Notes under the pieces: model-generated
The model's input: only the letters and a program-made list of their open reading frames with translations
Database searches by the model: none
Told to the model about the DNA's origin: nothing
Made by a program: the position numbers and the translations under genes
IMG/VR virus record: IMGVR_UViG_3300014720_000001
Span: 1-64,000 of that record
Reading direction: 5' to 3' (one strand)
Length of the DNA: 64,000 nucleotides
Shown here: one piece after another, positions 1-64,000 of the stretch
Numbering within the stretch: position 1 is the first letter of the stretch
Layout of the letters: each line of letters begins with the position of its first letter

Positions 1-131
1 CCGTGCAGCTCCGGTACGGCGGCGAGCACCGTGTTGCAGAACTCTTCGCCGCGTCGCATGAACTCGACGTCAAATGGTAGGCGGTCAGATTGAATTTCAG
101 TTTGCTGATCAGTTTGCTGCGGCGTATCCAT
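1..131 (-). CDS. hypothetical protein, 5' part only (runs off the window)
   Basis: Manual translation from ATG at 131 gives MDTPQQTDQQTEIQSDRLPFDVEFMRRGEEFCNTVLAAVPELH, open to the window edge; AAGGA SD upstream; follows the stop of 145..492. Confidence 0.55.
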   Translation of the reverse strand, partial: MDTPQQTDQQTEIQSDRLPFDVEFMRRGEEFCNTVLAAVPELH

Positions 132-144
132 TAAAAATCCTTTG

Positions 145-492
145 TTATTGAACGTATCTTGATTCTTTCGGCAGCAGGCCGTCGATCACGTTGCCTAGCC
201 GTGTAGCAGCCAAGCTGTAGATCACGACGCGTGTCGCTGTCTCGACAATACCGCCGATGCCCGATCCTGCCAAGAGGAGCAGAAACAGGTAAAATGGCGC
301 GTGGTAAGACTTGCAGAACGGGCAATTGATCAGCTCTAAAAGCTTTCCTTTTGCCGTGTTGTATGGCGTTACGTCCTGCAGCGCTTGCGCGTATGCCCGC
401 GCGGTTTCAAACAACGACCCCTTGTGCCATACCTCGATGATCGCTCCGGCCGCCAGCGTGACGGCCAAAAAATCTAAAACAGTGATTGTCAT
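145..492 (-). CDS. small membrane protein, DUF1360-like
   Basis: Two or three hydrophobic segments and the motif LLELINCPFCKSYH, resembling the recalled DUF1360 signature (ELLxCPWC). Confidence 0.55.
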   Translation of the reverse strand: MTITVLDFLAVTLAAGAIIEVWHKGSLFETARAYAQALQDVTPYNTAKGKLLELINCPFCKSYHAPFYLFLLLLAGSGIGGIVETATRVVIYSLAATRLGNVIDGLLPKESRYVQ

Positions 493-671
493 TTGCGCCT
501 GCGTTTAGGGGTGCCTGCTGTATAGCCATTCATGAAGCAGGCGCCACTATAGAGCGCGGCGGCGGAGATGATCAAGCTAGCAACGCCAATCTGCGGCAGT
601 GCGCACAAACCGGCAAAAATCATCAAAACAGTGTATCCCGAAAAAGTCGCGTGCGGATCTGATTGGGCCAT
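489..671 (-). CDS. small membrane protein
   Basis: ORF track 489..773; likely start is MAQSD at 671, directly after the stop of 673..897; hydrophobic core with basic C-terminus; 4-nt overlap with the next gene. Confidence 0.5.
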   Translation of the reverse strand: MAQSDPHATFSGYTVLMIFAGLCALPQIGVASLIISAAALYSGACFMNGYTAGTPKRRRK

Positions 672-672
672 C

Positions 673-897
673 TTATGTTGCCTGACTGTCGCCGTGCGGC
701 CACACTTGTGTGCGTGTGCTGTCCGGCGCGTTGGGGTCAAACTGGTATTGGGGTAGCGGCAACGGCGCCTCAAGTTTAAGATGGTTTACGGCATTGTCCG
801 GCAAGTAAACCTGCGGACCGGGGCCGCGACGCGTACCCTCAACGTAGTGCTGTTTGCGTTCCTGATACAGTTTTGCAGAGCGGCCGACGTTTGCCAT
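673..897 (-). CDS. hypothetical protein (74 aa)
   Basis: Strong SD TTTGGAGGTTAT directly before the ATG; stop abuts the next start. Confidence 0.65.
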   Translation of the reverse strand: MANVGRSAKLYQERKQHYVEGTRRGPGPQVYLPDNAVNHLKLEAPLPLPQYQFDPNAPDSTRTQVWPHGDSQAT

Positions 898-933
898 ATA
901 ACCTCCAAAAAGTACGCGCCCGGGTCACCGTTT

Positions 934-940
934 AGTATAC
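934..940 (-). promoter_or_regulatory. GTATACT motif, candidate -10/late promoter element
   Basis: Intergenic, about 40 nt upstream of 897; same heptamer is intergenic at 52504 and 55777. Confidence 0.35.
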
Positions 941-955
941 CCGGACGCGCACTAA

Positions 956-1120
956 TCACTTGCGAGTTGTTTCTTTGGCGGCGGCTGCAGCAACCTTGCA
1001 CATGTAACCAAGTACATTTACAAGGCCCGCAACGCCGTACACGAAAACACACCCCGTATATTTGAGGCTGTCTTCGACCCATTGAAACTCGGACTCGCTA
1101 CCGCGGTTATTGTGGTTCAT
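956..1120 (-). CDS. small putative membrane protein (54 aa, not in the ORF track)
   Basis: Manual translation MNHNNRGSESEFQWVEDSLKYTGCVFVYGVAGLVNVLGYMCKVAAAAAKETTRK with one hydrophobic segment; fills the gap upstream of 673..897. Confidence 0.4.
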   Translation of the reverse strand: MNHNNRGSESEFQWVEDSLKYTGCVFVYGVAGLVNVLGYMCKVAAAAAKETTRK

Positions 1121-3035
1121 GGATAAACCTGATCAAACAGTTATTGAAGCGCTTGACATGCCTTCCACAGGCGTGCAATCACTTCTACAAGAATTAATCT
1201 CTATCGATGTGACAGATATGCAGTCTGTTCACGCGCGAGCTGCTATTTTGCAGCAGCTCGCCGGGCAGCATGCGTTTCCGTCACTCGAACCGATCTTACC
1301 GTTAGTTCTGAACCTTAATGGACGCCCGTACAGCATTCAGAACCATATGCCTTTTTCCCCACTTTTCCGGCTATTGACGCCGAAAAATCAAGTGTGGTGC
1401 ACGGGGCGTCAGGTATCAAAATCGACCAGCCTAGCAGCGCACGGAGTTGTAGTTGCCAACTCTATCCCGTTTTTCAAGACGTTATTCATTACACCGCTGT
1501 ACGAACAGATACGGCGGTTTTCAAATAACTATGTGCGTCCGTTTATCGACCAGTCCCCTGTAATGTCGCAATGGAGCGGCACGACGACCGAGAATTCAGT
1601 TCTGCAAAGATCTTTTAAGAACAACTCGATGATGTTGTTCAGCTTTGCGCTTTTGGATGCGGATCGTGTGCGCGGTGTTTCTGCAGACCGTGTGTGTATC
1701 GACGAAGTTCAGGACATGGATCCTGATCACGTGCCGATCATTCAAGAAACGATGTCTTACTCCAGATGGGCGACTAGTTACTACACGGGGACCCCGAAGA
1801 CCCTCGATAACTTAATTTACGGATTGTATAAACGATCATCACAGGCGGAATGGTTTATACCATGTCAATCATGCAAGCACTGGAGTATTCCATCGCTTGA
1901 ATATGACTTGGATAAAATGATCGGCCCATACAGCATTCATATCAGCGAGAACTATCCGGGCACCGTCTGCGCTAAATGTCAGAAACCGATCAGCCCAAGG
2001 CATGGTCGGTGGGTGCATAGATATCCCGAACGCCGCTGGCAGTTTTCCGGCTATCACGTACCACAGATGATACTGCCGCTTCATTTCTCCGACCCTGAAA
2101 AGTGGTCAACTCTATTGTTGAAGAGGGAAGGCTTTGGGAATATGACCCAAGCTCAGTTCTACAACGAAGTAATGGGAGAAAGCGTTGATACCGGTCAGAA
2201 GCTCATCAGCGAAACTGATTTGAAGGCTGCGTGCGTGCTAGACTGGGAAAACAAGAAAGAACCAGACCCTAAGTGCTTTACAAATCTCTCGAATTACAAA
2301 CATCGCATTCTTGCGATCGACTGGGGCGGGGGCGGAGAAGCAGGTATTAGTTTCACCGTGCTTGCTGTGCTAGGGTTCCGCCCTGATGGGACAGTCGACA
2401 CGCTTTGGGCCAAGCGCCTGCTCATTGGCGGCGATCATTTGGCCGAAGCTGTGGAATGTATGCGCTGGTCTAACTTGTTTAATTGCGATTTTGTCGCTCA
2501 CGATTACACGGGTGCCGGCACGGTCCGCGAAACGGTCATGGTGCAGGCAGGGTTTAACCTAGAGCGAGTTCTGGCGATGCGGCTTGTTCGTTCCGCGTCG
2601 CAAGATTTGATGGTGTTCAAACCACCTACAGAGATCAACCACCGGGCGCACTATAGCCTCGACAAAACGCGGTCGTTGCTGTACACGTGTCAGGCCATTA
2701 AGCTCAAACAGGTCCGGTTCTTCCAGTACGACTGGTCGTCGCAGGATTCACCGGGCTTGATATCGGACTTTCTTGCGCTGGTAGAAAACAAAGCCGAGTC
2801 TAGACTAGGCGGCGATATTTACACCATTACAAGGAACACGTTGTTGACTGACGACTTCGCGCAAGCTGTTAACCTAGGCTGCGCCGCTCTTTGGCACGTG
2901 AATAACGCGTGGCCCAATTTCGCGGAGATCGCTGGCGTAGCGCGGTTAAGTGAGCGGGCTGTCAAGGCAGAAACGCCGGTGGATGACGACTGGGCGGATG
3001 ACGCCATCGGGCGGAACTACTTTGGCGGTTATTAA
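1110..3035 (+). CDS. terL: terminase large subunit, lambda GpA-like
   Basis: Walker A-like GRQVSKST, Walker B RGVSADRVCIDEVQD, GTP coupling motif, CxxC pairs (CQSC, CAKC), GRWVH/FSGYHV/FYNEVMGE motifs, nuclease ILAIDWG; start may be ATG at 1119. Confidence 0.9.
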   Translation: MWFMDKPDQTVIEALDMPSTGVQSLLQELISIDVTDMQSVHARAAILQQLAGQHAFPSLEPILPLVLNLNGRPYSIQNHMPFSPLFRLLTPKNQVWCTGRQVSKSTSLAAHGVVVANSIPFFKTLFITPLYEQIRRFSNNYVRPFIDQSPVMSQWSGTTTENSVLQRSFKNNSMMLFSFALLDADRVRGVSADRVCIDEVQDMDPDHVPIIQETMSYSRWATSYYTGTPKTLDNLIYGLYKRSSQAEWFIPCQSCKHWSIPSLEYDLDKMIGPYSIHISENYPGTVCAKCQKPISPRHGRWVHRYPERRWQFSGYHVPQMILPLHFSDPEKWSTLLLKREGFGNMTQAQFYNEVMGESVDTGQKLISETDLKAACVLDWENKKEPDPKCFTNLSNYKHRILAIDWGGGGEAGISFTVLAVLGFRPDGTVDTLWAKRLLIGGDHLAEAVECMRWSNLFNCDFVAHDYTGAGTVRETVMVQAGFNLERVLAMRLVRSASQDLMVFKPPTEINHRAHYSLDKTRSLLYTCQAIKLKQVRFFQYDWSSQDSPGLISDFLALVENKAESRLGGDIYTITRNTLLTDDFAQAVNLGCAALWHVNNAWPNFAEIAGVARLSERAVKAETPVDDDWADDAIGRNYFGGY

Positions 3036-3382
3036 AAGATCCGCCAGCAGTAATCTTCGATAAACTTTTTCATGGCCGCGTAATCGCGAATCTTGGCGGT
3101 CTCGATAACGTCAACAACTGCGCACGCTGCGGTATACAACGCCGCGGCGGCTTCTGTGCAGTCCATTGACGAATCGTACAGCTCCCATCCGGCGCCCGAG
3201 CGCGGCACCGCAGGCTCTTTCCCCTCGAACGCGTCAGCGATTATCTGCTGAAACACGCCGTCTGGTTCTGTATCCATCGCGCCAAACGATCGATACTTAT
3301 CCTGCATTTTTTCGAATCTACGAATCGCTTCTTTGAGCGTTGTTACTGCTAGTGTCATCGGATTTGTCGTCAGCTCCGACAA
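3032..3382 (-). CDS. hypothetical protein
   Basis: 116-aa ORF convergent with terminase; natural composition; start uncertain. Confidence 0.65.
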   Translation of the reverse strand: MSELTTNPMTLAVTTLKEAIRRFEKMQDKYRSFGAMDTEPDGVFQQIIADAFEGKEPAVPRSGAGWELYDSSMDCTEAAAALYTAACAVVDVIETAKIRDYAAMKKFIEDYCWRIF

Positions 3383-3800
3383 TAGCTAACCCCTTTTCGG
3401 TGATTGAGAAGCGGAAGTCGTTTTTTTCGAAATCATATTCGGCGTCAAGCAATCCGCGTGACACACCAACTCTTATGATATTTGACAGAATACGCTCACC
3501 CAACGCGCGAAACACACGCAACATCTTTTCACGATACTCTCTAAACGAGTTTGCGCCGATGCCGTATGCTCCGTCTGCTTGCACGTCAGACAGTTCGCGC
3601 ACAATGTTTTCTACCTCCCAGACCTCCAAGAACTGTCGCTGATACTCCAGCGAGCATTCTTCTTCTGTCGGGCGGGTGTCGTTTAGCTTGGCGATAAAAC
3701 CAGCAAACACCATGAGCACGTGGTCGCGCAGGTCTTCAATCGAGCCGCAGATGTGATGCTGCGGGCGCTCGTCTTCTTCGTCTTCGTATTCCTCAAACAT
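3318..3800 (-). CDS. hypothetical protein
   Basis: ORF track 3318..3869; likely start MFEEY at 3800, just after the upstream stop at 3808. Confidence 0.7.
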   Translation of the reverse strand: MFEEYEDEEDERPQHHICGSIEDLRDHVLMVFAGFIAKLNDTRPTEEECSLEYQRQFLEVWEVENIVRELSDVQADGAYGIGANSFREYREKMLRVFRALGERILSNIIRVGVSRGLLDAEYDFEKNDFRFSITEKGLAIVGADDKSDDTSSNNAQRSDS

Positions 3801-3807
3801 ATTTACT

Positions 3808-4122
3808 TCAAACCGTTTCGGCGGCGAGGCGAGCGGTTGCCAGCGCGGCGTCGTAGTTACCGCGGGCAATCATACGCGCGTGGGCCGCGTCACGGCACTG
3901 GCCGAGGTAGTCCGAGTAGGTCGCGTCGGTGTTGACCAACGCTTCGGCCGAGCTGAAGCTGTGTGGCTTGCCGGTCAGCGGGTTGTCGCCGCTCTTCATG
4001 ATCCGCTCAACCGCGGACATCTTGACTGAGATCCGGTTGTCCTCCAGCTCCGACTCGCGACGGACGGCGTCGGCGAGCGTGCCGGCGGCGGAGATAATGT
4101 TATCAGCAAAGTTCTTAGCCAT
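3808..4122 (-). CDS. hypothetical protein
   Basis: SD TAAGGAG before MAKNFAD at 4122. Confidence 0.75.
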   Translation of the reverse strand: MAKNFADNIISAAGTLADAVRRESELEDNRISVKMSAVERIMKSGDNPLTGKPHSFSSAEALVNTDATYSDYLGQCRDAAHARMIARGNYDAALATARLAAETV

Positions 4123-4131
4123 GATCACTCC

Positions 4132-4401
4132 TTATGTGTCTACGGCGCGACGGACATGAAGTATGTCGTCTAACGCGCGGTCTAGCATATGAGCGGCTTC
4201 TGCGCGGTTACCCGCTTCGGCCAACTCGAAAATTAGAAATGCAAACAACGTGTCGCCACACTCGCGAATCGTTTGCTTGCCTTGGCGATTGATATAGTCG
4301 TGAAACGTTTCGCCAATTTCCGGCGGGTCAATGCTTAACAGATCTGACGCCGGATATGAATCGTATACTTCTTTTGGCGTTACCGCATTATTAGTCGTCA
4401 T
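4132..4401 (-). CDS. hypothetical protein
   Basis: ORF track 4132..4491; likely start MTTNN at 4401, overlapping the upstream stop. Confidence 0.65.
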   Translation of the reverse strand: MTTNNAVTPKEVYDSYPASDLLSIDPPEIGETFHDYINRQGKQTIRECGDTLFAFLIFELAEAGNRAEAAHMLDRALDDILHVRRAVDT

Positions 4402-4645
4402 TCCAATTTTGTTTTTCTTGCCGCGTCGGAATGCGTTTTGGATATTTCTCCGGGTGGCATGCCTGACACCGCGCACGGGTGCACCCACCACAGCGCAAAG
4501 CTTTACGGTAATGACCGTCGTCGATTACATGCGCTGGCTTGCCGTTTTGCAGGCTTTGCCGCCATATATCCATACCGGCATTAAGCTGCTTACGCTTTTT
4601 AATCCGGCGTTCGATGATGTGCTTTTCGCTGTGGTAACGGCGCAT
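4391..4645 (-). CDS. small basic Cys-motif protein
   Basis: Likely start MRRYHSEK at 4645, right after the upstream stop; contains RCGGCTRARCQACHP. Confidence 0.65.
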   Translation of the reverse strand: MRRYHSEKHIIERRIKKRKQLNAGMDIWRQSLQNGKPAHVIDDGHYRKALRCGGCTRARCQACHPEKYPKRIPTRQEKQNWNDD

Positions 4646-4646
4646 T

Positions 4647-6065
4647 TTAGTTCTCAGTTGAAAGGGTGACGCCGCCAAACTTGGCGACAATTGCGGTGAC
4701 GGTAGTGTCGTCAAGCGCAAAAAACTCGTTGTGGCGGCGAAGGTGCCCGTACTCGCGATGAATCCGCGTTTCTAGTTCAACGCAATCGCCTGTCTCGATA
4801 TAAGCTAGCAGCGCCAACCCGCCCGGGACAAACGTACTGCTCTCCTTTTGTCGATCTGCAATTTTGCGGCGGGTTCTACCGATTTTAACAAAACCTTGCG
4901 ACGGATCACGCAAGAAGTAAACGTACTCAACTTGCGTCTGCGCCGCCTCGGCGTCAACGATCGGGCAATCAAAACCGGTTGGGACATCTGCAAGATGCCG
5001 CGGCATAACGACGGCGCCTTGCCGAAGTTTGAGAACCGGTACAGAACCGCCGGGTCCCGTCCAGTACAGCGCCATGTGCGGATTGCGCCAGTGCGGCGAC
5101 GTTTCGCTGCGTTGCTGCAGTTCTTTGCCAAAGTTAAAACCGCGACCTTGAATTTGTGCCGCGCGTTCTTCAAGCCAACGTTTTGCCTCTTTGTCTGTTT
5201 CGGCGTCGTATTTATCTTGCTCGGACGCGAGTACCGCCGGCATGATCAGATCGTTACCCTTGGCGACCAGCGACAGAAGAACAGTCAAACGAAACAAAAA
5301 GTACAGGCGTTCGGTGTACATCGGCAAATCAGCCGCGATTGTTTTTTCGCTGACGCCCATGATGGCTTCTTCTAATACAGCGTTGTGCTGCCAACCAGAC
5401 AAAGACGAGGCCAACATATCCTCTACCGTGGCAGTCGGTCCGCCGAGTTCGTCGACGAGCTTGTCGGGGATTTGAATCAGAAAACGATCTTCATCGTCGA
5501 CAACCTCGAACGAGCCGCAGATGAAAACTTTAAGTTCGCCTTCTTTATTAGTCGGCGTGATAAACAAAGGCGCAACCGATTTAGCCGCCGCCGTGTCGAA
5601 GTTTCCGATTTTTATGAGCGCGGTTTTGATTCCCAGCGGCTCGTGTCCTTTGGGAAACCGAAAGCAAATCGCATTCGTTGGTAAATCAAGCTGCGCAACT
5701 GGGATTTCTAATTTTGTGTTGCGCACTAATTTTTCAACAATTGGGTACACGTTATAGAACGGGCGATTGTCGTCAAACCAGTCCAGCTCGGTTACCGTGT
5801 AAAGTGCGTTGCGTATTCCTGTTTTAGCCGCGGCGCATTCTTCTGCGTCGAGCTGGTCGGCGTACGCTTCGTTTTTCGGGTTATCAAAACAGCTGAATAC
5901 GCGCTTTACAATGTCGGCGTACCCGGCGACGAGCTTTTTCGTTTTCTTTCGCAGGTAATCGTGCGGTGATAACTTTTTAACTATTTCTGCTTCTTTGCGT
6001 CGCGCCTGCGCTTTTAGTTCAGTAATTGCGCGTAGCTTAGACGTGACGTATTCATGGAATTTCAT
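4647..6065 (-). CDS. T5orf172 (GIY-YIG-like) domain protein
   Basis: C-terminal YVYFLRDPSQGFVKIGRT...VELETRIHREY...NEFF matches the T5orf172/MUG113 pattern; preceded by a SPHWRNPH...YWTGPG motif seen in phage proteins. Confidence 0.75.
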   Translation of the reverse strand: MKFHEYVTSKLRAITELKAQARRKEAEIVKKLSPHDYLRKKTKKLVAGYADIVKRVFSCFDNPKNEAYADQLDAEECAAAKTGIRNALYTVTELDWFDDNRPFYNVYPIVEKLVRNTKLEIPVAQLDLPTNAICFRFPKGHEPLGIKTALIKIGNFDTAAAKSVAPLFITPTNKEGELKVFICGSFEVVDDEDRFLIQIPDKLVDELGGPTATVEDMLASSLSGWQHNAVLEEAIMGVSEKTIAADLPMYTERLYFLFRLTVLLSLVAKGNDLIMPAVLASEQDKYDAETDKEAKRWLEERAAQIQGRGFNFGKELQQRSETSPHWRNPHMALYWTGPGGSVPVLKLRQGAVVMPRHLADVPTGFDCPIVDAEAAQTQVEYVYFLRDPSQGFVKIGRTRRKIADRQKESSTFVPGGLALLAYIETGDCVELETRIHREYGHLRRHNEFFALDDTTVTAIVAKFGGVTLSTEN

Positions 6066-6083
6066 ACGCTTCCTTGTTGTGCG

Positions 6084-6524
6084 TTACGGGTCACAGTACG
6101 TGACGATCTGGCATCCACATTGCCGCGCGAGTTTAATTACGTCCGCGGCGTATACCCCAACGAGTTGATCTCGTTTTACATGTCCTGCAGTAATTAACGC
6201 CTGCAAGCCCAACTTGGCTATACCGCGACGGCGATATTCGGGGTCGACGAAACACTCTACGGTCTGAACGGTTGTTGGTCGTCCTTTAAAAATCTCGGGC
6301 CACGGGCGCGAGCCTACCCAGCCGACTAGCGTTTCGTCTAGCCACACTAGCGCCAGCGCCATTTCTGGCTGCGGGCCGGGCTGGATATTCAGGTAGCGCT
6401 TGTCTAGCTCTTTTTGAATCGAGCTGTCGCTACCAGAATCAGGCCACGACAATCTGGTCATGATTGCCGTCACATCGACCAGCCCCAGCCGGTTGATGTC
6501 TTTGATTTTGATAGTAATATCCAT
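6084..6524 (-). CDS. GNAT-family acetyltransferase
   Basis: Acetyl-CoA binding motif A FVDPEYRRRGIAK; SD CACGGAGG before MDITIK at 6524. Confidence 0.8.
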   Translation of the reverse strand: MDITIKIKDINRLGLVDVTAIMTRLSWPDSGSDSSIQKELDKRYLNIQPGPQPEMALALVWLDETLVGWVGSRPWPEIFKGRPTTVQTVECFVDPEYRRRGIAKLGLQALITAGHVKRDQLVGVYAADVIKLARQCGCQIVTYCDP

Positions 6525-6559
6525 GCTGCGTCCTCCGTGACACAACATGGATTATAGAA

Positions 6560-6632
6560 AGCCGGCGGTCGGATTCGAACCGACGACAGGCAGTTTACAA
6601 AACTGCTACTCTACCAACTGAGTTACGCCGGC
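6560..6632 (-). tRNA. trnT: tRNA-Thr (anticodon UGU), CCA not encoded
   Basis: Reverse complement GCCGGCG..CTCAGTTGGTAGAG..GCAGT-TTTGTAA-ACTGC..GTCGGTTCGAATCCGAC-CGCCGGC: 7-bp acceptor stem, D-arm, anticodon arm and TTCGAAT T-loop. Confidence 0.97.
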
Positions 6633-6637
6633 AAACA

Positions 6638-7105
6638 TTAAACAGGCTCAGTGATTAAACTAGTTGGCCAGTGGTATGGCAAGTCTATGGGTTCTTGCCA
6701 ACCAAACCGCGAATAATGACGAAAGTCTTTGCGCAGTAAGTTGCTGCGGTGACTGGAGTGAAATTGCTCGTCGCCAACCCACGGTGGATACACGTTGCGC
6801 TCGATGGTGTCGCGCAGCGCTGTATAACTGCCCATGAACTGCGGGCAGAGCGTGTCGTTAAATCCGCGCCGTATCCACTCGCGGCACACGACTATGGCGT
6901 ATACGGCTAGCGCTGTTTCATATCCTGCCCACATACGGACGGCAGGATGGTTGCGCCAGCTACTTGTTCCGGGCTCGTGCTCGCCAACCGGAACGCCAAG
7001 GCAGAGTAAGATCTGCTTACATTCAACCCTTTGTTTTCCTAACCTTTTGTTATCAAGGCAGGCAGCCGAGTGTTTAAATCTCGGCAGGGGCAAAAATGTC
7101 TGCAT
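6638..7105 (-). CDS. pyrimidine-dimer DNA glycosylase family protein (MSMEG_6728-like)
   Basis: MQTFLP...LDNKRLGKQRVE...HPAVRMW...PPWVGDEQFHSSHRSNLLRKD...LPYHWP are hallmark motifs of this family. Confidence 0.88.
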   Translation of the reverse strand: MQTFLPLPRFKHSAACLDNKRLGKQRVECKQILLCLGVPVGEHEPGTSSWRNHPAVRMWAGYETALAVYAIVVCREWIRRGFNDTLCPQFMGSYTALRDTIERNVYPPWVGDEQFHSSHRSNLLRKDFRHYSRFGWQEPIDLPYHWPTSLITEPV

Positions 7106-7109
7106 TTAA

Positions 7110-7433
7110 TCAATCATCAACTTCGTCGTCAAAGTCTTCTTCATATTCTGGGTCGTCATCTTCCTCTAAGTCTTCGTCCCAGTTTTCTTCGTCGTCTTCC
7201 CAATCCTGCTCTTCTTCTATTTCTTCTTCGGCGTCGTCTTCTTCCTCGTCATCGTCGTCGCTGAAAACATAGTTTGGTTTCGGAAAGTCGATATCGCTAT
7301 CGTCGTCATCGTCATTGTCGTCGGTGACAAATTGCCACTCTTCCTCGATAAAGTCGTCGTCGAGGCCGTCTCCGCGACCGTTCGTTAGCTCATGCGACGA
7401 TTGGCGAATCAACGGCGATGTAAAACAGCGCAT
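7110..7433 (-). CDS. highly acidic small protein
   Basis: 53 of the last 83 residues are D/E (hand count); starts 2 nt after the upstream stop. Confidence 0.7.
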   Translation of the reverse strand: MRCFTSPLIRQSSHELTNGRGDGLDDDFIEEEWQFVTDDNDDDDDSDIDFPKPNYVFSDDDDEEEDDAEEEIEEEQDWEDDEENWDEDLEEDDDPEYEEDFDDEVDD

Positions 7434-7435
7434 AG

Positions 7436-10069
7436 TTATCCGATGTCCCGGGCAAGGTCGGCGGCAGGTAGCAAATACTTATCGCACCAGTTGCTGTCGA
7501 CCAGAATACCCGGCAGGTTGCGCACAGCTTCCTCTCCGCCGAAAACTCCGCGACGCGCCAATAGTTTAACAAGCCAGAGCCAATTTGGGGCTAGGGCTTT
7601 TCTATCATAAAAATAGCGGTCGATCGCGCGCTGATTCAACCACCAGTGCGCGGTCTTTCTGACGAGGTAATTTCCGGGTTGATCTGCCCTGCGCGGTCGC
7701 GGTAACACAGCCAGCGCGCCGGTTTGTACGGCGGTCGTTAACTCAGCGAAAAACGCAGTATCTGCCGCGTCTGGCGTTGTTAAATGATTTGTAGCGTACT
7801 CCAGCTGGAACGCATCGCCGTATGTTTCTGCCAGCCACGCGTGCATGTCGGTTAACACTGCCAGCGTTGTCAGCGGGTTGGTCCGGCTGATCCGCATTCG
7901 CTGGCGCAAGGCGCGCTGCAGGTAGCCGGGCAGGACATACGCCAGCGCGCCAAAGTCTGTATCGGGCGCTGCGCTGCCGTGAATCACCTGCCAGCCATAG
8001 CTTGTCGCCACGTTGGCCGCAGTCGGCGACAGTTGCGCAAGCACCGCGCGGTTGTGGCAGCGCGGCACGGTCGGACTAAGGCTTGCGGCGTCGAATACGT
8101 TTGAGACAAATGTCGGCCACTCTAGTTCTGCCGTACGTTCGTACATAGCCGCGCTGGAGTCTGAACGGCGCAGCAGATCAATGCGTTTGTGCTGGCAGCC
8201 AAGCACCTCGCCAATCGCGGCGGCGGTCGCGAACCCGCCACCCGGGATCGCCGTCGCGACCGAGTCTCGCCGCAAAACTGGATCGATCAAGTCTGCTGCG
8301 ATCGTTGCGACGACAGACCAGATAAACGCGTTCTCTGCGGTTGGAGTAAGGAACTGGCGAATTGCTGGTGGCGCGACCGCTACCGGTTCAGGAAACGTAA
8401 CGTGTTTGTTTTTCGCGCTAGTTTGCGCTGCAATGGTCGGCGTGCCGTCGGTTGCCAGTTCGTAGTTAGCGAACCGGAACACTGCTGCGCGTTCGTCCCA
8501 GCCGAGGCGGTTTGATACGCACACCAGCTCGGGGCGGCTTAGATCGATGGCGATGAGGTGGCTGCGGCTGTTCCAGCGCCCGTCAAACATCATCACTTTT
8601 TTGTGAGACGCTACGATCCCTGCGCAGTACGCCAGCAAACCAGTGCGTTCGATTTTGGTAGCGCCGTCCGCAAAGTGAAGTTCGTCGCCGTCGAGGTAGA
8701 TCGTGCCGTGATACGTTTTTTCGCCGTCGTCGGCTTGGATGATCTTATTGATAACAATGTTCGCGGCGCAGATATGCTGGTTTGTTACGCTCCACCAACC
8801 GGACGCCTTGGGGATTACGGTCCGCTGCCACGGGCGCGACAAGCGCGGGACAATGTCGCGGCACGTTTTAACATTTGTTAGTACGCGGTCGGCAAACCCG
8901 GCCGAGAAGTTGCCGCTGATTTTTGTTAAAAACGGCGCCAGTTTATCTGGCATGATTGTGAGTCGGGTCGCAAATGAGTGTGCTGCTATTTCGTTCATTT
9001 GGGCAAGCGTGCTGCTCAGCCGCGTTTGCCACGTCTCGGCGTTTTTGCGGATCGACACCAGCCGGGTCATCGCGTCTGTAGCCAGCCGGTTTCGCATTCG
9101 TTGCGTCGGCGACACGATGGCCACATACCCGCGCGCAGCGGCAGCGCGGCTTATTAACTCTGGCGAGACTGTGTGACTTTGAAAGATTCTCGGGACCGGC
9201 GCAAATGCGTTCCAGCTGCCGCCGACGCTGTTCGCCTCGACGCCGGTGTAGCTCGCCATCACGGGCAGTAACGACAACCCGCGCCGCAGCATTTCGCACT
9301 GCATGGTCAGCGCCCACATCGGGTCGTCGAGAACGAACTGCGTGCTTTTTAGTGTCTCGGTGGACGGCAGCAACGCTGTGCGCAGCAAGAAGTACCCAGC
9401 CTCGACGCGGCCGCGTTTATATTGGCTTACGGCTAAGAAGTTTTGCTTAGTGTTAAACTCCTCGTCGTACTGGACCAGCAGGAAACCGGTTAGGCGCCCG
9501 GGTAGGTCGTAGTACGGAAACACAAGGCTGGCGCCGTTTTCACGCACCGCTCGGTATGGCGGGCGGCGTACAAATTTTTGTAGCGCGGTAATCTGTTCGC
9601 GGTACGCCACGCCGACCAGCCCGCCAGCGTTTATTTCAGCTTGAACGCCAAGCTCGCGCAGGCGGCAGGCAATAACGTCGTCGTGATGTCCCCAGATTTG
9701 CGATTCAGCCGCAAACCAAAACTGCTCAAATTTGTCAAAGCGTTCGGCTGCTCGGGCGTATTCGACGGCCGCGTTGTCTTTTTCCGCTGGATTTATCAGG
9801 TTTAATTCAACAAACCTGTCAATCGCGCCCTCAAGGCTTGTATTCCATAACGCCGCGCCAAACGTTATGATATCTCCATGGGCAAAGCACGAATTACAGT
9901 GCAGCCATATCCCGTTCGTGGTCGTATCGTCGAACAGGTGCAGCGTATTTTTTTGACATAGCGGACAGCCCACAACGGCTGGAAACAGCAGTTGATCCGG
10001 GGAAATGCCCAGCGCCGACAGGGCGATTGCGTGGTGTTGGCGGCCAATCAAACAGGTAGGAAATCCCAT
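7436..10069 (-). CDS. primase-like protein with N-terminal zinc finger
   Basis: CPLC...CNSCFAHGDII...SLEGAIDRF resembles the CHC2-type primase Zn domain; LVFPYYDLPGRLTGF resembles the DnaG core; no clear Toprim EG/DxD or Walker motifs. Confidence 0.6.
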   Translation of the reverse strand: MGFPTCLIGRQHHAIALSALGISPDQLLFPAVVGCPLCQKNTLHLFDDTTTNGIWLHCNSCFAHGDIITFGAALWNTSLEGAIDRFVELNLINPAEKDNAAVEYARAAERFDKFEQFWFAAESQIWGHHDDVIACRLRELGVQAEINAGGLVGVAYREQITALQKFVRRPPYRAVRENGASLVFPYYDLPGRLTGFLLVQYDEEFNTKQNFLAVSQYKRGRVEAGYFLLRTALLPSTETLKSTQFVLDDPMWALTMQCEMLRRGLSLLPVMASYTGVEANSVGGSWNAFAPVPRIFQSHTVSPELISRAAAARGYVAIVSPTQRMRNRLATDAMTRLVSIRKNAETWQTRLSSTLAQMNEIAAHSFATRLTIMPDKLAPFLTKISGNFSAGFADRVLTNVKTCRDIVPRLSRPWQRTVIPKASGWWSVTNQHICAANIVINKIIQADDGEKTYHGTIYLDGDELHFADGATKIERTGLLAYCAGIVASHKKVMMFDGRWNSRSHLIAIDLSRPELVCVSNRLGWDERAAVFRFANYELATDGTPTIAAQTSAKNKHVTFPEPVAVAPPAIRQFLTPTAENAFIWSVVATIAADLIDPVLRRDSVATAIPGGGFATAAAIGEVLGCQHKRIDLLRRSDSSAAMYERTAELEWPTFVSNVFDAASLSPTVPRCHNRAVLAQLSPTAANVATSYGWQVIHGSAAPDTDFGALAYVLPGYLQRALRQRMRISRTNPLTTLAVLTDMHAWLAETYGDAFQLEYATNHLTTPDAADTAFFAELTTAVQTGALAVLPRPRRADQPGNYLVRKTAHWWLNQRAIDRYFYDRKALAPNWLWLVKLLARRGVFGGEEAVRNLPGILVDSNWCDKYLLPAADLARDIG

Positions 10070-11249
10070 GACAAATATCCCGCTCGATCAGGCGCATGAC
10101 GTTAGTGGCCGTGAGACACACCGGCTCACCACCCTGTACCCGCAGCCTGATTTTGTTAAGAATGCCGCGCAAGACAGACTTAACGGAGCCGCGGATCTAC
10201 CACGCCATTTATACGCCGACCAGCGCCATAAACTTTATCCGTGTCATACCGCCCCTGCAACATGGATGTCCGCGCTTTTCTTTGCGGACAAGCAGGCGCA
10301 GTTCTCGCCCGACGACGCGGCGGTTATTAAGACTAGGATACACCAAGCGGCCGAGTATTTCGGTATTCGCGGTGCCGTGGCCGAGATGGAAGAGAAGGTT
10401 GCGGTCAGCGCCACGCAAGATATCAATACCCTGCCGGACTCTGAGTTTGCCGTCGTGTGGGTGGGCGAGGACGGCTCGAAAGAGCGCCACTGGCCGCTGC
10501 GCAACGCCGAAGAAGTCAAGTTTGCGGCGGCGCATTTCAAGGCTCACCGCGACGACTTCGTATTCGACGACCGACATGTAATCGCCACAAAGATCCTCGA
10601 AAAGGCTGCCCAGTACGGCGCAGATGTTTCGGGGGCTGAGGGCTCGCTGGAGCTGGCTGCCGGGCTTGGTGCCTGCGCCGCCAAGGTAGCGAGCGACATG
10701 ATCAAAGACCGCGTACGGCTTACCCGCCGGCAGCACGCGCAGCTGGCGGGCGAGTTGTCCAAGTTAGCCGAGGTTATCGACCAGAACCCGGAAAGGGCTC
10801 GTACGGTCGAGACACGGTTAAAGTTGGCGAGCGCGGTCGATAACTTCGATCGGAGCACGCAGCTCCATCGCCTGTACGACGCCGGCGGATTACCGCGGCC
10901 GGAAGAAGTCCTGTTTGCAATCACTGAAAAGGTGGCGCGGGACTTCATGTCGAGCAGTGTCGAAACCACTACGGGTAACGTATACGCGCTAGATGATCTG
11001 GAGAAGCTAGCGGTAGACGACGTGCGCGAATGGCTGGGTGACGACTTTGCGGACGCGGTAAGCGCCGGCGGCGTCTACATGGACCGCGAGAAGCTGGCCG
11101 CGATTGTGCCCACGCTCGATCGCGGCATAGCGTCTATGCTAGACCGGCTTATGCAGGAAAAGTCTGCTGCGCCGGTCGTGAAGTCAGCGTCGGCTTCTGA
11201 TAGCCTTCTTTCGCTTGCTCGCCTTCACGAGCTTGCGGCGGGCGGTTGA
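10068..11249 (+). CDS. K-x-A-rich protein with two DUF6582-like repeats; probable virion head protein
   Basis: SD GTAGGA before MTNIPL at 10068; DLPRHLYADQRHKLYP and TLPDSEFAV...RHWPLRNAEEVKFAAAHF resemble the recalled DUF6582 pattern. Confidence 0.7.
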   Translation: MTNIPLDQAHDVSGRETHRLTTLYPQPDFVKNAAQDRLNGAADLPRHLYADQRHKLYPCHTAPATWMSALFFADKQAQFSPDDAAVIKTRIHQAAEYFGIRGAVAEMEEKVAVSATQDINTLPDSEFAVVWVGEDGSKERHWPLRNAEEVKFAAAHFKAHRDDFVFDDRHVIATKILEKAAQYGADVSGAEGSLELAAGLGACAAKVASDMIKDRVRLTRRQHAQLAGELSKLAEVIDQNPERARTVETRLKLASAVDNFDRSTQLHRLYDAGGLPRPEEVLFAITEKVARDFMSSSVETTTGNVYALDDLEKLAVDDVREWLGDDFADAVSAGGVYMDREKLAAIVPTLDRGIASMLDRLMQEKSAAPVVKSASASDSLLSLARLHELAAGG

Positions 11250-11726
11250 CGCTTTCTTTTTTGGCTTACGCTTTTTAACCGGCGGATTGAACAGCGTTCG
11301 TATGCGCTTAAGTACGGCCGTATCGCTCGTCCGTTTGTATTGAACGTTGTCCCACGCCTGATCAAGATCTTTGGCGGGAATACCGCGTCGAGCCGACTCA
11401 AGATCGTGCGCCAAGCTGTAGGCCGGGTTGTGCCATTTGTAAGCGACGCCTTTGCCGCCTATCGCGTTGTTTAGCGCTTGGTTATCGGCAACCGACATCT
11501 CGTACACTTCTTGCGTGCGGCGGTCGATGATCATTTGCGCGCTGGCAACGATACCGAAAACGCGCAATTTTTTATCGACAACGCCTTCGTGAATTGCGTC
11601 GACGATGGCGGCGTTAGGGCCGTAGCAGTCCCAGCAAAAATCGACGACTTCTTGAATGCTGTAGTTGCACGCCCGGAAAAACTCAGCGATCCGCGCTACG
11701 CCGGCGTGGTCTATTTTGATGCTCAT
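11184..11726 (-). CDS. hypothetical protein with basic C-terminal tail
   Basis: SD AAAGGAG; C-terminus KKRKPKKKASTARRK. Confidence 0.75.
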   Translation of the reverse strand: MSIKIDHAGVARIAEFFRACNYSIQEVVDFCWDCYGPNAAIVDAIHEGVVDKKLRVFGIVASAQMIIDRRTQEVYEMSVADNQALNNAIGGKGVAYKWHNPAYSLAHDLESARRGIPAKDLDQAWDNVQYKRTSDTAVLKRIRTLFNPPVKKRKPKKKASTARRKLVKASKRKKAIRSRR

Positions 11727-11971
11727 TGGAAAACTAACTCCTTTAGCTTTGTAAGTAACCTGCGCATACTCCAGCGCGGAGTTGCGGTAACCGGCTGCGT
11801 ATGCGCAGTACCGGGTTCAACATTCTGCGACGAGAGCCCGCCCGTTTGTTCGTCTAATTCGCCGCGGCAGTATTCGAGATAGAGCTGCCAGTTGTCGTAA
11901 GAGTCTCGGTCTTCGGCTCGCTCGTATGGGATGTAGGGTGGGTTGTCTGGGACTCTGTCGTTCCAGCCCAT
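11723..11971 (-). CDS. hypothetical protein
   Basis: 4-nt overlap with the downstream gene; AAGGA SD; overlaps the csrA C-terminal tail. Confidence 0.55.
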   Translation of the reverse strand: MGWNDRVPDNPPYIPYERAEDRDSYDNWQLYLEYCRGELDEQTGGLSSQNVEPGTAHTQPVTATPRWSMRRLLTKLKELVFQ

Positions 11972-12144
11972 TGCTTTTTGTCCTTCTTTTTAGTGCCGTC
12001 GATTAACTCGCCGCGAACGATCGCTGTCGCTTTTGGCGCAGTTAATCCAATCTTGACTCGATCGCCTGTGATTCCCAAAACTTTCACAACGATTCCGTCG
12101 CCAATTACAACTTCCTGTTCTTTCTTCCTTGAGAGTACAAGCAT
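11854..12144 (-). CDS. csrA: carbon storage regulator CsrA/RsmA (RNA-binding translational regulator)
   Basis: MLVLSRKKEQEVVIGDGIVVKVLGITGDRVKIGLTAPKATAIVRGEL aligns along its length with E. coli CsrA, including the RNA-binding Arg equivalent to R44; extra low-complexity C-terminal tail. Confidence 0.93.
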   Translation of the reverse strand: MLVLSRKKEQEVVIGDGIVVKVLGITGDRVKIGLTAPKATAIVRGELIDGTKKKDKKQWAGTTESQTTHPTSHTSEPKTETLTTTGSSISNTAAAN

Positions 12145-12154
12145 CTTGTCACCA

Positions 12155-12826
12155 TCATGATGTAGCTGAACCTTGTAGCATTTTTACGACATACTCCGTG
12201 TTGCCGTTTTTAAGGTCTAGCGCGGCCATTTGTTTGATAAGTAAACCCGTTTTCAATCGAATCGACTGGTTGATGTCTTCTGTCTTTCCCGCTTCCAAGT
12301 CGTAGACCGCGTTAAACATCGTCGGGTCATCTGAAAAGTCTGTAATGTTGGGGCTGACCCGTGCTGCCCGCAACGCGATACGCAGAATGTCAGGGGCGTT
12401 GATAATCCCCTCGCTGTCCAGTACGGCGCCGATATAGCCCCGCACTTCGTCAGTGAACGGTTCTTTGTCGTCGTCTTCTGGGGGGCTGATTAGCAACGCC
12501 TCTGTGATTCCCCACGCCACCTCTTCGGCGTCCGCGGGGTCCCACATATCCGGACGGTATGTGTCACCACCCAGCACGTTACAGAACGTCACGAAGTCCG
12601 GCAAGCTCTTGAAAAATTTGTCGGTCGTGAGGATCTGGATTGCGACCAGCAGCTTGTCGAGCGCCAGTTGGGGCAGCTCGACGTCGAACTCCTCTTCGAT
12701 TTCGAGGGTGATCGTCGCCGGGTCCCAGTCCAGCGCCTCAATGCCGAACTTATCCAGAAACAGGGTCAGTAGGACGCTCGCGAACGTCTCCCTGCTTTTC
12801 CACGCTTCCTGCGCTATTGTCGACAT
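12155..12826 (-). CDS. hypothetical protein (223 aa)
   Basis: Long ORF with natural composition, in operon arrangement. Confidence 0.8.
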   Translation of the reverse strand: MSTIAQEAWKSRETFASVLLTLFLDKFGIEALDWDPATITLEIEEEFDVELPQLALDKLLVAIQILTTDKFFKSLPDFVTFCNVLGGDTYRPDMWDPADAEEVAWGITEALLISPPEDDDKEPFTDEVRGYIGAVLDSEGIINAPDILRIALRAARVSPNITDFSDDPTMFNAVYDLEAGKTEDINQSIRLKTGLLIKQMAALDLKNGNTEYVVKMLQGSATS

Positions 12827-13244
12827 TGCGGCCGTTCCTGCTCTTGATGATCTGCACGCCCCGGCGGTACAGCTCCTCTAGATTATACGCGATCGTCTCC
12901 AGCGGCGGCCTAGGCAGCTGCGCCACGCTGTCGCCCGATTCCAGCGCGATCCAGCCCGTTGAGCCAGACCAAGTAGCGTACCGCCCGTCAGCAAACGCGA
13001 GTTGATCGCCGCACGGGCTGCCGGTCAAACCTAGTTCGTTTCTGGTGTTGCGCAGCTGCTCGCACACCAACAGCCGCTGCTCGCTGGACAGGAACTGGAG
13101 GTTTTCCAGCATGTCGGCCAGTAGGAGATAGAACACGTACGTGTCGCTCAGGGGCATGTCACCCGGCGGCGGGCCGCACTTTAAAGCAATGAGAAATAGG
13201 CTGCGGATTTGCAACTTGCTAAGTTTCACGACCCGCATTACCAT
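12750..13244 (-). CDS. hypothetical protein
   Basis: ORF track 12750..13505; start placed at 13244 (or 13238) because the upstream part overlaps a + strand gene with a strong SD. Confidence 0.65.
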   Translation of the reverse strand: MVMRVVKLSKLQIRSLFLIALKCGPPPGDMPLSDTYVFYLLLADMLENLQFLSSEQRLLVCEQLRNTRNELGLTGSPCGDQLAFADGRYATWSGSTGWIALESGDSVAQLPRPPLETIAYNLEELYRRGVQIIKSRNGRNVDNSAGSVEKQGDVRERPTDPVSG

Positions 13245-13281
13245 ATCCAACGTGAAGTGTACTTTTTCTTCGGAGGTATCT

Positions 13282-13560
13282 ATGTCCGTTTCCATCATCG
13301 ACAACCTTTCTAATATCACGCAGGGGCGCGCCGAGATCATCGTCAGCGGCGATGGTATCGAGGAACTGCTGTCGGCTGCAACTGCGAATGCTGTGCTGCA
13401 GAAAGCAGCGGAAGCCGGACTGCACCGGCCGGGCGTATCCAGCGCGAGCGGGCCGTACCCGGTTGATGCCGACGGTAAGACCGACGATGACTTGCTCATG
13501 GGCAAGCGCGGGCCGGTCGCGGGCTATCGCCGAGATTTTGTTATCTTAGCGTCGCTCTGA
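13282..13560 (+). CDS. hypothetical protein (92 aa)
   Basis: SD CGGAGG 5 nt before ATG (MSVSIIDNL); stop abuts the convergent gene at 13561. Confidence 0.75.
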   Translation: MSVSIIDNLSNITQGRAEIIVSGDGIEELLSAATANAVLQKAAEAGLHRPGVSSASGPYPVDADGKTDDDLLMGKRGPVAGYRRDFVILASL

Positions 13561-13962
13561 TCAGGCGTCGTCTGGCCTGTCTACAACAAACATTTCCGTC
13601 GGCTTGCCGTTGTCGAATCCGATTACGGCAAAGCACACGGGAGTGCGGCAGTCGATATCGAGCTTCTTCGCCGCGGCGTACCCGGCGCGGAAGCTCGTTT
13701 TATTTGCGGCTTCCATCGCCGCTTCTTTCGTTCTGAACAGGCCGACCGGTACGTCGTCCATCGTGTGCCGCCATATGACAAGGTAGCCGGTTAATCCCGG
13801 CGGGGCGACGCGGCCCGACTTGGTTTTCTGCGCAGCCAACGCAGACGCCCGCGCGACCCGCAGCTGTGCTGTCGACGCGGTTCCCGTCCACGGAAGCGGC
13901 CTGACAGCCGCCGTACTAGAGGCGCGCGGAGCGCGCCTCTTCTTTTGTGTTTTTGATTTCAT
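13561..13962 (-). CDS. hypothetical protein
   Basis: Likely start MKSKTQ at 13962, overlapping the upstream stop by 4 nt. Confidence 0.7.
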   Translation of the reverse strand: MKSKTQKKRRAPRASSTAAVRPLPWTGTASTAQLRVARASALAAQKTKSGRVAPPGLTGYLVIWRHTMDDVPVGLFRTKEAAMEAANKTSFRAGYAAAKKLDIDCRTPVCFAVIGFDNGKPTEMFVVDRPDDA

Positions 13963-14438
13963 TCCTCTGCTCCAAACTTGTCGATATGCGCCAGTCTGGC
14001 GCAATAGAACTCAGCCACAAGCCCGGCGACGTTGCCGAACCGTTTGACCATGTCCGGAATTACCTGCTCGTTAAACACGCGCAGAATAACTTTCCGAAAT
14101 TTGGCGATTGCCTCTTTTGTGTAGCCTTCTTCTCGCGCTTTCTCGGCGGCTTTGCGTATGTCCGCATTGCCGTCGAACTGCAGTTGAAGGTAGGCCGGAT
14201 TTACAAACTCAATGATGTGCCCGTAAACCTGCCGAACTTCGTAGGCGCACGGCACGTCAAAGACACCGCGGCCCGGCCAGCTCTCGCCGTTGACTTTTTC
14301 TTCTGACAGGTATCGTAGCTTCCCCAGCATCCAACCGAATGCCGACGCGTCATCATTTGGTTCAGCCATGACAAAGGCTGGTTTTGGCGCCGGCGGTTGC
14401 TTGTCAAGTTTTGTTGCAGATTTACTTTTACGCGCCAT
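13959..14438 (-). CDS. hypothetical protein
   Basis: 159-aa ORF with natural composition. Confidence 0.75.
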   Translation of the reverse strand: MARKSKSATKLDKQPPAPKPAFVMAEPNDDASAFGWMLGKLRYLSEEKVNGESWPGRGVFDVPCAYEVRQVYGHIIEFVNPAYLQLQFDGNADIRKAAEKAREEGYTKEAIAKFRKVILRVFNEQVIPDMVKRFGNVAGLVAEFYCARLAHIDKFGAEE

Positions 14439-14559
14439 GATTCACAATAGCTAAGGAAAATTGGGACAGTTTTTGTTCTGACTGCGTAGCCGGGAATCAC
14501 ATCAGCCGTCATAAGACGATTAGATGTGTCCCGACTACACAGTCAGAACACGCCGAAGA

Positions 14560-14934
14560 TCAATCTCCGGCGGTGCAAGCAAGGTACGCATGATACTGCG
14601 CTATAGCCTCAATACGAGGATTAATCTCTCTAGTTACTGGCTCATCGTCCATAGTGGCCAGTTCGCCACGCAGCATAGCCGCGGTGTACTCGTTGTACAG
14701 CCGAGCCATGTGACCACGTAACCGTCGCGTGGTGCGTTTGAGCACGCATTCCTTCAGAAATGCAGCTCGTTCCCAGAAGTTCGCAATCTTTCCCAATTCA
14801 TCAGCGAACTTCTCTGCCGTCTTCTCGAACAGAAGATGCGCCTTGTCAGATACGATCTGAAAAGCCGGTGCCGTCTTCTGGCATCGAGTAGTGACAGCGA
14901 GGCGGATAGACTCCGCTGGGGCCGAAAGAGACAT
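14560..14934 (-). CDS. hypothetical protein, possibly a head protein
   Basis: SD inside an ACGGAG hairpin; KTA, KTA and KIA motifs. Confidence 0.7.
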   Translation of the reverse strand: MSLSAPAESIRLAVTTRCQKTAPAFQIVSDKAHLLFEKTAEKFADELGKIANFWERAAFLKECVLKRTTRRLRGHMARLYNEYTAAMLRGELATMDDEPVTREINPRIEAIAQYHAYLACTAGD

Positions 14935-14955
14935 GCGTTAACTCCGTTGTAACGC
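14935..14955 (-). promoter_or_regulatory. RBS hairpin with ACGGAG hexaloop (CsrA-type site)
   Basis: GCGTTA-C-A[ACGGAG]T-TAACGC directly before the ATG. Confidence 0.6.
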
Positions 14956-15218
14956 GGTAGAGAAGAGCTGCTGATACGACACAGCAGCGACAATAAATAT
15001 GCCGCGTTTTTGCCAGAAATTTAGCTGCCATTCTGGATTCGCGAATTGCGAAAATGCCTGTAATCACGGGACTTACGGCAAATTTTCCAGTTTCCAGAAC
15101 GCGATACAACCGCCGCCCCGCGCTGCCTAAGAGCATGGAGCCCGAAGCCACGCGGCGCGTGGCCTTTCAACAGACCGCAGGGCGGCGGAAGATCGCAGCC
15201 TACACATGGCAGGTGCGG

Positions 15219-15539
15219 CTAGAAAGTCAGTTGGACGACTTGACCCCCAGAGTTCACATAAACGACCCGAACCTTCTTGGCGTCCAGCAAAGATTTGAGT
15301 TGCGTCTTTTTTTCGCTGCTCATGCCGGCAAGACATGATTTGATCTGCGCCATGGCGTTGCGGCGTTTGTCTTGGCGCTTTTGAGCACAGGCGCTGCACC
15401 CACCACTCGCCCCGCTTTTAAACAGATCGCGCTTGTTATAGAAGCACGGAATCGACTCCGAATAGGTCGGGTCGTTTAACATAGAGAGTATGGTGCTATC
15501 TTCTAACACAATCATGTCGCGCATACTAGCTAGCCTCAC
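15219..15539 (-). CDS. small CxxC protein
   Basis: GGCSACAQKR motif; start overlaps the upstream stop. Confidence 0.7.
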   Translation of the reverse strand: MRLASMRDMIVLEDSTILSMLNDPTYSESIPCFYNKRDLFKSGASGGCSACAQKRQDKRRNAMAQIKSCLAGMSSEKKTQLKSLLDAKKVRVVYVNSGGQVVQLTF

Positions 15540-16345
15540 GCAGTTGGCGTAACAGAGTTAGCGGCTGTAACGTACGCCCCGACGCCGGCTACGTTTATCG
15601 CAGCAACACGGAAGCGATAGGCCGTGCCGTTGGTCAGCCCGGTTACAGTGAATGTCGGCACCGCAGAGACAGGTCGCGCGACCGTTACCCAGTTAGGTGT
15701 GCCGGCGGCTAGTGTGCGTTGAATTCGGTAGTCGGTAATAACCGCGCCGCCATTATTTGTTGGCGCCACCCATGTCAGTACCGCCTGTGCATTTCCGGCG
15801 GCAACCTGTAGTGTTGTCGGCGCGGCTGGGACGTTCGGTGGCGTACCAATCCACGTTTCGCCGCCGGGAAGTAATAGGTCCGCAATGTCGAGCGTGGACT
15901 TTAATCGCTGCACGTCCTCGATAACGTCTTCGATAAACGCTTTAACTTCGGCGCGTGAACGCAGCAGAACGTCAACATAGTTTAGTCGAAACCACGCCGG
16001 GCGATCATTTGGGATCGGCTCGTCTTCGGGATACTCTTCCAGATCGGTCGGGGAGCATACGTGATCAAACGCGCCGACCCGTTCTTCTGCGCCGGGTTTC
16101 AGCGGTAACAACTGGTAGGCAAATATTTTGTCTGGCATCTGTGTCGGATTGCTCGCCGTAATCCGCACCCGAATGCCGTCTGTAGTTTCGTAGTTGTACC
16201 GGCTGACCTGCCACGTAAGTTTGACGTGCCGGCTGCTTCCTGTGGCTGGCGGCGGATCTAAATCGGGCAAATAAAAATTCAGCCCGAGCGTGTCCGGCAG
16301 CGTGATGATTTCTTCGTTGGGGCCCTGCGAGCAACAGTCCGTCAT
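15536..16345 (-). CDS. virion-associated protein with C-terminal fibronectin type III domain
   Basis: PAAPTTLQVAAGNAQAVLTWVAP...ITDYRIQ...VTGLTNGTAYRFRVAAINVAGVG is a canonical FN3 pattern. Confidence 0.85.
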   Translation of the reverse strand: MTDCCSQGPNEEIITLPDTLGLNFYLPDLDPPPATGSSRHVKLTWQVSRYNYETTDGIRVRITASNPTQMPDKIFAYQLLPLKPGAEERVGAFDHVCSPTDLEEYPEDEPIPNDRPAWFRLNYVDVLLRSRAEVKAFIEDVIEDVQRLKSTLDIADLLLPGGETWIGTPPNVPAAPTTLQVAAGNAQAVLTWVAPTNNGGAVITDYRIQRTLAAGTPNWVTVARPVSAVPTFTVTGLTNGTAYRFRVAAINVAGVGAYVTAANSVTPTA

Positions 16346-16352
16346 GATATCT

Positions 16353-16625
16353 TTACTCCGTTAATACGCGGGCTGTAATGTTTACTGGCCCCGGCGTGGT
16401 TGAGCGGACATACGCGAGCGCCAGTCCCTCGTTGTCAGTGGGTCCGGGTTGTGTGATTTGCGCGCTCGGGTTGTCGGCAAGAATTTCTACTTGGCGGCCG
16501 GCAACAGGTCGGTCGCAGTCGTCGCGAAGGCGGATTTTGACGACAGCAGCTTGTGCCCCATTGGCTAAGACCTGCGGCTTCGAACCATAAAGCAGCTTCG
16601 AGTGCGTGGGGCTTACGTAGCTCAT
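16353..16625 (-). CDS. stand-alone bacterial Ig-like (Big_1/invasin-type) domain protein
   Basis: VLANGAQAAVVKIRLRD..DRPVAGRQVEI...TDNEGLA...STTPGPVNITARV. Confidence 0.75.
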   Translation of the reverse strand: MSYVSPTHSKLLYGSKPQVLANGAQAAVVKIRLRDDCDRPVAGRQVEILADNPSAQITQPGPTDNEGLALAYVRSTTPGPVNITARVLTE

Positions 16626-16990
16626 GGGTAGGCGTGCCTCTGTGGCGTCGTGCCGTCAGGCGGCGCGTAATATATTGTAACACCCGTCGTTTCGATATTT
16701 GGCGTTTTGGCGACGAACTGAATAAATTGCCGCATCAGTTCTTGGTCGCCTTCTTTTGACGCGTTTAAAATATCAATAAACGCGGTCATGCACGGCGACA
16801 ACGCGTTGTTGTCTGCGCGACAGCGGCAGCCGCGTTCTTTGGCTGACTGTTCGTACGCCGCGTGGCAGTTATCAAACGTTTCTTTTAACGCCAGCATTCC
16901 GGGGACAGCGGTGTAGAAAACGTCCTGCCGCCCAAACTGCATTATGTTATCTCGGCTAATCGAGATCATGCGCGTAATGCGCTGCGTCAT
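16622..16990 (-). CDS. hypothetical protein
   Basis: 122-aa ORF with a CRCR motif; 4-nt overlap with the next gene. Confidence 0.7.
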   Translation of the reverse strand: MTQRITRMISISRDNIMQFGRQDVFYTAVPGMLALKETFDNCHAAYEQSAKERGCRCRADNNALSPCMTAFIDILNASKEGDQELMRQFIQFVAKTPNIETTGVTIYYAPPDGTTPQRHAYP

Positions 16991-17042
16991 AACATGGCCC
17001 TCGGGGATATGGCCGCATTCTAATCGTCGCGTACAAATGACG

Positions 17043-22800
<5,758 letters not shown>

Positions 22801-22801
22801 G

Positions 22802-23713
22802 TTATGTGCAGTTCACTTGCGCGTTTGGTTTCTTTTGCACGGTGATTGTGCCGTTATCGATAAGGATGTTAATCCCCGCGCCGCCGACAAGGTTAACGTT
22901 AGGTCCGCCCATGCCGTTGACTGTAGAGATTAGCTCGTTGCATGCCGGGCCGCCGCTGTAAAATTTGCTGTTTTCCGGCAACGGCTCGCCGACGTACAGC
23001 GGTACTTCTCCATTATTCTCGCACAGCTCGGCGCTAGTATCTCCAGCGCCCGCGCCTTTGGACGCGGTGACGGCAAGCTCATTGGCGCGGTCGGTCTGTG
23101 TGATCAGACAGTTATACCCTTCTTTTAAACGAATGTCGCCCTTCATGCACCGGGCGTTTAACACAATCGGGCGGTTGTCATTGATATCTGTAACGCCGCA
23201 CGGGGGGACTTTTACGCGGGCATAGTTTCCGACGCTGATAGACCGCAAGTATGCCTTGTTTAAGTTTTGAATACGGCTCGGCTCGATTTGGTAGTCGTTG
23301 ACCTGAAGCGTCCAGACGTTATTGACAGCGGCTACGTTAAATGCGGCTAGTAGCGCAGCCAGCGGCCCGGTCGCGATAAACCCGGACCAGATCGGTTCAT
23401 CGGCGCACGGGTTTGTCGTATCCGCGTCCGACTCGCTGTGCGCAATTGCCCACTCGTCGTCTATGTTGGCGCTAAACGTAAGGGCAGCCGGCGTTGCGTT
23501 TGTCTGAAATACAAAGTCAAACAAGTTGCCAGTTTTTGTCACAGACGCGAGCCACACAGTGTGTTCAGTCTCGTCGTAGCGCGCGTCGAGACCCATGATG
23601 AACCCGGCGTCCAGAATGGCGCTTGTGGGCAGCGCCGGAAGCGTTGCGGGTTTGTTGTAGACGAACGGATACGCGCGGTACTCGTTATCGTTGTAAAAGC
23701 CGGGACGAGGCAT
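22802..23713 (-). CDS. baseplate/fibre-associated protein, paralog 5 of a five-gene array
   Basis: [22 protein letters not shown] and STVNG motifs shared with the four upstream genes. Confidence 0.75.
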
Positions 23714-24489
23714 TAGACGACGCTCCTGTCGACCGTATCAATGACGATTGTCTCGTCGTCGGCGTAAATTCGCAACACTGTGTCTGGGGCGGCTTGGTCT
23801 GTTGCTGTAAACGTAAAATTACCAAACTCGTCCGGGCCGCAGCCGTTGATCGTTTTGAGATATCGTTTCGTTGGGAAATCCTCGCTTTGCGGCTCGCACA
23901 GAAATCGGCGGAAAAGCGGCACGCCAATAATATCAATACGAATCACGCCCGGGCCGTCTTGCCGCAGGACAACACCCTGATCACCAACAAGCCAGACGTC
24001 GCCGGTCAGAAACTGTTTTGTTTCCGGTCGAAGCGCCCGCACGCCCGGCTCGTTCGCTGGAATTGCAACGCTAGAAACAAACTCAGTCTGCGCGAGCGTA
24101 AATTCGTACGTGCCGACGCCCCAGCCGGAAAACCGGGCCAACTCTGTCGGTGTAGACAGCAGCATGCCGGCTGGGCGGCCGTACTGATCTTCAAACAGCA
24201 AGACGCCGTCGGCGGGCGGGCTGAGTGGGTTGTATGTTGTCGTCGCGCGGGCGGCTAGTTCTGCGTCGCCGACTGTGATTGTCAGCGTCTGCGTCGTCAC
24301 TGTGATTGCCGAGATATACACACGCTGCTGCCCGCCAATAATGAAAAAAGACGCGTCAATAAACGTATCTGGCGCAATTGAAATGCTGGCGTCAGCTTCG
24401 CTTTGCAGCGTGGCGGAATCGGCAAACGGGTAGCGTGACGCTGCCTGCTCGTCGCGAAACTCGGGAAATAGAATTCGAGCGCCTGACAT
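23713..24489 (-). CDS. baseplate/fibre-associated protein, paralog 4
   Basis: SRYPF, GDVWLVGDQGV and KTINGCGPDEFGN motifs. Confidence 0.75.
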   Translation of the reverse strand: MSGARILFPEFRDEQAASRYPFADSATLQSEADASISIAPDTFIDASFFIIGGQQRVYISAITVTTQTLTITVGDAELAARATTTYNPLSPPADGVLLFEDQYGRPAGMLLSTPTELARFSGWGVGTYEFTLAQTEFVSSVAIPANEPGVRALRPETKQFLTGDVWLVGDQGVVLRQDGPGVIRIDIIGVPLFRRFLCEPQSEDFPTKRYLKTINGCGPDEFGNFTFTATDQAAPDTVLRIYADDETIVIDTVDRSVV

Positions 24490-26219
24490 TACTGCACCAC
24501 AAATTTGTTGAAGAACGTCGACGCTTGATTGGTAAACAAACCAATTGAACCGGTGACAGCGCCCGGGTTTGTAAGATCCGTAAACCCACTCAGCGGTTGC
24601 GCGCCGTCAAGCTCTGCTACAGAGAACGTGACCGTCAAATTGGTGCCGTTCAAATTCAGGCTCGCGTACATGCGATACCACGTATTTGTTTTAGCGTTAT
24701 AGTTGACTGCCAGCTCTTCTGTGAAAACGTTGTCCGTGTAGCGCAGCACCCGAACCTTTCCGCGCGTGCCGTCTACGAGTACGACGACGTAACGCGTGAC
24801 TACCTGATCGAGTTCTAACGTCTGTACGTAATTTAATACGAGGCCGCCGTTACGCGCTGCACCGTTTGTACCCAGTTTAAACTCGGTCATGATCGAGTGA
24901 TTGAGTGCCCAATCGGTCGCGCAGTTTTTCAACACGGCGATATTCAAACCACCAATCCCGGTTGCAACGTACGTGCCGTGGTTTGTAAGCCCGGCGCCGA
25001 TGTTGGGTTGAAATTCACCGGGGCTGCAGTTACCGCAGATCGGCGGCGCAAGTGTTTCTTGCGGAGCGAACGCGCCGGTTTTAGTAACAAAATGCGCGCT
25101 CGGCTGGCACGACCCGAAGTCAATACACAGCGGCAGCGGCATGCAAGGATAGTTGGGTGTCTCCAGCGTCTCGTCTACGATCAAGTCGATGGCTTGCGTC
25201 GGGTCCGGCCAGCAGTATTCGTCCAGCACGATGTCTGTGTCTTCGTAATTAGCGCCGGTCCAGCGGTACACCTTGTTTGTGTCGTAAGCAACGTACAGTT
25301 GATTAAGCTCGCCCGCCGCAGGAAAGTCATCGCGCGTCGGGCGCATGATGACATTTTCGCCGGTTAAGTCACAGCACAAGTCTTTGAACTCTTGTGGTGG
25401 TTTTGGCTTATTCGCGTCGCACACTTCTTGCAGACCGGTTTCCGTGACTATGTCTGCGCCGCCGCAATCTTCAAAGTTAATTGCGTTGAAACCGTCAAAG
25501 ATAATGTCAATGTTGCCGTCGCAGTCTGGCGCCACGCCATTGATCGTTTCAATCGGCGACTTAGCGCACGTGCCGCTCTCCGGGCGCTGCGCGCATGGAC
25601 CTAAAAACGTGGACAGCGGGTTGTAATCGCCAGTGACCAGCGCGCTATCGAGGCGAAATACGATCGCCGGGTAATCTACCGACTCGTATTCGATCGTTTC
25701 GTATTTGGCGGTCACCGGCGATGTGCCGAGCAAGTTTACGACGCCCTGTAATGACGTGCCGAGATTAATTTTGCCGAGTGTCGGAATGGGGAGCGGGCGA
25801 TACGGGCGCGCGTTGCGTGGTTGCACCAGCGTCTGCCGCGCCGTGCTGTAGCGCCCCGCAAACGGCGTATCGACGCCCGGGCCGAAGGCGACCCAGCCGG
25901 ACACGCCCGGGACAAGCGGCGTAACCAGATAATTTACGTATGGCGTAACAGGCCGCGGCGCTGAGACAGCGCAAAGCGTCGGGCCGCTTTCGTCCAGTCC
26001 GTTAACGACGCCAAAAAGTATTGTTGCGATGCCAGCGGATACAGTGATCCCCTGCACATATACGTACTCGCCCAGCGGGCTTGGAAAACGGATGTGGCAG
26101 TCAACAATGATATCTTCGCGAATAAACGCGCCGGCATCGTCGACACCTGTCGAGATGTCGTCGAGCGGGTAGCGCCGCGTAGACTGCAGGTTGTACCAAT
26201 TTTGATTACGAATCGCCAT
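24489..26219 (-). CDS. baseplate/fibre-associated protein, paralog 3, with beta-rich (lectin-like) C-terminal domain
   Basis: WYNLQSTRRYPL, GVVNLLG and ETINGVAPDCDGN motifs; C-terminal GGLVLNY...NTWYRMYASL...GSIGLF resembles a ConA-like beta-sandwich. Confidence 0.72.
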   Translation of the reverse strand: MAIRNQNWYNLQSTRRYPLDDISTGVDDAGAFIREDIIVDCHIRFPSPLGEYVYVQGITVSAGIATILFGVVNGLDESGPTLCAVSAPRPVTPYVNYLVTPLVPGVSGWVAFGPGVDTPFAGRYSTARQTLVQPRNARPYRPLPIPTLGKINLGTSLQGVVNLLGTSPVTAKYETIEYESVDYPAIVFRLDSALVTGDYNPLSTFLGPCAQRPESGTCAKSPIETINGVAPDCDGNIDIIFDGFNAINFEDCGGADIVTETGLQEVCDANKPKPPQEFKDLCCDLTGENVIMRPTRDDFPAAGELNQLYVAYDTNKVYRWTGANYEDTDIVLDEYCWPDPTQAIDLIVDETLETPNYPCMPLPLCIDFGSCQPSAHFVTKTGAFAPQETLAPPICGNCSPGEFQPNIGAGLTNHGTYVATGIGGLNIAVLKNCATDWALNHSIMTEFKLGTNGAARNGGLVLNYVQTLELDQVVTRYVVVLVDGTRGKVRVLRYTDNVFTEELAVNYNAKTNTWYRMYASLNLNGTNLTVTFSVAELDGAQPLSGFTDLTNPGAVTGSIGLFTNQASTFFNKFVVQ

Positions 26220-26222
26220 GGT

Positions 26223-27833
26223 TTAGCACGGTGCTTCTGTTTTGCCTTCGGCGTTACAAAACAACGTCTGTGTTGTTTCAGCAAGCGCGGCAAGGGGCGG
26301 TAATCCGTCGTTCAAGAGCTGCCCGCAGTTTGTAAGAATCGGTTGGTTTGTGGCTGCGTTAGCGCCCGTCAGCATACCAGTTACAACGTATGGCCCGCGG
26401 GCACGTGTATCTTCAACGGCCGGGTTTGTCGGATCATATTGCGAAAACTTCAATCGAAACTGGACATACGCAGAGTCACCCGGTTTGAGCTGAGGAAAGA
26501 CGGCAGAGTATTGAAAACCGTCTCCCGAGACCGAGATACCGACGCCACGACCGCGAATACCCGGGGCGTACATAGACGTATATCCGCACTCCAGTGTCGG
26601 CCGCACGGCGACGGAGGTTTGCGTTTCCGGATCTGCTGGCACAAAATTTCCGCTGACTGTTAATGTCAGTGTGACCCGCGTCGGCTCCACGCACGTTTCG
26701 CAGGGGTTGCACAGCATCATGACAATGTCCATGTACGGACACCGCTGCGGCACCATGAGTAGGCGCAGCGGTTGTTGCACGCTGCACGATCGCTGATCAA
26801 GCCAGCGCGCAATGTTGTTCTCGTGTTCTGTGCGCACCTTTTCTGCGCGCTGGCCGATGAGCTTGTAGCGATAACTGGTTTCGTTCATGTACTTGGCGGT
26901 GTTTGCATAGTCGTCACAACCGCAGCACGGATCGCAGTCAGCGCCTATTTGTTGGTGCGCGGTAGTCGACGGGTTTACCGGGTATGGCGCAGTCAGGCCG
27001 ACCGTCACCGGTCGTCGCAACCACAGGCAGTCAGTCGCAGCCAGTCGGAAGTCTCCGACCGTTGCGGTCACGCCGTTGATCTTTGTGATCGGTACCGCAA
27101 CGCCGCCGGGGCAGTTCCCGTACCGTCCCAATCCCGTCCCAGCCACCGCGCGAAAATTTACTGACGTCACGTTACGGAAATTTTTTACTTCACTGACGCC
27201 GGGCACGATTTCTGTGTTGTAGCCGTTTACAAACTTAAAGCTTCCCTGATAGCGCGCGGTAGTGGTCTGACCGTTACGTACCCGCATAGACAGCAGGCGC
27301 CGCGGCATTTTGTACACCGCACGCTCGTCAAGGCGCGCGTTTGCCGGCGTAAGCGATTTATTGTAGTTGCGGCGCGTATCGTCGTCGGTCTGCCCGTTGT
27401 CTTCGTCTGGCCACGTGTTGTAGCGCACCAGCCGGCATACCGCTCGTGCGGTTTTCCACTCGTATATCGTGTAATCGGCGCTCCACGGCTGCGCGTTAAA
27501 CGTTGTGCCGGGCAGCGTAGTGTCGATAATGACGCGATTCAACGAGTCGACAATGACGATGTCTGCCGCGTGCGTCGGCGTCGGAAAACCACTGGCTGGT
27601 GTGTTTTCAACGCAGCCCAACCCGTATAGATATTTAATTCGCATCGGGTGGGCAGCGGGCGTGACTGCTGGGTCATACTCGCCGGCGTCGTCATACGACA
27701 GGTGCAAGTCGGCAATGAGGTAGCGAATATCAGCTGATGGTGCGACCAGCGGATAGTCCAACCCGCTCTGCGGCTGCACTACGCCGAGCCCGGCGCGACC
27801 GTGTTTAGATAGTTGAAAATCGGGGCATGTCAT
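26223..27833 (-). CDS. baseplate/fibre-associated protein, paralog 2
   Basis: LDYPL, GSFKFVNGYN and TKING motifs, then CDPCCGC followed by a coiled-coil-like segment. Confidence 0.72.
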   Translation of the reverse strand: MTCPDFQLSKHGRAGLGVVQPQSGLDYPLVAPSADIRYLIADLHLSYDDAGEYDPAVTPAAHPMRIKYLYGLGCVENTPASGFPTPTHAADIVIVDSLNRVIIDTTLPGTTFNAQPWSADYTIYEWKTARAVCRLVRYNTWPDEDNGQTDDDTRRNYNKSLTPANARLDERAVYKMPRRLLSMRVRNGQTTTARYQGSFKFVNGYNTEIVPGVSEVKNFRNVTSVNFRAVAGTGLGRYGNCPGGVAVPITKINGVTATVGDFRLAATDCLWLRRPVTVGLTAPYPVNPSTTAHQQIGADCDPCCGCDDYANTAKYMNETSYRYKLIGQRAEKVRTEHENNIARWLDQRSCSVQQPLRLLMVPQRCPYMDIVMMLCNPCETCVEPTRVTLTLTVSGNFVPADPETQTSVAVRPTLECGYTSMYAPGIRGRGVGISVSGDGFQYSAVFPQLKPGDSAYVQFRLKFSQYDPTNPAVEDTRARGPYVVTGMLTGANAATNQPILTNCGQLLNDGLPPLAALAETTQTLFCNAEGKTEAPC

Positions 27834-27836
27834 AAC

Positions 27837-28778
27837 TCACCCCGTTGTGCAGCCGGAATCGCCGAGCTGGCTTCCCAAGACCACAAGGCTCATTTGCGTG
27901 ACCTCAGAGCCCAGCCGAGTAATAAAATTCTGCAGCGTAGTCACACCGTCACCAAAGCGATTGATCTGATTAACAATCGCATCAAGTTCGGTGCAGCCAC
28001 AGCAGGGTTGCGCGCACGTGTCGGCAAACTTTAAACCGTTGCTCATCGGCGTAATCTGAATACAGTCGTCCGGCGCGATGATGAAGTTGCCGTCGGTGCT
28101 GCATACGCCATTAATGCACCGGATGCAGTCACCAATTTCTGGCACTTCGCAGTAGCACTCTTCGTTGAGGTTTGTACCGGAGATGGCGTCAAAGATGATG
28201 TCCGTCTCTGCGCCCGACGTAACCGCCGTAATACGCACGTTGTTCCCGGCGACCAGTGTTACGTCGCCGTAGATGGGCGCGCTGAGTTCGCCGTTGTTGG
28301 ATACGCGCAGCCGAGTAACTGCGCGCAGCGTCGGCCGAATTGCGTCGGTTTCCAGCTCACCCGCCGCGCGCGAAAATGAGTACAGCCCGGGCGGCAGCTG
28401 ATCTACTTCGTCGAGCGCACCCAGCACGACGCGACCAACGCAGTCGTCAAAGTCACCGACACCGCCAAGCGCATACGAGCGGTTTGGCTGGTAATTGCTG
28501 CGGATAATATTGGCCGCGGCAACATCAACTGCGGTGCCGTTGTTATCGTAGCCAACCGTAATATTAAAACCGGTCGGCGCAATCAGCACGCTTCTGATAA
28601 AGAAGTTATTGGGCGCGAAAGCTAATCCAGAATGAATTGGTAAATACAGCGCAACAATAAAGCTGTCAGGCAGTCGAATCGTGCCTGTGCTGTCGAGTTT
28701 GGTGGCGCGCTCTGTCAGCGGGTATGACCGCTGCGAGTTATGGTTGAGCCATTGTAGATTCCAGTTTCCAATCGGCAT
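27837..28778 (-). CDS. baseplate/fibre-associated protein, paralog 1
   Basis: WLNHNSQRSYPL, GDVTLVAGNNV and RCING motifs, then CAQPCCGC followed by a coiled-coil-like segment. Confidence 0.75.
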   Translation of the reverse strand: MPIGNWNLQWLNHNSQRSYPLTERATKLDSTGTIRLPDSFIVALYLPIHSGLAFAPNNFFIRSVLIAPTGFNITVGYDNNGTAVDVAAANIIRSNYQPNRSYALGGVGDFDDCVGRVVLGALDEVDQLPPGLYSFSRAAGELETDAIRPTLRAVTRLRVSNNGELSAPIYGDVTLVAGNNVRITAVTSGAETDIIFDAISGTNLNEECYCEVPEIGDCIRCINGVCSTDGNFIIAPDDCIQITPMSNGLKFADTCAQPCCGCTELDAIVNQINRFGDGVTTLQNFITRLGSEVTQMSLVVLGSQLGDSGCTTG

Positions 28779-28791
28779 TGTGGCTCACCCG

Positions 28792-30756
28792 TTATGTTGC
28801 GCTATAGACGATACCTGTGACGCGCAGTACGCCGATTTCTCCGTATACGTTGTCTTCTACGCGGCCAAGCGTGACGAGTACCGTGTCGCCCTCAGTCACA
28901 GCGAAGGCGGCACTATCGCGCTGAATAGCACGATCAATGTATAAGTTTGCGCTAGAGTTAAACGTGAGGGCTGTGTCGGTCGTGGGTAGGGATTGCCCGT
29001 CGCCTTCCGGCGTAGGCGGCCGCGCAATAATACGCCGCGTCATGTAAAGTGACGGCATAACCTTGCGCTGCGATTGTGTGCCGTCGCGGCCGAACAACTG
29101 CACGCGAATTTTCATCATCAGGTTGTCGCCGAGATTGCTGCCCGGTACGTTAAACCGCAACCGCAACAACGCTGCTTGACTACCCGGGAAACCCAGATAC
29201 GGGATGTCCATATACAAGCGCTCAACGGTATCGCTCAGCCGAATGATCTGCGGCGAAATTTCGCGTTCAACAAGTTGATCTGTGTAGTCAATTTTAAGTA
29301 AGCCCTGATGCAGTGTAATCGGGGCAGTGGTCGTTAAATTGAATTGCTGCTTTTCGCTAGTTGTGAGCACGCGCGGTGTGCCGCGCGACCCGCGAATAGA
29401 AATTTGGCTTGACGTTGTAAACGCGCCCTCAGCCACCCAGCCCCGCAGTAATTGATGCCGGTTTACAACACCTTTTACGGCCTGCCCGCCGAGCGCGTCT
29501 GTCGAGGAAATCTGTAGATCAAGATTTAACTGCAGATCGCCCGTAGACGCCGAGGCATCAGCACAATTTGTAATCGAGATCGGACTAGTAACTGTTGTGC
29601 TTGTTGGCGCGGTAGGTGTTGTTGCATTGTTCGCGTCGTCAACATTTTTGACGAGACTTGTTACCGCGTTTCTGTCGTTGCCGGCTAACATCCGGACATA
29701 AATCACCGAAAGGCGCATGTCTTCAAGGCGACAAGGACCAGTTGGACCAGAAACACCTGTTGCGCCTGTCGGACCGGTCGGACCGGTCGGCGCGGGTGGA
29801 TTTGTGATCTGCCAGTCGCGCGGCCACGGTACGTCGCCGTAGCAGTTGCTCATCCACCAGATGCCGTTCATGTCTACGATCGCGGCGCCGTCTGGCCCGA
29901 GCGCGATTTCACTACCACCGCGACGACCTCGTCCCTTGTCCCACACGAGCGCGACCGATTGTAACGGAACTGGCGGCCACGCCTGCGACAACGAAGCGTG
30001 TTGCGCTAAGTTGTAACCGAACAGCGCGCCGGACGGAGCTTTTCCGGCAAACGACGGGTGGTTAGCCGGCAACCAGCCCGGCAAATTTGCGTTGGGGTTG
30101 TTGATGCGGTGTCGTGTGTGGTCGCCGGGATTTGTGAATAACGCGTGCACACCAGCCGGCTCTGTGACAAGCTCAAAACGATAATGCGTGTGCTCGTCAA
30201 TAAAGTCGCGCACACTCGGCATGACCAGCACGCGCGGTACAGTCGTGCAACTATCTTTTGGGCCCTGCACCAGACACACACTTACTGTGACAGGCGGTTT
30301 TTGCTTTACAAGTTTGCCGGCATCAGCTGCGGACAAATAATAACGGCCGGGCGTAATTGGGCCGGCGATCGCGTTTTGCAGTTCCGGCATATCTACAATG
30401 CCGCGCAACACAATGTCGCCGGTTGTTTCCGCGCGTTTTGACAGGCAGATGCCGACGCAGTAAGAGGACGGCTGCATGACCAGCGTCTGCGTTGCCGGCT
30501 CCGGTTCGACAGCCGCCAAAGCGCGTTCGTATCTTTTTTCAACCCAGTTCCAGTAGACGGGTTGACCGGGTAGAACATCCGGCGAAATGCTGACGTTGCT
30601 GTCAACAAGCACGCGACCCAACGCAGCAGCGTCGAGGCGGTCTTTGAGATAATCGGTGCGGTCCTCTAGCGTGCGGTCTGGGCGTGAAACGACACCAGCC
30701 TGTACAGGCTCGCCGGGATTAACATGCTTAATGTTGTGTAGCCAGTTACCGGACAT
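28792..30756 (-). CDS. tail/baseplate structural protein with a short collagen insert
   Basis: GDIVLRGIV...ITPGRYYLSAADAGKLVKQKPP is typical of phage tail proteins; internal [18 protein letters not shown]. Confidence 0.72.
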   Translation of the reverse strand: MSGNWLHNIKHVNPGEPVQAGVVSRPDRTLEDRTDYLKDRLDAAALGRVLVDSNVSISPDVLPGQPVYWNWVEKRYERALAAVEPEPATQTLVMQPSSYCVGICLSKRAETTGDIVLRGIVDMPELQNAIAGPITPGRYYLSAADAGKLVKQKPPVTVSVCLVQGPKDSCTTVPRVLVMPSVRDFIDEHTHYRFELVTEPAGVHALFTNPGDHTRHRINNPNANLPGWLPANHPSFAGKAPSGALFGYNLAQHASLSQAWPPVPLQSVALVWDKGRGRRGGSEIALGPDGAAIVDMNGIWWMSNCYGDVPWPRDWQITNPPAPTGPTGPTGATGVSGPTGPCRLEDMRLSVIYVRMLAGNDRNAVTSLVKNVDDANNATTPTAPTSTTVTSPISITNCADASASTGDLQLNLDLQISSTDALGGQAVKGVVNRHQLLRGWVAEGAFTTSSQISIRGSRGTPRVLTTSEKQQFNLTTTAPITLHQGLLKIDYTDQLVEREISPQIIRLSDTVERLYMDIPYLGFPGSQAALLRLRFNVPGSNLGDNLMMKIRVQLFGRDGTQSQRKVMPSLYMTRRIIARPPTPEGDGQSLPTTDTALTFNSSANLYIDRAIQRDSAAFAVTEGDTVLVTLGRVEDNVYGEIGVLRVTGIVYSAT

Positions 30757-30780
30757 CCTTGTCCTCCGGCGGTTAGTTGA

Positions 30781-31413
30781 TTACAGGAACGCGACATCCC
30801 ACGTGATACCAATCTGGGACGACGCTTCCTTTGTTACTTGATTCGCGCCAGAGAAAACTGTGCGCGCAAATATGACGTCTTTTGACCGGTCGCTCAGTAC
30901 GGGTGCGGCTACAAGCGCTGCAGCGTACACGCGGCTATTGCTTGCACTACTGAACTGTTTACTCGTGCCCGAATAAACAACTCGCGCTTCGGACGTCTGC
31001 GCAAAAAACGTCAATTGGTTTCCGGATTGATTTACGGGCAGGTTTGCTTCGTACCCGGACGACACGCTCAACGCCGGCTCGATGCTCAGCGGCACCCGAA
31101 GAAAATTACGGGTTTGCGAGTCAACAAGCGAGTTGTAGTACGTAATGTCGACGTTACGACCGAAGCTAGGCGTTGAAATTACCTGTTCTGGCGCAGCGTT
31201 CTCGTACTCGATATACATTGCCGAGATGTGATAGTCGAGGCGGTCGGGCTGCCGGCGGTAACCAAGTTGTTTTGCCGCGATGAATCCCCAGCCATATTGA
31301 ATCTGATTCGCTTGCGAAAAGAGCGGTGTTTTCAAACCAGTCTTTTCGTCAATGCGCCACACCGCCACGTGACCGCGTACGCCAAAAGCGGGGATAATGT
31401 TATCAGCAGTCAT
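30781..31413 (-). CDS. baseplate/tail structural protein
   Basis: RGHVAVWRIDE...NQIQ N-terminus and a terminal beta-rich motif (KEASSQIGITWDVAF); position in the baseplate cluster. Confidence 0.65.
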   Translation of the reverse strand: MTADNIIPAFGVRGHVAVWRIDEKTGLKTPLFSQANQIQYGWGFIAAKQLGYRRQPDRLDYHISAMYIEYENAAPEQVISTPSFGRNVDITYYNSLVDSQTRNFLRVPLSIEPALSVSSGYEANLPVNQSGNQLTFFAQTSEARVVYSGTSKQFSSASNSRVYAAALVAAPVLSDRSKDVIFARTVFSGANQVTKEASSQIGITWDVAFL

Positions 31414-31422
31414 GTGTTGTCC

Positions 31423-33147
31423 TTATTGACATGTGCCCGACACGAGCCGGGCTGTGGCGCCCAAATCGCTGACTAGTGATACCGGAATCTCGTCTGTTTG
31501 CGGCGCCATTCCCTTAAACCGTGTGACAGCTTCAAAAATGTCGGTTTCTGGGGTTATCTTATCTTTATCCGCCGTCAGCTCGAAAACCACGATCATTGCC
31601 GTTTGTGGCGGCAATAACTGACGTAGATGCCTAATATTGTACAATCCCAGCTGATCGAACCCTAGCGCGCCGACCGAGATTCTGACGACAAATACGTTGT
31701 TGCGCAATACGTTTTCAACGAGGAAACGCAGCGGGTTAATTGTCTTGGGTAGCTGGCTGGTTGTCGGTTCCGTTGCGGCATTAACACGCTTGTCGAGTAA
31801 ATGCGCCAGTGTGCCTATTTTTAGTTTTGCCGCGCAGTCGGGTTGTGTTTTGCGGAACTCGGCGGCCGCGACGCCGCGGGCGTGGACCTCATCAAAAAAG
31901 TATTCGACGTCCGCCGGGTAACCTCCCAGCCGAAACTTTACATATGTATACCCGCTCTCATGCTGCGCATTAACTTCGAGCGGCACGTTCCTGTTTTCAA
32001 ACACAAGATCGCCGTAAAAACACGACGACAGGAAACCGCTGTCAAGCGCCAGCGCGGCGAGAGTTTTACGCACCGGCTGACATTGCTCGTCGTTCGGGTC
32101 AACAAGCAATTCTTCTTCCGTTTCGGTCGTAAGCGTTTCCCACGCGTTGCTAGTCAAAATGTTGTTCGGCGGCGGGCAGCATAGCACCGCATTTTCATCT
32201 GGCCGGGCGTAAGTGTTGCCAACAAAAAATTCATGCACATCGACGCCGTGTACCAGCGGCGTGCCGGCCGTAATTGTTTGCTCGACTTCGACACGCGGGA
32301 CAGCGTTTTCTGGAAAACGGTATACAGCTTTATCGGTAACGATCAGCAGACCGCGATAGTCGTTATCAACACGCTCGACAGTCTCGACAGGGCCGACGCT
32401 GATTGGCAAACCACAGATCGCCGAAATGGCGGAGTCGATTATTGCTGCTGTAGCGCCGCCTTCGACTAGCCCAGAAATAACTGCATTTGTTAAATCTTTG
32501 TAGCCCTGACTTGTGCGCAGCTTGATACCGACCGCGTATGCAAACTGGTTGAACACGTTGTCGTAATCAAATTGACCACAAAAACTCCAGAGCGTAAGTT
32601 CTTCGTCGTCGCCGCTGTCTGTCGCAGGTCGTTTTGTAAATACGGGGTTGTCAAACGGATCTTTGACAAAAACAATTGCGCCGCGTTCTAAGTCGATCAG
32701 AAAGTCGACGTTTTTGACGAGTACGCCGGTCGGAAACGTGATGCGATTAAAAAGTTGCGTCACGTCAACGAGCGCGGACGGTAGCGGGAAAGAAAAAAAC
32801 GGCGCGTCGGTGGCGGCGTCAAAACGTAAATTGTTGTTGTTAAACACTTCGTTGCCGCGGTCAAGTCGCGCAATGGTCGTACGCGCTGAGTTACGTTCTG
32901 ATTTTTTGAGCACGAGCGGCGACAGTTTTTCTGTGTGAAACAGCGGAACGTCAAACCGACTTAACGCCTCAATTGTTTCGAGCAGGTTGTGGTACGTCTG
33001 GTTTGCAACGTGTGCTGTAGCGTCGACATACGAGTGAACCTGATCGACGCCGGTGTAAGTGCGCGCCCAAAAGCTGCCGAGCGCCGCAATCAAATTACGG
33101 CTGCGATCAAAGTCTGACCCCGGATATACAAACTCTGGTTTTTTCAT
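31423..33147 (-). CDS. baseplate wedge protein (gpI/gp7-like position)
   Basis: Directly downstream of baseplate J-like gene; ALGSFWARTY and IRHLRQLLPPQTAMIV motifs. Confidence 0.6.
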   Translation of the reverse strand: MKKPEFVYPGSDFDRSRNLIAALGSFWARTYTGVDQVHSYVDATAHVANQTYHNLLETIEALSRFDVPLFHTEKLSPLVLKKSERNSARTTIARLDRGNEVFNNNNLRFDAATDAPFFSFPLPSALVDVTQLFNRITFPTGVLVKNVDFLIDLERGAIVFVKDPFDNPVFTKRPATDSGDDEELTLWSFCGQFDYDNVFNQFAYAVGIKLRTSQGYKDLTNAVISGLVEGGATAAIIDSAISAICGLPISVGPVETVERVDNDYRGLLIVTDKAVYRFPENAVPRVEVEQTITAGTPLVHGVDVHEFFVGNTYARPDENAVLCCPPPNNILTSNAWETLTTETEEELLVDPNDEQCQPVRKTLAALALDSGFLSSCFYGDLVFENRNVPLEVNAQHESGYTYVKFRLGGYPADVEYFFDEVHARGVAAAEFRKTQPDCAAKLKIGTLAHLLDKRVNAATEPTTSQLPKTINPLRFLVENVLRNNVFVVRISVGALGFDQLGLYNIRHLRQLLPPQTAMIVVFELTADKDKITPETDIFEAVTRFKGMAPQTDEIPVSLVSDLGATARLVSGTCQ

Positions 33148-33149
33148 AG

Positions 33150-34865
33150 TCAGCTAGTCCACCCGCCGGCAACAACAGAAATTGACACATCTTGCGGGCT
33201 TGTCAGAAACGCAGTAGTGCGCGCTGTGACAAGTCGTGAGGGATCGTGCGGCACCTGCAGAATTGTGTTGTCGCGCACGTACGCTGTGGTGCCGTCTGGG
33301 CGGCGGATGCGTCCAAACATATCAATACTACCGAGCGCCTGCTGGCCGGTTAGATATTGATGCGCTGCAGTGCTGATAAGTGACGCGTGCAGCTGGCCAG
33401 TAAAACCTACTCCGGCCACGGCTTTGCTCACGGCTTTTTTAATAGCGTCCAAATCCGGCGACGGTTCCGCGGCCTGTTTGCGGATTTCAAATGAAATCTT
33501 TGTGAAACACGGCACTGGCGCTTTTACAAGTACGTCTGCGCCGCGCGCCCGAGTATCGCGCGCTGCCATGTAGTCTTGCAGCTCTGCTATCAACGGTAGC
33601 CCACTTGTCGTGACCAAATACAGCCGGCGCGTTTGATTTGCCGTCAGCGTTGAGTTGGGCTGGAGGTCTGGGTTTACAAACCGAATCGTAGCCGTCTGAT
33701 AACGGGTATATGCGCTTTCGGGCAGATACAGCAGATCTGGAATGAAATCAAAGTCTGAGAAGTCTACGTTCCGGTCGTCGCTGAGTACCGAATAGTTAAC
33801 CGGTGTTTCCGACAACGGATCAATGATTTGCGCAATTTCATAAAAGCCGGGAGCAAGGTCGCGTGCAATTGAAATCTGCCAGATCGTGCCCGTTGGGGCG
33901 CCGCCAACAAGCGCGTTGTCGTCGCACGGGCCGGATGTGTTCTGCGCGGGCGAATAGGGCCCGACGTACGTTGCTTCTAAAAGATGTTCGCGTTCTTGCG
34001 AGTAGGCGTTCGTGTGCGCATAGATATCAACTTTACCTCCGCCAGAAATCGGAAACAGGGAGTGTTGATCGCGCTGTTGTTCCGTGTCCCCGCAGCCGAG
34101 CACAGAAAAATGCAGAGTGTTGGCGAACACGGCTTGCGATTTAAGGGCAGCAATATAACTTTGCCGGCTGCCGATTGTTTTCGCTGCGAGGCCCGTCGAT
34201 AAACGGGTCAAATACTCGGCGTTTGTTGCGGCGTCACGCCCCTCGATAAAGTCGGTGCTTGCGTACAGATCTACGACGTTACTGATTGAACCCAGAGTCG
34301 TCAGCTTTGTGCGTCGCCTAATATTTCCGGCCGCGCCAACGTCGCTCGCGATGACGACGATGGTCGCCGCGTACGTGCCGTCGCCAACGGCAACCATTTT
34401 TCGTTGGTACGGCTCTGTGACAACCGCCGTAGGCGCTGTCGGCAGAATCGTAAAATTTTGAGTGGGCGAAAAGCTGATGCTGCCGTCTTCAAGCCCAAAG
34501 ATCGCGTCTGTTGTAATTTCAGTTTGAATGTCGGAGTTTAAAACAAGCGTGACGTAACCAACCGCGGGCGAGCCGTTGTCTCGCGCGACGTTAAAGTTAG
34601 ACAGCACTTGATCAACAACGTCGACGTCAGCCAGCTCGGGGTTTTCTGTGATCTTTAACAGGCTTTGACTCTGTTTGACGCGCTCGATGTTTTCTTGGAT
34701 TGCGGCGTTGAGCAAACCGTCGAAATACAGAACGAGGTCATGAAACACGCCGCGGGTCAGTTCAACTTCTGGGTGGCGCTCCGCCATCAGCTGCGACAAC
34801 GTCGCTACCATGGCTTGTACTTTTTCTGGGTTAAGTTGCGTGAGGCTTGAGATTTCGATGGGCAT
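33150..34865 (-). CDS. baseplate J-like wedge protein
   Basis: VIASDVGAAGNI...FIEGRDAATNAEYLTRL...IGSRQSY matches the baseplate J/gp6 pattern; start MPIEIS at 34865 with GGTG SD. Confidence 0.8.
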   Translation of the reverse strand: MPIEISSLTQLNPEKVQAMVATLSQLMAERHPEVELTRGVFHDLVLYFDGLLNAAIQENIERVKQSQSLLKITENPELADVDVVDQVLSNFNVARDNGSPAVGYVTLVLNSDIQTEITTDAIFGLEDGSISFSPTQNFTILPTAPTAVVTEPYQRKMVAVGDGTYAATIVVIASDVGAAGNIRRRTKLTTLGSISNVVDLYASTDFIEGRDAATNAEYLTRLSTGLAAKTIGSRQSYIAALKSQAVFANTLHFSVLGCGDTEQQRDQHSLFPISGGGKVDIYAHTNAYSQEREHLLEATYVGPYSPAQNTSGPCDDNALVGGAPTGTIWQISIARDLAPGFYEIAQIIDPLSETPVNYSVLSDDRNVDFSDFDFIPDLLYLPESAYTRYQTATIRFVNPDLQPNSTLTANQTRRLYLVTTSGLPLIAELQDYMAARDTRARGADVLVKAPVPCFTKISFEIRKQAAEPSPDLDAIKKAVSKAVAGVGFTGQLHASLISTAAHQYLTGQQALGSIDMFGRIRRPDGTTAYVRDNTILQVPHDPSRLVTARTTAFLTSPQDVSISVVAGGWTS

Positions 34866-34872
34866 GCAGCAC

Positions 34873-35346
34873 CTACGGTAAAGTAGCGACCGGTACAAGG
34901 ATCTCGCGCGAGTCGCCAGCCCGACTCGTAATGGCGATGCCGAGGTTCATGAACCCCGGCAACAATCCGACCGACAGCAGCTCGGCGTCATCAAGGCGCT
35001 CGTCGTCGGGCATTCCTTCATATTCTTCGTTTCGCAGTGTGACGCGAATACGCATGTTTGCGGCGTGAAACGTTTGCGTAACATTGAGCTGTGTTTTGAG
35101 CGTTCCTTGCCGCACAAACTTCATAAAATCACAACCGCGCTCGGGTAGTCCGGGCATAGACCCGCGCTCTGTTAAAAACTCTAACAGCCAGCGTTGCGCA
35201 AGCTTTTGCGGCCCGGCGCATATTTTGCCGGCGTTGTCGTTCGAATAAAGAACGAGATCGAGCCGGCCTGTACGCGACGAGCTGTCACGCTGCAGCGCAA
35301 GGAAGTCGTACTTTCTGTTTGCGTAGTCGGCGAGCGTCATGATCAC
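34873..35346 (-). CDS. baseplate wedge / sheath initiator (gp25/GPW-like)
   Basis: GPQKLAQRWLLEFLTERGS...PERGCDF; size and position directly upstream of baseplate J. Confidence 0.72.
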   Translation of the reverse strand: MIMTLADYANRKYDFLALQRDSSSRTGRLDLVLYSNDNAGKICAGPQKLAQRWLLEFLTERGSMPGLPERGCDFMKFVRQGTLKTQLNVTQTFHAANMRIRVTLRNEEYEGMPDDERLDDAELLSVGLLPGFMNLGIAITSRAGDSREILVPVATLP

Positions 35347-35813
35347 GACTTTCCTGCGTCAATGTGCGATTGCACGCCGTCTTTCAAAAAAGAAAACACA
35401 CTTTTCTTTGCCTGCCCGTGTCCGTCGAGCCGCCCGTGCATGAAGCATGCGCAACGAATCAAACTCGCGTGACGCAGCCGCCAGCCGCGCTCTTCTGTCG
35501 CCATAAAATCTGCTTGCCATTTCATAGCTACAAGATCGCCAGTTGTGCCGCCTTTGCGTCCGGGGCCAGCCAGCACACTCATCGAGTAAATCTGATTGAT
35601 GTTGTCCCGGTTCCAGCTCGGTTCGTGAAGGTTGGGTACGTCTAGTACTTCTTTGTCTTTCATCTCGTCGGGGGTGTGCCAGTCACGCGCGCCGTTCTGC
35701 TGGCGAAACGTTTCTGACATTTTTTGGGCGCGCTGCTCTAACTGGTTAACGCGCGCTTCAAATTTACCGTCCACCTGCCCGCGTGTTGTTCCAAGTCCTT
35801 CTGGTTTACCCAT
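35343..35813 (-). CDS. hypothetical protein (baseplate cluster)
   Basis: 156-aa ORF with AAGGA SD; 4-nt overlap with the next gene. Confidence 0.7.
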   Translation of the reverse strand: MGKPEGLGTTRGQVDGKFEARVNQLEQRAQKMSETFRQQNGARDWHTPDEMKDKEVLDVPNLHEPSWNRDNINQIYSMSVLAGPGRKGGTTGDLVAMKWQADFMATEERGWRLRHASLIRCACFMHGRLDGHGQAKKSVFSFLKDGVQSHIDAGKS

Positions 35814-35825
35814 GGTTGTATTTCC

Positions 35826-36638
35826 TTAAAAAGAACCCTGTGTGTACTGCTTGTCCAACATCGCTTGGATTTTTGCTGCGCGCTGGCTGACGGCACCGGG
35901 AGTAATGTTTAAGCGGCGCGCAATATCTTGCGTACTTGCTTTGCGCCGGCCGTTTCGTCCCAGCGTCATGTCGGCAATTAATTTGTCGACCGGGCCGAGA
36001 TCGTCATATACAAACTTAAACCACGCGTCAGCGGCCTGATTGCTGTTTGGAATTGTGCTGGCCACGTCGCCGCCGTAGCTTTCTTCGTCCATAACTTCTC
36101 GTGTCGTCATACCCTCAGATACTGGCTGATTGAACGCCCGAATTTTTTGAATACGACGGGTCGAGAGTCCGGTGGCGTCGGCGATTTCATCGTCACTTGG
36201 ATCGCGCCCAAGCTGATCGCGCAGCTCGTTCTCGCTTTCACTTAGGCGCGTGTAATCAAGCCCCACCTGTTCGGGTATTGATATGATATTCTGATTCTGC
36301 GCAGACAGGCGGCGGAGGCTCTGCAGTTGCGACAGTAAATGTGTGCGGACGTTGCCGCGGGCGGGGTCATAAGTATCGAGCGCTTTGAGCGCCATAAGCT
36401 TTGCGCGTGACCGGATTGTTGGACTTGCGGACTGTCCGGCGTAGCTCATAACGGCGGTATCAATTACAGGCTGCAGCGTCTGGAGCAGGGCGGTGCTCGT
36501 CTCCGGCGTTTTGTTCGCGGTCCACTGCGGATACAGATTGTCGAAGTCAGGGCTGACGCCAGCTGGCTTTTTCCCAGAAAACGGCGGCGGAGTATCCCCC
36601 AAGATCGAGGGCATGCCGGTTTGTGTTGTGTTTTTCAT
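35826..36638 (-). CDS. sigma-70 family RNA polymerase sigma factor
   Basis: Region 2 ALKALDTYDPARG...IISIP, region 3 ELRDQLGRDPSDDEIADATGLS, region 4 HTH STQDIARRLNITPGAVSQR; likely start at 36638. Confidence 0.85.
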   Translation of the reverse strand: MKNTTQTGMPSILGDTPPPFSGKKPAGVSPDFDNLYPQWTANKTPETSTALLQTLQPVIDTAVMSYAGQSASPTIRSRAKLMALKALDTYDPARGNVRTHLLSQLQSLRRLSAQNQNIISIPEQVGLDYTRLSESENELRDQLGRDPSDDEIADATGLSTRRIQKIRAFNQPVSEGMTTREVMDEESYGGDVASTIPNSNQAADAWFKFVYDDLGPVDKLIADMTLGRNGRRKASTQDIARRLNITPGAVSQRAAKIQAMLDKQYTQGSF

Positions 36639-36643
36639 ATCAA

Positions 36644-38269
36644 TCACTTCAGCGTATATCCGTCCCATTTGACGCCGGAATACAGCGGAGCCGTTGGATT
36701 TGTCAGGTTAGTAATTTTGTCTTCACGTTCGGTCCGTATGTACGACAAGTCAAACGACGTCCCGGCCAACGCGCGTTCGGCGTTGATCGCGTACGAGACC
36801 TTAGTTACGGCGGCTATTAAATCGCCTGTTTCGTCGAGTTCTGTATCGGGTAGTTTGATTTTAACAATACTGCCCGGCGCGATATCAAAACGCAGTTTAC
36901 CCGACAGCTCGCCGTATCGTTGACTTAAATATTCGGTTTGATAGAAGTGTTGCGCAAAACGCGTGCATACTTTGTTGGACATCGCGTTTGCAATTTCCGC
37001 CGGTTTTTTCCAGCCCGGCGGCAGGTTTGATTCGCCGGTCTGCGGCGCTAGACAATCGCCCGGGCGTTTACCCGCTTCGCCGGTGGTTGCGCCACTCATA
37101 ATCGGCCACGGCGACGTGTTCGCCAGCCACGTCGGCAAGTCTTTAAATAGCTTCAATCCCTGCGTCGTTGCCGCGCCGATACCTGCGCCCGGCGGAAACT
37201 GACCGCCCGGCTCCGAAAATCGGTCGCTGCTCTGGACGTCGCCGCCGAGGCCCAGCATAGGATCCTGCTGTCCCGGCCAAAAAACCGTGACGTTTTGGAT
37301 GAGCTGGTGCATAGTCGAGTTAAAGTTTGCGTAGCTGTAATCGTCGGCGTGAATTGTCAGCTTGTCACTACCGCTGAACTTTAACCCGCCAAAAAACGGA
37401 ACGACATACGCCTTATCGATGCACGGTGAAATAGCAAAGAAAAACTGCGGCGAGTAGTCGCCGGTAAGCGTGCTCCAAAACGTCGTATACGCAAACGATT
37501 CCAACGCGTCTTTTGTGAGCGCCGTGCGAATCGACTGCTCGATATTAAGGTCAAGATCGCTGACGTTTAACTTAAGCGGAACCGTGCCGCCTACGATATT
37601 TGGCGCCTCGTCTGGCATACGATCAAGCGCCTTCAGCGCCGCGTCGTTTGGGTCGCCAGCGGAGGTTTTGTAGCTCGCCATCTTTTTAAAGATCGGCTTA
37701 ATCACCTTGCCCCATAGATTGCCGTTAATATTGCCCTGATTAATGATCTGCTCGTTAGCGTCGATGATCGGAACCGACGACCACGTGTCGCCGTCTGTTT
37801 GCAGCGCTTCAAACGCGGCATTAGACGCCATGAGAAACGGCGCGTTTGGAAACCACTTACCGTTCAGCGCGGACGAGTTGTTCAGGTCGTCAAGCCAGTG
37901 CACGGCGTTGATGACGTAGTTGGCGCTGTTGTGCGAGCGTTGGTAACCGATGCTGACCAGAAACCCTTCAAATATCTTTATCTGACCGCTTTCCATTTTT
38001 TCGGTCTTGCCGGCTTTTGATGTCAGCGTTAACCACACCTCGACCTTATCGCGCGGCTTTAGCGTTTCTTTGGCGGTATGAATTTTCGCTTTCGTTTTGC
38101 GACCAGACCGCGCATCATGTCCTACCGCGACAGTAAGACTAGCCGTCGGAATAGTGTTGAGCGGAAACGACGCCGATATCGCAACGATATCGTTGTCAAA
38201 ATTAATCCCACCAATCGTGGCGCTAATTTTGTACTGCGTGTATACGTATGCTGGATTTAGCTCGGTCAT
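36644..38269 (-). CDS. baseplate hub protein (gp27/gpD-like)
   Basis: C-terminal GELSGKLRFDIAPGSIVKI...AVTKVSYAI...TSFDL pattern typical of hub proteins; position. Confidence 0.65.
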   Translation of the reverse strand: MTELNPAYVYTQYKISATIGGINFDNDIVAISASFPLNTIPTASLTVAVGHDARSGRKTKAKIHTAKETLKPRDKVEVWLTLTSKAGKTEKMESGQIKIFEGFLVSIGYQRSHNSANYVINAVHWLDDLNNSSALNGKWFPNAPFLMASNAAFEALQTDGDTWSSVPIIDANEQIINQGNINGNLWGKVIKPIFKKMASYKTSAGDPNDAALKALDRMPDEAPNIVGGTVPLKLNVSDLDLNIEQSIRTALTKDALESFAYTTFWSTLTGDYSPQFFFAISPCIDKAYVVPFFGGLKFSGSDKLTIHADDYSYANFNSTMHQLIQNVTVFWPGQQDPMLGLGGDVQSSDRFSEPGGQFPPGAGIGAATTQGLKLFKDLPTWLANTSPWPIMSGATTGEAGKRPGDCLAPQTGESNLPPGWKKPAEIANAMSNKVCTRFAQHFYQTEYLSQRYGELSGKLRFDIAPGSIVKIKLPDTELDETGDLIAAVTKVSYAINAERALAGTSFDLSYIRTEREDKITNLTNPTAPLYSGVKWDGYTLK

Positions 38270-39153
38270 CTGTGCAGCCTTGCTTGTTCCGTCCGATAAA
38301 TAAGCGCCAACACAAGCCCGGCCAGTCGATACGCCGGTAGCGGGTGATCAAACCAAACGTTTTTAAAGGTCTTGTACGGCTCTTCGTCCGTTACGCCAAA
38401 CAGTTCTAAGAACGCCGGCTCGCCAAGTATTTCGAGCGTGGGTAACAACGACGTAATCGCCGGGACGGGGTTTGCCGTAAGTTTGATGTACCACCGGCCG
38501 TCGTAAGTGTCAGGATCTGTTGGTAGCTCTGCCAGTTTGACGCGCACTTCCGTTTCTGGCAATGTCACCATCGGAATCACGTTCGGCACAAGCTGTTTTT
38601 CTTTAACGCGCAATTCATTCAATGCTTCGGCGCTGAGCGTCTGAAAATCTGCCGACAGTTCTTTAAGAAGCCGGTCGTCTGTTTCAATTAACAGATATCG
38701 ATCGTTTTGCTCTTCAAGCGCGATCGGCACTTCGTCGATGCCGACAAAACCGAGAGTATATTGCCGCTGCGCGCGCCCCGTGCCGTTATTCGCGATGAAA
38801 TCGCCGCCGATAGCGATGCTCCGCGGCGTGCCGCGTATTTGCGTGATCACGATCCCTGTGGGAAACTGAAACTCGGTTTCCAGCCGTTCGGGCCAATACG
38901 TGACGCGGCGATCAAGTTTGTATACATACTCTGCCAACTCTGTTTGATGAATGTAACTCATCAGCTCGCGCGCCCGCAGATTTAAAAACCGCTGGTCAGG
39001 TTGCGACCCGAACAAGATGCGGCGCAGCGTTTTTAGGTTTTGCGGCAACACAAACGGGCGATACTCGACAGGAATATACTCGTATCCCGCGAGTTGCTTG
39101 TCCGCGCTTTGCGCAAAAATATTAAGCAATAGCGTGCGTGCGTGATTGATCAT
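38266..39153 (-). CDS. tail/baseplate structural protein
   Basis: 295-aa ORF between tube initiator and hub; 4-nt overlap. Confidence 0.65.
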   Translation of the reverse strand: MINHARTLLLNIFAQSADKQLAGYEYIPVEYRPFVLPQNLKTLRRILFGSQPDQRFLNLRARELMSYIHQTELAEYVYKLDRRVTYWPERLETEFQFPTGIVITQIRGTPRSIAIGGDFIANNGTGRAQRQYTLGFVGIDEVPIALEEQNDRYLLIETDDRLLKELSADFQTLSAEALNELRVKEKQLVPNVIPMVTLPETEVRVKLAELPTDPDTYDGRWYIKLTANPVPAITSLLPTLEILGEPAFLELFGVTDEEPYKTFKNVWFDHPLPAYRLAGLVLALIYRTEQARLHR

Positions 39154-39157
39154 TGAA

Positions 39158-39610
39158 TTACTTCTTTGGCAGTACGTTGAAGCGGAGCGACCATTGCGCG
39201 ATGCCGGTTTGCGGATCTTGTACCTCGACGCGCATGCCGGTTAAAAACGCCCAAAAATTTGCGTCAGCGCATTCGCCGATATGCACAGACAGATCGCCTT
39301 TTTCTTTGATGCGATTAGCGGTGTAAAACTGGAACAGGTTGCAGATTCGCGCTGATGCTGCGCTGCCGCAAGTTTGTGAAAACCCGAAGCCGGACACCAC
39401 TAACTCGCCGATGCGGTCACCAAAAGCGTACACGTAAATAAAATCATTGACCGTGTGCAGAAACTGATAGTTGCCGTTTAGCTCTAGCGCAAACCCGGAA
39501 ATCGGCATCGTCAGCGTTGCGCCGAAGATTTCGACTTTAAATAGCGCATCGCCGGAGCAGCCGGGAATCTTGGCTACTGCGCCCGTACAGGGACTAAATA
39601 CTGCTGGCAT
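39158..39610 (-). CDS. tail tube initiator-like protein (tube paralog)
   Basis: NYQFLHTVNDFIYVYAFGDRIGELVVSG parallels tube-protein TVNFLYEIGSNNVYYVGNRRQGQCQL; directly after the tape measure gene. Confidence 0.6.
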   Translation of the reverse strand: MPAVFSPCTGAVAKIPGCSGDALFKVEIFGATLTMPISGFALELNGNYQFLHTVNDFIYVYAFGDRIGELVVSGFGFSQTCGSAASARICNLFQFYTANRIKEKGDLSVHIGECADANFWAFLTGMRVEVQDPQTGIAQWSLRFNVLPKK

Positions 39611-39617
39611 AGCGCAC

Positions 39618-42600
39618 CTACCTGTGATACGACCCGGTACCGCCAGCCATATCGACCGGTGTGCCGTCTGGGGTTTGTTCCATGTGTCTGCCGGCGGCCT
39701 GCATTACCGCCTCTGACAGACCCTTGAGCACAAGTGTGCCGTTGATCTGCATATTGCGGCCCTGCTCGTTTTCTTGCACGCCACGCTGCGCGCGCGAGGC
39801 TTGCGCTGCGTTTTGCTGTGTTACGGCTACAGAATCTTTTTCAGACGCCGCGAAAGCAGCTTGCGTTGTCTGAATTGCACGTACGCCTGTAGACGCCTGC
39901 TCGCCGCCCAACATCTGCATCGGGTCAATCGGCCGCGTTAACTCGTCGCGACGTTTCTGTAAAAACGTGCGTTGTTTTTTATCTTCGTCAGAAAACTGCA
40001 GTTCGCTGGTAAACCAGCCCGGCTTGCCGCGCGCCTCTATTTCCGCAAGCTGCTTATCTACTGTGCCGACGGGGTCGCCGGTGGCCGCTTCTTTCCGCTG
40101 TTGTTGCAGCCGATCGTATTTTTCTTTGTCTTCTTTCGAGAACTGCAGCTCGCTGGTAAACCAGCCGGACTTGCCGCGACCTTTAACCTCCGCGATTTGT
40201 TTATCAATTTGTTGTACGTGTTCCTGCCGTGTCGGTTGACCCAGCAATCGACGCATGCCGTCGATGTACAGGCCGGTCATATCGACGTTTTGTGACGTTA
40301 AGCCCGCTTCGGCTGGCGGCGTGCCGGCTGGCGCTTGTTTTGCTGCCCCACCCGGCACAAGCTTGCTGGCTTGGTGCTCGGACAGCGTTTTGTGGAGCCG
40401 GCTGGCGTTGTCGCGCTCTTCCTGCGACAACCACCGACTGGTTTTTGCGCTTTCTAACCCGCTAATACCTTTTTGCTGGTCTTCTGGCGAAAACTTATCG
40501 AACAGCTCGCGGGCGGCTCCGCCCGGAAGCGAGAGCAGCTGTTTCCGCTTTTCTGTGTTGTACATCGCGTCAGTAAGCGTGTCTGCGGTTGGACTCTGGC
40601 TGATCTCGTCGACAACTTTTTGTTGTTCTGCCGTTAGCTTAGCGTCGTCCGGAATTGCGGTTTCCGGGTTCTCAAGCGCCTTCTTGCGGGCTTGCAGGTC
40701 GTCCCAACGCTGCTGGTCGGCTTTGTTATCAAAACGGATGTCACTAGTTATCCAGCCCGTTTCACGACCGCGCTTTTTGAGGTCATCAAGTTGCGAGTTG
40801 ACGTAGCCGATATCGTTTTCCGCGTTGTTCTTTGCGCGGAATACGTCGAGTCCGTTTTCTTTTGCGGCAGACTGCGCGTGAGCGTAGACGTCGTTTAAAC
40901 GCTGAATACCCTCTTCGCCGGAACCGAACATCGCCTGCATGTGTTTCTTTGCCTGCTCTTCGGCGCGGGCCGGGACAGATCCCTCGCGCTCAAAGTGTTT
41001 AATCATCTCTTCCTTTAACCGCTTTTGCATAAACTTGGCGCGGTCTTCCGGTTTGGCGTCGACTTGGTCGCCCATTTCGTTGACGGCAATACCGGACGCT
41101 GTCTCGGCCGTAATGCGCATTAAGTCTTTTCGCCGCGCCGCAAACTGCTCGTCTGTCATACCAGCGGGCTTTAAGTCGGCGTCGGCGCGCCGGTTATAGT
41201 CTTGCTCCAGTTGTTCAAATACGCGTTTGCTGGCATCACGGGTAACTTCGTTTGTCTTCGCTACCGGGCGATCCTGCGCTTCCGTTACTTTTTGTGCAGT
41301 TTGGTCTAGTCCGACATGCGCCAGCCCGCCGAACTCTTGTGACGCTCGCAGCGCGCGCGACATAGCGCGCGCTTCTTCTTGCTTTTCGTCAGTAAGTTTG
41401 CCGCCAAAAAACCCGCCCTGCATTTTCTTTTCAAACGCCGTCGTATCTTTGTCGAGCGCTGCTGTTGCAAACTCTTCAATTTGTTTCTGACTGGCGTTTG
41501 GCCCAAGCACGGACTCTGCCATCGCGCGCGCGCCGGCGGCGACATCTTCTTTTTTGCCGGTGTTATACGCTTTGATAATCGTGCCCGAGCGGCGACGTTG
41601 CGCTTCGTTTTTAGCTTGCTGTTCTGGTGTGCTGCCAGCGGCTTGCTCGCCACGGGCCATGACAGCGCGCGAATACAGTGTTTGCTGCTGCTCTTCGGTC
41701 AGCTGCTCGTCTGGCTTGAACCCGGCCATCATCTTTAGTTCTCGGGCGGCCGGGCCGTTGGGGTCTTTCTGCGCTTCCTCGTGCAGCTTCTGAATCTGTT
41801 CTGGCGACACGGTCGCACTTGTATACATCTTGGCTGCGGCAACTAAACCCTCTTGCATGTCGGGCGCATATTTTTGCAGCATCTGGTCTTCAGACATGAT
41901 GTTGAAAACGTGCTTCAACGAGTCTGTGCGCGTACGCGCGTTATCAGATGCGATGTTATTTAACTCGTCGCCGACTCGCTGCGTAAACGTAGATTCAGTT
42001 CCCATGGCCGCGTCATTAAAGCGCTCAGCCCGCCGTTCGTTTACTTTTTGTCGCGCTTCGGCGTCGCGTTCAACAGACTTGTTTCGAATCTGTTTCTGCG
42101 CCTCAATGTTGAGCCCTGTACGTTGCTGCAGAATTGCGCTCGACTCGGTGTAGATTGAGCGCATGTTTTCTTTGCGGGTTTCTGGGTCGGCGCCGTATAA
42201 CGCATTGAAGTATGATTCGGCCCTAGCGTCTGCCGCTCGCTTGTTTAGCCCGCCGCCGTCTTTGCTCTGGAAGTAATTTGACAATTCTTCCTTGCCGCGC
42301 TGTTCTAGTTTGGCGTCGATCTGCTCGCTGGTCATGTCCTTTGTTTCATTGAGCGCGACGTCGAGCATGCGATTGGCCAGATTTGGCGCAATCGTTTCTT
42401 TTTGTTTTGCAAACTCTTCGTCCGTCATGCCCGCGGGCTTCACAGCGTTAAACTGCGCGTCGGTCATGCGATCGGTGAGCACGGCTGACTGGCGCTGCGC
42501 TAGCCGGTTTTGGTGCATGTAGGTCTGGCCTTTGTAGGCATAACCTTCTTGCACAAACGGCTGCAATCCCTGCCGGTCCATTTGATACGCTCGGAACAAC

Positions 42601-44282
42601 CGGTCAGACGCGCCAGACTCACGGGCAAGGCTGTACATAGCGGATACGCCACCCTCGCCGACCATTTGTGCAAGGTTGTACTTTTTACCCTTGTATTCGA
42701 ACTCCTCTTGATTGTTTCGATACGCCTGCACGGCGGCTTCCATTTTGGTGCCGCGGTATTTGTCCGGGTTTTCAGACACAAGTCGGTTTAATACCGCAAG
42801 GCTCTGCCCGCCCGCGCTAGCGTCGCCGCGGCGAGAGAAATCGGCCATTGTCTGATCAGCTTCTGCTTTCTGTAGTTTGCCCGGCAGCATCTTTTCGTAG
42901 GCGCCGGAGTCGTGCATTGCTTGGCTGCGCACCATGTTAACTTTGACACGTTCTAGTCCGCTTTCGCGCGACAGGCCCATCTGCACGCCCATCGCTTGCT
43001 CGTTGCGTACCATGTCCTGTAACTCAGTCAGGCTGGTATTAGAATCGCGCGCGGCCATACGAACCTCTCGCACAAGCTTCTCTAGCTTGCCGGGCGCTAA
43101 CGACGACGAACCGCCGGTTAAATGTTCGAGGCTGGCGATTAACGCTTGAACCGGCGCATTGGCTTGGCCGTTGTCGCCAAAGATCTCGCGGATCGACGCA
43201 ATGACGCCGTTATATTCTTTTAACGTCCGTGTTGTGCGCTGCGCATCTACTGCATTTGCCGCTACGCTAAACCCGTCAAGCTGTTCAATTTCTGAGGCCG
43301 ACTTCGCGCGCGGATCTTTGGCGACGTGCTTGTCGATTTCTGCGAACGTCGAACTCATGCGGCTTTTGTAGCCATCCAGTTTGTCGGCCAGCATGATTTT
43401 GCGTTCTTCGTCTGTAGCGTTCGCGTAATCAAAATCGCGCGCCATCAGCTCTTCATGGCCAAACTGCTCGGCCATGCGCGTCATTGTCTTGTCGTCGCGC
43501 TTGGTTGCGCTCATCGCTTTTACGCGCTCTGCCGGTGACAACGCACCGAGCGCTTGCGGCAGCTGGCCTTTTTGAAACAGGTGCTCCATCATCTCGCCGG
43601 TCGCGACAGCGCCAAACCCGCGCATCTCGTCAATGTTGGCGTCAGGTCCGTACATGTTTTTGTAGACGTTTTGCGAGAACTGCCGCAGCGAGTCCTCAGA
43701 CATCCGGCTGGCACCGGTCGCCGCGTCGGCGCGATAAAATCCGATTCGGTTTGTTGCGCCCGCAATAGCGGAAGGATCGCCCTTTCGGCCAAACATTAAA
43801 CCTTCATAGTTTTCGGCGCCGATCTGGCTTGCCGCAAACTGTTTAAACATTGGGTTGTTTAATACGCGCGCGCCGGTCGCGGCCTGTTCGCGGTCGAGCT
43901 GTGTGATGGGCTGACCGCCGTTGGCGATCTGCTGAAACGCGATTAGCTTTTTTGCGACCTCATCGTTGCCAGCCATATGGGCGGCTTCGATGGTCGCGGC
44001 GCCGTGACGCTGATATTGCGCCGCGGTACGCTGATCCATGACGTTTTGCCCGGGCATTTGGTGCATTAAAAACGCATCCGGGCCGAACATGCCCTGCACT
44101 AATTGCGGGCCGTACATATTGGCCAGATAGCCAAATGCGTCATCAACGTGCGCCGAGTTCGTAAACGGCGAGTAAACAGGCGGCGCGTAGCGCTGCGCGG
44201 CAAGCGCCTCGGCTGGCGCCATGTCGTAACCAGACGGCGCGTTACCGAATAAGCCCGGATGAATGTATTGCGAAGCTTGCAT
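39618..44282 (-). CDS. tape measure protein
   Basis: 1554 aa, helical A/E/K/Q-rich, located after tube and chaperone genes and before the baseplate genes. Confidence 0.82.
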   Translation of the reverse strand: MQASQYIHPGLFGNAPSGYDMAPAEALAAQRYAPPVYSPFTNSAHVDDAFGYLANMYGPQLVQGMFGPDAFLMHQMPGQNVMDQRTAAQYQRHGAATIEAAHMAGNDEVAKKLIAFQQIANGGQPITQLDREQAATGARVLNNPMFKQFAASQIGAENYEGLMFGRKGDPSAIAGATNRIGFYRADAATGASRMSEDSLRQFSQNVYKNMYGPDANIDEMRGFGAVATGEMMEHLFQKGQLPQALGALSPAERVKAMSATKRDDKTMTRMAEQFGHEELMARDFDYANATDEERKIMLADKLDGYKSRMSSTFAEIDKHVAKDPRAKSASEIEQLDGFSVAANAVDAQRTTRTLKEYNGVIASIREIFGDNGQANAPVQALIASLEHLTGGSSSLAPGKLEKLVREVRMAARDSNTSLTELQDMVRNEQAMGVQMGLSRESGLERVKVNMVRSQAMHDSGAYEKMLPGKLQKAEADQTMADFSRRGDASAGGQSLAVLNRLVSENPDKYRGTKMEAAVQAYRNNQEEFEYKGKKYNLAQMVGEGGVSAMYSLARESGASDRLFRAYQMDRQGLQPFVQEGYAYKGQTYMHQNRLAQRQSAVLTDRMTDAQFNAVKPAGMTDEEFAKQKETIAPNLANRMLDVALNETKDMTSEQIDAKLEQRGKEELSNYFQSKDGGGLNKRAADARAESYFNALYGADPETRKENMRSIYTESSAILQQRTGLNIEAQKQIRNKSVERDAEARQKVNERRAERFNDAAMGTESTFTQRVGDELNNIASDNARTRTDSLKHVFNIMSEDQMLQKYAPDMQEGLVAAAKMYTSATVSPEQIQKLHEEAQKDPNGPAARELKMMAGFKPDEQLTEEQQQTLYSRAVMARGEQAAGSTPEQQAKNEAQRRRSGTIIKAYNTGKKEDVAAGARAMAESVLGPNASQKQIEEFATAALDKDTTAFEKKMQGGFFGGKLTDEKQEEARAMSRALRASQEFGGLAHVGLDQTAQKVTEAQDRPVAKTNEVTRDASKRVFEQLEQDYNRRADADLKPAGMTDEQFAARRKDLMRITAETASGIAVNEMGDQVDAKPEDRAKFMQKRLKEEMIKHFEREGSVPARAEEQAKKHMQAMFGSGEEGIQRLNDVYAHAQSAAKENGLDVFRAKNNAENDIGYVNSQLDDLKKRGRETGWITSDIRFDNKADQQRWDDLQARKKALENPETAIPDDAKLTAEQQKVVDEISQSPTADTLTDAMYNTEKRKQLLSLPGGAARELFDKFSPEDQQKGISGLESAKTSRWLSQEERDNASRLHKTLSEHQASKLVPGGAAKQAPAGTPPAEAGLTSQNVDMTGLYIDGMRRLLGQPTRQEHVQQIDKQIAEVKGRGKSGWFTSELQFSKEDKEKYDRLQQQRKEAATGDPVGTVDKQLAEIEARGKPGWFTSELQFSDEDKKQRTFLQKRRDELTRPIDPMQMLGGEQASTGVRAIQTTQAAFAASEKDSVAVTQQNAAQASRAQRGVQENEQGRNMQINGTLVLKGLSEAVMQAAGRHMEQTPDGTPVDMAGGTGSYHR

Positions 44283-44297
44283 AACCCGCCGCCGTGT

Positions 44298-44699
44298 TTA
44301 TTTTTCGTTGTTTAGCGCTTTATATCGCTCCAACATGTCGCTGAGGTCTTTGCTTAACATTGTATCTTTTTTAGGCTCATTGCCGCTTTTTTCGGCGGGT
44401 TTTGGGCCGTCGACAACAATCCACGGAAAAACTGTTTTTTGGATATCGCCTAACAGCTCGTTTGAGCGTTTTTTGATATCTGCAAAACTGTCGTCCGTAA
44501 GGTTGCCGTGCGATAAAAGCGCCAACCAGTGTCGGTGCGAAGTTGCCAGTAGTTCGTAATCTTCTCTGCGTGCTACCTCTGCTATTAGTAACCGGTGCTT
44601 AATTCTCCACTGACGATTTCGGGGATCGGCGCCGGCGTAATCAATTGCGCCGGACACGGCAGCCCGCACCATTAAGGCTGCTGTTCGATCCCGTTCCAA
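44298..44699 (-). CDS. tail assembly chaperone, second ORF (gpT-like)
   Basis: In the -1 frame relative to 44672..45718 and directly before the tape measure gene; an ATG at 44672 overlaps the upstream stop (TAATG). Confidence 0.65.
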   Translation of the reverse strand: MERDRTAALMVRAAVSGAIDYAGADPRNRQWRIKHRLLIAEVARREDYELLATSHRHWLALLSHGNLTDDSFADIKKRSNELLGDIQKTVFPWIVVDGPKPAEKSGNEPKKDTMLSKDLSDMLERYKALNNEK

Positions 44700-45718
44700 A
44701 AACTTGGTTCAAGCGCCATTGCTTCCAATGCTTCCACAAGCCGCTGAAACCGCCGCAAATGCGTGCTGATTAGTCGGCGTGCGACTTCATGCGCCAACGC
44801 TTTAGTGTTTACAAACTGCCGGGCTGTCGGAAGGGCGGTCTGGTTCGGTTGGTTTTCCGGCGGCGTAAATTTTACGTCGGCAAGAATCGGATTTAACACA
44901 ACTGGCTTACCCGTTTTATCCAGTATCGCCTCCAACGAGCAAGCCATGCGATACTCGGAATAACGTAGAAACCATTCGGCCTCGGACAGAATCTCGCCGG
45001 CGTTCTGGTCGAGCAGCAACTGGCGCTGAATTAAAAAGTTTTCGTCGGCCAACAAGCTGCGCAGCCGCACCACCATTTTCCCGCCAGCAATTTCATAGTC
45101 GCGCGTAAACCGGTTGCCGCCGAGCAGCGTTACGAGAAAATCTTCTTTGTCTACGTCTGAAATATCGACGTCAAACTTTTGTTGCATGTTCCAGCCGCAT
45201 CGCGGGCAAAACGGTAAAATCGCCATTGGCCCTTCGACGTCGCCTGTCGGGGGCGGCAACGCCTCTTCAGCCGGCTTGTCGCTGGCGGTTTCGGCTTTGT
45301 CGTCTTCCGCCGTCTGTACAATGACAACATCCGGCGCCGCCGCCGCTGGGGATTCTTCTACCGCACCCGCGGTCTCGTCGCGGTCGTCAACGATCTGCGT
45401 CTCCATCATTTTTTTGTACGCCTCAGCTACGCCGGGCGCCATGTCTGCGGTCTCTTGATTTAGCCGTGCCGCCTGTTCTTGTTTCTTGGCGGCGATTTTA
45501 GCTTCTTGCAGACTCTTCTTCACTTTCTCGACGTCTTCTTCGGTCATCAGCGCAGCGTCGATGAGCACGTCTACGCGCTTGGACGGCGGAAGCCGGTCGC
45601 GAATTTGCAGCAACAGTTCGCCCAGATCTCCCGGAATTGGGTCGTTTGCGCGCCACCCAAACTGTTCAAGTGTCGCTTTTGTAAAGTCCGACACGTATGG
45701 CTTCTCAACTACGTCCAT
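44672..45718 (-). CDS. tail assembly chaperone (gpG-like)
   Basis: Position before the tape measure gene; acidic linker, CPRC motif; ends ALEPSFWNGIEQQP; AAGGAG SD. Confidence 0.62.
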   Translation of the reverse strand: MDVVEKPYVSDFTKATLEQFGWRANDPIPGDLGELLLQIRDRLPPSKRVDVLIDAALMTEEDVEKVKKSLQEAKIAAKKQEQAARLNQETADMAPGVAEAYKKMMETQIVDDRDETAGAVEESPAAAAPDVVIVQTAEDDKAETASDKPAEEALPPPTGDVEGPMAILPFCPRCGWNMQQKFDVDISDVDKEDFLVTLLGGNRFTRDYEIAGGKMVVRLRSLLADENFLIQRQLLLDQNAGEILSEAEWFLRYSEYRMACSLEAILDKTGKPVVLNPILADVKFTPPENQPNQTALPTARQFVNTKALAHEVARRLISTHLRRFQRLVEALEAMALEPSFWNGIEQQP

Positions 45719-45731
45719 GCCTCTCTCCTTT

Positions 45732-48617
45732 TTAGGTACGCGGAATAATCGGGTAATTACCGTTGATGATCTTGGGTGTATTCGACTTAAACTCTGGTTC
45801 TTTGTATTCGGCCGCTAATCCGGGCGCTGGGTTGCGTTGCTTGTCGATATACCCACCCTCAAGTTGAACTATCTTGAAATCTTGCTCGACATAGGCCGGC
45901 TCCGAGTTCAACCATTTATCTCCCGGGAATGGGAACGTCTTACCACACGCAGCGGCGACAACGGGCCGTTCGGTCCACTTATCAGGAATCTTTCCGTCGA
46001 GTCGCGCCATCTGTTGCCAGCGGTCCTCGTACAACATGAAGTCAGGGATCTTATAGTCTTCATCGCGCCGGAACGAGAACTCCATAATTGTCATCACGCG
46101 ATCATTACCAGCGCGCTTTTCTTCGTACCATGTTTGCTGAATTTTCTGTGTATCAATCTGGTCGCCAACGTCTGGAATGTCGACGTCAATAAGTTGTTTA
46201 AACAGCTCCACGGCCGCGCGCACTTGTGCTTGACAGTCACCGTCGCAGGGACCAACAAAGATTGCGCCACGAGCCGCCATCTCGGTCAGAATGTGCCCCT
46301 TCGATACGAGCACGCTACCGTCGCACAACACGTTGCCGTCGCAGAAAATGTCGCCGTCCGTACCAATCGGACCGCAAAGCAGCGTTAACGACTGCTTAAA
46401 CAAGTTAGCTTTATTCGTGCCGCCTACCTTTTGGCCGCCGAAGAAGTGATATACCGAACCCGACTCTTTCAGGTAGTTGTACAGGTTTTCAGACTTGGTA
46501 ATGATATCTTTACTGCCTTGCGCGGCGTCGAGCATGATGTCGCCGGGTTTGATGTTGCCGCCACCTGTGCGCATGTAAATCTGATGCGCCAGTCCCACCA
46601 CGTTTGAGTAGGGCGCGCGCGCAACAACACCGGCAAACTTGATCTCGTCGCCGCATTGCTCAAAGTCGTATTCAATTGTCTTGCCGCGCGACTCAAGCAG
46701 AATCCCGCCTTCCCGGTCAGACGTTTCGTTACCGGCGAACACCAGCACGTTACGCTCGGCCTTGATGCGCACGTTCTTTTCTGTCGCGGATACGTCGATA
46801 GACTTGTTGGCGCGCAGAATGACGTCATTACCGCCCCACGCTTGCACGTCGCGGCCGCCTTTGAGCCACACATCGCCCGGAGCCGAGATCGTCACGCAGC
46901 CGGCCACCATTCGAATCTCGCCGCCGTAACCGTCTCCAATAACTACGCCGCCATCCTCCAGCAGCGAGATATATGACTCCTGCTCGTAAAACTTTTGCTC
47001 GTTGTAGCGGTGGTCGATTTTCCACTGCTTTGGTACGGGCTCCTTGAGATACATCGAGCCCTTTAATTCACTAAACGTGGGAATCTTTTGATTTACGTCG
47101 GCGTAACCCTCGGATTTGAGATCTTGTTCTTCCCACGTCTTGTAATCTTTTTCGTGCCAGTAGAACGGGTGCAGGCCGGCATAGTTAAACAGATAGCCGT
47201 GCAGATCGAGAACAGCCGTGGCGCGCTGCATATTCGGCCACTTGGAGTCTGTCGTCTTGATGTCGCCGGTAATCTTGTGTTCGGGGCCGCTACCGTACTT
47301 GCTGGCGGCTTTGTAGTTCTGGTCGGTCCGGTCTCCTTTGCCGGACTCGGGGCGCTTTAGGCGCTGCGGAAAGGGCAGCAAAATGCGTTTAGATAACACA
47401 ATGCCCTTGGACGACGTGATAAAGCGCCGGCCGTCCATCGCCACGTTATCTTCTTGTAAACCGTATACGGGCTTTTCTTCGTGGTCCGGGCTTTTACTTC
47501 CGCCGCCGCAATCAGGCGCGAAACCCTTATCGCTTACCAGCGGCGACTCAAACGGCGGGCCGGGTTGGCCTTCGGGGTCCGGTTTATAGGTCCACTTTTG
47601 TTGGCCCTTCGGCGGCGCGTGTACAACTAGCCGCGTGCCCTGCCCAAGATATCCGTAAAACTTTTGGGTTCTGTGATACGGCTGCGCGAAGTCGTCTTTA
47701 TTTTCCCAGTGCGAGTAATAGGGCACGCCTTTGGGGCACTGGTAATCTTTGGGCTGGAAATCTTTTACGATGTCTTGGCCGGGCTCTAACAACCCCATCG
47801 CTTCCCACGGATAGGGCGCATAGCCGTTGGTGTCGTTGCACTCGGCTTGATCCATGTAGGCGTCGCGCTCTGTGCCGGCTGTCCAGACCTGCATGTTGTA
47901 GCCGGCCACGCGGAGCATCTGATCGTGGTAGAACCCGTAAACGCCGCAGAACTCGTTTACAGAGGCCCGAAACATGAAGTCGTCGACCGTGACGCCGATG
48001 CCGGTTGTCGAGATCGCGCCCCACTCGCTGGCTAACGTAGCATCCCACGGGCGCCAGCCGCTCCAATCGACCATCTGCCCGTTGAGCTTTTCTTTGATGT
48101 ACTTCTTGTGGCAGTCGTCAACGCGCTTGCGGCTGGCCTGCGAGATGTAGTCGTGGTACGCCCGCTTACCGATATCTAAAACACCGGGAGCCGCGCCAAG
48201 AATGTAACCCTGCCCCAGCCGGTCGTGCACCATAACGATGACGGGCGTACCGGGCGCGTACGTGTTAATCGCCGAAGCGCCAAAACAAACCTGACTCGTT
48301 TGGGTCAGGGCTGCCGCAATAATGGGCGCGCGCGACTTCTCGACGAACACTTTGTAGCAGTTGGCGATAGCCGTGCCGTCGACGACCATGCCTGTACAGA
48401 TGCGCCCAGTGTCCTGAAACCCGGCTTTAAAACCGTGTAACTTACTGTTTGGATCTGCTACAGCTTGTGTTTGTGCGCCCCACGCCGCGGTCGCCGTACG
48501 ACTAGAAAACTGCGTATTGTTTTGAACTCGTCGCGCAGTCTGTGTTTGGTCGTATGTGTGTTGCTGTCCGGTGGCTGGCGTAAGACTAACTGGTTTCGGG
48601 AGCGGTTGCTCGCTCAT
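45732..48617 (-). CDS. central baseplate spike (gp5/gpV/VgrG-like)
   Basis: N-terminal OB-fold pattern (TGMVVD...YAPGTPVIV...GYILG); C-terminal beta-helix-like repeats (ISLLEDGGVVIGDGYGGEIRM...VTISAPGDVWLKGG). Confidence 0.72.
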   Translation of the reverse strand: MSEQPLPKPVSLTPATGQQHTYDQTQTARRVQNNTQFSSRTATAAWGAQTQAVADPNSKLHGFKAGFQDTGRICTGMVVDGTAIANCYKVFVEKSRAPIIAAALTQTSQVCFGASAINTYAPGTPVIVMVHDRLGQGYILGAAPGVLDIGKRAYHDYISQASRKRVDDCHKKYIKEKLNGQMVDWSGWRPWDATLASEWGAISTTGIGVTVDDFMFRASVNEFCGVYGFYHDQMLRVAGYNMQVWTAGTERDAYMDQAECNDTNGYAPYPWEAMGLLEPGQDIVKDFQPKDYQCPKGVPYYSHWENKDDFAQPYHRTQKFYGYLGQGTRLVVHAPPKGQQKWTYKPDPEGQPGPPFESPLVSDKGFAPDCGGGSKSPDHEEKPVYGLQEDNVAMDGRRFITSSKGIVLSKRILLPFPQRLKRPESGKGDRTDQNYKAASKYGSGPEHKITGDIKTTDSKWPNMQRATAVLDLHGYLFNYAGLHPFYWHEKDYKTWEEQDLKSEGYADVNQKIPTFSELKGSMYLKEPVPKQWKIDHRYNEQKFYEQESYISLLEDGGVVIGDGYGGEIRMVAGCVTISAPGDVWLKGGRDVQAWGGNDVILRANKSIDVSATEKNVRIKAERNVLVFAGNETSDREGGILLESRGKTIEYDFEQCGDEIKFAGVVARAPYSNVVGLAHQIYMRTGGGNIKPGDIMLDAAQGSKDIITKSENLYNYLKESGSVYHFFGGQKVGGTNKANLFKQSLTLLCGPIGTDGDIFCDGNVLCDGSVLVSKGHILTEMAARGAIFVGPCDGDCQAQVRAAVELFKQLIDVDIPDVGDQIDTQKIQQTWYEEKRAGNDRVMTIMEFSFRRDEDYKIPDFMLYEDRWQQMARLDGKIPDKWTERPVVAAACGKTFPFPGDKWLNSEPAYVEQDFKIVQLEGGYIDKQRNPAPGLAAEYKEPEFKSNTPKIINGNYPIIPRT

Positions 48618-48679
48618 TTTATTTCACCAAGTTGGCGTGTTACGGGCGCAAGCGCCCCGGGCTGCTAGCCCAATACAAT

Positions 48680-48712
48680 AAACGGCGGCTGCGAAAACCG
48701 CAACCGCCGTTT
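48680..48712 (-). terminator. intrinsic terminator after the tail tube gene
   Basis: AAACGGCGG...CCGCCGTTT inverted repeat followed by TTTATTGT on the - strand. Confidence 0.7.
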
Positions 48713-48744
48713 AATTGTTTGTGTTTGCTCGATCAACGCGCTGG

Positions 48745-49176
48745 TTAGGCAACGTCGATATCGCTGCAAATAAAGCCTAGATTCTCGTTAATCACGACGT
48801 CTTGAGCCGTGACGCTGGCGCCAATCGACGTCAGAGTCGCGTCCTTTACGTCGTACCGCACGCGGCCGCCACCTTTGCACGATGTACCGACCAGCTGCAT
48901 GTTTTTCGGTTGGCACATGTTGCCGTACTGCTGGATAATCTGCGTAAACTGGCCGTTGCCGGCCATCACGCGCGTTAGTTGACACTGCCCCTGCCGACGG
49001 TTACCAACGTAATAAACGTTGTTGCTGCCGATCTCGTACAGGAAGTTAACGGTGCGGTTCACCGTAAACTGAAACTGCTGTACAAGCACGGCCTTGGAAC
49101 CGAGCGTAAGGGTAACGTCTTCTGCGCGCACGGCGCCGGTGTGCACTTGCGCCTGACTCTGCCACGGTACTGCCAT
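48745..49176 (-). CDS. tail tube protein
   Basis: 143 aa directly after the sheath; VQQFQFTVNRTVNFLYEIGS...ASVTAQDVVINENLGF. Confidence 0.82.
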   Translation of the reverse strand: MAVPWQSQAQVHTGAVRAEDVTLTLGSKAVLVQQFQFTVNRTVNFLYEIGSNNVYYVGNRRQGQCQLTRVMAGNGQFTQIIQQYGNMCQPKNMQLVGTSCKGGGRVRYDVKDATLTSIGASVTAQDVVINENLGFICSDIDVA

Positions 49177-49219
49177 AGTTCACCTGCTGTTGTTGGGTTG
49201 GTTACTTACAATTACGCGA

Positions 49220-52200
49220 TTAGACCACTAAGTGCAGCTCAATGTTGTTGAGCGGCGCCGGGACAGTCAGATCAAGCACAATCTCGATGCGATCCTTGAG
49301 CAGCGGATGAATCTGCAGCTTGCGGATTTCGCCATCAATGAGTTGCGAGCCCAGTTCCTCGGTATTACCGTTGCCCTTAAGGAAATCGATAATCGCCGTG
49401 ACTTCGTACTCTAACCGGCTGACCATACCCGGCTGCGCGTTGGTGCGGCCGATGTAGGGCTTCAGGCGACGGTAGAACAGGTACGACATGCTGTCGACGT
49501 TACGACGAATCATTTCTTCGCGACGGTTCAGATCGAGATTGTCGGTCGTCAAGGCGTGACGCGTATGCGGCGTGCCGTCCTTGTCTTCCGTCACAATCCA
49601 GACGCCGGCCTCGGCCATGCGGTTAAGCTGGGTTTCGTTGAGGTACTTGTAGGAACGCGAGAAATCATCGAAACCGGCAACCTCGACGTTCGTCAGCGGC
49701 TGGTGGGGCACCACGCCGGAGACGAGACCGGCCAGAGCGGCCGCAAGGTAGTAACCGGGCTGGATAGTGCCGGCTTCGCCGACCTGATCCGGCCACACGG
49801 CGCACACGCGACGGTTCGAGAGCGAACCACCCTGCTGCGCGACGTCTTCAACAATTTCGTTGCGGTTACGGTTATGCCAGACTTCGACGCGCTGCGGAAC
49901 TGTGACAGCGGCGTCAGCGCCGGAGTACAGCAGCAGGGTCGATTCCGAAATAACCTGATCCACAACGTACTCTTCGTACTGCTCTTCACCGAAGCCGTCC
50001 ACCGAGTAGTTGTAGCGCACGATATCGCCGGGGCGCACTTCATTTGTGATGAAGTACCCATTGCCCGACGTTACCGTCAGCTTCGTGTACTGCGTGTTGG
50101 TTGCGTTCGGGTCGTCGGCCAGCGTGGCAAGAACCGGGTCATTGACCGTCTCACCAAGCACACCGGCGATGTTTACGCCTTCACCAACAACCTGCGCGAC
50201 CGGTTGCGCCTTGAGGGCGAAGAAGCCGGCCTTCCAGTTGTTCGCGTACTCATTCGACTCGGCGCCGATGTGCGCGGCCCACAGGTTTTGAATCCTGCGG
50301 TCGAACGTCATCGGAACGAGGTTATACATGTCATCGCGGCCCTTGATGCGCTCAAGCACCTGTACCCACTTGTCCATGTCAGGCCCGAGCGAACGACCTT
50401 CTTCGTCGTACTTCTCGGGGTCAGCTACCGCTGTGTACTTCACCACGGTACCGTTGCTGTTGGAGAGCGCCTTGTAGACGCCCCACTTCAGCGGGTTATC
50501 GGGATCGAGCTGACCCTTGATGTTGTCGAGATCGGCAACGTCGCTGATCGAGTTGACCTGATCGGCCAGCTCAGACAGCCACTCGCGATACTCGACGTAC
50601 ACCTTGCCGGAGAGAACCGGCAGCGGTTGCTCAGCGCCGGCGCTCGTCCACTCGGGGTGGTAAGCGACGATGCCTTCCTGCACGCAGATTTGGGTGTCTT
50701 CAAACCAGAAGTTGGTCATCGGCGCAAATCCGATCCGATTCTTCGAAATCTGGATGTCGTCCTTGATGAACAACTTGAGGTCCATATCTTCGCCGCTGAT
50801 CAGCTGGCAGGTAGCCGTCGCCAACACCTTGCCAGCACCGGTACCCGGCGAGGCAATAGTTACCGTCGGCGCAACTGTGTAACCTGCGCCGCGGTTAGTC
50901 ACGGTGATCGCCACTACCTTGCCGGCGTTGTCGCCGGTGCCGAGCACGGCAACGCCCGTGGCAGTTTGATTCTGCACGAGGTTACCGGTCGGGGCCGAAA
51001 ACGTAACAGTCGGCACAGTGGTGTAACCCGAACCAGCGTTTGTGATGCTGACAGGACCAACCTTGTCGATCGGCGCGCCGTCTTGGGCAAGCAACACCGT
51101 CGGAAGGTCGTCGCGCAGGATGAGCTTGCGCACCGGACCAGCCTTGCTGGAGTTAACAGTGATGTACCACTTGTCGCCCTTGCGAAGACCAGCGACCGCG
51201 TCAGGGTTGTCGCCAGACGTGCCGATGAACTTAACCTTTACGCCGTTCGTGCCGATCGACACGCCGACCGCGTTCAAGCCAACACCGTCGCCAGTGACTT
51301 CGGTCGGGCCAGAGAAGTCGAGACCCTTGACCGTGCGCACAGTGATCTCGGGGAGTTGATCCCACGTGCCACCCTTGGTGCACTCGATGACGTAGGTGTC
51401 GTTCTTGGCGCCAACGTACTTGCCAAGGATGTCAACCGCGCCGCTGACACCGTTCACAGACTCTTCAGTCTGGTACGGGCCGTCAGCGTCAGAAACAGCC
51501 TTGACCTTTTCGTAGGTCTGCTTGACGTCAAACTTCCACTTCTGGCCGACGGCAAACGTGTCATTGCCGGAGGTTGTGAAACGCACCGAAAGACCGCGCG
51601 TACCGATGAAGGTCACGCCGTCGTTGTCGTCAAAATCGTTCGGCTGAATCTCGGCCTGATCGTCAGTGCCGCTGGCCGAAACAACACGCAGACGGGCAGC
51701 GTTGCAACCCGAAATGGTGCTCTTGATGACTTCAACAACGTACTCTTCTTCAACAGCGCCAGAAACGAGACCGTCATAGTCGTTCGCGCCCTCGTCTTCA
51801 GCGGTCAGAACAGTTACGGCGACGGCGTTATCGACGCCCTCGATTTGCGTAACAGTTACGTCGACGCCGTTTTCAGCGTCAGCTGCGTAGCTGTCCTGAT
51901 TGTTAACGTCCGAAACTGCCGGCAGGATACGCGACGGAACAAGGTCGCTGGCGAAACCGGTTACATACGTCTCAAGCACAGTCTCGATGCAGTCGTTGTC
52001 GGCACTCACAGTGCGGAGCTGAACAACGTCACCGAGCTGCACGTCGCGATCGGCGAACGCGCTTGACCGCGGGTACGCGGCACCGTTCGACTTGAACGAC
52101 AGCGTGCTGGACTGAATCCAGTTCGTCTTGCCGGGCACAGCTGTAATAGTTGTGTCGCCTTCGCCCATGTTGTGCGCGTAGTAACGCAGCATGGCATCGT

Positions 52201-52447
52201 CGACGTACAGCTTGACGTACGGCAGATCGACAACCGAGCCGGCTTTACGCTGCGGCCACGGATAGCACGTGTCGTTGAGACGGTCGTACTGACCGAGAAG
52301 ACAGAACTTCTTCTCGTCGGTATTGCTATAGCGATGAAGAACAGCGTGCGGGCCAGCGATGTGGGCGCGCAGCGGCTCCGTGATCTCCGTGGGGACGATA
52401 CGGAACTCTTGGAAAACGAGAACTTGTGGTTTTACGTAGCTCGACAT
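49220..52447 (-). CDS. tail sheath protein (1075 aa)
   Basis: C-terminal sheath domain (RRVCAVWP...YLAAALAGLVSG...PLTN...RHALTT...IRRNVDSMSY...IEIVLDLTVPAPLNNIEL). Confidence 0.9.
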   Translation of the reverse strand: MSSYVKPQVLVFQEFRIVPTEITEPLRAHIAGPHAVLHRYSNTDEKKFCLLGQYDRLNDTCYPWPQRKAGSVVDLPYVKLYVDDAMLRYYAHNMGEGDTTITAVPGKTNWIQSSTLSFKSNGAAYPRSSAFADRDVQLGDVVQLRTVSADNDCIETVLETYVTGFASDLVPSRILPAVSDVNNQDSYAADAENGVDVTVTQIEGVDNAVAVTVLTAEDEGANDYDGLVSGAVEEEYVVEVIKSTISGCNAARLRVVSASGTDDQAEIQPNDFDDNDGVTFIGTRGLSVRFTTSGNDTFAVGQKWKFDVKQTYEKVKAVSDADGPYQTEESVNGVSGAVDILGKYVGAKNDTYVIECTKGGTWDQLPEITVRTVKGLDFSGPTEVTGDGVGLNAVGVSIGTNGVKVKFIGTSGDNPDAVAGLRKGDKWYITVNSSKAGPVRKLILRDDLPTVLLAQDGAPIDKVGPVSITNAGSGYTTVPTVTFSAPTGNLVQNQTATGVAVLGTGDNAGKVVAITVTNRGAGYTVAPTVTIASPGTGAGKVLATATCQLISGEDMDLKLFIKDDIQISKNRIGFAPMTNFWFEDTQICVQEGIVAYHPEWTSAGAEQPLPVLSGKVYVEYREWLSELADQVNSISDVADLDNIKGQLDPDNPLKWGVYKALSNSNGTVVKYTAVADPEKYDEEGRSLGPDMDKWVQVLERIKGRDDMYNLVPMTFDRRIQNLWAAHIGAESNEYANNWKAGFFALKAQPVAQVVGEGVNIAGVLGETVNDPVLATLADDPNATNTQYTKLTVTSGNGYFITNEVRPGDIVRYNYSVDGFGEEQYEEYVVDQVISESTLLLYSGADAAVTVPQRVEVWHNRNRNEIVEDVAQQGGSLSNRRVCAVWPDQVGEAGTIQPGYYLAAALAGLVSGVVPHQPLTNVEVAGFDDFSRSYKYLNETQLNRMAEAGVWIVTEDKDGTPHTRHALTTDNLDLNRREEMIRRNVDSMSYLFYRRLKPYIGRTNAQPGMVSRLEYEVTAIIDFLKGNGNTEELGSQLIDGEIRKLQIHPLLKDRIEIVLDLTVPAPLNNIELHLVV

Positions 52448-52454
52448 ACGTCTC

Positions 52455-52466
52455 GGCCTCCGTGCC
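52455..52466 (-). promoter_or_regulatory. sheath RBS hairpin GGC[ACGGAG]GCC (CsrA-type site)
   Basis: 3-bp stem with ACGGAG loop containing the SD. Confidence 0.55.
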
Positions 52467-52503
52467 TAAAATTTACGTGTGTGCGGTAGGGCGGTCAGGT
52501 CGT

Positions 52504-52510
52504 AGTATAC
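52504..52510 (-). promoter_or_regulatory. GTATACT motif upstream of the sheath gene
   Basis: Intergenic, within CGTAGT-TGTGTAT-ACTACG; recurs at 934 and 55777. Confidence 0.35.
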
Positions 52511-52554
52511 ACAACTACGGGTTTCCAAAAAAAACACCCCACCGTGAAAATTTC

Positions 52555-53265
52555 TTAACAAGACAATAAATCCGATGCCTTGAAGACAATCCGCTTTAGG
52601 CGCGGCGCATACGGCTGGAGCAACCAAGCTTCCTCGGCGACGTACGCAACAGTCACAGGGACGGCATATCCCTGAGCGACCTCTTGAACTTCTCCTATGC
52701 CGCCTACTTCGGCGACGTAAAAACGAAACAAATCCATTTGATCGCGAATCAAAGGCGAAAAGTTAATTAAAAACTTCAGTACCTCTGTCGCAAGAAATTC
52801 GGTTTCTGCGCCGGCAGAACTAAGGCAGTATATCGTGTGGCTACCTTCCCACATACCGGCGTAACTTACTGCTCCAGTATAGTCATTGGCGGCTGCAATG
52901 TCACCAATAGTTTGTTTTTGCCAGCGCCAACCATTTCGTTTAATTAATATCGCCGGGCGCTTGTCGGCAGTGTTGGGCGACCAGCGGGTAATACTTTCTA
53001 TCAAAATGCCGCCTTTGTTGTCGCCGGCGTCAGACGGCCGCCACGCGCCGAGTGTTTCCACGTGCCGACGAATCCGCGGTTCTTCAATGTTTTCTGGGTC
53101 GGCAAAGTGGCCCATTAACAATTGCCGTAAAAACCCGGTCATAACGTGCGGCCGTGTACCGTACGAGCACAGCGAACTGACCTTGTCGACGCGGTTTTCC
53201 GGTTTGCTGTCTTCCGGAAATTGCGCCTCAATCTCCGGCGGGTTCGGATCGTCGCAGGTACTCAT
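52555..53265 (-). CDS. tail terminator/completion-like protein
   Basis: Position between neck and sheath; RPAILIKR...GSHTIYCLS...ETEFLATEV pattern. Confidence 0.6.
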   Translation of the reverse strand: MSTCDDPNPPEIEAQFPEDSKPENRVDKVSSLCSYGTRPHVMTGFLRQLLMGHFADPENIEEPRIRRHVETLGAWRPSDAGDNKGGILIESITRWSPNTADKRPAILIKRNGWRWQKQTIGDIAAANDYTGAVSYAGMWEGSHTIYCLSSAGAETEFLATEVLKFLINFSPLIRDQMDLFRFYVAEVGGIGEVQEVAQGYAVPVTVAYVAEEAWLLQPYAPRLKRIVFKASDLLSC

Positions 53266-53380
53266 GTACGTTGTCCTTTAGTTTTTGGTCGTAAATCTTG
53301 GTCGGAGCAAACAAACTGATCTTTTTGGGTGTCAGCTGAATTTTATCGAGCTTCGGTTCGGCAGGATTTTTTTTGCTCAT
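53228..53380 (-). CDS. small hypothetical protein (50 aa, not in the ORF track)
   Basis: Manual translation MSKKNPAEPKLDKIQLTPKKISLFAPTKIYDQKLKDNVHEYLRRSEPAGD; TAATG stop/start overlap with the upstream gene. Confidence 0.45.
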   Translation of the reverse strand: MSKKNPAEPKLDKIQLTPKKISLFAPTKIYDQKLKDNVHEYLRRSEPAGD

Positions 53381-54699
53381 TAGATATCCCAAAAATCGTC
53401 TGGAGTGTTTTGCGCAACAGGTTCGCCGTCACATATTTGCTGCTCGTCACCAGTCGTCAGTGTTTCCCCGGTTTCCGCGGCGAGCGTTAAATTATCGCCA
53501 GACTCGTCTTCGGCCGCGGCGATGGGCACGCTTGGTATCCACGTGCACGCCTGCGGCTCGCCAACGTTAACAACGGTAACGTAATCAACATCCGGGCCGT
53601 ACTCGCCAAGCTTCTCGTACACGATAGCATAGTCGCCCGGGTTTAGCGCCAGCGATTGCGCCCATCGACCGTTTGCCGTTGTAGATGTCGTGGCGAGCGC
53701 AAGGTTTTTTGGTGTTGCAAAGCCGCTGACGTCAAATACGGTTTTAGCGTAAATGTAGATCTTAGCGCCATGAATCGGGCAACCGTTAGCGTCTTTGTAT
53801 ACGAACCTGTCGTTACCGTTGTAGTTCTGGTCAACCGGTACGGCGCCACAACCCTCGATCGGCAAAGTGGGCCCAACGCGCTCCGCAGGTTCGCCGCCGA
53901 TTTCGATGGCGTATGCGGTGTTGCTGAACGGGAGCAGACCCATTTTGACTTGATATACAATCGGCACGTTACGGATTGCGGCCGCTACTTGGATTGTTTC
54001 GACAAGCCAGCGTTCGTCGCTAGAGCCGTTAATCCAGATGTCGCTTTTATTAATCGCCGGGAATCCAATGACGCGCGCAGTGATATAGGGGTTGTGCCGA
54101 GTCATACCCTTAAACTGCGCGTCAACGTCTTCTTGAATAGTCTGGGTGGAAATGTCCCAGCACTGCAAAGACAGCGGCGGGTGGTAGCCAATTTCAAAGC
54201 CGGTGCCGTTGCAGACCGGGCAGTCCGAGTCCAGCACTTCTTGCGTCAGCTGATCTCGGCATCTGCGGCACGGCTTTCCGAAACGAAACGGCTTTAATAG
54301 GTAGCCCGGCACGGCAACATATTTAAACCGCAGCTGTTCTTTGCGGATAATCTCGCGCGCGATCAGCCAGTCTTTTTCAGGAAGGTCGCCGTAGCAGTTG
54401 GCGGCCTGTGAAACATAAACACTGGTCGGCGTAGTTAATACGACGCGATAGTGGTCCAGCAGGTCGTAGCCAGCTTCGCGCCATTCAGGGTCATAGGCGT
54501 TGTAACCGTTTACAACAGGGGCGCCGATGTTCACCCAATCGAGGCCGTCGCGCAGCCCGGTTTTGCCAAGTTGCAGCTGGAAGACGTACGGGCCGGGTTC
54601 GTTAAACGTGCGCTCTAGTTGCCACCAAACGCGTGTTGTACCGCGGACCATATGATCCACAGACACGCGGCGAAACGGGAAAATGCGAGATTGGGGCAT
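53380..54699 (-). CDS. neck/head-closure protein with Zn motif
   Basis: CRRC...CPVCNGTG; WLVETIQVAA...VYQVKMGLL head-closure-like segment; C-terminal prealbumin-like segment. Confidence 0.6.
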   Translation of the reverse strand: MPQSRIFPFRRVSVDHMVRGTTRVWWQLERTFNEPGPYVFQLQLGKTGLRDGLDWVNIGAPVVNGYNAYDPEWREAGYDLLDHYRVVLTTPTSVYVSQAANCYGDLPEKDWLIAREIIRKEQLRFKYVAVPGYLLKPFRFGKPCRRCRDQLTQEVLDSDCPVCNGTGFEIGYHPPLSLQCWDISTQTIQEDVDAQFKGMTRHNPYITARVIGFPAINKSDIWINGSSDERWLVETIQVAAAIRNVPIVYQVKMGLLPFSNTAYAIEIGGEPAERVGPTLPIEGCGAVPVDQNYNGNDRFVYKDANGCPIHGAKIYIYAKTVFDVSGFATPKNLALATTSTTANGRWAQSLALNPGDYAIVYEKLGEYGPDVDYVTVVNVGEPQACTWIPSVPIAAAEDESGDNLTLAAETGETLTTGDEQQICDGEPVAQNTPDDFWDI

Positions 54700-54719
54700 A
54701 TGCTTTTTTGAGCCTTTGC

Positions 54720-54752
54720 GCGGTTCGACATAAAAATATCATGTCAAACCGC
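54720..54752. promoter_or_regulatory. 12-bp imperfect inverted repeat (operator or hairpin)
   Basis: GCGGTTCGACAT-N9-ATGTCAAACCGC (11 of 12 match) in the intergenic gap; contains TTGACA on the - strand. Confidence 0.4.
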
Positions 54753-54760
54753 TCAAGATA

Positions 54761-55753
54761 TCAATAACGAATCCGAAGCGCGTCGGTATACCCGGCATAC
54801 TTGTACGTCGACGAAACCTCACCATAGCCACCTTCGAGGTTAATACTGGCCTTGGTTGCTCGGACCCACTCGCGATAGGCTTGCCACCGCGCTTGGCCGG
54901 CACGTTCATAGCTGGCTTCTTTGTTCTGGTCGTTTACAGACAGCCCAGCCGCGTTGTAGTCGAACTGATTACGGCGGAACTGCTCGGCCACCATCATGAA
55001 CAGGTTGGCGCAAATACCCTCCAGCCAGTGATATCTAAACGGGAAAGACTGGGTGTTGTATACGGCGTCGATGGGCGGGGGTACTTCGTTCCAGTACATA
55101 ACCGGGCGCGCAATCGCCAACGCAATCTCGGCGTCATCGAACATCAGGCTATCGAGCAGAAAGCTTTCGCCCGGAGCCGAATCGCGCAGGTGTAAGCGGA
55201 TCTCGGCGATGCTCGGAGGCCCGCCCGGCTGATTAACACTGGAAAACGTGCTGCGGCTGATTACGACCGAAAACGTGTTCGAGAAGATCACGCAGGGCTG
55301 GTTGCTGGCTTGAGCAGGCAAGCTAACCAGCGCTATCTCACCGTAGTACACACCGGGAACGCCAGTCAGGCTGTTCGACAACGCGACGATTACTTTGCCG
55401 GTCTCGGGCTCGACGATAGTGGCCGGAACCTCAATCGGCGCATTCTGATTGCCTAGCGACAGCTGTTCTTTTAGCCGCAGCCTGACCTGAAAGTCTTGCG
55501 CGTCGGTGCAGGCTGTCAGGTTTACAGGGCGGCCTTCGCGGTCGTGCATTGTCCACTCAATCGTGGCGCACTGGCCTTGCGTGAGCGTAATAGCGCGCAT
55601 GCGGGTCAGCAGCGGCTGCCCGTTCACGCCCGAAATAGGTGCGCTAATAACGTTCTGGCCGACGCACGAAACCGGTGTAATAGCTTGGCCGCCGGTATTG
55701 CCGTTGCAACACGGCACAATTGGGTGTTCAGCGGGCGTGGCAATAACAACCAT
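54761..55753 (-). CDS. head-tail adaptor/neck protein with N-terminal BppU-like Ig domain
   Basis: ITLTQGQCATIEWTMHD...GKVIVAL...GVYYGEI; C-terminal IAEIRLHLRD...FDDAEIALAI...YWNEVPP adaptor pattern. Confidence 0.65.
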   Translation of the reverse strand: MVVIATPAEHPIVPCCNGNTGGQAITPVSCVGQNVISAPISGVNGQPLLTRMRAITLTQGQCATIEWTMHDREGRPVNLTACTDAQDFQVRLRLKEQLSLGNQNAPIEVPATIVEPETGKVIVALSNSLTGVPGVYYGEIALVSLPAQASNQPCVIFSNTFSVVISRSTFSSVNQPGGPPSIAEIRLHLRDSAPGESFLLDSLMFDDAEIALAIARPVMYWNEVPPPIDAVYNTQSFPFRYHWLEGICANLFMMVAEQFRRNQFDYNAAGLSVNDQNKEASYERAGQARWQAYREWVRATKASINLEGGYGEVSSTYKYAGYTDALRIRY

Positions 55754-55756
55754 GTG

Positions 55757-55768
55757 AACCTCCGTGTT
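55757..55768 (-). promoter_or_regulatory. RBS hairpin AAC[ACGGAG]GTT (CsrA-type site)
   Basis: 3-bp stem with ACGGAG loop. Confidence 0.55.
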
Positions 55769-55776
55769 ACACCGTA

Positions 55777-55783
55777 AGTATAC
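55777..55783 (-). promoter_or_regulatory. GTATACT motif upstream of the neck operon
   Basis: Directly after a terminator U-tract, about 25 nt upstream of the ATG. Confidence 0.35.
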
Positions 55784-55789
55784 AAATAA

Positions 55790-55821
55790 AAACGGCTGGC
55801 CGCTTACGCAGCCAGCCGTTT
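55790..55821 (-). terminator. intrinsic terminator ending the capsid operon
   Basis: AAACGGCTGGC-N10-GCCAGCCGTTT followed by TTATTTG on the - strand. Confidence 0.75.
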
Positions 55822-55845
55822 AGAAGAGATTGACGAGGTTGACGC

Positions 55846-56166
55846 TCAGTCCCAACCTTCCGGGGTCTTTGTGCCCAGAGTGTCTGCGTTGAGGTTGACC
55901 TGATCGATGCTGCCATCGTCTTCGTCGGTGAGGTAAACGGCCGGCGACTTGGTGATAACTAGCTTGCCGTCTTCAAGCGCGCGTTCGAGCGCTTTGAACT
56001 GCCGCTGACCACCGCGTCCGCCCTTGCCTACCGTCGCGACAAGATCGCCGGGGACGGTGTACGTTTCGTTGTCAGCGAGACGCTTGCCGTGCGCACCGAG
56101 GAAGCCGAACACCCGGGCGGCGCCCGAGACGTTCTTAACTGTCGTGTATAAACCGGGTACTGCCAT
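55846..56166 (-). CDS. small virion protein (head cluster)
   Basis: ATGGAG SD; last gene before the terminator. Confidence 0.75.
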   Translation of the reverse strand: MAVPGLYTTVKNVSGAARVFGFLGAHGKRLADNETYTVPGDLVATVGKGGRGGQRQFKALERALEDGKLVITKSPAVYLTDEDDGSIDQVNLNADTLGTKTPEGWD

Positions 56167-56185
56167 TGTTAGTTACTCCATTTCT

Positions 56186-56575
56186 TCAGGATGCGCTTTG
56201 CAGAGCCGCGGCAGCAGCAGCCTGCAGCGTCAGAACCGCCTGCGCAATCGCAGGTTGCTCCGCCGCTACGCTCGCCACATCGCCGTAAGCAGCCGCCTTT
56301 TCACCAGTGCCGCCGAGGCCCGCGGCGGCAAGCATCTCGTCCAACTGCTTGTTAGCAGTCGAGAGCGAGGATGCTTGCGCGGCCGCGACCTTTTCTTGCT
56401 CCGCCGTGTAGAGCACATGAAGCTTGGAAGCAGCAGCCCACATTTCTGCGGCTTCGCCTTCCGAGCGCGGCTGGATGCCGTGCGCGGCAAGCTTCTCGAA
56501 GAAATACGGCGCGGCAAGTTCCGACACGATTGTGGCGTAAGCTTGCTCAGCCGCTTCTTTAACATTATCAGACAT
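56186..56575 (-). CDS. Ala-rich head cluster protein
   Basis: AAAGGAG SD; KEA, KLA, KVA and KAA motifs. Confidence 0.78.
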   Translation of the reverse strand: MSDNVKEAAEQAYATIVSELAAPYFFEKLAAHGIQPRSEGEAAEMWAAASKLHVLYTAEQEKVAAAQASSLSTANKQLDEMLAAAGLGGTGEKAAAYGDVASVAAEQPAIAQAVLTLQAAAAAALQSAS

Positions 56576-56609
56576 AACGTGCTCCTTTGGGTTTAATTCC
56601 TACACGGCA

Positions 56610-57536
56610 TCACTTGAAGTTAACGCGAGCCAGACCGTTGGTATGGCCGAACGAGCCACCCGAAGTCTGGTAGGCGAAGTACTCAAGCATGTAAGCCTCA
56701 CGACGGATGTACATCGTGGTGGGCTCCAGCTCGTAGTTCTTGCCGATGAACTTCGGCGACGCAAACATGAACAGCGAGTCATCGGGGACAAGATCGCGCT
56801 TGATCGTGACGATCCAGCGGCAGTTGAGGAAGTTCGTCTCCGCCCAACCGTTCTTGATGATGTCCTGCGAGAAATCACCACCCATCTCGTCGCGACCGAA
56901 CTTGAGGAGTTCCTTGATCGTGATGTTATTCACGAGGCAGGTTTCAACCTCGAAGTGCGACGGCGTCCGGGGCATGACCTTCAGCGCGTCAACAAGGGTC
57001 TCACGGGTGATGCCGCCCGAGATCTCCTCGTACTGCACAACGCCGCTGGCGACGTTGGCAACACCCGGAGTCGGGAGCACGGCGTTGAAGGCGGCAATGA
57101 ACTTGCCGTCCTCTTCCGCCAGCATGTCCTTGATCATGTTGTCGCTGAGGACCTGACGGATGTCGATCACGTACGTACGCAGCTCGTCGACGTCCTTCAC
57201 AGCGCGGGGCGACACGATCCGGTCAAACATGACGCGGTAGCGCGGGCCACGGATGTAGAAGTTAATCGGGAGCGTCGCAAACGGGAGCGACACAGCCGCC
57301 GGGGAATCGGGCTCCTTGTCCACCACCTTGACGGGCTTGTCAGTATCAACCTGACGGTCAAGCTCGTCGTTGGTGATGGTCAGCGGCGGCATAATCCGCC
57401 GGTAGAACCCGTCTTCACGCATCTTGGTGCGCGTGAAGTCGTTAACCGCATCAATGGCCTGCTTCTGCATGCCGGGGGTATCAAGCTGCTCAAAAAGCGT
57501 TTCGTTGAGCAGTTGGATCTCTTGCTGAGTGGGCAT
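56610..57536 (-). CDS. major capsid protein (HK97 fold)
   Basis: RTKMREDGFYRRIMPP...IKDMLAEEDGKFI pattern; biased, highly expressed codon usage; start MPTQQ at 57536 behind GGAGG; order protease-scaffold-decoration-MCP. Confidence 0.85.
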   Translation of the reverse strand: MPTQQEIQLLNETLFEQLDTPGMQKQAIDAVNDFTRTKMREDGFYRRIMPPLTITNDELDRQVDTDKPVKVVDKEPDSPAAVSLPFATLPINFYIRGPRYRVMFDRIVSPRAVKDVDELRTYVIDIRQVLSDNMIKDMLAEEDGKFIAAFNAVLPTPGVANVASGVVQYEEISGGITRETLVDALKVMPRTPSHFEVETCLVNNITIKELLKFGRDEMGGDFSQDIIKNGWAETNFLNCRWIVTIKRDLVPDDSLFMFASPKFIGKNYELEPTTMYIRREAYMLEYFAYQTSGGSFGHTNGLARVNFK

Positions 57537-57540
57537 TGTG

Positions 57541-57556
57541 GGAACCTCCATGTTCC
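57541..57556 (-). promoter_or_regulatory. MCP RBS hairpin GGAAC[ATGGAG]GTTCC (CsrA-type site)
   Basis: Perfect 5-bp stem with AUGGAG hexaloop containing the SD; a second GGA lies in the 5' arm. Confidence 0.65.
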
Positions 57557-57575
57557 TTATTTAGTTAGGGATAGG

Positions 57576-58154
57576 TCAGTCGATTGTCGCCGCGGTGCCC
57601 GCCGGCAGGTACACGCACCAGAAGGAGAGTGTATCCACACCATTGTGGTTCTTGGCCGCGCCGCTAGAAACAACACCGCAAACCGGGTTTACGTACTGCA
57701 CGGCGTTGGCCTTCGTCAGCACGCCCTCAACAGCAGCGCCGCCGCTGGTGGGAGCAGTCAGAAGGTCACCCGGAGCATACGTGACAGCGCTGCCGCCGGA
57801 CGTCTTCACGTACTCGGTGGTAGCGATTTCATAACCACCGGTCGCAACAAGACCCGACAGCTTGCCCGAGGGCGAAACCGCTTGGTGCATGAAGTTACCG
57901 GCCGCTGTGGTACCCGGATTGCTGACGTCAGCATCGGTCGAACCGTTCAGCAGGAAGATCGCGACGCCCGTGGCGCTGACGCCCGGAACGAACACGTCCT
58001 TGCCGCCCTCTTTCGAGAGGTGCACAACGCGACCGCGCGGAACATCATACGTGACTGTGCTCAGCAGCTTGGCCGAGTAGTCGAGGGACGCCATATCGAA
58101 CCAGCCCTTTTTGACGTCAAGGCCGTGTTCAAACATAAGATCAGGAGCAGGCAT
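57576..58154 (-). CDS. capsid decoration/cement protein
   Basis: 192 aa, beta-rich (GLVATGGYEIAT...YAPGDLLTA...GVLT), directly before MCP as lambda D is. Confidence 0.6.
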   Translation of the reverse strand: MPAPDLMFEHGLDVKKGWFDMASLDYSAKLLSTVTYDVPRGRVVHLSKEGGKDVFVPGVSATGVAIFLLNGSTDADVSNPGTTAAGNFMHQAVSPSGKLSGLVATGGYEIATTEYVKTSGGSAVTYAPGDLLTAPTSGGAAVEGVLTKANAVQYVNPVCGVVSSGAAKNHNGVDTLSFWCVYLPAGTAATID

Positions 58155-58158
58155 TGGT

Positions 58159-58172
58159 AGACCTCCGTGTCT
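58159..58172 (-). promoter_or_regulatory. RBS hairpin AGAC[ACGGAG]GTCT (CsrA-type site)
   Basis: Perfect 4-bp stem with ACGGAG loop. Confidence 0.62.
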
Positions 58173-58208
58173 GTATCAATTGGAAACGTGTTCCGGTAAG
58201 GGACGAAC

Positions 58209-58634
58209 TCAGGTAGTGGGCGGGTTAAGACCAAGGCCCGTAAACAGCTTTACGTCGGAAGCCTTGAGGCGACCATCGCGGGCACCCACATACCCGCTCG
58301 TCAGACTGGCTGTCGGGTCGTAGCTGGCGGTCTTTGTGGCCACCGGCGTACCAAGACGAGCCATTTCAGCTGCGTTTTTATGCGCAGCTAATTTGATAAC
58401 AAGTTCCATCGTGCGCACCGGGTCTTGAAGGGCGGCAGCAAGCGCCTCCTTCTGGTGCGACTCGATCCGCTCGTTCTCCACGCACGCCTTGACGGCTTCG
58501 GGGATCAGGTGGGCCAGCTTTTCGCTGGTTTCAACCTGCGCCTTTTCGGCGGCGGCGGCTTTGGTCATCGCGGCATCGGAGTAACCGATGTAGTCGATGA
58601 TCTTCTGTACGAGCGCGTTATTCTGAGTAGACAT
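58209..58634 (-). CDS. head cluster protein
   Basis: ACACGGAGGT SD; several K-x-A motifs. Confidence 0.78.
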   Translation of the reverse strand: MSTQNNALVQKIIDYIGYSDAAMTKAAAAEKAQVETSEKLAHLIPEAVKACVENERIESHQKEALAAALQDPVRTMELVIKLAAHKNAAEMARLGTPVATKTASYDPTASLTSGYVGARDGRLKASDVKLFTGLGLNPPTT

Positions 58635-58650
58635 TAAAACCTCCGTGTGA

Positions 58651-59994
58651 TCAACGATTCACGAGTTCGATGACGTGCTGCTTCATCATGTCCCGCAGCT
58701 GGCGCGAACGCTTTGTGCGGGCTTCTTTGACTTGAAACTTGCCAGCACGCTTAAAGTTTACAACAGCGCGGCCGATGGCGTCTAAATCTTTAGCAGCTGC
58801 CATCTTCGGCTCTTCCACCGGCGGCACGGCCGCTTCCGGAGCAGCGCCGGCTTCCGGCGGCAGACTGCCTTCAGCGCCACCACCCTGCGCACCGGACAGC
58901 GCTTGCAGCAGCGCTTCCGGCGGAATGCCAAGTTCTTCAAGCGCCATCGCCAGCTCTTGAACAGCCTCGTCTTCCGACGGCTCGCCGGCAGCTTCGGGCG
59001 CCGGGCCACCTTCTGCGCCCATCAGGGCCTCAAGGCCGGCGGGAGCAGCTTCGGGGGCGGGCGCGTCGCTCATACCGGAAGCAGCATCTTCGGGCGCGGA
59101 GTGATCTTCGCCTTCCGTGGCTTCTTCGGTCGGATCGGCCGCGGCGGCCTTCGAGTTCAGGAAGCCGATGAACAGGTCGGCCATCTCGTCAGCTTCACGA
59201 ATGGTGTTCGCACACACTTCGCGAACCGAGGCTTCAGCCGCTTCTTTGTTTAAGCCAAGTTGCGCGGCCAGTTCGTAGCCAGCTTTGAACGCGGCAGCCT
59301 TACCCTCGCGAAGAGCGGCGAGATCAGAACCTTCGATCTTGCCATTGTCGTTTACATCGAGCTTGTGCTGGTCGCCTTTCAGGTTGCTGCCGGCGTGCTC
59401 GCTTTTCTCTTCAGCGGGGGTCTCTTTTTTTTCTTCGGCCTTTTCCTTCAAAAAAGCCGGCAGCTCAGCGGCCTTCTCGTTGGTCAGCTTGTTGGCGCCA
59501 AAGTTAATGAGGTTGGCAAGAATATCGTTGCCCAGCTCGCCAGCGCGTTCGCGGGCTTGCTTGAACGTTACCGAGCTGTACTTCTCGCCGTCATTAGCCT
59601 TAACCGGCGACGAGGTGCCCGGGTCGTCTTTGTCGCCTTTGAAGTCTTTTTCGTTGGCCGGATCTTCGCCGGTCGCCTTGGCCGACACGCCGATGTTCGT
59701 CTGCACGTCGTCTTGACGACCTTCTTGCGACAGCTCCGGTGTGTTGTCTACAGCGAGAGCGCCCTGCTGCTTCTTGATGTCCGATTCGTACTCGCTGGCG
59801 CGCGCACCGGTGCTGGCGTTCTGCACACCGTTGTCGGCGCTGGTTGTCGGGTGCGAAGAAGCGCCCTGATATCCACCCGGATCAGAGGGCACGGGACCGG
59901 CAGACTTTTCAGCCGCAGTCTTAACGGGGCTCTGCGCAATCTCGGCGGCGAGAGCGTTGAGTTGATCGAACAGTGAACGTTGCATCCGTGCCAT
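58651..59994 (-). CDS. capsid scaffold-like protein
   Basis: Low-complexity A/E/P/D-rich sequence between protease and MCP; many K-x-A motifs; AAAGGAG SD. Confidence 0.65.
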   Translation of the reverse strand: MARMQRSLFDQLNALAAEIAQSPVKTAAEKSAGPVPSDPGGYQGASSHPTTSADNGVQNASTGARASEYESDIKKQQGALAVDNTPELSQEGRQDDVQTNIGVSAKATGEDPANEKDFKGDKDDPGTSSPVKANDGEKYSSVTFKQARERAGELGNDILANLINFGANKLTNEKAAELPAFLKEKAEEKKETPAEEKSEHAGSNLKGDQHKLDVNDNGKIEGSDLAALREGKAAAFKAGYELAAQLGLNKEAAEASVREVCANTIREADEMADLFIGFLNSKAAAADPTEEATEGEDHSAPEDAASGMSDAPAPEAAPAGLEALMGAEGGPAPEAAGEPSEDEAVQELAMALEELGIPPEALLQALSGAQGGGAEGSLPPEAGAAPEAAVPPVEEPKMAAAKDLDAIGRAVVNFKRAGKFQVKEARTKRSRQLRDMMKQHVIELVNR

Positions 59995-60037
59995 GACTTT
60001 CTCCTTTGGGGTCTAACCGTTTCCGATTAGCTTCCGT

Positions 60038-61495
60038 TCATGTGACATAATTTTGCATTACACAGTGGTTGGCTGTCAACCAATTGTTTCCGTATTTCTC
60101 GCAGATAGTAGCGAAGGCAGCGATCTTATACAACGCGTAGTGTTGCGCAAGAGCTGTTTCTGCTTTGCCACTTGCTTGCGTGTCAGACGGAAACTCCATT
60201 GCCCGCACGTTACGAAGAGCAGCTAAATATGCGCGTTTCTCAACGTTAACGGGTAATACGCTATGTGTGTGAGCCAACTTCTCAGCCCACACGCGCACGC
60301 TAGGCGGCGCAGAGTCAGCTGGGAAGTACACATTGTTCTCAAGTAGCCCAACTACGTCAACGTCGTTTGCTAACTTTGAGAACACGTTAGGCAGAGCATA
60401 CGCAACTGCACTAACAAGTGTGGCGTTAGCTGACTTAACTGTCAACGCCAAAAAATCTCGCAAGGGCAAGATTACTCCGGCGTCTGCTAGTCCGCGTAAC
60501 ACCTCCGCCATTTTAACAGATGGCGCGCTGTTTGTATCAAGAGGGGGTTGTACTTCTTCAGACCCGGCGAGAGCTGCTTGCGCCCAGTTACCGCGAGCGC
60601 CTGCATCCTTCTCCGCCTGCACAAGCTGGGTTAACGCCTCTAACTGTGACTGAACGCGCGCCCCGGGTGTGCGGCCTAAGTCGAAACCAAGCGGAGCGGT
60701 AATACCTAGTTGCTCGGCTAGTTCGGCGCCAGAAACACAGGTGGCAGACGCGGCTTTCTGCAGCTGGCCAGACACGTACGCAATACGGTCAGCCGGACGG
60801 AAAACGTGGCTGATATCAAAAAACGTCGGGTTTGGATTATCGGCGTGCAGTACGTGGCCGTCTTCGAGCACCCGGCCCATGTTGTGCTTTAACCCGCCCG
60901 CCTTGCAGTGGCCGCCGTTTTCAACCGAGTCGCAGTATTCCGCGCGGGTCTTGGCCGAGTTACCGCAGGACGAGCACTTGTCGAACGGGATCTTGCAGGC
61001 CATCGACACGGCAATCTCTTTATCGTTGGCTAGCTTTTCCAGTTCCTTGTCCGCAATGAGGCCGCCGTTTCGGTCCGCCGCTTCTTTCGAGCCGTTCAGC
61101 GCCACGACCAGCTCGATTCGCTTCATGGGCTCGTGGTAGGCACTGGCCTTTACAATCCCGAAGCTTTTGGCCGGGTTCTTATTGGCATGGTCGCGGTAAA
61201 AGCGCGCAAACTTCTCGAACGTCTGGTGGTAGTTACGGCAGCAGTCGCGGGTAAAGCCGTCACCGTTGCGGTTCGGGCCGTAGTCTTCCGTGGCGCCGAT
61301 CGCGATCATGTGAACCGGCACTTCGTCTTTGGCAAACTTGATGTTTTCGAGCTTGTGGGCAAACTCAGCCCCGGCGCGCTTAACGAGTTCTTGCTTGTCG
61401 GCGCCGATGATGCCGCGGCTAGATACTTTAATCAGAGCAGCAACGGGCTCGCTAAAGTCTTGGGCGTGCGGCTGAATAACCTTGATCATGCTCAT
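60038..61495 (-). CDS. prohead (capsid maturation) protease, assemblin/HK97-type fold with Zn finger
   Basis: NRNGDGF...RDHANKNPAKSFG...VSM...CSSCG...C...C...NPNPTFFDISHVFRPADRIA matches large-phage prohead proteases as recalled. Confidence 0.75.
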   Translation of the reverse strand: MSMIKVIQPHAQDFSEPVAALIKVSSRGIIGADKQELVKRAGAEFAHKLENIKFAKDEVPVHMIAIGATEDYGPNRNGDGFTRDCCRNYHQTFEKFARFYRDHANKNPAKSFGIVKASAYHEPMKRIELVVALNGSKEAADRNGGLIADKELEKLANDKEIAVSMACKIPFDKCSSCGNSAKTRAEYCDSVENGGHCKAGGLKHNMGRVLEDGHVLHADNPNPTFFDISHVFRPADRIAYVSGQLQKAASATCVSGAELAEQLGITAPLGFDLGRTPGARVQSQLEALTQLVQAEKDAGARGNWAQAALAGSEEVQPPLDTNSAPSVKMAEVLRGLADAGVILPLRDFLALTVKSANATLVSAVAYALPNVFSKLANDVDVVGLLENNVYFPADSAPPSVRVWAEKLAHTHSVLPVNVEKRAYLAALRNVRAMEFPSDTQASGKAETALAQHYALYKIAAFATICEKYGNNWLTANHCVMQNYVT

Positions 61496-61497
61496 GT

Positions 61498-62463
61498 TTA
61501 CTCTCCCGCGGACGAGCCGCCCAAGCTGTTAAGAAGCGCCGGGACACCGAGCGCGCCAAGGACGGGAAGACCGATGCCGGCCAGTCTGCCGCCAACACGC
61601 GGTAGTTTACGCAGCGCAGCTTGCAGCTGTTGACCGGTTAAACGTCGGCCCGCGGTGCCGACGCCAGACGCCGGCTCCGACGCGATTGCGGCGAGTACGT
61701 TCGCGGTATCGTCGGCACCGCGGCCAAGTATACCGCCAAGAAAATCGCCGCGGGCGGCGCGGGCCGCGTTTTGTACGCGCCCAGCTACGCTTGCCGGCGT
61801 ATTAATTTTTGCTTCTTCGAACGGAAGGCTGACGTCACGATTAACGCGGTCTGTACCAAAAATACCGCTTAAAAGTCGATTACGTGTAAACGGCGCAAAC
61901 GGCGTTTTTCGCACATGCTGTGTCAAGTTATCTGTAATTTTCGACGCGCCGCTGTTTGCCCGCAGTTGTTCAATTGTTGGTCGCAGTTGTTTAACGACCG
62001 GATCATCAGACTCAAGCAGTCGGTTCAGTTTGCCGTACGCGTCGATAGAGTTGGCAACTTGTCGGCCACCGTACGCGCCGGCTCCGGCGCCAGCCAGATT
62101 AAACAGCGCATTACTTGACGACCCGTCTTGATTCTTTACGGCAGCAATCGCGGGTGGCGGAGCCGTTTTTGTAAGCAGCATGTTCTTAGCCGCGGTTGCA
62201 CCGAGGCCGCCGATGCCGCCCATGAGCGCGTAGTCCAACACGGCACGCCGTTTTTTCTTTCCTTGTAGCGCACCAATCAACCCGCCTGCGCCAGCACCGA
62301 TAGCGGCGTTTTGGAGATACGGGTTGCTAAGCACCTGCGAAAGATCAGCTTGCTTCGTTAGCGCAGTGGTCACCGCAGCCACCTTCTCAACCGCCGCGTC
62401 GGGGGTGCGGGTTGCGATAGCCGATAAACCGCGCGCTAATTCTTGTGCGTCAGTTGTATTCAT
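61498..62463 (-). CDS. glycine-zipper protein, putative internal/ejection protein
   Basis: GAGAGGLIG, GGIGGLG, GAGAGAYGG and GIGLPVLGALG segments; KVAA and KQA near the N-terminus. Confidence 0.6.
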   Translation of the reverse strand: MNTTDAQELARGLSAIATRTPDAAVEKVAAVTTALTKQADLSQVLSNPYLQNAAIGAGAGGLIGALQGKKKRRAVLDYALMGGIGGLGATAAKNMLLTKTAPPPAIAAVKNQDGSSSNALFNLAGAGAGAYGGRQVANSIDAYGKLNRLLESDDPVVKQLRPTIEQLRANSGASKITDNLTQHVRKTPFAPFTRNRLLSGIFGTDRVNRDVSLPFEEAKINTPASVAGRVQNAARAARGDFLGGILGRGADDTANVLAAIASEPASGVGTAGRRLTGQQLQAALRKLPRVGGRLAGIGLPVLGALGVPALLNSLGGSSAGE

Positions 62464-62465
62464 GA

Positions 62466-63839
62466 TTACAGCAACTCACGAGCTTTTTGCTGCGCTTCGA
62501 GATTACTCTTTATGCTCTCGGCGCGGATCTTTTCCATTTCAATCAGCTGCTTGATATCAAAATCGGCGAGTTGGCCGGCTTCTAACCGTTTTCGCAACAG
62601 CGCCTGCATCGCGGCGCCCGAGCCGGTGAAGTTCGGCGCAATTTCGGCGATCTGGTTGTATGCGGAAGCTACCTCGTGCGGGTCGTAGCCGGAGATAACC
62701 GGGTCGTTCAGAATAAGATCGTTCAGCACGCCACGCGATTTGATTTGCTGTAGTTTGTTTTCGTGCTCCGCGTCGGACATGCGCATAAACGCTTTTTGTT
62801 TTTGCTTAGTCGGGTCATTGGCCTTGCCAGCTTCCGTGTCCATTTCTCCGGCTAGACCCGCTGGGCTCATCAGTTTGCCGAGATGGCCCATCGTACCGCT
62901 ATAGGATGTCAGGGGCGGGGCCGAGTCTTGTTTTTTTTTAACCGCCGCCACCTTTAAAGCTAGCGGCGCGGTTTTGGGGTCGTGAAGGATTGAGCCGGTT
63001 ACGGGTGTCGGAGCCGCTTTCTTTTCGTCTGCCGGCGCCGCGAATGCCGCAAGCTTATTCTGTGCGTCGTTATGCAGTTCTACCGCTTTGATAACGTTCT
63101 CTACCAACGTCACAACGGGCAGATTACCGAAGTAATCCTGCTTTGTGGTGGCCTGTTTTGTGAAGTGCGGGTAAACCGCTGCAATTTTATTAAGGGTTGA
63201 CGCGCCCATGTCGCCGAGCCGTAAACCAACTTCGCGCACAGCGTCGTTAAACGACATGTGACCCGGAACGCGGAAATACTGGGCCAGCTCTTCCATTGCG
63301 CTTGCCGCTTTGTGGTGCGCAACCGTAGCCTGCCGGCGCGTCTCTTCCATAGCCTGCTTGGCGGCTTGTTTCTGGCTGTATGTACGCATGACCGCTGAGT
63401 GCTCATCGCGGGGCGGCGGGGTGTACGTCTTTTCTGGTAATACACTCTTGGCGGCGGCCGCTTTGTTTAATGCGGCGTTGCGGCGGGATATAAACCCAGT
63501 TGGCGACACCGCGTACTCGGTTGATATAACGCTGTTTTGCGTTAGCTCGGCCGACGTCTTTACATGTTTTGGATACAACGCGTTCATAACAACGTCTGCA
63601 TCTGCCAGCTGAAAGTCGGCAGCTTTCTCAAGCGTCGTCTCGCCTAGCTCGCGCTGCTTATTGGTGCGGCCAGTGTTATAGGCGTGCACCATAAGATTGA
63701 TGTGCCCGGCCGGGATATTGGCGTCCGACGCGCTTTTGATAATTGCAGCGTTAGGTGTCTCGCCGCCGTTAACCAACGTCGCAGCGCGCTCGATGGCGCT
63801 TAACAGCTTTTGCTCAGCTTTTTTACTTAGTGCCCGCAT
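62466..63839 (-). CDS. K-x-A-rich head cluster protein
   Basis: 457 aa helical protein with about a dozen K-x-A(A/S) motifs. Confidence 0.75.
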   Translation of the reverse strand: MRALSKKAEQKLLSAIERAATLVNGGETPNAAIIKSASDANIPAGHINLMVHAYNTGRTNKQRELGETTLEKAADFQLADADVVMNALYPKHVKTSAELTQNSVISTEYAVSPTGFISRRNAALNKAAAAKSVLPEKTYTPPPRDEHSAVMRTYSQKQAAKQAMEETRRQATVAHHKAASAMEELAQYFRVPGHMSFNDAVREVGLRLGDMGASTLNKIAAVYPHFTKQATTKQDYFGNLPVVTLVENVIKAVELHNDAQNKLAAFAAPADEKKAAPTPVTGSILHDPKTAPLALKVAAVKKKQDSAPPLTSYSGTMGHLGKLMSPAGLAGEMDTEAGKANDPTKQKQKAFMRMSDAEHENKLQQIKSRGVLNDLILNDPVISGYDPHEVASAYNQIAEIAPNFTGSGAAMQALLRKRLEAGQLADFDIKQLIEMEKIRAESIKSNLEAQQKARELL

Positions 63840-64000
63840 CGATTTTCTCCGGGTAGTGCAGTTCTTGAATCAGATTTTGATGCTGCAAAGAACCGCCAGC
63901 CGCAATAATCATCATTTCGTCATTGCGTAATTCTGCTGCGCCGTCATCAAAGGGTAACATTTTTACAGCTACGGAATCTAGTTTTGTCCCTACTTTAAAC
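63823..64000 (-). CDS. hypothetical protein, 3' end only
   Basis: Frame open from the window edge: FKVGTKLDSVAVKMLPFDD...YPEKIDAGTK*, overlapping the next start. Confidence 0.55.
   Translation of the reverse strand, partial: FKVGTKLDSVAVKMLPFDDGAAELRNDEMMIIAAGGSLQHQNLIQELHYPEKIDAGTK

Follow-up and report, generated by a model that had tools for sequence, protein, structure and literature searches.

Ribosome-binding-site hairpins on virion genes of uncultured, mostly csrA-bearing phages match the CsrA/RsmE site consensus

Introduction

In the CsrA-FliW-flagellin (Hag) switch of Bacillus subtilis and Campylobacter, CsrA represses the abundant flagellin through a GGA hairpin at the Shine-Dalgarno sequence (SD). 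Characterised CsrA targets usually carry two or more such sites. In the RNA-genome phages MS2 and PP7, the coat protein represses the replicase through a small hairpin.

The published high-affinity CsrA/RsmE consensus is an ANGGAX hexaloop that sits directly atop a stem with a C-G closing pair (PMC4005645). The complexes of RsmE/CsrA with the RBS hairpin of hcnA and with stem-loops of RsmZ (PDB 2jpp, 2mf0-2mfh; Duss et al. 2014, PMC4005645) share this hexaloop, the C-G-closed stem and the overlap with the SD with the phage hairpins described here. Phage- and plasmid-borne csrA genes have been catalogued (Sobrero & Valverde 2020, PMC7366521), PHROGs already holds 'CsrA-like regulator' families, and host manipulation has been proposed for the csrA homologue PTXU04_00028 (Adler et al. 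2025, PMC11879866). According to the same 2025 paper, the role of a phage csrA in the phage life cycle had previously not been tested (PMC11879866). We came across no account of corresponding cis-sites among the structural genes of a phage itself.

Here we analyse the first 64 kb of IMG/VR contig 3300014720_000001 (positions 1 to 64,000, referred to as the window), which belongs to a group of uncultured, ~200-kb phages. A first-pass annotation had proposed that its csrA gene is accompanied by a matching regulon, in which CsrA-type hairpins cover the ribosome-binding sites (RBSs) of capsid, sheath and neck genes.

Results

The phage csrA gene and its surroundings

The genes that bear on the argument are the following; loci homologous to that of the major capsid protein (MCP) number 66 in IMG/VR.

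11854..12144, (-) strand: csrA, 96 aa; Pfam PF02599 over residues 1-50, E=9e-20
11723..11971, (-) strand: conserved 82-aa gene overlapping the csrA 3' end
56610..57536, (-) strand: MCP gene; 28% identity, E=2e-23, to the annotated MCP of Salmonella phage Arash
57576..58154, (-) strand: head-module gene upstream of MCP, 192 aa
49220..52447, (-) strand: tail sheath gene, 1075 aa; PHROG phrog_2839 (E=6e-10) and phrog_279, C-terminal part
15536..16345, (-) strand: tail-protein gene; PHROG minor tail / tail fibre matches
start ATG 6524, (-) strand: GNAT gene; Pfam PF00583
6560..6632: tRNA-Thr

The earlier names 'decoration' for 57576..58154 and 'neck' for 54761..55753 found no Pfam or PHROG support, and we refer to the former as the head gene. 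The csrA call is sound: the protein scores 70.8 bits against Pfam CsrA PF02599 (cut-off 27), falls into a PHROG 'CsrA-like regulator' family (E=5e-14), and is matched by RsmE/CsrA chains in the PDB at E=1.6e-9 to 2.6e-7, the best being RsmE 2jpp, which aligns without gaps over residues 1-48. The RNA-contact residues L2, L4, R6, R44 and E46 (E. coli/RsmE numbering; strands beta1 and beta5) are all five present in the window CsrA, which carries the substitutions T5 to S, R7 to K and Q29 to R. In an alignment of 17 family CsrAs, 27-45% identical to its first sequence, L2, R6, R44 and E46 never change, and L4 almost never does. Judged by its sequence, the phage protein belongs to the CsrA family proper, with the checked RNA-contact residues kept, and from its gapless alignment to RsmE it may adopt the interdigitated homodimer fold. 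Matches to csrA-like sequences by tblastn occur in 51 records of the phage collection, one of which, labelled Salmonella, is a bacterial scaffold.

The C-terminal ~40 aa of the window CsrA form a Thr/Ser-rich tail that overlaps the next gene, while the CsrAs of relatives have 64-73 aa and many terminate in ...NGLERP. The tail is long because the reading frame differs from that of relatives; given this frame difference and the overlap with a conserved gene, we rejected the idea that it is a FliW-type extension. The overlapping 82-aa gene has no match in Pfam or PHROG. Its homologs begin within or just after csrA in all relatives examined, and the csrA-less relative L191 keeps one directly after its g223 homolog. 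In most terL loci the g223 homolog is immediately followed by csrA, which is syntenic in most family members; this covers relatives other than L037, L039, L042, L043, L045, L046, L049, L051-L053, L058-L060 and L063. Four further scans of viral contigs, with terL and CsrA alignments, gave mostly main-clade loci and added, among the distant relatives, the contig of L048 alone (as L406). As the first-pass annotation had said, the RBS of csrA lacks a GGA in the window. An ACGGAG ~50 nt upstream of csrA (12199) was considered as an autoregulatory site and rejected: it lies within the upstream coding region, is unclosed, and reads ACGAAG in relatives.

RBS hairpins in the window

Every site that had been listed is present in the sequence. 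The hexamer A[CT]GGAG occurs 22 times on the coding (-) strand; nine copies lie 6-10 nt upstream of a start codon, and six of these nine RBSs are closed directly by at least 3 bp. This is an enrichment: among the 31 RBSs that contain a GGA, closure of 3 bp or more was seen at 6, when 1.3-1.8 would be expected (permutation, p~0.003). All six have A[CT]GGAG loops. Closure is 0-1 bp at the remaining 22 GGA RBSs (AAGGAG and similar) and 0-2 bp, the chance level, at the 13 A[CT]GGAG sites outside RBSs. The individual sites are:

57541..57556, (-) strand: MCP RBS hairpin; stem GGAAC/GTTCC, 5 bp; loop ATGGAG at 57551..57546
58159..58172, (-) strand: head-gene (57576..58154) RBS hairpin; stem AGAC/GTCT, 4 bp; loop ACGGAG
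58639..58648, (-) strand: RBS of gene 58209..58634; AC/GT, 2 bp; loop ACGGAG
55757..55768, (-) strand: RBS hairpin of gene 54761..55753; AAC/GTT, 3 bp; loop ACGGAG
52455..52466, (-) strand: sheath RBS hairpin; GGC/GCC, 3 bp; loop ACGGAG
16353..16364, (-) strand: RBS hairpin of gene 15536..16345; TTA/TAA, 3 A-U pairs; loop ACGGAG; not the MFE fold; outside the loci retrieved from relatives
14935..14955, (-) strand: RBS hairpin of gene 14560..14934; GCGTTA(C)A / TTAACGC with a one-base bulge; loop ACGGAG
6519..6552, (-) strand: GNAT-gene RBS hairpin; 14-bp stem with G-U pairs; loop ACGGAG
56176..56181, (-) strand: RBS of gene 55846..56166, a weak site; ATGGAG with 1-bp closure

The MCP hairpin is the MFE fold of its leader (-5.8 kcal/mol, 91% of the ensemble); its SD, GGAGG, consists of loop bases plus the closing G, and the start codon is ATG 57536, not 57551. 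The AGAC/GTCT hairpin is the centroid fold of the head-gene leader. The short stem at gene 58209..58634 is longer in distant relatives, reading GATC/GATC in L046 and, with G-U pairs, GATC/GATT in L039 and TGATC/GATTG in L043, and the sheath stem reaches 8 bp in L018/L019. The hairpin of gene 54761..55753 (-5.9 kcal/mol with extension) comes after a strong terminator (55790..55821) and a TATACT -10-like box and is retained in the closest clade only. At gene 14560..14934, direct closure amounts to 1 bp and closure with the one-base bulge to 7 bp (-6.2 kcal/mol); the loop reads ACGGAG or AGGGAG in 10 close relatives, and because the stem is identical in all of them it holds no covariation information. 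Closure at the weak site of gene 55846..56166 is mostly 1-2 bp in relatives.

The GNAT hairpin stands apart. Its stem, previously described as 2 bp (TC/GA), is actually 14 bp, with a folding energy of -22.3 kcal/mol (z=-7.2) that none of 200 shuffles equalled. It lies just downstream of tRNA-Thr and a TATAAT box and buries the start codon ATG 6524, and in relatives its stems are long and covarying, with A, T or G at loop position 1. At the other sites, single sequences fold weakly (-3 to -7 kcal/mol), and GNAT alone has a significant z-score in comparison with dinucleotide shuffles. Energy by itself is insufficient for the claim. The statement that the stem differs each time holds fully across relatives and in part within the window, where three sites share the 10-mer ACACGGAGGT. 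Two further GGA-loop sites that had been called related are both left uncertain: at 6066, the leader (6065) fails to fold into the suggested hairpin, and at 11734 an AGGAG pentaloop hairpin exists as a minor fold only, partly kept in relatives.

Covariation among relatives

Pairing was examined over a 5-bp helix around the loop for MCP, the head gene and the sheath, with 30-39 distinct sequences per gene. For MCP (38 distinct relatives), 87.9% of cells are paired against 69.2% in shuffles, with a covariation score of 0.447 against 0.135; the corresponding values are 83.9% against 65.9% and 0.462 against 0.182 for the head gene (39 relatives), and 76.0% against 61.3% and 0.459 against 0.210 for the sheath (30 relatives). 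In all three genes, the covariation score, the paired fraction and the number of double-sided changes each exceeded those of all 500 shuffles. Slid registers, a control that keeps the relatedness among sequences, gave much lower covariation scores in all three. Compensatory changes are found at 4-5 of the 5 pairs in each gene, and at MCP the same loop occurs on no fewer than 12 different stems. Selection on structure, which the first-pass annotation had inferred from a constant loop on varying stems, is borne out in the family: the RBS hairpins are a real, conserved RNA element whose stems covary. A DNA palindrome serving as a protein operator was considered and is unlikely, because the arms vary freely with pairing kept and G-U pairs used.

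GGAG RBSs number 345 across 23 non-redundant relatives; 82 have a closure of 3 bp or more (20.4 expected) and 63 one of 4 bp or more (8.0 expected), p<0.0005. Among these family GGAG RBSs, closure is found for 74 of 178 A-first loops and 8 of 167 other loops, and every MCP (38/38) and head-gene (39/39) sequence has A as its first loop base.

Comparison with the CsrA/RsmE site

At nine RBSs in the window, GGA occupies loop positions 3-5 and A position 1, with the GNAT hairpins of relatives as the exception at position 1. C-G closes six of the nine window sites and the stems of 37/38 MCP, 34/39 head-gene and 22/30 sheath sequences. Loop and closing G together read GGAGG, 6-10 nt upstream of the start codon, and because the loop overlaps the SD, binding would block the ribosome. 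Pairing with the anti-SD at the 16S 3' end does not account for the loop A or the following Y. Counting against the match, the SELEX consensus for CsrA has a purine at loop position 2, where the phage loops have a pyrimidine. In sequence, the loop and stem architecture matches the high-affinity CsrA/RsmE consensus, and we regard the hairpins as putative CsrA sites.

The loop of hcnA is ACGGAU; in the phage it reads ACGGAG or ATGGAG, with an invariable G at the X position owing to the loop's double use as the GGAGG SD. The penultimate 5' base of the phage hairpins is A, which was also selected in the SELEX consensus (PMC4005645). Unlike hcnA and RsmZ, the phage targets are the phage's own late virion genes, with one conserved site per leader. 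Several leaders had been credited with a second GGA; this is not conserved, and relatives have lost it from the stem 5' arm in the MCP leader and from the upstream hairpin in the head-gene leader. A search for a sponge RNA, in which Rfam was run on the 64-kb window (the genome's other ~140 kb lying outside it), returned tRNA-Thr only.

Hairpins in relatives with and without csrA

The hairpins are not dependent on a csrA of the phage itself. When relatives with and without the gene were compared, two lineages lacking it at its usual place, on contigs 3300044911_002386, 3300042882_001139 and 3300047160_005727, had kept the hairpins. In the L018/L019 lineage (MCP 96% identical), csrA is cleanly missing between two conserved neighbours and the MCP, head-gene and sheath hairpins are kept; on the contig of L048, csrA is absent from the stretch within 10 kb of terL and four hairpin RBSs are kept. 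Conversely, the unrelated, cultured, csrA-bearing Vibrio phage 219E41.1 has hairpin RBSs at 1 of 30, the chance level, and in 66 unrelated viral contigs such RBSs are not enriched in the 6 kb surrounding csrA (15 observed, 13.6 expected).

Discussion

The explanation that we consider best, tentatively and at somewhat less than an even chance, is CsrA-type control of the virion-gene RBS hairpins, exerted by the phage's CsrA or else, or also, by the host's. The major virion-gene RBSs of the family, most clearly those of capsid, upstream head gene and sheath and more weakly a few others, take the form of short hairpins that present the SD as an A-Y-G-G-A-G hexaloop on a C-G-closed stem. A CsrA-family dimer, supplied by the phage where it has the gene and otherwise or additionally by the host, would clamp these loops and compete with 30S subunits, so that translation of the most abundant structural proteins would be damped, delayed or balanced. 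CsrA binding, translational repression and a role in timing or stoichiometry are inferred. The weakness of the stems (-3 to -7 kcal/mol) suits a protein-recognition element better than a structural block.

A bolder version of this idea is a self-contained viral Csr circuit, in which the phage's own CsrA would be the dedicated translational governor of virion proteins, with one hairpin per major mRNA and host CsrA substituting in lineages that have lost csrA. By reading these hexaloop hairpins, CsrA would determine when, or in what ratio, capsid, head-accessory and sheath proteins are made, and control could even be assembly-coupled, by analogy with CsrA-FliW-flagellin. We find this version rather doubtful. 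Structure, site architecture and csrA synteny all speak for the matched regulon that the first-pass annotation proposed, but the hairpins are independent of the phage's own csrA: the claim is weakened because csrA-less lineages keep them, because an unrelated csrA-bearing phage lacks them, and because no second GGA is conserved. The link between the hairpins and the phage CsrA is a putative one.

Alternatively, though less probably, the hairpins may be a CsrA-independent RBS design that holds the SD single-stranded in cis, insulated from the structure of long polycistronic late mRNAs around it, or a stabilising 5' or processing stem-loop, in which case the likeness to a CsrA site would follow simply from having a GGAGG SD in a small loop. 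Such a design sits well with the persistence of the hairpins in lineages without csrA at the usual locus, with the single site per leader, with the variable loop position 1 of GNAT, and with other covarying intergenic hairpins in the family, which would make structured leaders a general habit; moreover, the hairpins of gene 54761..55753 and GNAT lie a few nt after -10-like boxes and would thus be at the transcript 5' end. What it leaves unexplained is the invariant A at loop position 1 and the near-restriction of closure to A-first loops. Strong AAGGAG RBSs in the same operon (genes starting 59994 and 56575) are hairpin-free in the main clade, the tail-tube gene has no hairpin although its product can be expected to be about as abundant, and a hexaloop that is constant in length and strictly in register would sooner be expected of a recognition element. 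Far less credence is due to chance pairing next to a strong SD, amplified by common ancestry, which we consider barely conceivable: the non-significant single-sequence z-scores and the 10-mer common to three window sites are what it has in its favour, and it is contradicted by the permutation tests of window and family closures, by the chance-level non-RBS hexamers, and by compensatory changes at 4-5 of 5 pairs in three genes under slide controls that keep relatedness.

If a protein reads the loops, it may also be one other than the phage CsrA. It is improbable, in our estimation, that host CsrA is the main reader, with virion synthesis tied to host physiology or late mRNAs titrating host CsrA, and with the phage csrA serving other targets such as host mRNAs. 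Retention of the hairpins without phage csrA, the lack of such a site at csrA's own RBS in the window, and published proposals of phage CsrA as a manipulator of host processes (PMC11879866; PMC7366521) are in keeping with this arrangement. Against it may be set the fixed position of csrA across deep divergence and its invariant RNA-binding residues, which are nevertheless compatible with both readings. T4 RegB targets GGAG in SD regions, and a RegB-like endoribonuclease, a novel translational repressor or some different phage or host factor that recognises GGAG loops is conceivable but very improbable. Most window proteins have no recognisable family, which leaves room for another RNA-binding protein; yet no RegB-like or other RNA-binding family was seen among the ~45 window proteins scanned, CsrA is the sole recognisable RNA-binding regulator among them, and late, abundant virion mRNAs are unlikely to be destroyed.

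Returning to CsrA-type control, the flagellin switch offers an appealing parallel, in that Hag is a very abundant, self-assembling structural protein comparable to capsid and sheath. It differs in that the hag leader has two sites and the phage leaders one conserved site, and no assembly-feedback component is identifiable in the phage: scans of the neighbours g223, g82, g180 and g877 and of further ORFs, most of them without a detectable family, brought up no FliW-like protein, and the CsrA tail is a frame artefact. With MS2 and PP7 the phage would share the scheme in which a phage protein binds a small hairpin containing a second phage gene's RBS or start codon and tunes that gene's translation; neither the protein fold nor the loop code is related, the genomes of MS2 and PP7 are RNA, and the direction of control is different. 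Residues 1-48 of the phage CsrA align to RsmE without gaps, and the common feature with other phage- and plasmid-borne csrA genes is the presence of a CsrA-family gene on a phage.

Should the hairpins prove to be CsrA sites, they would be the first definite viral targets assigned to a viral CsrA and the first reuse of a global bacterial RNA-binding regulator for the control of virion production. As RNA elements they would also be short (about 16-20 nt) and portable, with naturally occurring compensatory variants such as AAGAC/GTCTT and CGATC/GATCG, and testable in E. coli. If CsrA is not involved, they would represent a previously undescribed, strongly conserved class of RBS hairpin, specific to the most highly expressed genes of widespread uncultured ~200-kb phages.

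In a search for the host, all CsrA homologs were of metagenomic origin, and the MCP matches in genome assemblies were confined to three MAG contigs, from a Nannocystaceae bin and an unclassified bacterium, that may be binning artefacts. As a separate observation, other covarying intergenic hairpins of the family precede the head-gene RBS and gene 58651..59994.

Ribosome binding sites closed into hairpins

The first-pass annotation had listed ribosome binding sites (RBSs) in which the Shine-Dalgarno (SD) sequence is presented in an A(C/T)GGAG hexaloop with base-paired flanks, and all of these sites are confirmed in the sequence. The coding strand carries 22 A[CT]GGAG hexamers, nine of which precede a start codon by 6-10 nt. 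Closure was counted as direct pairing of the flanks with the hexamer taken as the loop.

RBS hairpins of the window
56610..57536 (-), major capsid protein (MCP), true start ATG 57536: 5 bp, GGAAC/GTTCC
57576..58154 (-), head gene of 192 aa upstream of MCP: 4 bp
54761..55753 (-), "neck" gene: 3 bp
49220..52447 (-), tail sheath, 1075 aa: 3 bp
15536..16345, tail gene: 3 bp
58634 gene: 2 bp
56166 gene: 1 bp
14934 gene: 1 bp, or 7 bp if a one-base bulge is allowed
6519..6552 (-), hairpin of the GNAT acetyltransferase gene: 14 bp, first read as only 2 bp

The labels "neck" and, for the head gene, "decoration" had no support from Pfam or PHROGs. Three of the window's sites have the 10-mer ACACGGAGGT in common. 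The element is not general to every strong RBS: in the main clade no hairpin forms at the AAGGAG RBSs upstream of genes 59994 and 56575, nor at that of the tail-tube gene (AGGTGA).

We tested chance on three levels, namely the window, the orthologous starts of relatives, and the GGAG RBSs of non-redundant relatives. GGA falls within the SD window at 31 of 60 gene starts, and six of these 31 RBSs have closures of 3 bp or more where 1.3-1.8 would be expected (p~0.003), all six with A[CT]GGAG loops. The other 22 GGA RBSs have closures of 0-1 bp, and just 4 of about 205 non-RBS NNGGAG hexamers reach a closure of 3 bp. Folding energies of single sequences (-3 to -7 kcal/mol), which do not differ from shuffles except for GNAT, are uninformative alone.

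The GNAT hairpin probably belongs to another kind of device than those of the virion genes: its stem is far stronger (-22.3 kcal/mol, z=-7.2), its start codon is buried along with the RBS, and loop position 1 is variable in relatives. It directly follows tRNA-Thr (6560..6632) and a -10-like TATAAT box at ~6553..6558; relatives have the same promoter-like box and 5-12-bp stems with many compensatory changes. An mRNA initiated at this promoter would carry little of the 5' arm, so read-through and promoter-initiated GNAT mRNAs might differ in translation.

Conservation and covariation among relatives

This phage is a member of a large uncultured family, with MCP homologs of 56-100% identity in 66 IMG/VR loci on contigs as long as ~235 kb; the nearest cultured relatives by MCP, Salmonella phage Arash and Vibrio phage D69, are merely 27-28% identical. 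Orthologous starts were found in the 66 loci, 22-nt segments were aligned with the loop as anchor, and a 5-bp helix was scored. For MCP (38 distinct sequences), 87.9% of cells are paired versus 69.2% in shuffles, the covariation score is 0.447 versus 0.135, and both-sided changes occur in 31 cells versus 8.2; none of 500 shuffles was as high on pairing, score or changes. The head gene (39 sequences; 83.9% versus 65.9% paired, score 0.462 versus 0.182) and sheath (30 sequences; 76.0% versus 61.3%, 0.459 versus 0.210) were likewise matched by 0 of 500. When the 3' partner was moved by 1-3 columns, a control that keeps the relatedness between sequences, pairing in the three genes fell to 19-63%.

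The MCP loop stands on at least a dozen distinct stems, among them GGAAC/GTTCC, AGAAC/GTTCT, AAGAC/GTCTT, GGAC/GTCC, CGATC/GATCG, GCAC/GTGC, TAAC/GTTA, AAAC/GTTT and TTC/GAA. Of the 345 GGAG RBSs in 23 non-redundant relatives, closure reaches 3 bp or more in 82 (20.4 expected) and 4 bp or more in 63 (8.0 expected; p<0.0005). The idea that a constant loop on varying stems reflects selection for structure is therefore borne out by the covariation, the distinct stems and the family-wide excess of closure, and chance is a negligible explanation. Loci of 20 kb carry 3-6 hairpin RBSs as far as ~67% MCP identity, and 0-1 in the three most distant members. Because many of the sequences are related, counts across loci in general are not independent, an effect that is offset only partly by the slide controls and by how many distinct stems occur.

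The consistent carriers are MCP, the gene just upstream of it, and sheath; in distant clades the element is additionally found on the 447-aa gene 58651..59994 and the 58634 gene. For MCP and the head gene, relatives do not conserve the second GGA noticed in several leaders. Two further intergenic hairpins, at ~58175..58200(-) upstream of the head-gene RBS (GGAA.../...TTCC, with a CGGAUC loop in some relatives) and at 60012..60030(-) upstream of gene 58651..59994 (CUAAUCG...CGGUUAG, -7.6 kcal/mol), have stems that vary in sequence among relatives while complementarity is kept.

Likeness to the CsrA/RsmE site

The high-affinity CsrA/RsmE consensus was defined by Duss et al. 2014 (PMC4005645) as an ANGGAX hexaloop seated immediately on a stem with a C-G closing pair; in RsmE structures the protein backbone contacts both adenines and the GGA, with N and X looped out, and the hcnA RBS loop is ACGGAU (PMC4005645). 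The phage hairpins, C-A-(C/T)-G-G-A-G-G, fit this consensus at several points, and the penultimate 5' base of their stems is usually A, which the SELEX consensus also selected (PMC4005645). Loop position 1 is A without exception in all MCP and head-gene sequences, and the closing pair is C-G in 37 of 38 MCP sequences. Closure is almost wholly restricted to A-first loops, occurring in 74 of 178 of these and 8 of 167 others, the latter at chance level. To our knowledge, neither this A nor the following pyrimidine is required for pairing with the 16S 3' end, which argues that something other than the ribosome constrains the loop.

The phage csrA gene

The gene at 11854..12144(-) encodes a genuine CsrA, as first annotated (Pfam 70.8 bits, cut-off 27), whose best solved relative is RsmE in the RsmE-hcnA complex (PDB 2jpp; gapless alignment over residues 1-48). 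The family's CsrAs are highly divergent (27-45% identity to the reference, 17 members), with L2, R6, R44 and E46 invariant and L4 nearly so. The window protein has 96 aa solely through a reading-frame difference past an A-rich stretch, an A-run that could be slippery; relatives have 64-73 aa, many ending in ...NGLERP (L074-L077 among the loci compared). The extra tail (11854..11971) overlaps a conserved 82-aa gene, 11723..11971(-), that csrA-less phages also carry (L191). Some very large viral contigs (245-436 kb) hold two or three separate csrA-like genes (3300017388_000001, loci L316/L323; 3300025770_001492, L153/L311/L340), and a single N-terminal peptide pattern recovered ~200 csrA-like stretches from IMG/VR, which shows the gene to be common among uncultured phages.

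An HMM scan of terminase (terL) loci placed csrA at a fixed position in most family members, among them the deep branches L235 (contig of L047) and L221. There it immediately follows the homolog of gene 12155..12826, on the opposite strand to terL and 3-9 kb away from it. This fixed placement favours an old association. Relatives were read as 20-kb pieces, so that "csrA-less" means absent where csrA normally sits. In L191, L192 and L220 there is no csrA between the neighbour gene and the 82-aa gene homolog, which directly adjoin (~21300..21650); L191 and L192 belong to the contigs of L019 and L018, whose MCPs are 96% identical to the window's and which retain MCP and head-gene hairpins and a sheath hairpin of 8 bp. 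In L406 the 10 kb on either side of terL hold no ORF resembling CsrA, even with hits accepted at E<=10, and the MCP locus of the same contig (L048) has four hairpin RBSs. csrA is likewise missing at the conserved position in L244 and L231; its place in L244 (~18180..18870) is taken by two ORFs, one membrane-like of 90 aa and one of 130 aa.

Hairpins thus occur in relatives with and without csrA at its usual locus. Conversely, the cultured csrA-bearing Vibrio phage 219E41.1 has closed sites at 1 of 30 GGA RBSs, and within the 6 kb around csrA on 66 unrelated viral contigs there is no closure excess (15 versus 13.6 expected), so carriage of csrA alone does not bring such hairpins. Arash and D69 have neither a csrA hit nor an MCP hairpin, and Rfam found no sponge RNA in the window. 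Of the proposal that the hairpins form a matching regulon of the phage's own CsrA, the synteny of csrA in most members stands, while the csrA-less lineages and the unrelated csrA carriers with closure at chance level weaken the idea of a dedicated regulon. csrA could lie elsewhere in the csrA-less genomes, or host CsrA could substitute.

Regulatory interpretation

We tentatively favour CsrA-type control of the virion-gene RBSs, giving it not quite an even chance. The SD hexaloop would be gripped by a dimer of CsrA, of phage and/or host origin, in competition with the 30S subunit, and translation of the most abundant virion proteins would be damped or delayed. The weak stems of the hairpins and their exact loop register suit a recognition element. 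The main rival is a role in cis only, in which the hairpins would serve to present or insulate the SD, or to stabilise the mRNA 5' end. The persistence of hairpins without csrA, the additional covarying intergenic hairpins in the same operon, and the location of the "neck" and GNAT hairpins just downstream of a terminator and -10-like boxes all speak for this role, which we consider a serious if somewhat improbable explanation; it leaves the loop's A, and the restriction of closure to A-first loops, unexplained. That host CsrA alone reads the sites is unlikely, and differs from CsrA-type control by phage and/or host merely in the binding protein. A GGAG-loop reader of some type other than CsrA we regard as very improbable.

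Phage csrA is itself known, from 30 of 2517 phage genomes (PMC7366521), from PHROGs families, and from csrA-like tblastn hits in 51 records of a phage collection, one of them a bacterial scaffold. A paper of 2025 called its part in the phage cycle untested, reported reduced plaque size on knock-down in one phage, and proposed host manipulation (PMC11879866). The literature searched did not describe CsrA-type sites on structural genes of the phage itself. As judged from sequence comparison, the element is real and well supported, and CsrA as its regulator attractive but unproven.

Gene content and operon boundaries

The window, 1-64000 of a 204,621-bp record (IMGVR_UViG_3300014720_000001), has a G+C content of 55.6% and nearly every gene on the minus strand. 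The majority of the remaining proteins scanned had no family match; a T5orf172/MUG113 protein also lies within the window.

Other annotated features
1119..3035 (+), large terminase
6560..6632, tRNA-Thr
6638..7105 (-), DenV-like pyrimidine-dimer DNA glycosylase (E=1e-19)
16353..16625 (-), small Big_1 Ig-like protein, among tail/fibre-like proteins
17043..18008 (-), collagen triple-helix repeat protein (E=3e-41), among tail/fibre-like proteins

For gene 53380..54699, many relatives (L009-L034 and others) have a conserved TTAGCTATCAGCG motif ~40 nt upstream of the start, absent in the window itself, followed by a TATAAT-like box ending just 5-8 nt before the ATG. Together with the lack of an SD, this box suggests a leaderless or near-leaderless mRNA in those relatives. 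Strong intrinsic-terminator-like hairpins of 14 and 16 bp, at 55790..55821(-) after gene 55846..56166 and at 48679..48713(-) after the tail-tube gene, bound the head operon and the neck-to-tube operon; downstream of the former come a TATACT box and then the "neck" hairpin RBS. The antisense ORFs 49556..52066(+) (836 aa, opposite sheath) and 56643..58160(+) (505 aa, opposite the head genes) are most likely shadow ORFs of a G+C-rich coding strand and not genes.

Follow-up and report, generated by a model that had tools for sequence, protein, structure and literature searches.

In large phage heads, motif-coded proteolysis discards the scaffold and processes internal proteins. Proteases of the gp21/assemblin fold read a P3-x-P1 motif, which is L/I-x-E in T4, S/A/G-x-E in phiKZ and V/L-x-A in herpesviruses. 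To our knowledge, few such codes have been described, those being from T4, phiKZ/SPN3US and the herpesviruses. Head proteins whose genes lie far from the head module also carry the phiKZ/SPN3US motif (PMC5694885, PMC10052503).

We analyzed a window of 64,000 nucleotides (positions 1 to 64,000 of IMG/VR record IMGVR_UViG_3300014720_000001) together with the whole genome of this phage. A preliminary description of the window had proposed that a K-x-A motif marks head proteins and that the protease encoded at 60038..61495 cuts after it. We consider it likely (probability about 0.68) that K-x-A, in its fuller form [L/F]-[E]-K-x-A-[A/S], is the recognition motif of this prohead serine protease, which would cut after the Ala. 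In the proposed site, Lys would be P3 and Ala would be P1. The proteins concerned are the following.

10068..11249, plus strand: 393-aa protein, function not assigned, with 13 evenly spaced K-x-A
56186..56575, minus strand: 129-aa Ala-rich head-module protein with 4 conserved K-x-A (1.8 expected)
56610..57551, minus strand: major capsid protein (MCP), likely start 57536, with a single K-Q-A (MQKQAI) at 57456..57464
58209..58634, minus strand: 141-aa head-module protein with 6 conserved K-x-A (2.0 expected)
58651..59994, minus strand: 447-aa acidic, low-complexity, scaffold-like protein between the protease and the MCP, with 10 K-x-A (5.7 expected)
60038..61495, minus strand: 485-aa prohead protease fused to a C-terminal helical domain, with 13 K-x-A (4.5 expected)
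62466..63839, minus strand: 457-aa head-module protein with 14 K-x-A (5.9 expected)

The head-module gene order is 65163 (a homologue of the Arash structural protein gp218), 62466, 61498, protease, scaffold-like 58651, 58209, 57576 and MCP. The protease gene thus has portal-side genes on one side and the scaffold and MCP genes on the other.

The K-x-A enrichment is real and far stronger than chance. We scanned the 204,621 bp genome with its 227 called proteins, computing the expectation separately for each protein. The genome as a whole has no excess (288 observed vs 306 expected), and the four proteins with the greatest excess among the 227 are exactly 10068, 60038, 62466 and 58209, with 10068 first. 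The enrichment on which the preliminary description relied survives correction for composition, and its counts were all reproduced: the "dozen" or so motifs that it gave for 62466 are 14, and those that it quoted from the scaffold (PVKTAA, EKSAG, NEKAA, GKAAA, NKEAA, SKAAA and PKMAA) lie in 58651..59994. Its several motifs in 58209 and 56186 are the six and four listed above. It had also found none in the sheath (49220..52447, minus strand), where indeed 0 of 46 lysines are in K-x-A (3.7 expected).

Of the 1600 gapped residue pairs compared for the head set, K(+2)A ranks first (85 vs 41.8 expected, p 3e-9). It stands at 76 vs 35.9 when the non-conserved 14560 protein is removed, and at 63 vs 33.0 (p 2e-6) in the contiguous head module alone, minus 10068. 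The +2 spacing is the sole enriched K-to-A offset between -6 and +8, the ratios at the others being 0.5-1.15, and none of R-x-A, K-x-S, K-x-G and A-x-A is enriched in the head set. The codes of the T4 type ([LI]-x-E, 37 vs 32.6 expected), the phiKZ type ([SAG]-x-E, 79 vs 72.1) and the herpes type ([VL]-x-A, 85 vs 88.5) are likewise without excess in the head proteins. Relative to background, the position that follows K-x-A is enriched 2.4-fold for Ala and 1.9-fold for Ser, and Glu is over-represented immediately before the Lys. Codon usage is the same inside and outside K-x-A, so it is not a DNA-level motif. As a positive control, the identical scan of the T4 head module returned I-x-E and L-x-E as the top pairs, which is the known I/L-x-E motif.

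We compared the conservation of nine protein families across 20-35 related metagenomic phages. The motif Lys is kept in 92% of cases (78% for other Lys) and the motif Ala in 90% (74% for other Ala), and the middle residue is often conserved below the protein average. When the motif Ala is lost, it becomes Ser 40% of the time, vs 17% for other Ala, and in some orthologues K-x-A is displaced by one residue yet retained. In the scaffold-like 58651 protein, the motif Lys and Ala are 99% and 94% conserved, vs 81% and 69% for other Lys and Ala and 56% for the middle residue, and several of the copies sit within hypervariable Pro/Ala/Gly-rich stretches. All 14 copies in the 62466 protein fall in residues 1-298, and its conserved C-terminal 159 residues have none. 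The preliminary description had also taken the motif to mark the 14934 protein as capsid cargo. This candidate is not supported, as the four K-x-A of 14560..14934 are not conserved in orthologues and are no better kept than the rest of the protein.

The protease itself has the following parts, all on the minus strand.

60785..61453: catalytic domain, residues 15-237, with invariant His103 and Ser164 and a zinc-ribbon insert
61187..61189: His103, invariant in 46 sequences at 38-53% identity
61004..61006: Ser164, invariant in the same 46 sequences at 38-53% identity
C174, C177, C188, C197: four-Cys zinc-ribbon insert within the catalytic domain
60737..60784: disordered linker, residues 238-253, with K247-A-A249; pLDDT below 50
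60749..60757: K247-A-A249, predicted self-release site in the linker
60041..60736: C-terminal helical domain, residues 254-485, with 7 K-x-A

Judged by its AF2 model (pLDDT 87.5), the 60038 product has the fold of T4 gp21 and herpes assemblin, as the preliminary description had supposed. Structural alignment (VIA-align, model residues 16-246) matched it best to T4 gp21 (5jbl; Z 10.2, spanning 142 of 165 residues), followed by the VZV (Z 8.5) and HCMV (Z 6.1) proteases, all well above the next unrelated rows. Its matches in BFVD bear the names prohead protease or head-maturation protease. It has no Pfam protease match and no PDB sequence match, and its sole PHROG match is phrog_2774, of unknown function; the product is a distinct sequence family within the assemblin/gp21 fold. 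We assigned the putative catalytic His103 and Ser164 from their invariance and from the positions of inteins in relatives, which lie beside residues 74, 103, 167 and 174. The His, Ser and Cys of the catalytic domain align in L036, Arash gp222, phage G gp19 and Catera gp94.

The K-x-A that had been noticed after the protease domain (LQKAAS) is at residues 245-250, within the linker. A K-x-A is present at this linker column in 32 of 46 family members, and L-[QEM]-K-x-A-[SN] is aligned there in the phage under study, L036, Arash and phage G, with a K-T-A about six residues beyond it in Catera. Ahead of the catalytic domain, the K39 copy aligns in four of five divergent members (not Catera). Several copies lie within confidently folded helices of the catalytic domain (K95, which is invariant, K137 and K154); the conservation of these copies may be structural, and they may never be cut.

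The MCP, which is 28% identical to the Arash MCP, carries one K-x-A near its N-terminus, as first reported. Its probable start is Met 57536: a GGAGG lies 8 nt ahead of this codon, and in some orthologues no in-frame start codon occurs further upstream. With this start, the motif is K25-Q26-A27. It is retained in all orthologues and, at 24-30% identity, in L036 and Arash. A cut after A27 would remove a propeptide of 27 aa and leave Ile as the first residue of the mature protein. The MCP of phage G (gp27) has 282 aa, and its mature form has 255 aa by N-terminal sequencing (PMC5646251), which places the cut at VALA27|Q28 (mass check). This cut after Ala27 falls within one residue of the aligned K-Q-A in the MCP here, and it shows that P1 is Ala in the homologous phage G MCP. 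The P3 residue there is Ala rather than Lys, so Lys is not obligatory throughout the family. We place the proposed cut after Ala because this fits the site in the disordered linker, the excess of Ala and Ser at the next position and the N-terminal sequencing from phage G.

The protease family has 2613 clusters (50% identity). Its 112 representatives have a mean of 13.0 K-x-A vs 3.5 expected, with ratios near 1 at other offsets. Cultured distant members with K-x-A enrichment are Salmonella phage Arash, Bacillus phage G and mycobacteriophage Catera, and the head genes that adjoin the protease are also enriched in L036, Arash, phage G and Catera. By these counts and by the conservation above, K-x-A behaves as a selected short linear motif in the proteins around the protease and across the whole protease family. 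Phage G gp19 has a GenBank record without a product name, and for the Arash and Catera proteins the annotation reads only "structural" or "hypothetical". Phage G gp19 has been termed a head maturation protease (PMC12484599). No cleavage motif for the phage G gp19, Arash and Catera homologues is described in their records or in the related literature examined.

The 10068 gene is one of only four plus-strand genes in the genome, about 47 kb from the head module and on the opposite strand. Ala follows at +2 for 13 of the 19 Lys in its product, as the preliminary description had counted (2.9 expected, binomial p 2.7e-7; the highest of 227 proteins). In 22 orthologues the motif Lys and Ala are 96% and 97% conserved, vs 77% for other Lys and Ala. 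The predicted K-x-A fragments are 7-44 aa (largest 44 aa, P 0.0003 vs random sites), a spacing far more even than chance, as expected for complete disposal. The structure model is mostly helical (pLDDT 64), and the N-terminal repeats have a weak DUF6582-like match (E 4e-4, which misses the Pfam cut-off). We regard the 10068 protein as a credible substrate, though encoded at a distance, that would enter the prohead; the K-x-A motif is its one demonstrated link to the capsid.

We infer that the 60038..61495 protease does the cutting and that most K-x-A copies are actually cut. Inside the procapsid, the protease would free itself from its C-terminal helical domain at K247-A-A249 and probably also shed an N-terminal propeptide at K39-R-A41. 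It would then take the 27-residue propeptide off the MCP. Its next substrates would be the scaffold-like and core proteins, namely 58651, the first 298 residues of 62466, 58209 and 56186, and in the end the protease itself would be cut up. The resulting peptides would mostly be shorter than about 50 residues, with a few larger pieces of up to about 115 residues left, and this fragmentation of the core proteins would clear the shell for DNA. The 10068 protein would be a further substrate, cut to 14 peptides of 7-44 residues. The original proposal of cleavage after K-x-A is partly supported, through the indirect evidence of the fold, the selected motif, the linker site, the Ala or Ser at the next position and the phage G cut, and it keeps 10068 as credible cargo but has no support for 14560..14934.

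K-x-A might instead be a docking or capsid-targeting motif, and head targeting was an alternative in the preliminary description too. Repeated Lys-containing elements would then recruit cargo by binding the scaffold, the C-domain of the protease or the inner surface of the capsid, with any cleavage happening elsewhere. It is common to all candidate internal head proteins, many copies are in helices, and the Glu excess before Lys could suit charge-pattern recognition. However, domain boundaries and disordered linkers hold the best-placed copies, and the replacement of Ala mainly by Ser suggests a small-residue P1 pocket. The phage G MCP cut was determined experimentally and falls after Ala at the equivalent position, and the T4 scan shows that such enrichment marks cleavage motifs. 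We therefore regard docking as unlikely.

Less probable still is that the Lys is covalently modified or cross-linked (isopeptide, acylation or methylation) in head maturation. In its favour, what stays invariant is a Lys whose local context is fixed, and Lys cross-links are known from HK97-type capsids. However, no modifying enzyme was seen beside the head module, the motif tracks the protease family itself and is concentrated in proteins expected to be removed rather than retained, and the phage G data record a cut and not a modification. We give an equally small chance to the reading that the cuts are real but another enzyme makes them, perhaps a host protease or a second phage protease preferring a small P1 residue. 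The phage G site A-L-A|Q does resemble A-x-A sites, which we take to be of the type cut by Ser/Lys-dyad peptidases. Yet A-x-A is not enriched in the head set here, the protease bears K-x-A at its own domain boundaries, and the motif co-varies with the protease family across Proteobacteria, Bacillus relatives and Mycobacterium hosts. The weakest explanation, that the excess is a functionless by-product of Ala/Lys-rich helical or low-complexity composition, can draw on the Ala-rich (15-30% Ala), largely helical character of the enriched proteins and on a mild K-x-A excess in T4 head proteins (25 vs 16.7), but it is already largely refuted by the per-protein expectations with +2 as the only enriched offset, the absence of R-x-A, K-x-S and A-x-A enrichment, the selective conservation of Lys and Ala around a variable residue even in hypervariable linkers, and the excess in the 112 family representatives.

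If K-x-A is the recognition motif of the protease, a protease system of a familiar kind would have gained a new specificity, in a phage whose protease was unannotated. Such a code would permit the prediction of head cargo and mature ends in thousands of uncultured large phages and in well-studied mycobacteriophages. It would also open a direct way to study how the S3/S1 pockets of the assemblin fold select residues, here Lys and Ala, and it could be checked with existing cultured phages and existing MS data. A bolder version, to which we give somewhat less than even odds, is that K-x-A|(A/S) is the general code of the family of about 2,600 clusters, with a cleavage motif undescribed in the records and literature examined, and that 10068 is a fully disposable head-core protein. 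Members of this family occur in uncultured 200-kb phages as well as in Salmonella phage Arash, Bacillus phage G and mycobacteriophages of the Bxz1 type. Were this version true, internal head proteins could be predictable from sequence alone, and 10068 would be of a new kind, with its gene on the minority strand away from the head module and a sequence built to yield 14 short peptides.

The closest relatives are Bacillus phage G gp19, Arash gp222 and Catera (Bxz1-type) gp94, whose sequences are genuinely homologous to the catalytic domain (30-38% identity). They share with the 60038 product the aligned His, Ser and zinc ribbon and the K-x-A excess in the protease and its neighbours, but their lengths and C-terminal extensions vary widely (300 aa in phage G, 1369 aa in Catera). 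T4 gp21 (PDB 5JBL) also has its gene in the head module and a P3-x-P1 motif repeated in the scaffold and core proteins, the MCP N-terminus and the protease, and its code is found by the same enrichment scan. It has no detectable sequence similarity to the protease here, where P1 would be Ala instead of Glu, P3 would be Lys instead of Leu/Ile, and a zinc-ribbon insert and a 230-residue helical C-domain are present. Herpes assemblin (VZV 1VZV, HCMV 8J3S; V/L-x-A|S at the maturation and release sites) has the same fold. It cuts after Ala, as is proposed here for K-x-A with Ser or Ala favoured next, and its release site corresponds to the one predicted here in the linker before a C-terminal scaffold-like domain. 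It differs in its hydrophobic P3, in having two or three sites instead of dozens, and in belonging to a eukaryotic virus and not a phage. Finally, phiKZ gp175 and SPN3US gp245 (S/A/G-x-E) have a different motif and a protease of a different sequence family. As here, they come from jumbo phages in which one motif marks many head proteins, and a virion-type multisubunit RNA polymerase gene adjoins the head module of the phage under study, a further likeness to the phiKZ type.

The window covers positions 1 to 64,000 of one contig, 204,621 bp in length. A codon-usage-based gene call across the whole genome yielded 227 genes, 223 of them on the - strand. The strand bias is extreme, with 10068, a gene rich in the Lys-x-Ala motif (K-x-A), among just four + strand genes; the other three are the terminase gene and, near 106.5-107.4 kb, two small ORFs. 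On the - strand, the head module occupies the region between about 67.6 and 55.8 kb. The relevant features, in module order after the two + strand genes and with single numbers giving the first coordinate of a gene, are:

1110..3035, +: large terminase (Pfam GpA_ATPase)
10068..11249, +: K-x-A-rich protein
65163..67580, -: 805-aa homologue of Arash structural protein gp218, just beyond the window
64770, -: head module gene
63823, -: head module gene
62466, -: head module gene
61498, -: head module gene
60038..61495, -: candidate prohead protease
58651, -: scaffold-like protein
58209, -: head module gene
57576, -: head module gene
56610..57551, -: major capsid protein (MCP)
56186, -: head module gene
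55846, -: head module gene

No phage record matched the head module by megablast, and the head proteins and the 10068 protein had no informative match in Pfam and PHROG. Two antisense ORFs, 56643..58160(+) (505 aa, opposite the MCP and 57576 genes) and 49556..52066(+) (836 aa, opposite the sheath gene), were rejected as shadow frames on their codon-position GC pattern. Adjoining the head module beyond the window, genome 67638..69518 (L060:3838-5718) encodes a multisubunit RNA polymerase beta-prime-like fragment (Pfam Rpb1 domain 5) with no K-x-A excess; according to PMC10585845, Arash virions contain the homologue gp216 in abundance. Elsewhere, long collagen-like Gly-x-y repeats occur in the proteins of 17043..18008 and 18010..22800 (window) and 125371..127731 (genome), presumably fibre proteins, and 4647..6065 (window) encodes a 472-aa protein with a C-terminal T5orf172/MUG113 domain.

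The preliminary description had proposed from hand counts that K-x-A marks head proteins for cleavage or head targeting, and all its counts were reproduced. We computed the expected number of motifs from the Lys and Ala content of each protein separately. After this correction the 10068 protein, with 13 K-x-A versus 2.9 expected (p 2.7e-7), ranked first of 227 proteins, followed by 60038 (13 versus 4.5), 62466 (14 versus 5.9) and 58209 (6 versus 2.0). K-x-A was not enriched over the whole genome and was slightly depleted outside the head set (216 versus 276 expected), where G(+3)G was the top-enriched pair. An unbiased scan of all 1600 gapped residue pairs (spacings 1-4) ranked K(+2)A top among pairs in the head set (85 versus 41.8 expected, p 3e-9), and the contiguous module without 10068 still gave 63 versus 33.0. 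Other K-to-A offsets were flat, and R-x-A, K-x-S, K-x-G and A-x-A were not enriched; the extended consensus reads [L/F]-[E]-K-x-A-[A/S]. As a control, the same scan of the T4 head module returned I-x-E and L-x-E, the known T4 gp21 motif, as top pairs in core proteins, so enrichment of this type can validly be taken to indicate the code of a prohead protease.

Orthologues were collected by two scans of viral contigs, mostly of about 200 kb, which gave 36 protease loci and 22 loci of the 10068 gene. Pooled over the alignments, conservation in the enriched proteins was 92% for motif Lys (other Lys, 78%) and 90% for motif Ala (other Ala, 74%); the middle residue often fell below the average of its protein (0.50-0.56 in 58651, 62466, 65163 and 56186). 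Lost motif Ala was replaced by Ser in 40% of cases versus 17% for other Ala. The motif persists within hypervariable Pro/Gly/Ala-rich segments of scaffold-like 58651, and in 10068 orthologues one site has moved by one residue with K-x-A retained.

The 60038 product was not recognised by sequence libraries (Pfam, PHROG and a profile search of PDB sequences); an exhaustive search found 2613 clusters of relatives. Its AlphaFold model, built on 46 relatives (pLDDT 87.5), comprises a domain (15-237), a disordered linker (238-253) and a helical domain (254-485). Foldseek found no PDB match for the full model because the helical C-domain dominated the search. The protease fold was detected only by VIA-align, a Foldseek-independent structural search (T4 gp21, Z 10.2; VZV protease, 8.5; HCMV protease, 6.1), and in BFVD, where many matches are named prohead protease. 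The invariant residues His103, Ser164 and the four Cys of an inserted zinc ribbon also align in a related locus (L036), Arash gp222 (Salmonella), phage G gp19 (Bacillus) and Catera gp94 (mycobacteriophage). This zinc-ribbon-like insert occupies residues 174-197 of the catalytic domain (window 60977..60908), and the whole family, phage G and Catera among them, shows it without variation. Inteins interrupt 33 of 150 family representatives at four sites beside invariant residues (near 74, 103, 167 and 174), a placement typical of active-site motifs. Some contain LAGLIDADG endonuclease domains and two proteins carry two inteins each; the window's own protease gene has none.

The motif accompanies this family. 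In 112 representatives from different 50% clusters, we counted a mean of 13.0 K-x-A versus 3.5 expected, with ratios of 0.8-1.3 at offsets 1, 3 and 4. Among distant relatives, enrichment extending to neighbouring head genes was also found in L036 (protease, 11 versus 2.7; five neighbours, p 0.0006-0.04), Arash (gp220, gp222, gp223 and gp225), phage G (gp19 and gp21) and Catera gp94 (18 versus 8.3). The last, annotated as hypothetical, is a 1369-aa protein (L062) with an N-terminal protease domain followed by K-T-A. Bxz1-type mycobacteriophages encode the same protease domain in this form, and the capsid protease of that well-studied cluster appears to be unannotated. The Arash virion-proteome paper contains no cleavage analysis, and its 116 'structural' proteins are too many to discriminate (PMC10585845).

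The position of the cut can be approached through the MCP, whose only K-x-A lies close to the N-terminus; all orthologues retain it, as do the MCPs of L036 and Arash at 24-30% identity. The ORF has two in-frame Met codons (57536..57551). The second, 57536, is preceded by GGAGG at a distance of 8 nt, and in some orthologues no in-frame start codon lies before its equivalent. The MCP therefore probably has 308 aa, not 313, which puts the motif at K25-Q26-A27. The phage G MCP of 282 residues has a mature form of 255 by N-terminal sequencing (PMC5646251). From its sequence, the cut follows Ala27 (V-A-L-A|Q), and the computed masses agree with the published 31.2 and 28.2 kDa. In a multiple alignment of MCPs this cut lies within one residue of the cut predicted here. 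P1 is thus experimentally established as Ala in the homologous protease-MCP pair of phage G; Lys at P3 is not universal, since phage G has Ala there. A literature search turned up no N-terminal data for capsids of the Bxz1 type.

Against the cleavage reading, several copies lie within folded helices of the modelled catalytic domain, where they are buried and may be structural. T4-like cleavage after the frequent Glu preceding Lys was rejected: Glu occupies that position in just 22 of 80 sites, and in the MCPs it is Gln or Val instead. A DNA-level motif is ruled out by equal codon usage within and outside the motif and by its presence in genes on both strands, which place its action at the protein level.

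We regard K-x-A as a probable cleavage motif, the best-supported explanation, with a probability of roughly two in three. The further proposal that it identifies cargo encoded far from the head module is credible for 10068 (top enrichment, conserved motifs, even spacing) and is not supported for 14560..14934, whose motifs are no better conserved than the surrounding sequence. The same was found for 13959..14438, and the membership of both in the motif set is not supported.

Site spacing in 10068 is far more even than chance (P 0.0003 versus random sites; 0.0085 versus random choice among its lysines), and the motif suggests that the protein is present in proheads. It has two weak DUF6582-like repeats; a literature search found no paper mentioning DUF6582. 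The model is mostly helical with low confidence (pLDDT 64), all proteins resembling it by fold or in the atlas are viral and unnamed, and tblastn against cultured phages found no homologue. The genes 7436..10069(-) and 10068..11249(+) have start codons that overlap within the palindrome CATG (window 10067..10070), leaving no intergenic space for divergent promoters; the 877-aa - strand gene may really start at an internal position.

If all sites were cut, 10068 would yield 14 peptides of 7-44 residues, and 62466 would lose its N-terminal 298 residues as small pieces while the conserved 159-residue C-terminal fragment stayed. The best-supported reading of these sequences is a new specificity within the known kind of prohead protease, in an unannotated but very large family. 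With all sites used, the protease itself would be broken up, as are T4 gp21 and HK97 gp4. Its K247-A-A249 falls exactly within the disordered linker of the model, and each of the five divergent members compared has a K-x-A at this point (four of them in alignment, Catera about six residues later); a second (K39) precedes the catalytic core in all of these except Catera. This layout is similar to the release site of herpes assemblin and to the self-processing of T4 gp21.

What the first reader, a model, noticed from the sequence alone, without database searches (positions are those of the whole stretch)
22802..28778. Five consecutive diverged paralogs share a hidden three-motif architecture
Seen: all five genes share three elements. 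(a) An N-terminal YP[LF] motif: RSYPL, LDYPL, RRYPL, SRYPF, RAYPF, three preceded by [WF]xN. (b) A central G-x-[VIF]-x-[LF]-x-x-G-like strand: [44 protein letters not shown]. (c) An [IV]NG turn: RCING, TKING, ETING, KTING, STVNG. Two of them also end the core with PCCGC plus a coiled coil. Inference: an ancient five-fold duplication yielding a hetero-oligomeric baseplate periphery or a set of fibre sockets, placed between the wedge genes and the collagen fibres.
Basis: partly seen in the sequence, partly recalled or inferred. Interest (0 to 1): 0.6.

Follow-up and report, generated by a model that had tools for sequence, protein, structure and literature searches.

The report
Five paralogous baseplate-fibre proteins in a jumbo phage
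Five neighbouring genes of an uncultured 205-kb phage are ancient copies of one unannotated, probably trimer-forming tail protein, kept in the same order in every relative found, between the baseplate wedge genes and the variable fibre genes.

Summary
The five minus-strand genes A-E (27837-28778, 26223-27833, 24489-26219, 23713-24489, 22802-23713) are homologous. Profile-profile comparison gives 94-99% probability for 8 of 10 pairs (E 1e-21 to 2e-7). The two weakest, B-C and B-D, give E 5e-5 and 9e-5. The best of 35 negative controls gives E 0.03. The array A-B-C-D-E stands at the same place in all 72 related phage loci that reach past the first gene. In a tree, four of the five positions form their own clade and the fifth is not resolved, so the duplications predate this large uncultured clade. 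No Pfam, PHROG, PDB sequence or fold match exists. A homotrimer model of A passes its controls (0.50 against 0.00). Its interface is the motif-b/c half plus the C-terminal coiled coil, and the N-terminal beta-sandwich stays outside. A is more conserved than the baseplate J protein. B and C carry variable distal modules, a ConA-like one in C. The next gene is a length-variable fibre with a conserved N-terminus. Best reading: a conserved adaptor layer of trimeric baseplate-periphery proteins. Mixed-chain assembly was not tested. Precedents are phiKZ gp131-135 and T4 gp10-12, with no detectable homology to phiKZ gp131-135 and no fold match to any solved structure.

The parts
27837..28778 (-). Gene A (313 aa, P0001). 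It is the most conserved paralog and the hub of the family. Layout: N-terminal beta-sandwich, trimer stalk, PCCGC, C-terminal coiled coil.
26223..27833 (-). Gene B (536 aa, P0002). Residues 160-330 are homologous to A134-286. The N-terminal domain has diverged. The C-terminal ~190 aa are an unassigned, Cys-rich extension.
24489..26219 (-). Gene C (576 aa, P0003). The core is residues 1-269, followed by a variable C-terminal extension.
23713..24489 (-). Gene D (258 aa, P0004): core only.
22802..23713 (-). Gene E (303 aa, P0005): core with insertions. It is the most diverged member and is detectable only with profiles.
28716..28724 (-). Motif a (YPL) of A, at the start of the confidently modelled N-terminal domain.
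27747..27755 (-). Motif a (YPL) of B.
   Evidence: the alignment to the other families is not significant on its own
26163..26171 (-). Motif a (YPL) of C.
24424..24432 (-). Motif a (YPF) of D.
23663..23671 (-). Motif a (YPF) of E.
28239..28268 (-). Motif b of A (residues 171-180), inside the modelled trimer interface.
27216..27245 (-). Motif b of B (residues 197-206).
25725..25745 (-). Motif b of C (residues 159-165).
23983..24003 (-). Motif b of D (residues 163-169).
23111..23140 (-). Motif b of E (residues 192-201).
28107..28124 (-). Motif c of A (residues 219-224, ending in ING), inside the modelled trimer interface.
27072..27089 (-). Motif c of B (residues 249-254).
25536..25553 (-). Motif c of C (residues 223-228).
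23842..23859 (-). Motif c of D (residues 211-216).
22913..22930 (-). Motif c of E (residues 262-267).
27993..28007 (-). PCCGC of A (residues 258-262). C259, C260 and C262 are invariant in the 54 A-family sequences and in the 35-row alignment that includes the most distant loci.
26916..26930 (-). PCCGC of B (residues 302-306). C303 and C304 are 100% conserved and C306 is 98%.
27864..27992 (-). C-terminal coiled coil of A (residues 263-305).
   Evidence: AF2 helix; weak PDB coiled-coil hits; heptad contacts at 265-300 in the trimer model
26793..26915 (-). Segment after PCCGC in B (residues 307-347). Its first ~25 residues align to A's helix. Coiled-coil nature was not tested.
24492..25037 (-). 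C-terminal domain of C (residues 395-576), probably a ConA-like lectin/glucanase jelly roll.
   Evidence: language-model feature search, scores 0.93-0.95, 9 of the 10 best named hits in one clan; no Pfam or PDB hit; present only in close C orthologs
34873..35346 (-). Context: n157, probably a gp25-like wedge protein.
   Evidence: its profile weakly hits baseplate wedge subunit 9euf_L (E 0.003), a Photorhabdus chain (0.25) and Afp9 (0.58)
33150..34898 (-). Context: 582-aa baseplate J-like (gp6-like) wedge protein.
   Evidence: Pfam PF04865, E 7e-11, 42.3 bits against a cut-off of 21.1
28792..33147 (-). Context: three conserved genes between J and A. They are n574, n210 and n654. n654 is fibre-like, with a short G-X-Y run.
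18010..22800 (-). Context: the sixth gene (1596 aa). It has a conserved Cys/Pro-rich N-terminus, tandem Cys-rich repeats and a long collagen-like G-X-Y region. Its length varies from 225 to 1620 aa among relatives.
17043..18008 (-). Context: 321-aa collagen-like protein.

Best explanation
A-E are five ancient paralogs of one previously unannotated virion protein family of a large clade of uncultured ~200-kb contractile-tail phages.

Each protein has three parts. The first is an N-terminal beta-sandwich domain that begins at the RxYP[LF] motif. The second is a Cys-rich beta stalk that carries the GD[VI]xLxxGxN and [IV]NG motifs. The third is a paralog-specific C-terminal end: PCCGC plus coiled coil in A and B, extra distal domains in B and C, and nothing in D and E.

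The stalk half is where chains pack against each other. A, and by homology probably the others, forms a parallel trimer with three free N-terminal domains and the C-terminus pointing outward.

Together the five form a conserved adaptor layer on the periphery of the baseplate, between the wedge proteins and the length-variable collagen-like fibre encoded next. B and C add accessory binding modules.

Shown: homology, age, synteny, conservation level and a trimer model for A. Inferred: location on the virion, trimer state of B-E, adaptor role.
For: Homology of all five: hhalign E 1e-21 to 9e-5, against controls no better than 0.03.

Cross-family HMM hits: for example, the clean E profile hits A orthologs at 2e-13 and the D profile hits them at 5e-20.

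Age and non-redundancy:
- The order A-B-C-D-E is present in all 72 of 74 loci that extend beyond the first gene, including those where A is only 27-33% identical.
- In the tree, positions A, C, D and E are each one clade (SH-aLRT 93-97). B is unresolved. The whole labelling needs the minimum of 4 changes.
- There are no further copies in the 204.6-kb genome.

Tail context: gp25-like n157, Baseplate_J, and a strictly conserved block sig280-n156-n157-J-n574-n210-n654-A-E followed by variable fibres.

Structural-core behaviour: median identity to the window over 48 loci is A 65, D 54, J 53, E 47, C 43 and B 40. The fibre gene gives 39 over half its length.

Tight coupling: gaps of 3, 3, -1, -1 and 1 nt, including two TAATG overlaps.

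Trimer: A x3 scored ipSAE 0.50 against a best control of 0.00. The runs agree in at least 77% of contacts and partner pLDDT is at least 72. This mark was reached by 20 of 30 solved homo-pairs and by 1 of 23 proteins solved as single chains. The interface is residues 151-256 plus heptad positions 265-300. This region has pLDDT ~60 in the monomer model, while the N-domain has ~90.

Outward-facing C-termini:
- Some A orthologs carry extra C-terminal domains after the coiled coil.
- A B ortholog has Laminin_G_3 (6e-13) and a C ortholog has an FGE-sulfatase/C-type-lectin-like domain (1e-15).
- C's own C-terminus looks ConA-like.

The gene after E keeps a conserved N-terminus while its length varies from 225 to 1620 aa. 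This is what is expected of a fibre that docks on a conserved platform.
Against: There is no direct evidence that any of the five is in the virion: no isolate, proteome or map exists.

No known fold or family matches, so function rests on context.

The trimer test is a model's own confidence. It was run with three copies, outside the tool's two-copy calibration, and with my own alignment. A coiled coil is easy for such models to pair. Dimer, tetramer and mixed-chain assemblies were not compared.

The trimer state of B-E is an extrapolation. The monomer models are only moderate (pLDDT 73 and 79).
Confidence: 0.55

Rival explanations
1. One reading: the paralogs co-assemble into mixed-chain oligomers. 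Examples would be heterotrimers in the shared stalk, or an A/B hetero-bundle through their PCCGC and helix segments. These would form a pseudo-symmetric fibre base, as proposed for phiKZ gp131x3/gp133/gp134/gp135.
For: The positions conserved across the paralogs (motifs b and c) lie in the modelled chain-chain interface. A and B are most alike exactly in the stalk, PCCGC and helix half (E 1e-21), while their N-domains differ. All five are always present together and are translationally coupled. phiKZ offers a structural precedent of consecutive paralogs in one fibre base (PMC13250141).
Against: That homotrimer already passes by itself. Gly/Asn-rich conserved motifs may reflect turn geometry rather than shared interfaces. 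D and E have no helix and C has at most a remnant Cys pair (DLCCD), so an A/B-type bundle cannot include them.
Confidence: 0.25
2. Five independent receptor-binding short fibres or spikes. They would share only a common anchor domain and each recognise a different host surface structure, as in the branched multi-tailspike sets of CBA120-like phages.
For: The architecture is a shared N-terminal core plus different C-terminal ends. Lectin-like modules occur in C and in B and C orthologs. The lengths of B (454-816 aa) and C (294-1228 aa) vary among orthologs.
Against: D and E are core-only and have no distal domain. A is the most conserved protein of the whole baseplate block, unlike typical host-range determinants. 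The truly variable gene is the next one. The shared core spans ~250 residues, including the oligomerisation half, not just an anchor.
Confidence: 0.12
3. The five proteins join end to end as segments of one long jointed fibre, as T4 gp34-gp37 do.
For: They are consecutive, co-transcribed, partly homologous genes next to fibre genes, and they show a trimer propensity.
Against: All five keep the same globular N-terminal domain, which suits parallel docking better than serial joining. The core is short and not fibre-repeat-like. Nothing here tests this reading.
Confidence: 0.05
4. They are not virion components. They would be assembly chaperones or other non-structural proteins encoded within the tail module.
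For: Only the lack of any direct evidence of virion incorporation.
Against: Their sizes, Cys-rich beta architecture, coiled coil and lectin- or Ig-like C-terminal additions in orthologs fit exposed structural proteins. So does conservation at wedge-protein level across a huge clade. Fibre chaperones are usually small and single-copy.
Confidence: 0.04

Closest known systems
phiKZ gp131-gp135 (Pseudomonas jumbo phage; PMC13250141)
   Same: Both are five consecutive same-strand tail genes that are paralogs (NC_004629 134482-141381). They share an N-terminal domain followed by a helix and differ in their C-terminal parts. The phiKZ proteins are placed on the outer periphery of the baseplate as the base of the fibres. 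Both sets begin with a short [YL]P[FL] motif near the N-terminus.
   Different: No detectable homology: hmmsearch E is at least 0.01 in a six-sequence database, and hhalign probability is at most 3%. No tblastn hit in 50,697 phage records. phiKZ is modelled as a six-helix-bundle hetero-hexamer with a seven-bladed propeller at the gp131 C-terminus. Here the shared core is a beta-sandwich plus a Cys-rich beta stalk, only A and B have the long helix, and A models as a homotrimer.
T4 gp10, gp11, gp12 (PMC3004832)
   Same: They are sequential genes on one polycistronic mRNA. All are trimers on the baseplate periphery and are inferred to derive from one primordial fold, with homology hidden at sequence level. 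They link the wedge to the short fibres.
   Different: T4 has three paralogs, not five. The T4 relation is seen only in structures, whereas here it is recoverable by profiles. No gp10, gp11 or gp12 chain appeared in Foldseek or VIA-align searches with the A or D models, and none appeared in PDB profile searches.
CBA120 / Ackermannviridae TSP1-4 branched tailspike complex (PMC8825819; abstract seen)
   Same: Several adjacent genes encode trimeric proteins with related N-terminal assembly or anchor domains and different distal parts. They form one complex on the baseplate.
   Different: Those are enzymatic beta-helix tailspikes that set host range and vary strongly. A-E are conserved at wedge-protein level, two are core-only, and no sequence match to the solved TSP chains was found.
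Collagen type III C-terminal cystine knot (Cys-Cys next to a trimeric helix; from my own knowledge, not tested)
   Same: An invariant adjacent Cys-Cys (PCCGC) sits exactly where three chains enter a parallel coiled coil in the A trimer model. The same operon encodes collagen-like fibres.
   Different: This is analogy only. Disulfide or metal binding was not examined, and the flanking structure is a coiled coil, not a collagen helix.

Membership tests
One paralogous family comprising A-E (the claim itself) | Significant profile-profile similarity between every pair, above negative controls | tested here: met
   E 1e-21 to 9e-5.: 35 controls, best E 0.032. The B-C and B-D pairs are the weakest (60-66% probability), but both B and its partners link strongly through A.
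One paralogous family comprising A-E (the claim itself) | Duplications older than the clade: each position forms its own orthologous group | tested here: met
   A, C, D and E are each one clade (SH-aLRT 93-97), B is unresolved, and the labelling needs the minimum of 4 changes.: clean HMMs assign positions 1-5 to A-E in the most distant loci.
phiKZ gp131-like fibre-base paralogs | Sequence or profile homology to the gp131/133/134/135 N-terminal domain | tested here: not met
   hhalign probability at most 3%, E 0.014-0.75. Only a short N-terminal motif lies in register.
phiKZ gp131-like fibre-base paralogs | Mixed-chain (hetero-hexameric) assembly with a helical bundle | not tested
T4 gp10/gp11/gp12 primordial fold | Shared fold: an alpha-helix plus a perpendicular three-stranded sheet plus a second small sheet | tested here: inconclusive
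   No gp10, gp11 or gp12 chain was among the matches. However, the stalk half is poorly modelled in monomers (pLDDT ~60), so absence is weak evidence.
T4 gp10/gp11/gp12 primordial fold | Homotrimers | tested here: inconclusive
   The A x3 model passes (0.50 against 0.00). B-E were not tested, and this is a model, not a measurement.
T4 gp10/gp11/gp12 primordial fold | Location on the baseplate periphery | not testable with these tools
   Only gene context is available: downstream of gp25-like, J-like and n574 genes, and upstream of the fibres.
Pfam / PHROG tail families (Baseplate_J, tail fibre, tail collar and others) | Match above the family threshold | tested here: not met
   no Pfam family at E up to 1. 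PHROG gave only weak, unrelated partial hits for C and E.
ConA-like lectin/glucanase clan (C-terminal domain of C only) | Sequence or structure match to a clan member | tested here: inconclusive
   Feature search: 0.93-0.95 to 3keto-disac_hyd, Laminin_G, GH59_C, GH32C and sialidase-CBM clusters, with 9 of the 10 best named hits in one clan. No Pfam hit in 27 orthologs and no PDB hit. The domain was not folded.
Parallel trimeric coiled-coil fibre proteins | Heptad-patterned C-terminal helix that pairs in register between chains | tested here: met
   Met for A only: helix 263-305, and contacts at 265, 268, 272, 275, 279, 282, 286, 289, 293, 296 and 300 in the model. This is model-level evidence.

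The most novel reading that the evidence does not exclude
The five paralogs are obligate partners of one pseudo-symmetric, mixed-chain assembly of a fold not yet seen in solved structures. The invariant PCCGC Cys clusters of A and B would staple a hetero-bundle that serves as the socket for the collagen-like fibres. That would be a second, independently evolved solution to the phiKZ-type hetero-oligomeric fibre base, in a very abundant uncultured phage clade.
Probability: 0.2. Interest if true: 0.65.

Novelty: new variant of a known kind. Interest (0 to 1): 0.45.

Why it matters
The family is large. An A profile finds 2818 cluster representatives at 50% identity, 513 of them below 1e-30. All members seen are named 'hypothetical', or carry no name at all, in every source. 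Recognising five genes per genome as one family with a defined domain plan gives a handle for annotating the tail modules of a widespread clade of uncultured ~200-kb phages. The plan is an anchor domain, a trimer stalk and an optional distal module.

It also adds a third, sequence-unrelated example, after T4 gp10-12 and phiKZ gp131-135, of baseplate peripheries built by serial duplication of one protein. That bears on how complex baseplates evolve. The variable distal modules of B and C and the variable sixth gene mark where host-range variation is likely to sit.

Tried and rejected
- **Family scans.** Pfam and PHROGs on A-E gave nothing usable. Pfam on 27 C orthologs gave nothing.
- **Sequence searches.** tblastn of A and of the J protein against 50,697 phage records gave no match. 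PDB profile searches with the A, B and C family alignments gave nothing or only generic coiled coils.
- **Fold searches.**
  - The A model against pdb and pdb_via_wide gave only coiled-coil rows, Z at most 5.8.
  - The D model against pdb, pdb_via_wide, atlas and BFVD gave at best Z 5.4, with C2-like beta-sandwiches (Z at most 5.0) filling the rows below, TM at most 0.28, and no E below 0.027. I do not take this as a fold assignment.
- **Language-model search.** A residues 1-262 scored below 0.8, which is uninformative.
- **Large profile search.** The search with A3 listed only A orthologs among its best 150 hits, so no named distant relative emerged.
- **C's C-terminal region (residues 290-576).** The word search found only 34 clusters, all close C orthologs.
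- **phiKZ gp131-135.** Homology was rejected at the level testable here.
- **Neighbour genes.** n574 and n654 profiles against PDB gave nothing credible.
- **Literature.** The 'moraphage' paper (PMC12619734) describes a different lineage of up to 307 kb; I did not pursue it.
- **First grouping.** Best-hit grouping mixed paralogs: 82 'A' members from 73 loci. I rebuilt the profiles from the 53 loci with an unambiguous A-B-C-D-E order before any homology claim.
- **Not run.** Sequencing-read tools and alternative genetic codes were not used.

Full report
**What the window is.**
The window is bases 1-64000 of a 204,621-bp IMG/VR virus record with direct terminal repeats. It has no relative among 50,697 deposited phage genomes. 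The region of the finding holds five tightly packed minus-strand genes:
- A: 27837-28778, 313 aa.
- B: 26223-27833, 536 aa.
- C: 24489-26219, 576 aa.
- D: 23713-24489, 258 aa.
- E: 22802-23713, 303 aa.

The junctions are a 3-nt gap, a 3-nt gap, a TAATG overlap and another TAATG overlap. A 1-nt gap then separates E from the next gene.

**Check of the observation.**
Single-sequence comparison supports only part of the claim:
- A-B is clear (about 1e-7 in a five-sequence database).
- A-C and C-D are marginal.
- E matches nothing.

I therefore fetched 74 related loci with 10-kb flanks from viral contigs, in which A is 28-92% identical. I called their ORFs and classified them with the five window proteins.
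- 53 loci give an unambiguous A-B-C-D-E order by best hit.
- In the most distant loci, position-2 or position-5 proteins hit A better than B or E. Diverged paralogs behave this way.

A first round of profiles built from best-hit groups was contaminated by such cross-assignments, so I discarded it. Clean 54-row alignments from the 53 unambiguous loci plus the window gave these hhalign results:

| Pair | Probability | E-value |
|---|---|---|
| A-B | 99.4% | 1e-21 |
| A-C | 99.0% | 6e-18 |
| A-D | 99.2% | 2e-19 |
| A-E | 98.6% | 1e-15 |
| C-D | 98.9% | 3e-17 |
| D-E | 96.1% | 4e-9 |
| B-E | 94.6% | 7e-8 |
| C-E | 93.8% | 2e-7 |
| B-C | 66% | 5e-5 |
| B-D | 60% | 9e-5 |

I ran 35 negative controls. 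Fifteen compared the profiles with three unrelated neighbour families. Twenty compared them with reversed profiles of the same families, which keep composition, including the cysteines. They never did better than E 0.032 or probability 1.6%.

Motif a is in the same columns in A, C, D and E. B's N-terminal 160 residues are diverged in this lineage. In other lineages, however, the A profile covers B-position proteins over their full length (2e-15, 9e-21, 2e-11).

Within each family the motif positions are among the most conserved:
- The P of YP is 100% conserved in all five families.
- The Y is 87-100% conserved.
- The N of NG is 79-100% conserved.

All five families also share a Cys between motifs b and c that is conserved in at least 95% of orthologs.

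**Age and extent.**
Clean HMMs assign positions 1-5 to A, B, C, D and E in that order, even in the loci where A is only about 30% identical. A maximum-likelihood tree of 90 core sequences used the window plus 17 loci. L072 was left out because only four of its ORFs passed the HMM threshold. The results:
- A, C, D and E are each one clade (SH-aLRT 94, 97, 94, 93).
- B is an unresolved comb.
- The labelling needs 4 changes, the minimum possible. Shuffled labels needed 55 on average, and none of 200 shuffles was as low.

The A profile finds only B, C and D elsewhere in the 204.6-kb genome and no sixth copy. In a library of 1.84 billion representatives it finds 2818 proteins at E up to 1e-3 and 513 below 1e-30. 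All members seen are unnamed or 'hypothetical'. The five-fold duplication is therefore ancient relative to a very large uncultured clade, and every copy has been kept.

**Context.**
The block sig280-n156-n157-J582-n574-n210-n654-A-B-C-D-E is conserved in order across the loci.
- J582 is a Pfam Baseplate_J protein (E 7e-11, above the curated cut-off).
- The profile of n157 has as its only three PDB hits gp25-like wedge proteins of contractile systems. They are weak (0.003, 0.25, 0.58) but coherent.
- n654 is fibre-like, with a short G-X-Y run and weak PHROG tail-collar and tail-fibre hits.

Median identity to the window over 48 loci is as follows:
- A: 65%.
- D: 54%.
- J: 53%.
- n574 and n654: 51% each.
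- E: 47%.
- C: 43%.
- B: 40%.
- The downstream fibre gene: 39%, over only half its length.

The gene after E always starts with the same Cys/Pro-rich ~60 residues, but its length ranges from 225 to 1620 aa. It may or may not carry collagen repeats. In the window it is a 1596-aa protein with tandem Cys-rich repeats and a long collagen-like region, followed by a 321-aa collagen-like protein. A-E therefore belong to the conserved structural core of the tail module, and the variable host-facing part begins with the sixth gene.

**Structure.**
AF2 monomer models of A (pLDDT 73) and D (pLDDT 79) agree on three points:
- A confident N-terminal beta-sandwich (A about 21-150, D about 21-145, pLDDT about 90-95). 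It starts right at the YP motif.
- A less confident C-terminal half made of beta-hairpins (pLDDT about 60-75). This half holds motifs b and c.
- In A only, a helix at residues 263-305.

No search gave a credible match. I searched Foldseek against PDB and BFVD, VIA-align against 48,161 PDB representatives, and the ESM Atlas. The best results were Z 5.4, TM 0.28 and E 0.027. C2-like sandwiches (Z at most 5.0) fill most rows of the VIA-align list for the N-domain, which I treat as a common arrangement rather than an assignment.

A three-copy model of A passes the tool's test:
- Score 0.50, against a best control of 0.00.
- The runs agree in at least 77% of contacts, and partner pLDDT is at least 72.
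- The mark was reached by 20 of 30 solved homo-pairs and by 1 of 23 proteins solved as single chains.
- These counts hold only roughly, because I used three copies and my own alignment.

The interface consists of residues 151-256 plus the a/d heptad positions 265-300. The N-terminal domain takes no part. This explains why the motif-b/c half is poorly modelled as a monomer. It also suggests that motifs b and c mark strands and turns of an inter-chain stalk, while motif a opens the free N-terminal domain. The invariant PCCGC sits exactly at the entry to the coiled coil. A role as an interchain Cys staple, as in the collagen III cystine knot, is my own analogy and untested.

**C-terminal ends.**
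- Some A orthologs continue after the coiled coil with extra repeat or small beta domains.
- A B ortholog carries Laminin_G_3 (6e-13), and a C ortholog carries an FGE-sulfatase/C-type-lectin-like domain (1e-15).
- The last ~180 residues of the window's C most resemble ConA-like lectin/glucanase clusters in a language-model feature search (0.93-0.95; 9 of the 10 best named hits in one clan). Pfam and PDB show nothing. The region from residue 290 on exists only in close C orthologs.
- Ortholog lengths are stable for A (303-359 aa), D (253-317 aa) and mostly E (293-486 aa). They vary for B (454-816 aa) and C (294-1228 aa).

The C-termini thus behave as outward-facing, exchangeable ends, and the N-terminal two-thirds as a fixed core.

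**Best explanation.**
The five genes encode a family of probably trimeric, Cys-rich structural proteins. They form a conserved adaptor layer at the baseplate periphery, between the wedge and the variable collagen-like fibres. B and C contribute accessory binding modules. I put this at about 0.55. The homology and age are shown. The trimer is supported by a model for A only. The location and the adaptor role are inferred from gene context, conservation pattern and domain plan.

**Rival explanations.**
It was not tested and is not excluded.
- Weaker rivals are five independent receptor binders, serial segments of one jointed fibre, and non-virion proteins.

**Comparison with known systems.**
The closest precedent is phiKZ gp131-gp135. 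These are five consecutive paralogs with a shared N-terminal domain and helix. They are modelled as a hetero-hexameric fibre base on the outer baseplate periphery (PMC13250141).

I tested homology directly. Nothing is significant (hhalign probability at most 3%). The phiKZ proteins also begin with a [YL]P[FL]D motif that the top, non-significant alignments place in register with RxYP[LF]. I record this as an unexplained lead.

T4 gp10, gp11 and gp12 are the classical case of sequential, co-transcribed, peripheral baseplate trimers derived from one primordial fold (PMC3004832). No fold match to them was found, but my stalk models are weak.

The organisational principle is therefore known. The protein family and its fold are not matched to anything known, so I rate it a new variant of a known kind.

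**Limits.**
There is no experimental evidence of virion incorporation. 

Noticed in passing
window 35826-36668 (-): A 280-aa sigma-70-like protein is encoded inside the tail/baseplate module (Pfam Sigma70_r3 1.5e-9, plus region-4-like HTH hits). It keeps the same position in nearly all related loci. It is the most conserved gene of the block, with median identity 70%.
   Followed up: partly
window 18010-22800 (-); loci L004-L063, the gene after E: The sixth gene has a conserved Cys/Pro-rich N-terminus of about 60 aa in nearly all relatives. Its length ranges from 225 to 1620 aa. In the window it has tandem ~180-189-nt (60-63-aa) Cys-rich repeats (TRF 20984-21861), then a Gly run and a long collagen-like region. 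Its last ~100 aa are shared with orthologous fibres.
   Followed up: partly
window 17043-18008 (-) and 18010-18300 (-): The 321-aa collagen-like protein and the 1596-aa protein end in a similar way. Both have a GPCGN-type Cys within the last G-X-Y triplets, followed by a short helix-like tail. This could be a shared trimerisation or registration element (read from the translations).
   Followed up: no
loci L048, L049, L050, L075: In these relatives, 3.5-4.5 kb of extra genes are inserted between A and B. In L049 the insert includes a collagen-like gene, giving the order A-col-B-C-D-E-col. The A/B junction therefore tolerates insertions, while C/D/E stay contiguous.
   Followed up: no
L039:12479-16162 and L048:14451-17513: A C ortholog carries an FGE-sulfatase (C-type-lectin-like) domain, E 1.4e-15. 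This fold is often used by diversity-generating retroelement targets. A B ortholog carries Laminin_G_3, E 6e-13. I did not look for a DGR.
   Followed up: no
L083 (phiKZ NC_004629) 9483-16382 compared with window A-E: phiKZ gp131, gp133, gp134 and gp135 start with [YL]P[FL]D. The top hhalign hits put this in register with the RxYP[LF] motif of A, C, D and E, but they are not significant. This may be convergence or very remote kinship of N-terminal docking segments.
   Followed up: partly
window 45732-48617 (-) and 39618-44282 (-): A 961-aa protein has a weak DUF2345 hit, the VgrG-type spike region (E 0.003, below the cut-off). A 1554-aa ORF lies upstream of the baseplate genes. They are candidates for the central spike/hub and the tape measure.
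   Followed up: no
window 17397-18101 (+), 18023-18556 (+), 18680-19075 (+), 19217-19537 (+): Long plus-strand ORFs lie opposite the collagen-coding regions. They are most likely artefacts of the G-X-Y codon repeat (GC 0.61-0.63, strong AT skew), not genes.
   Followed up: no
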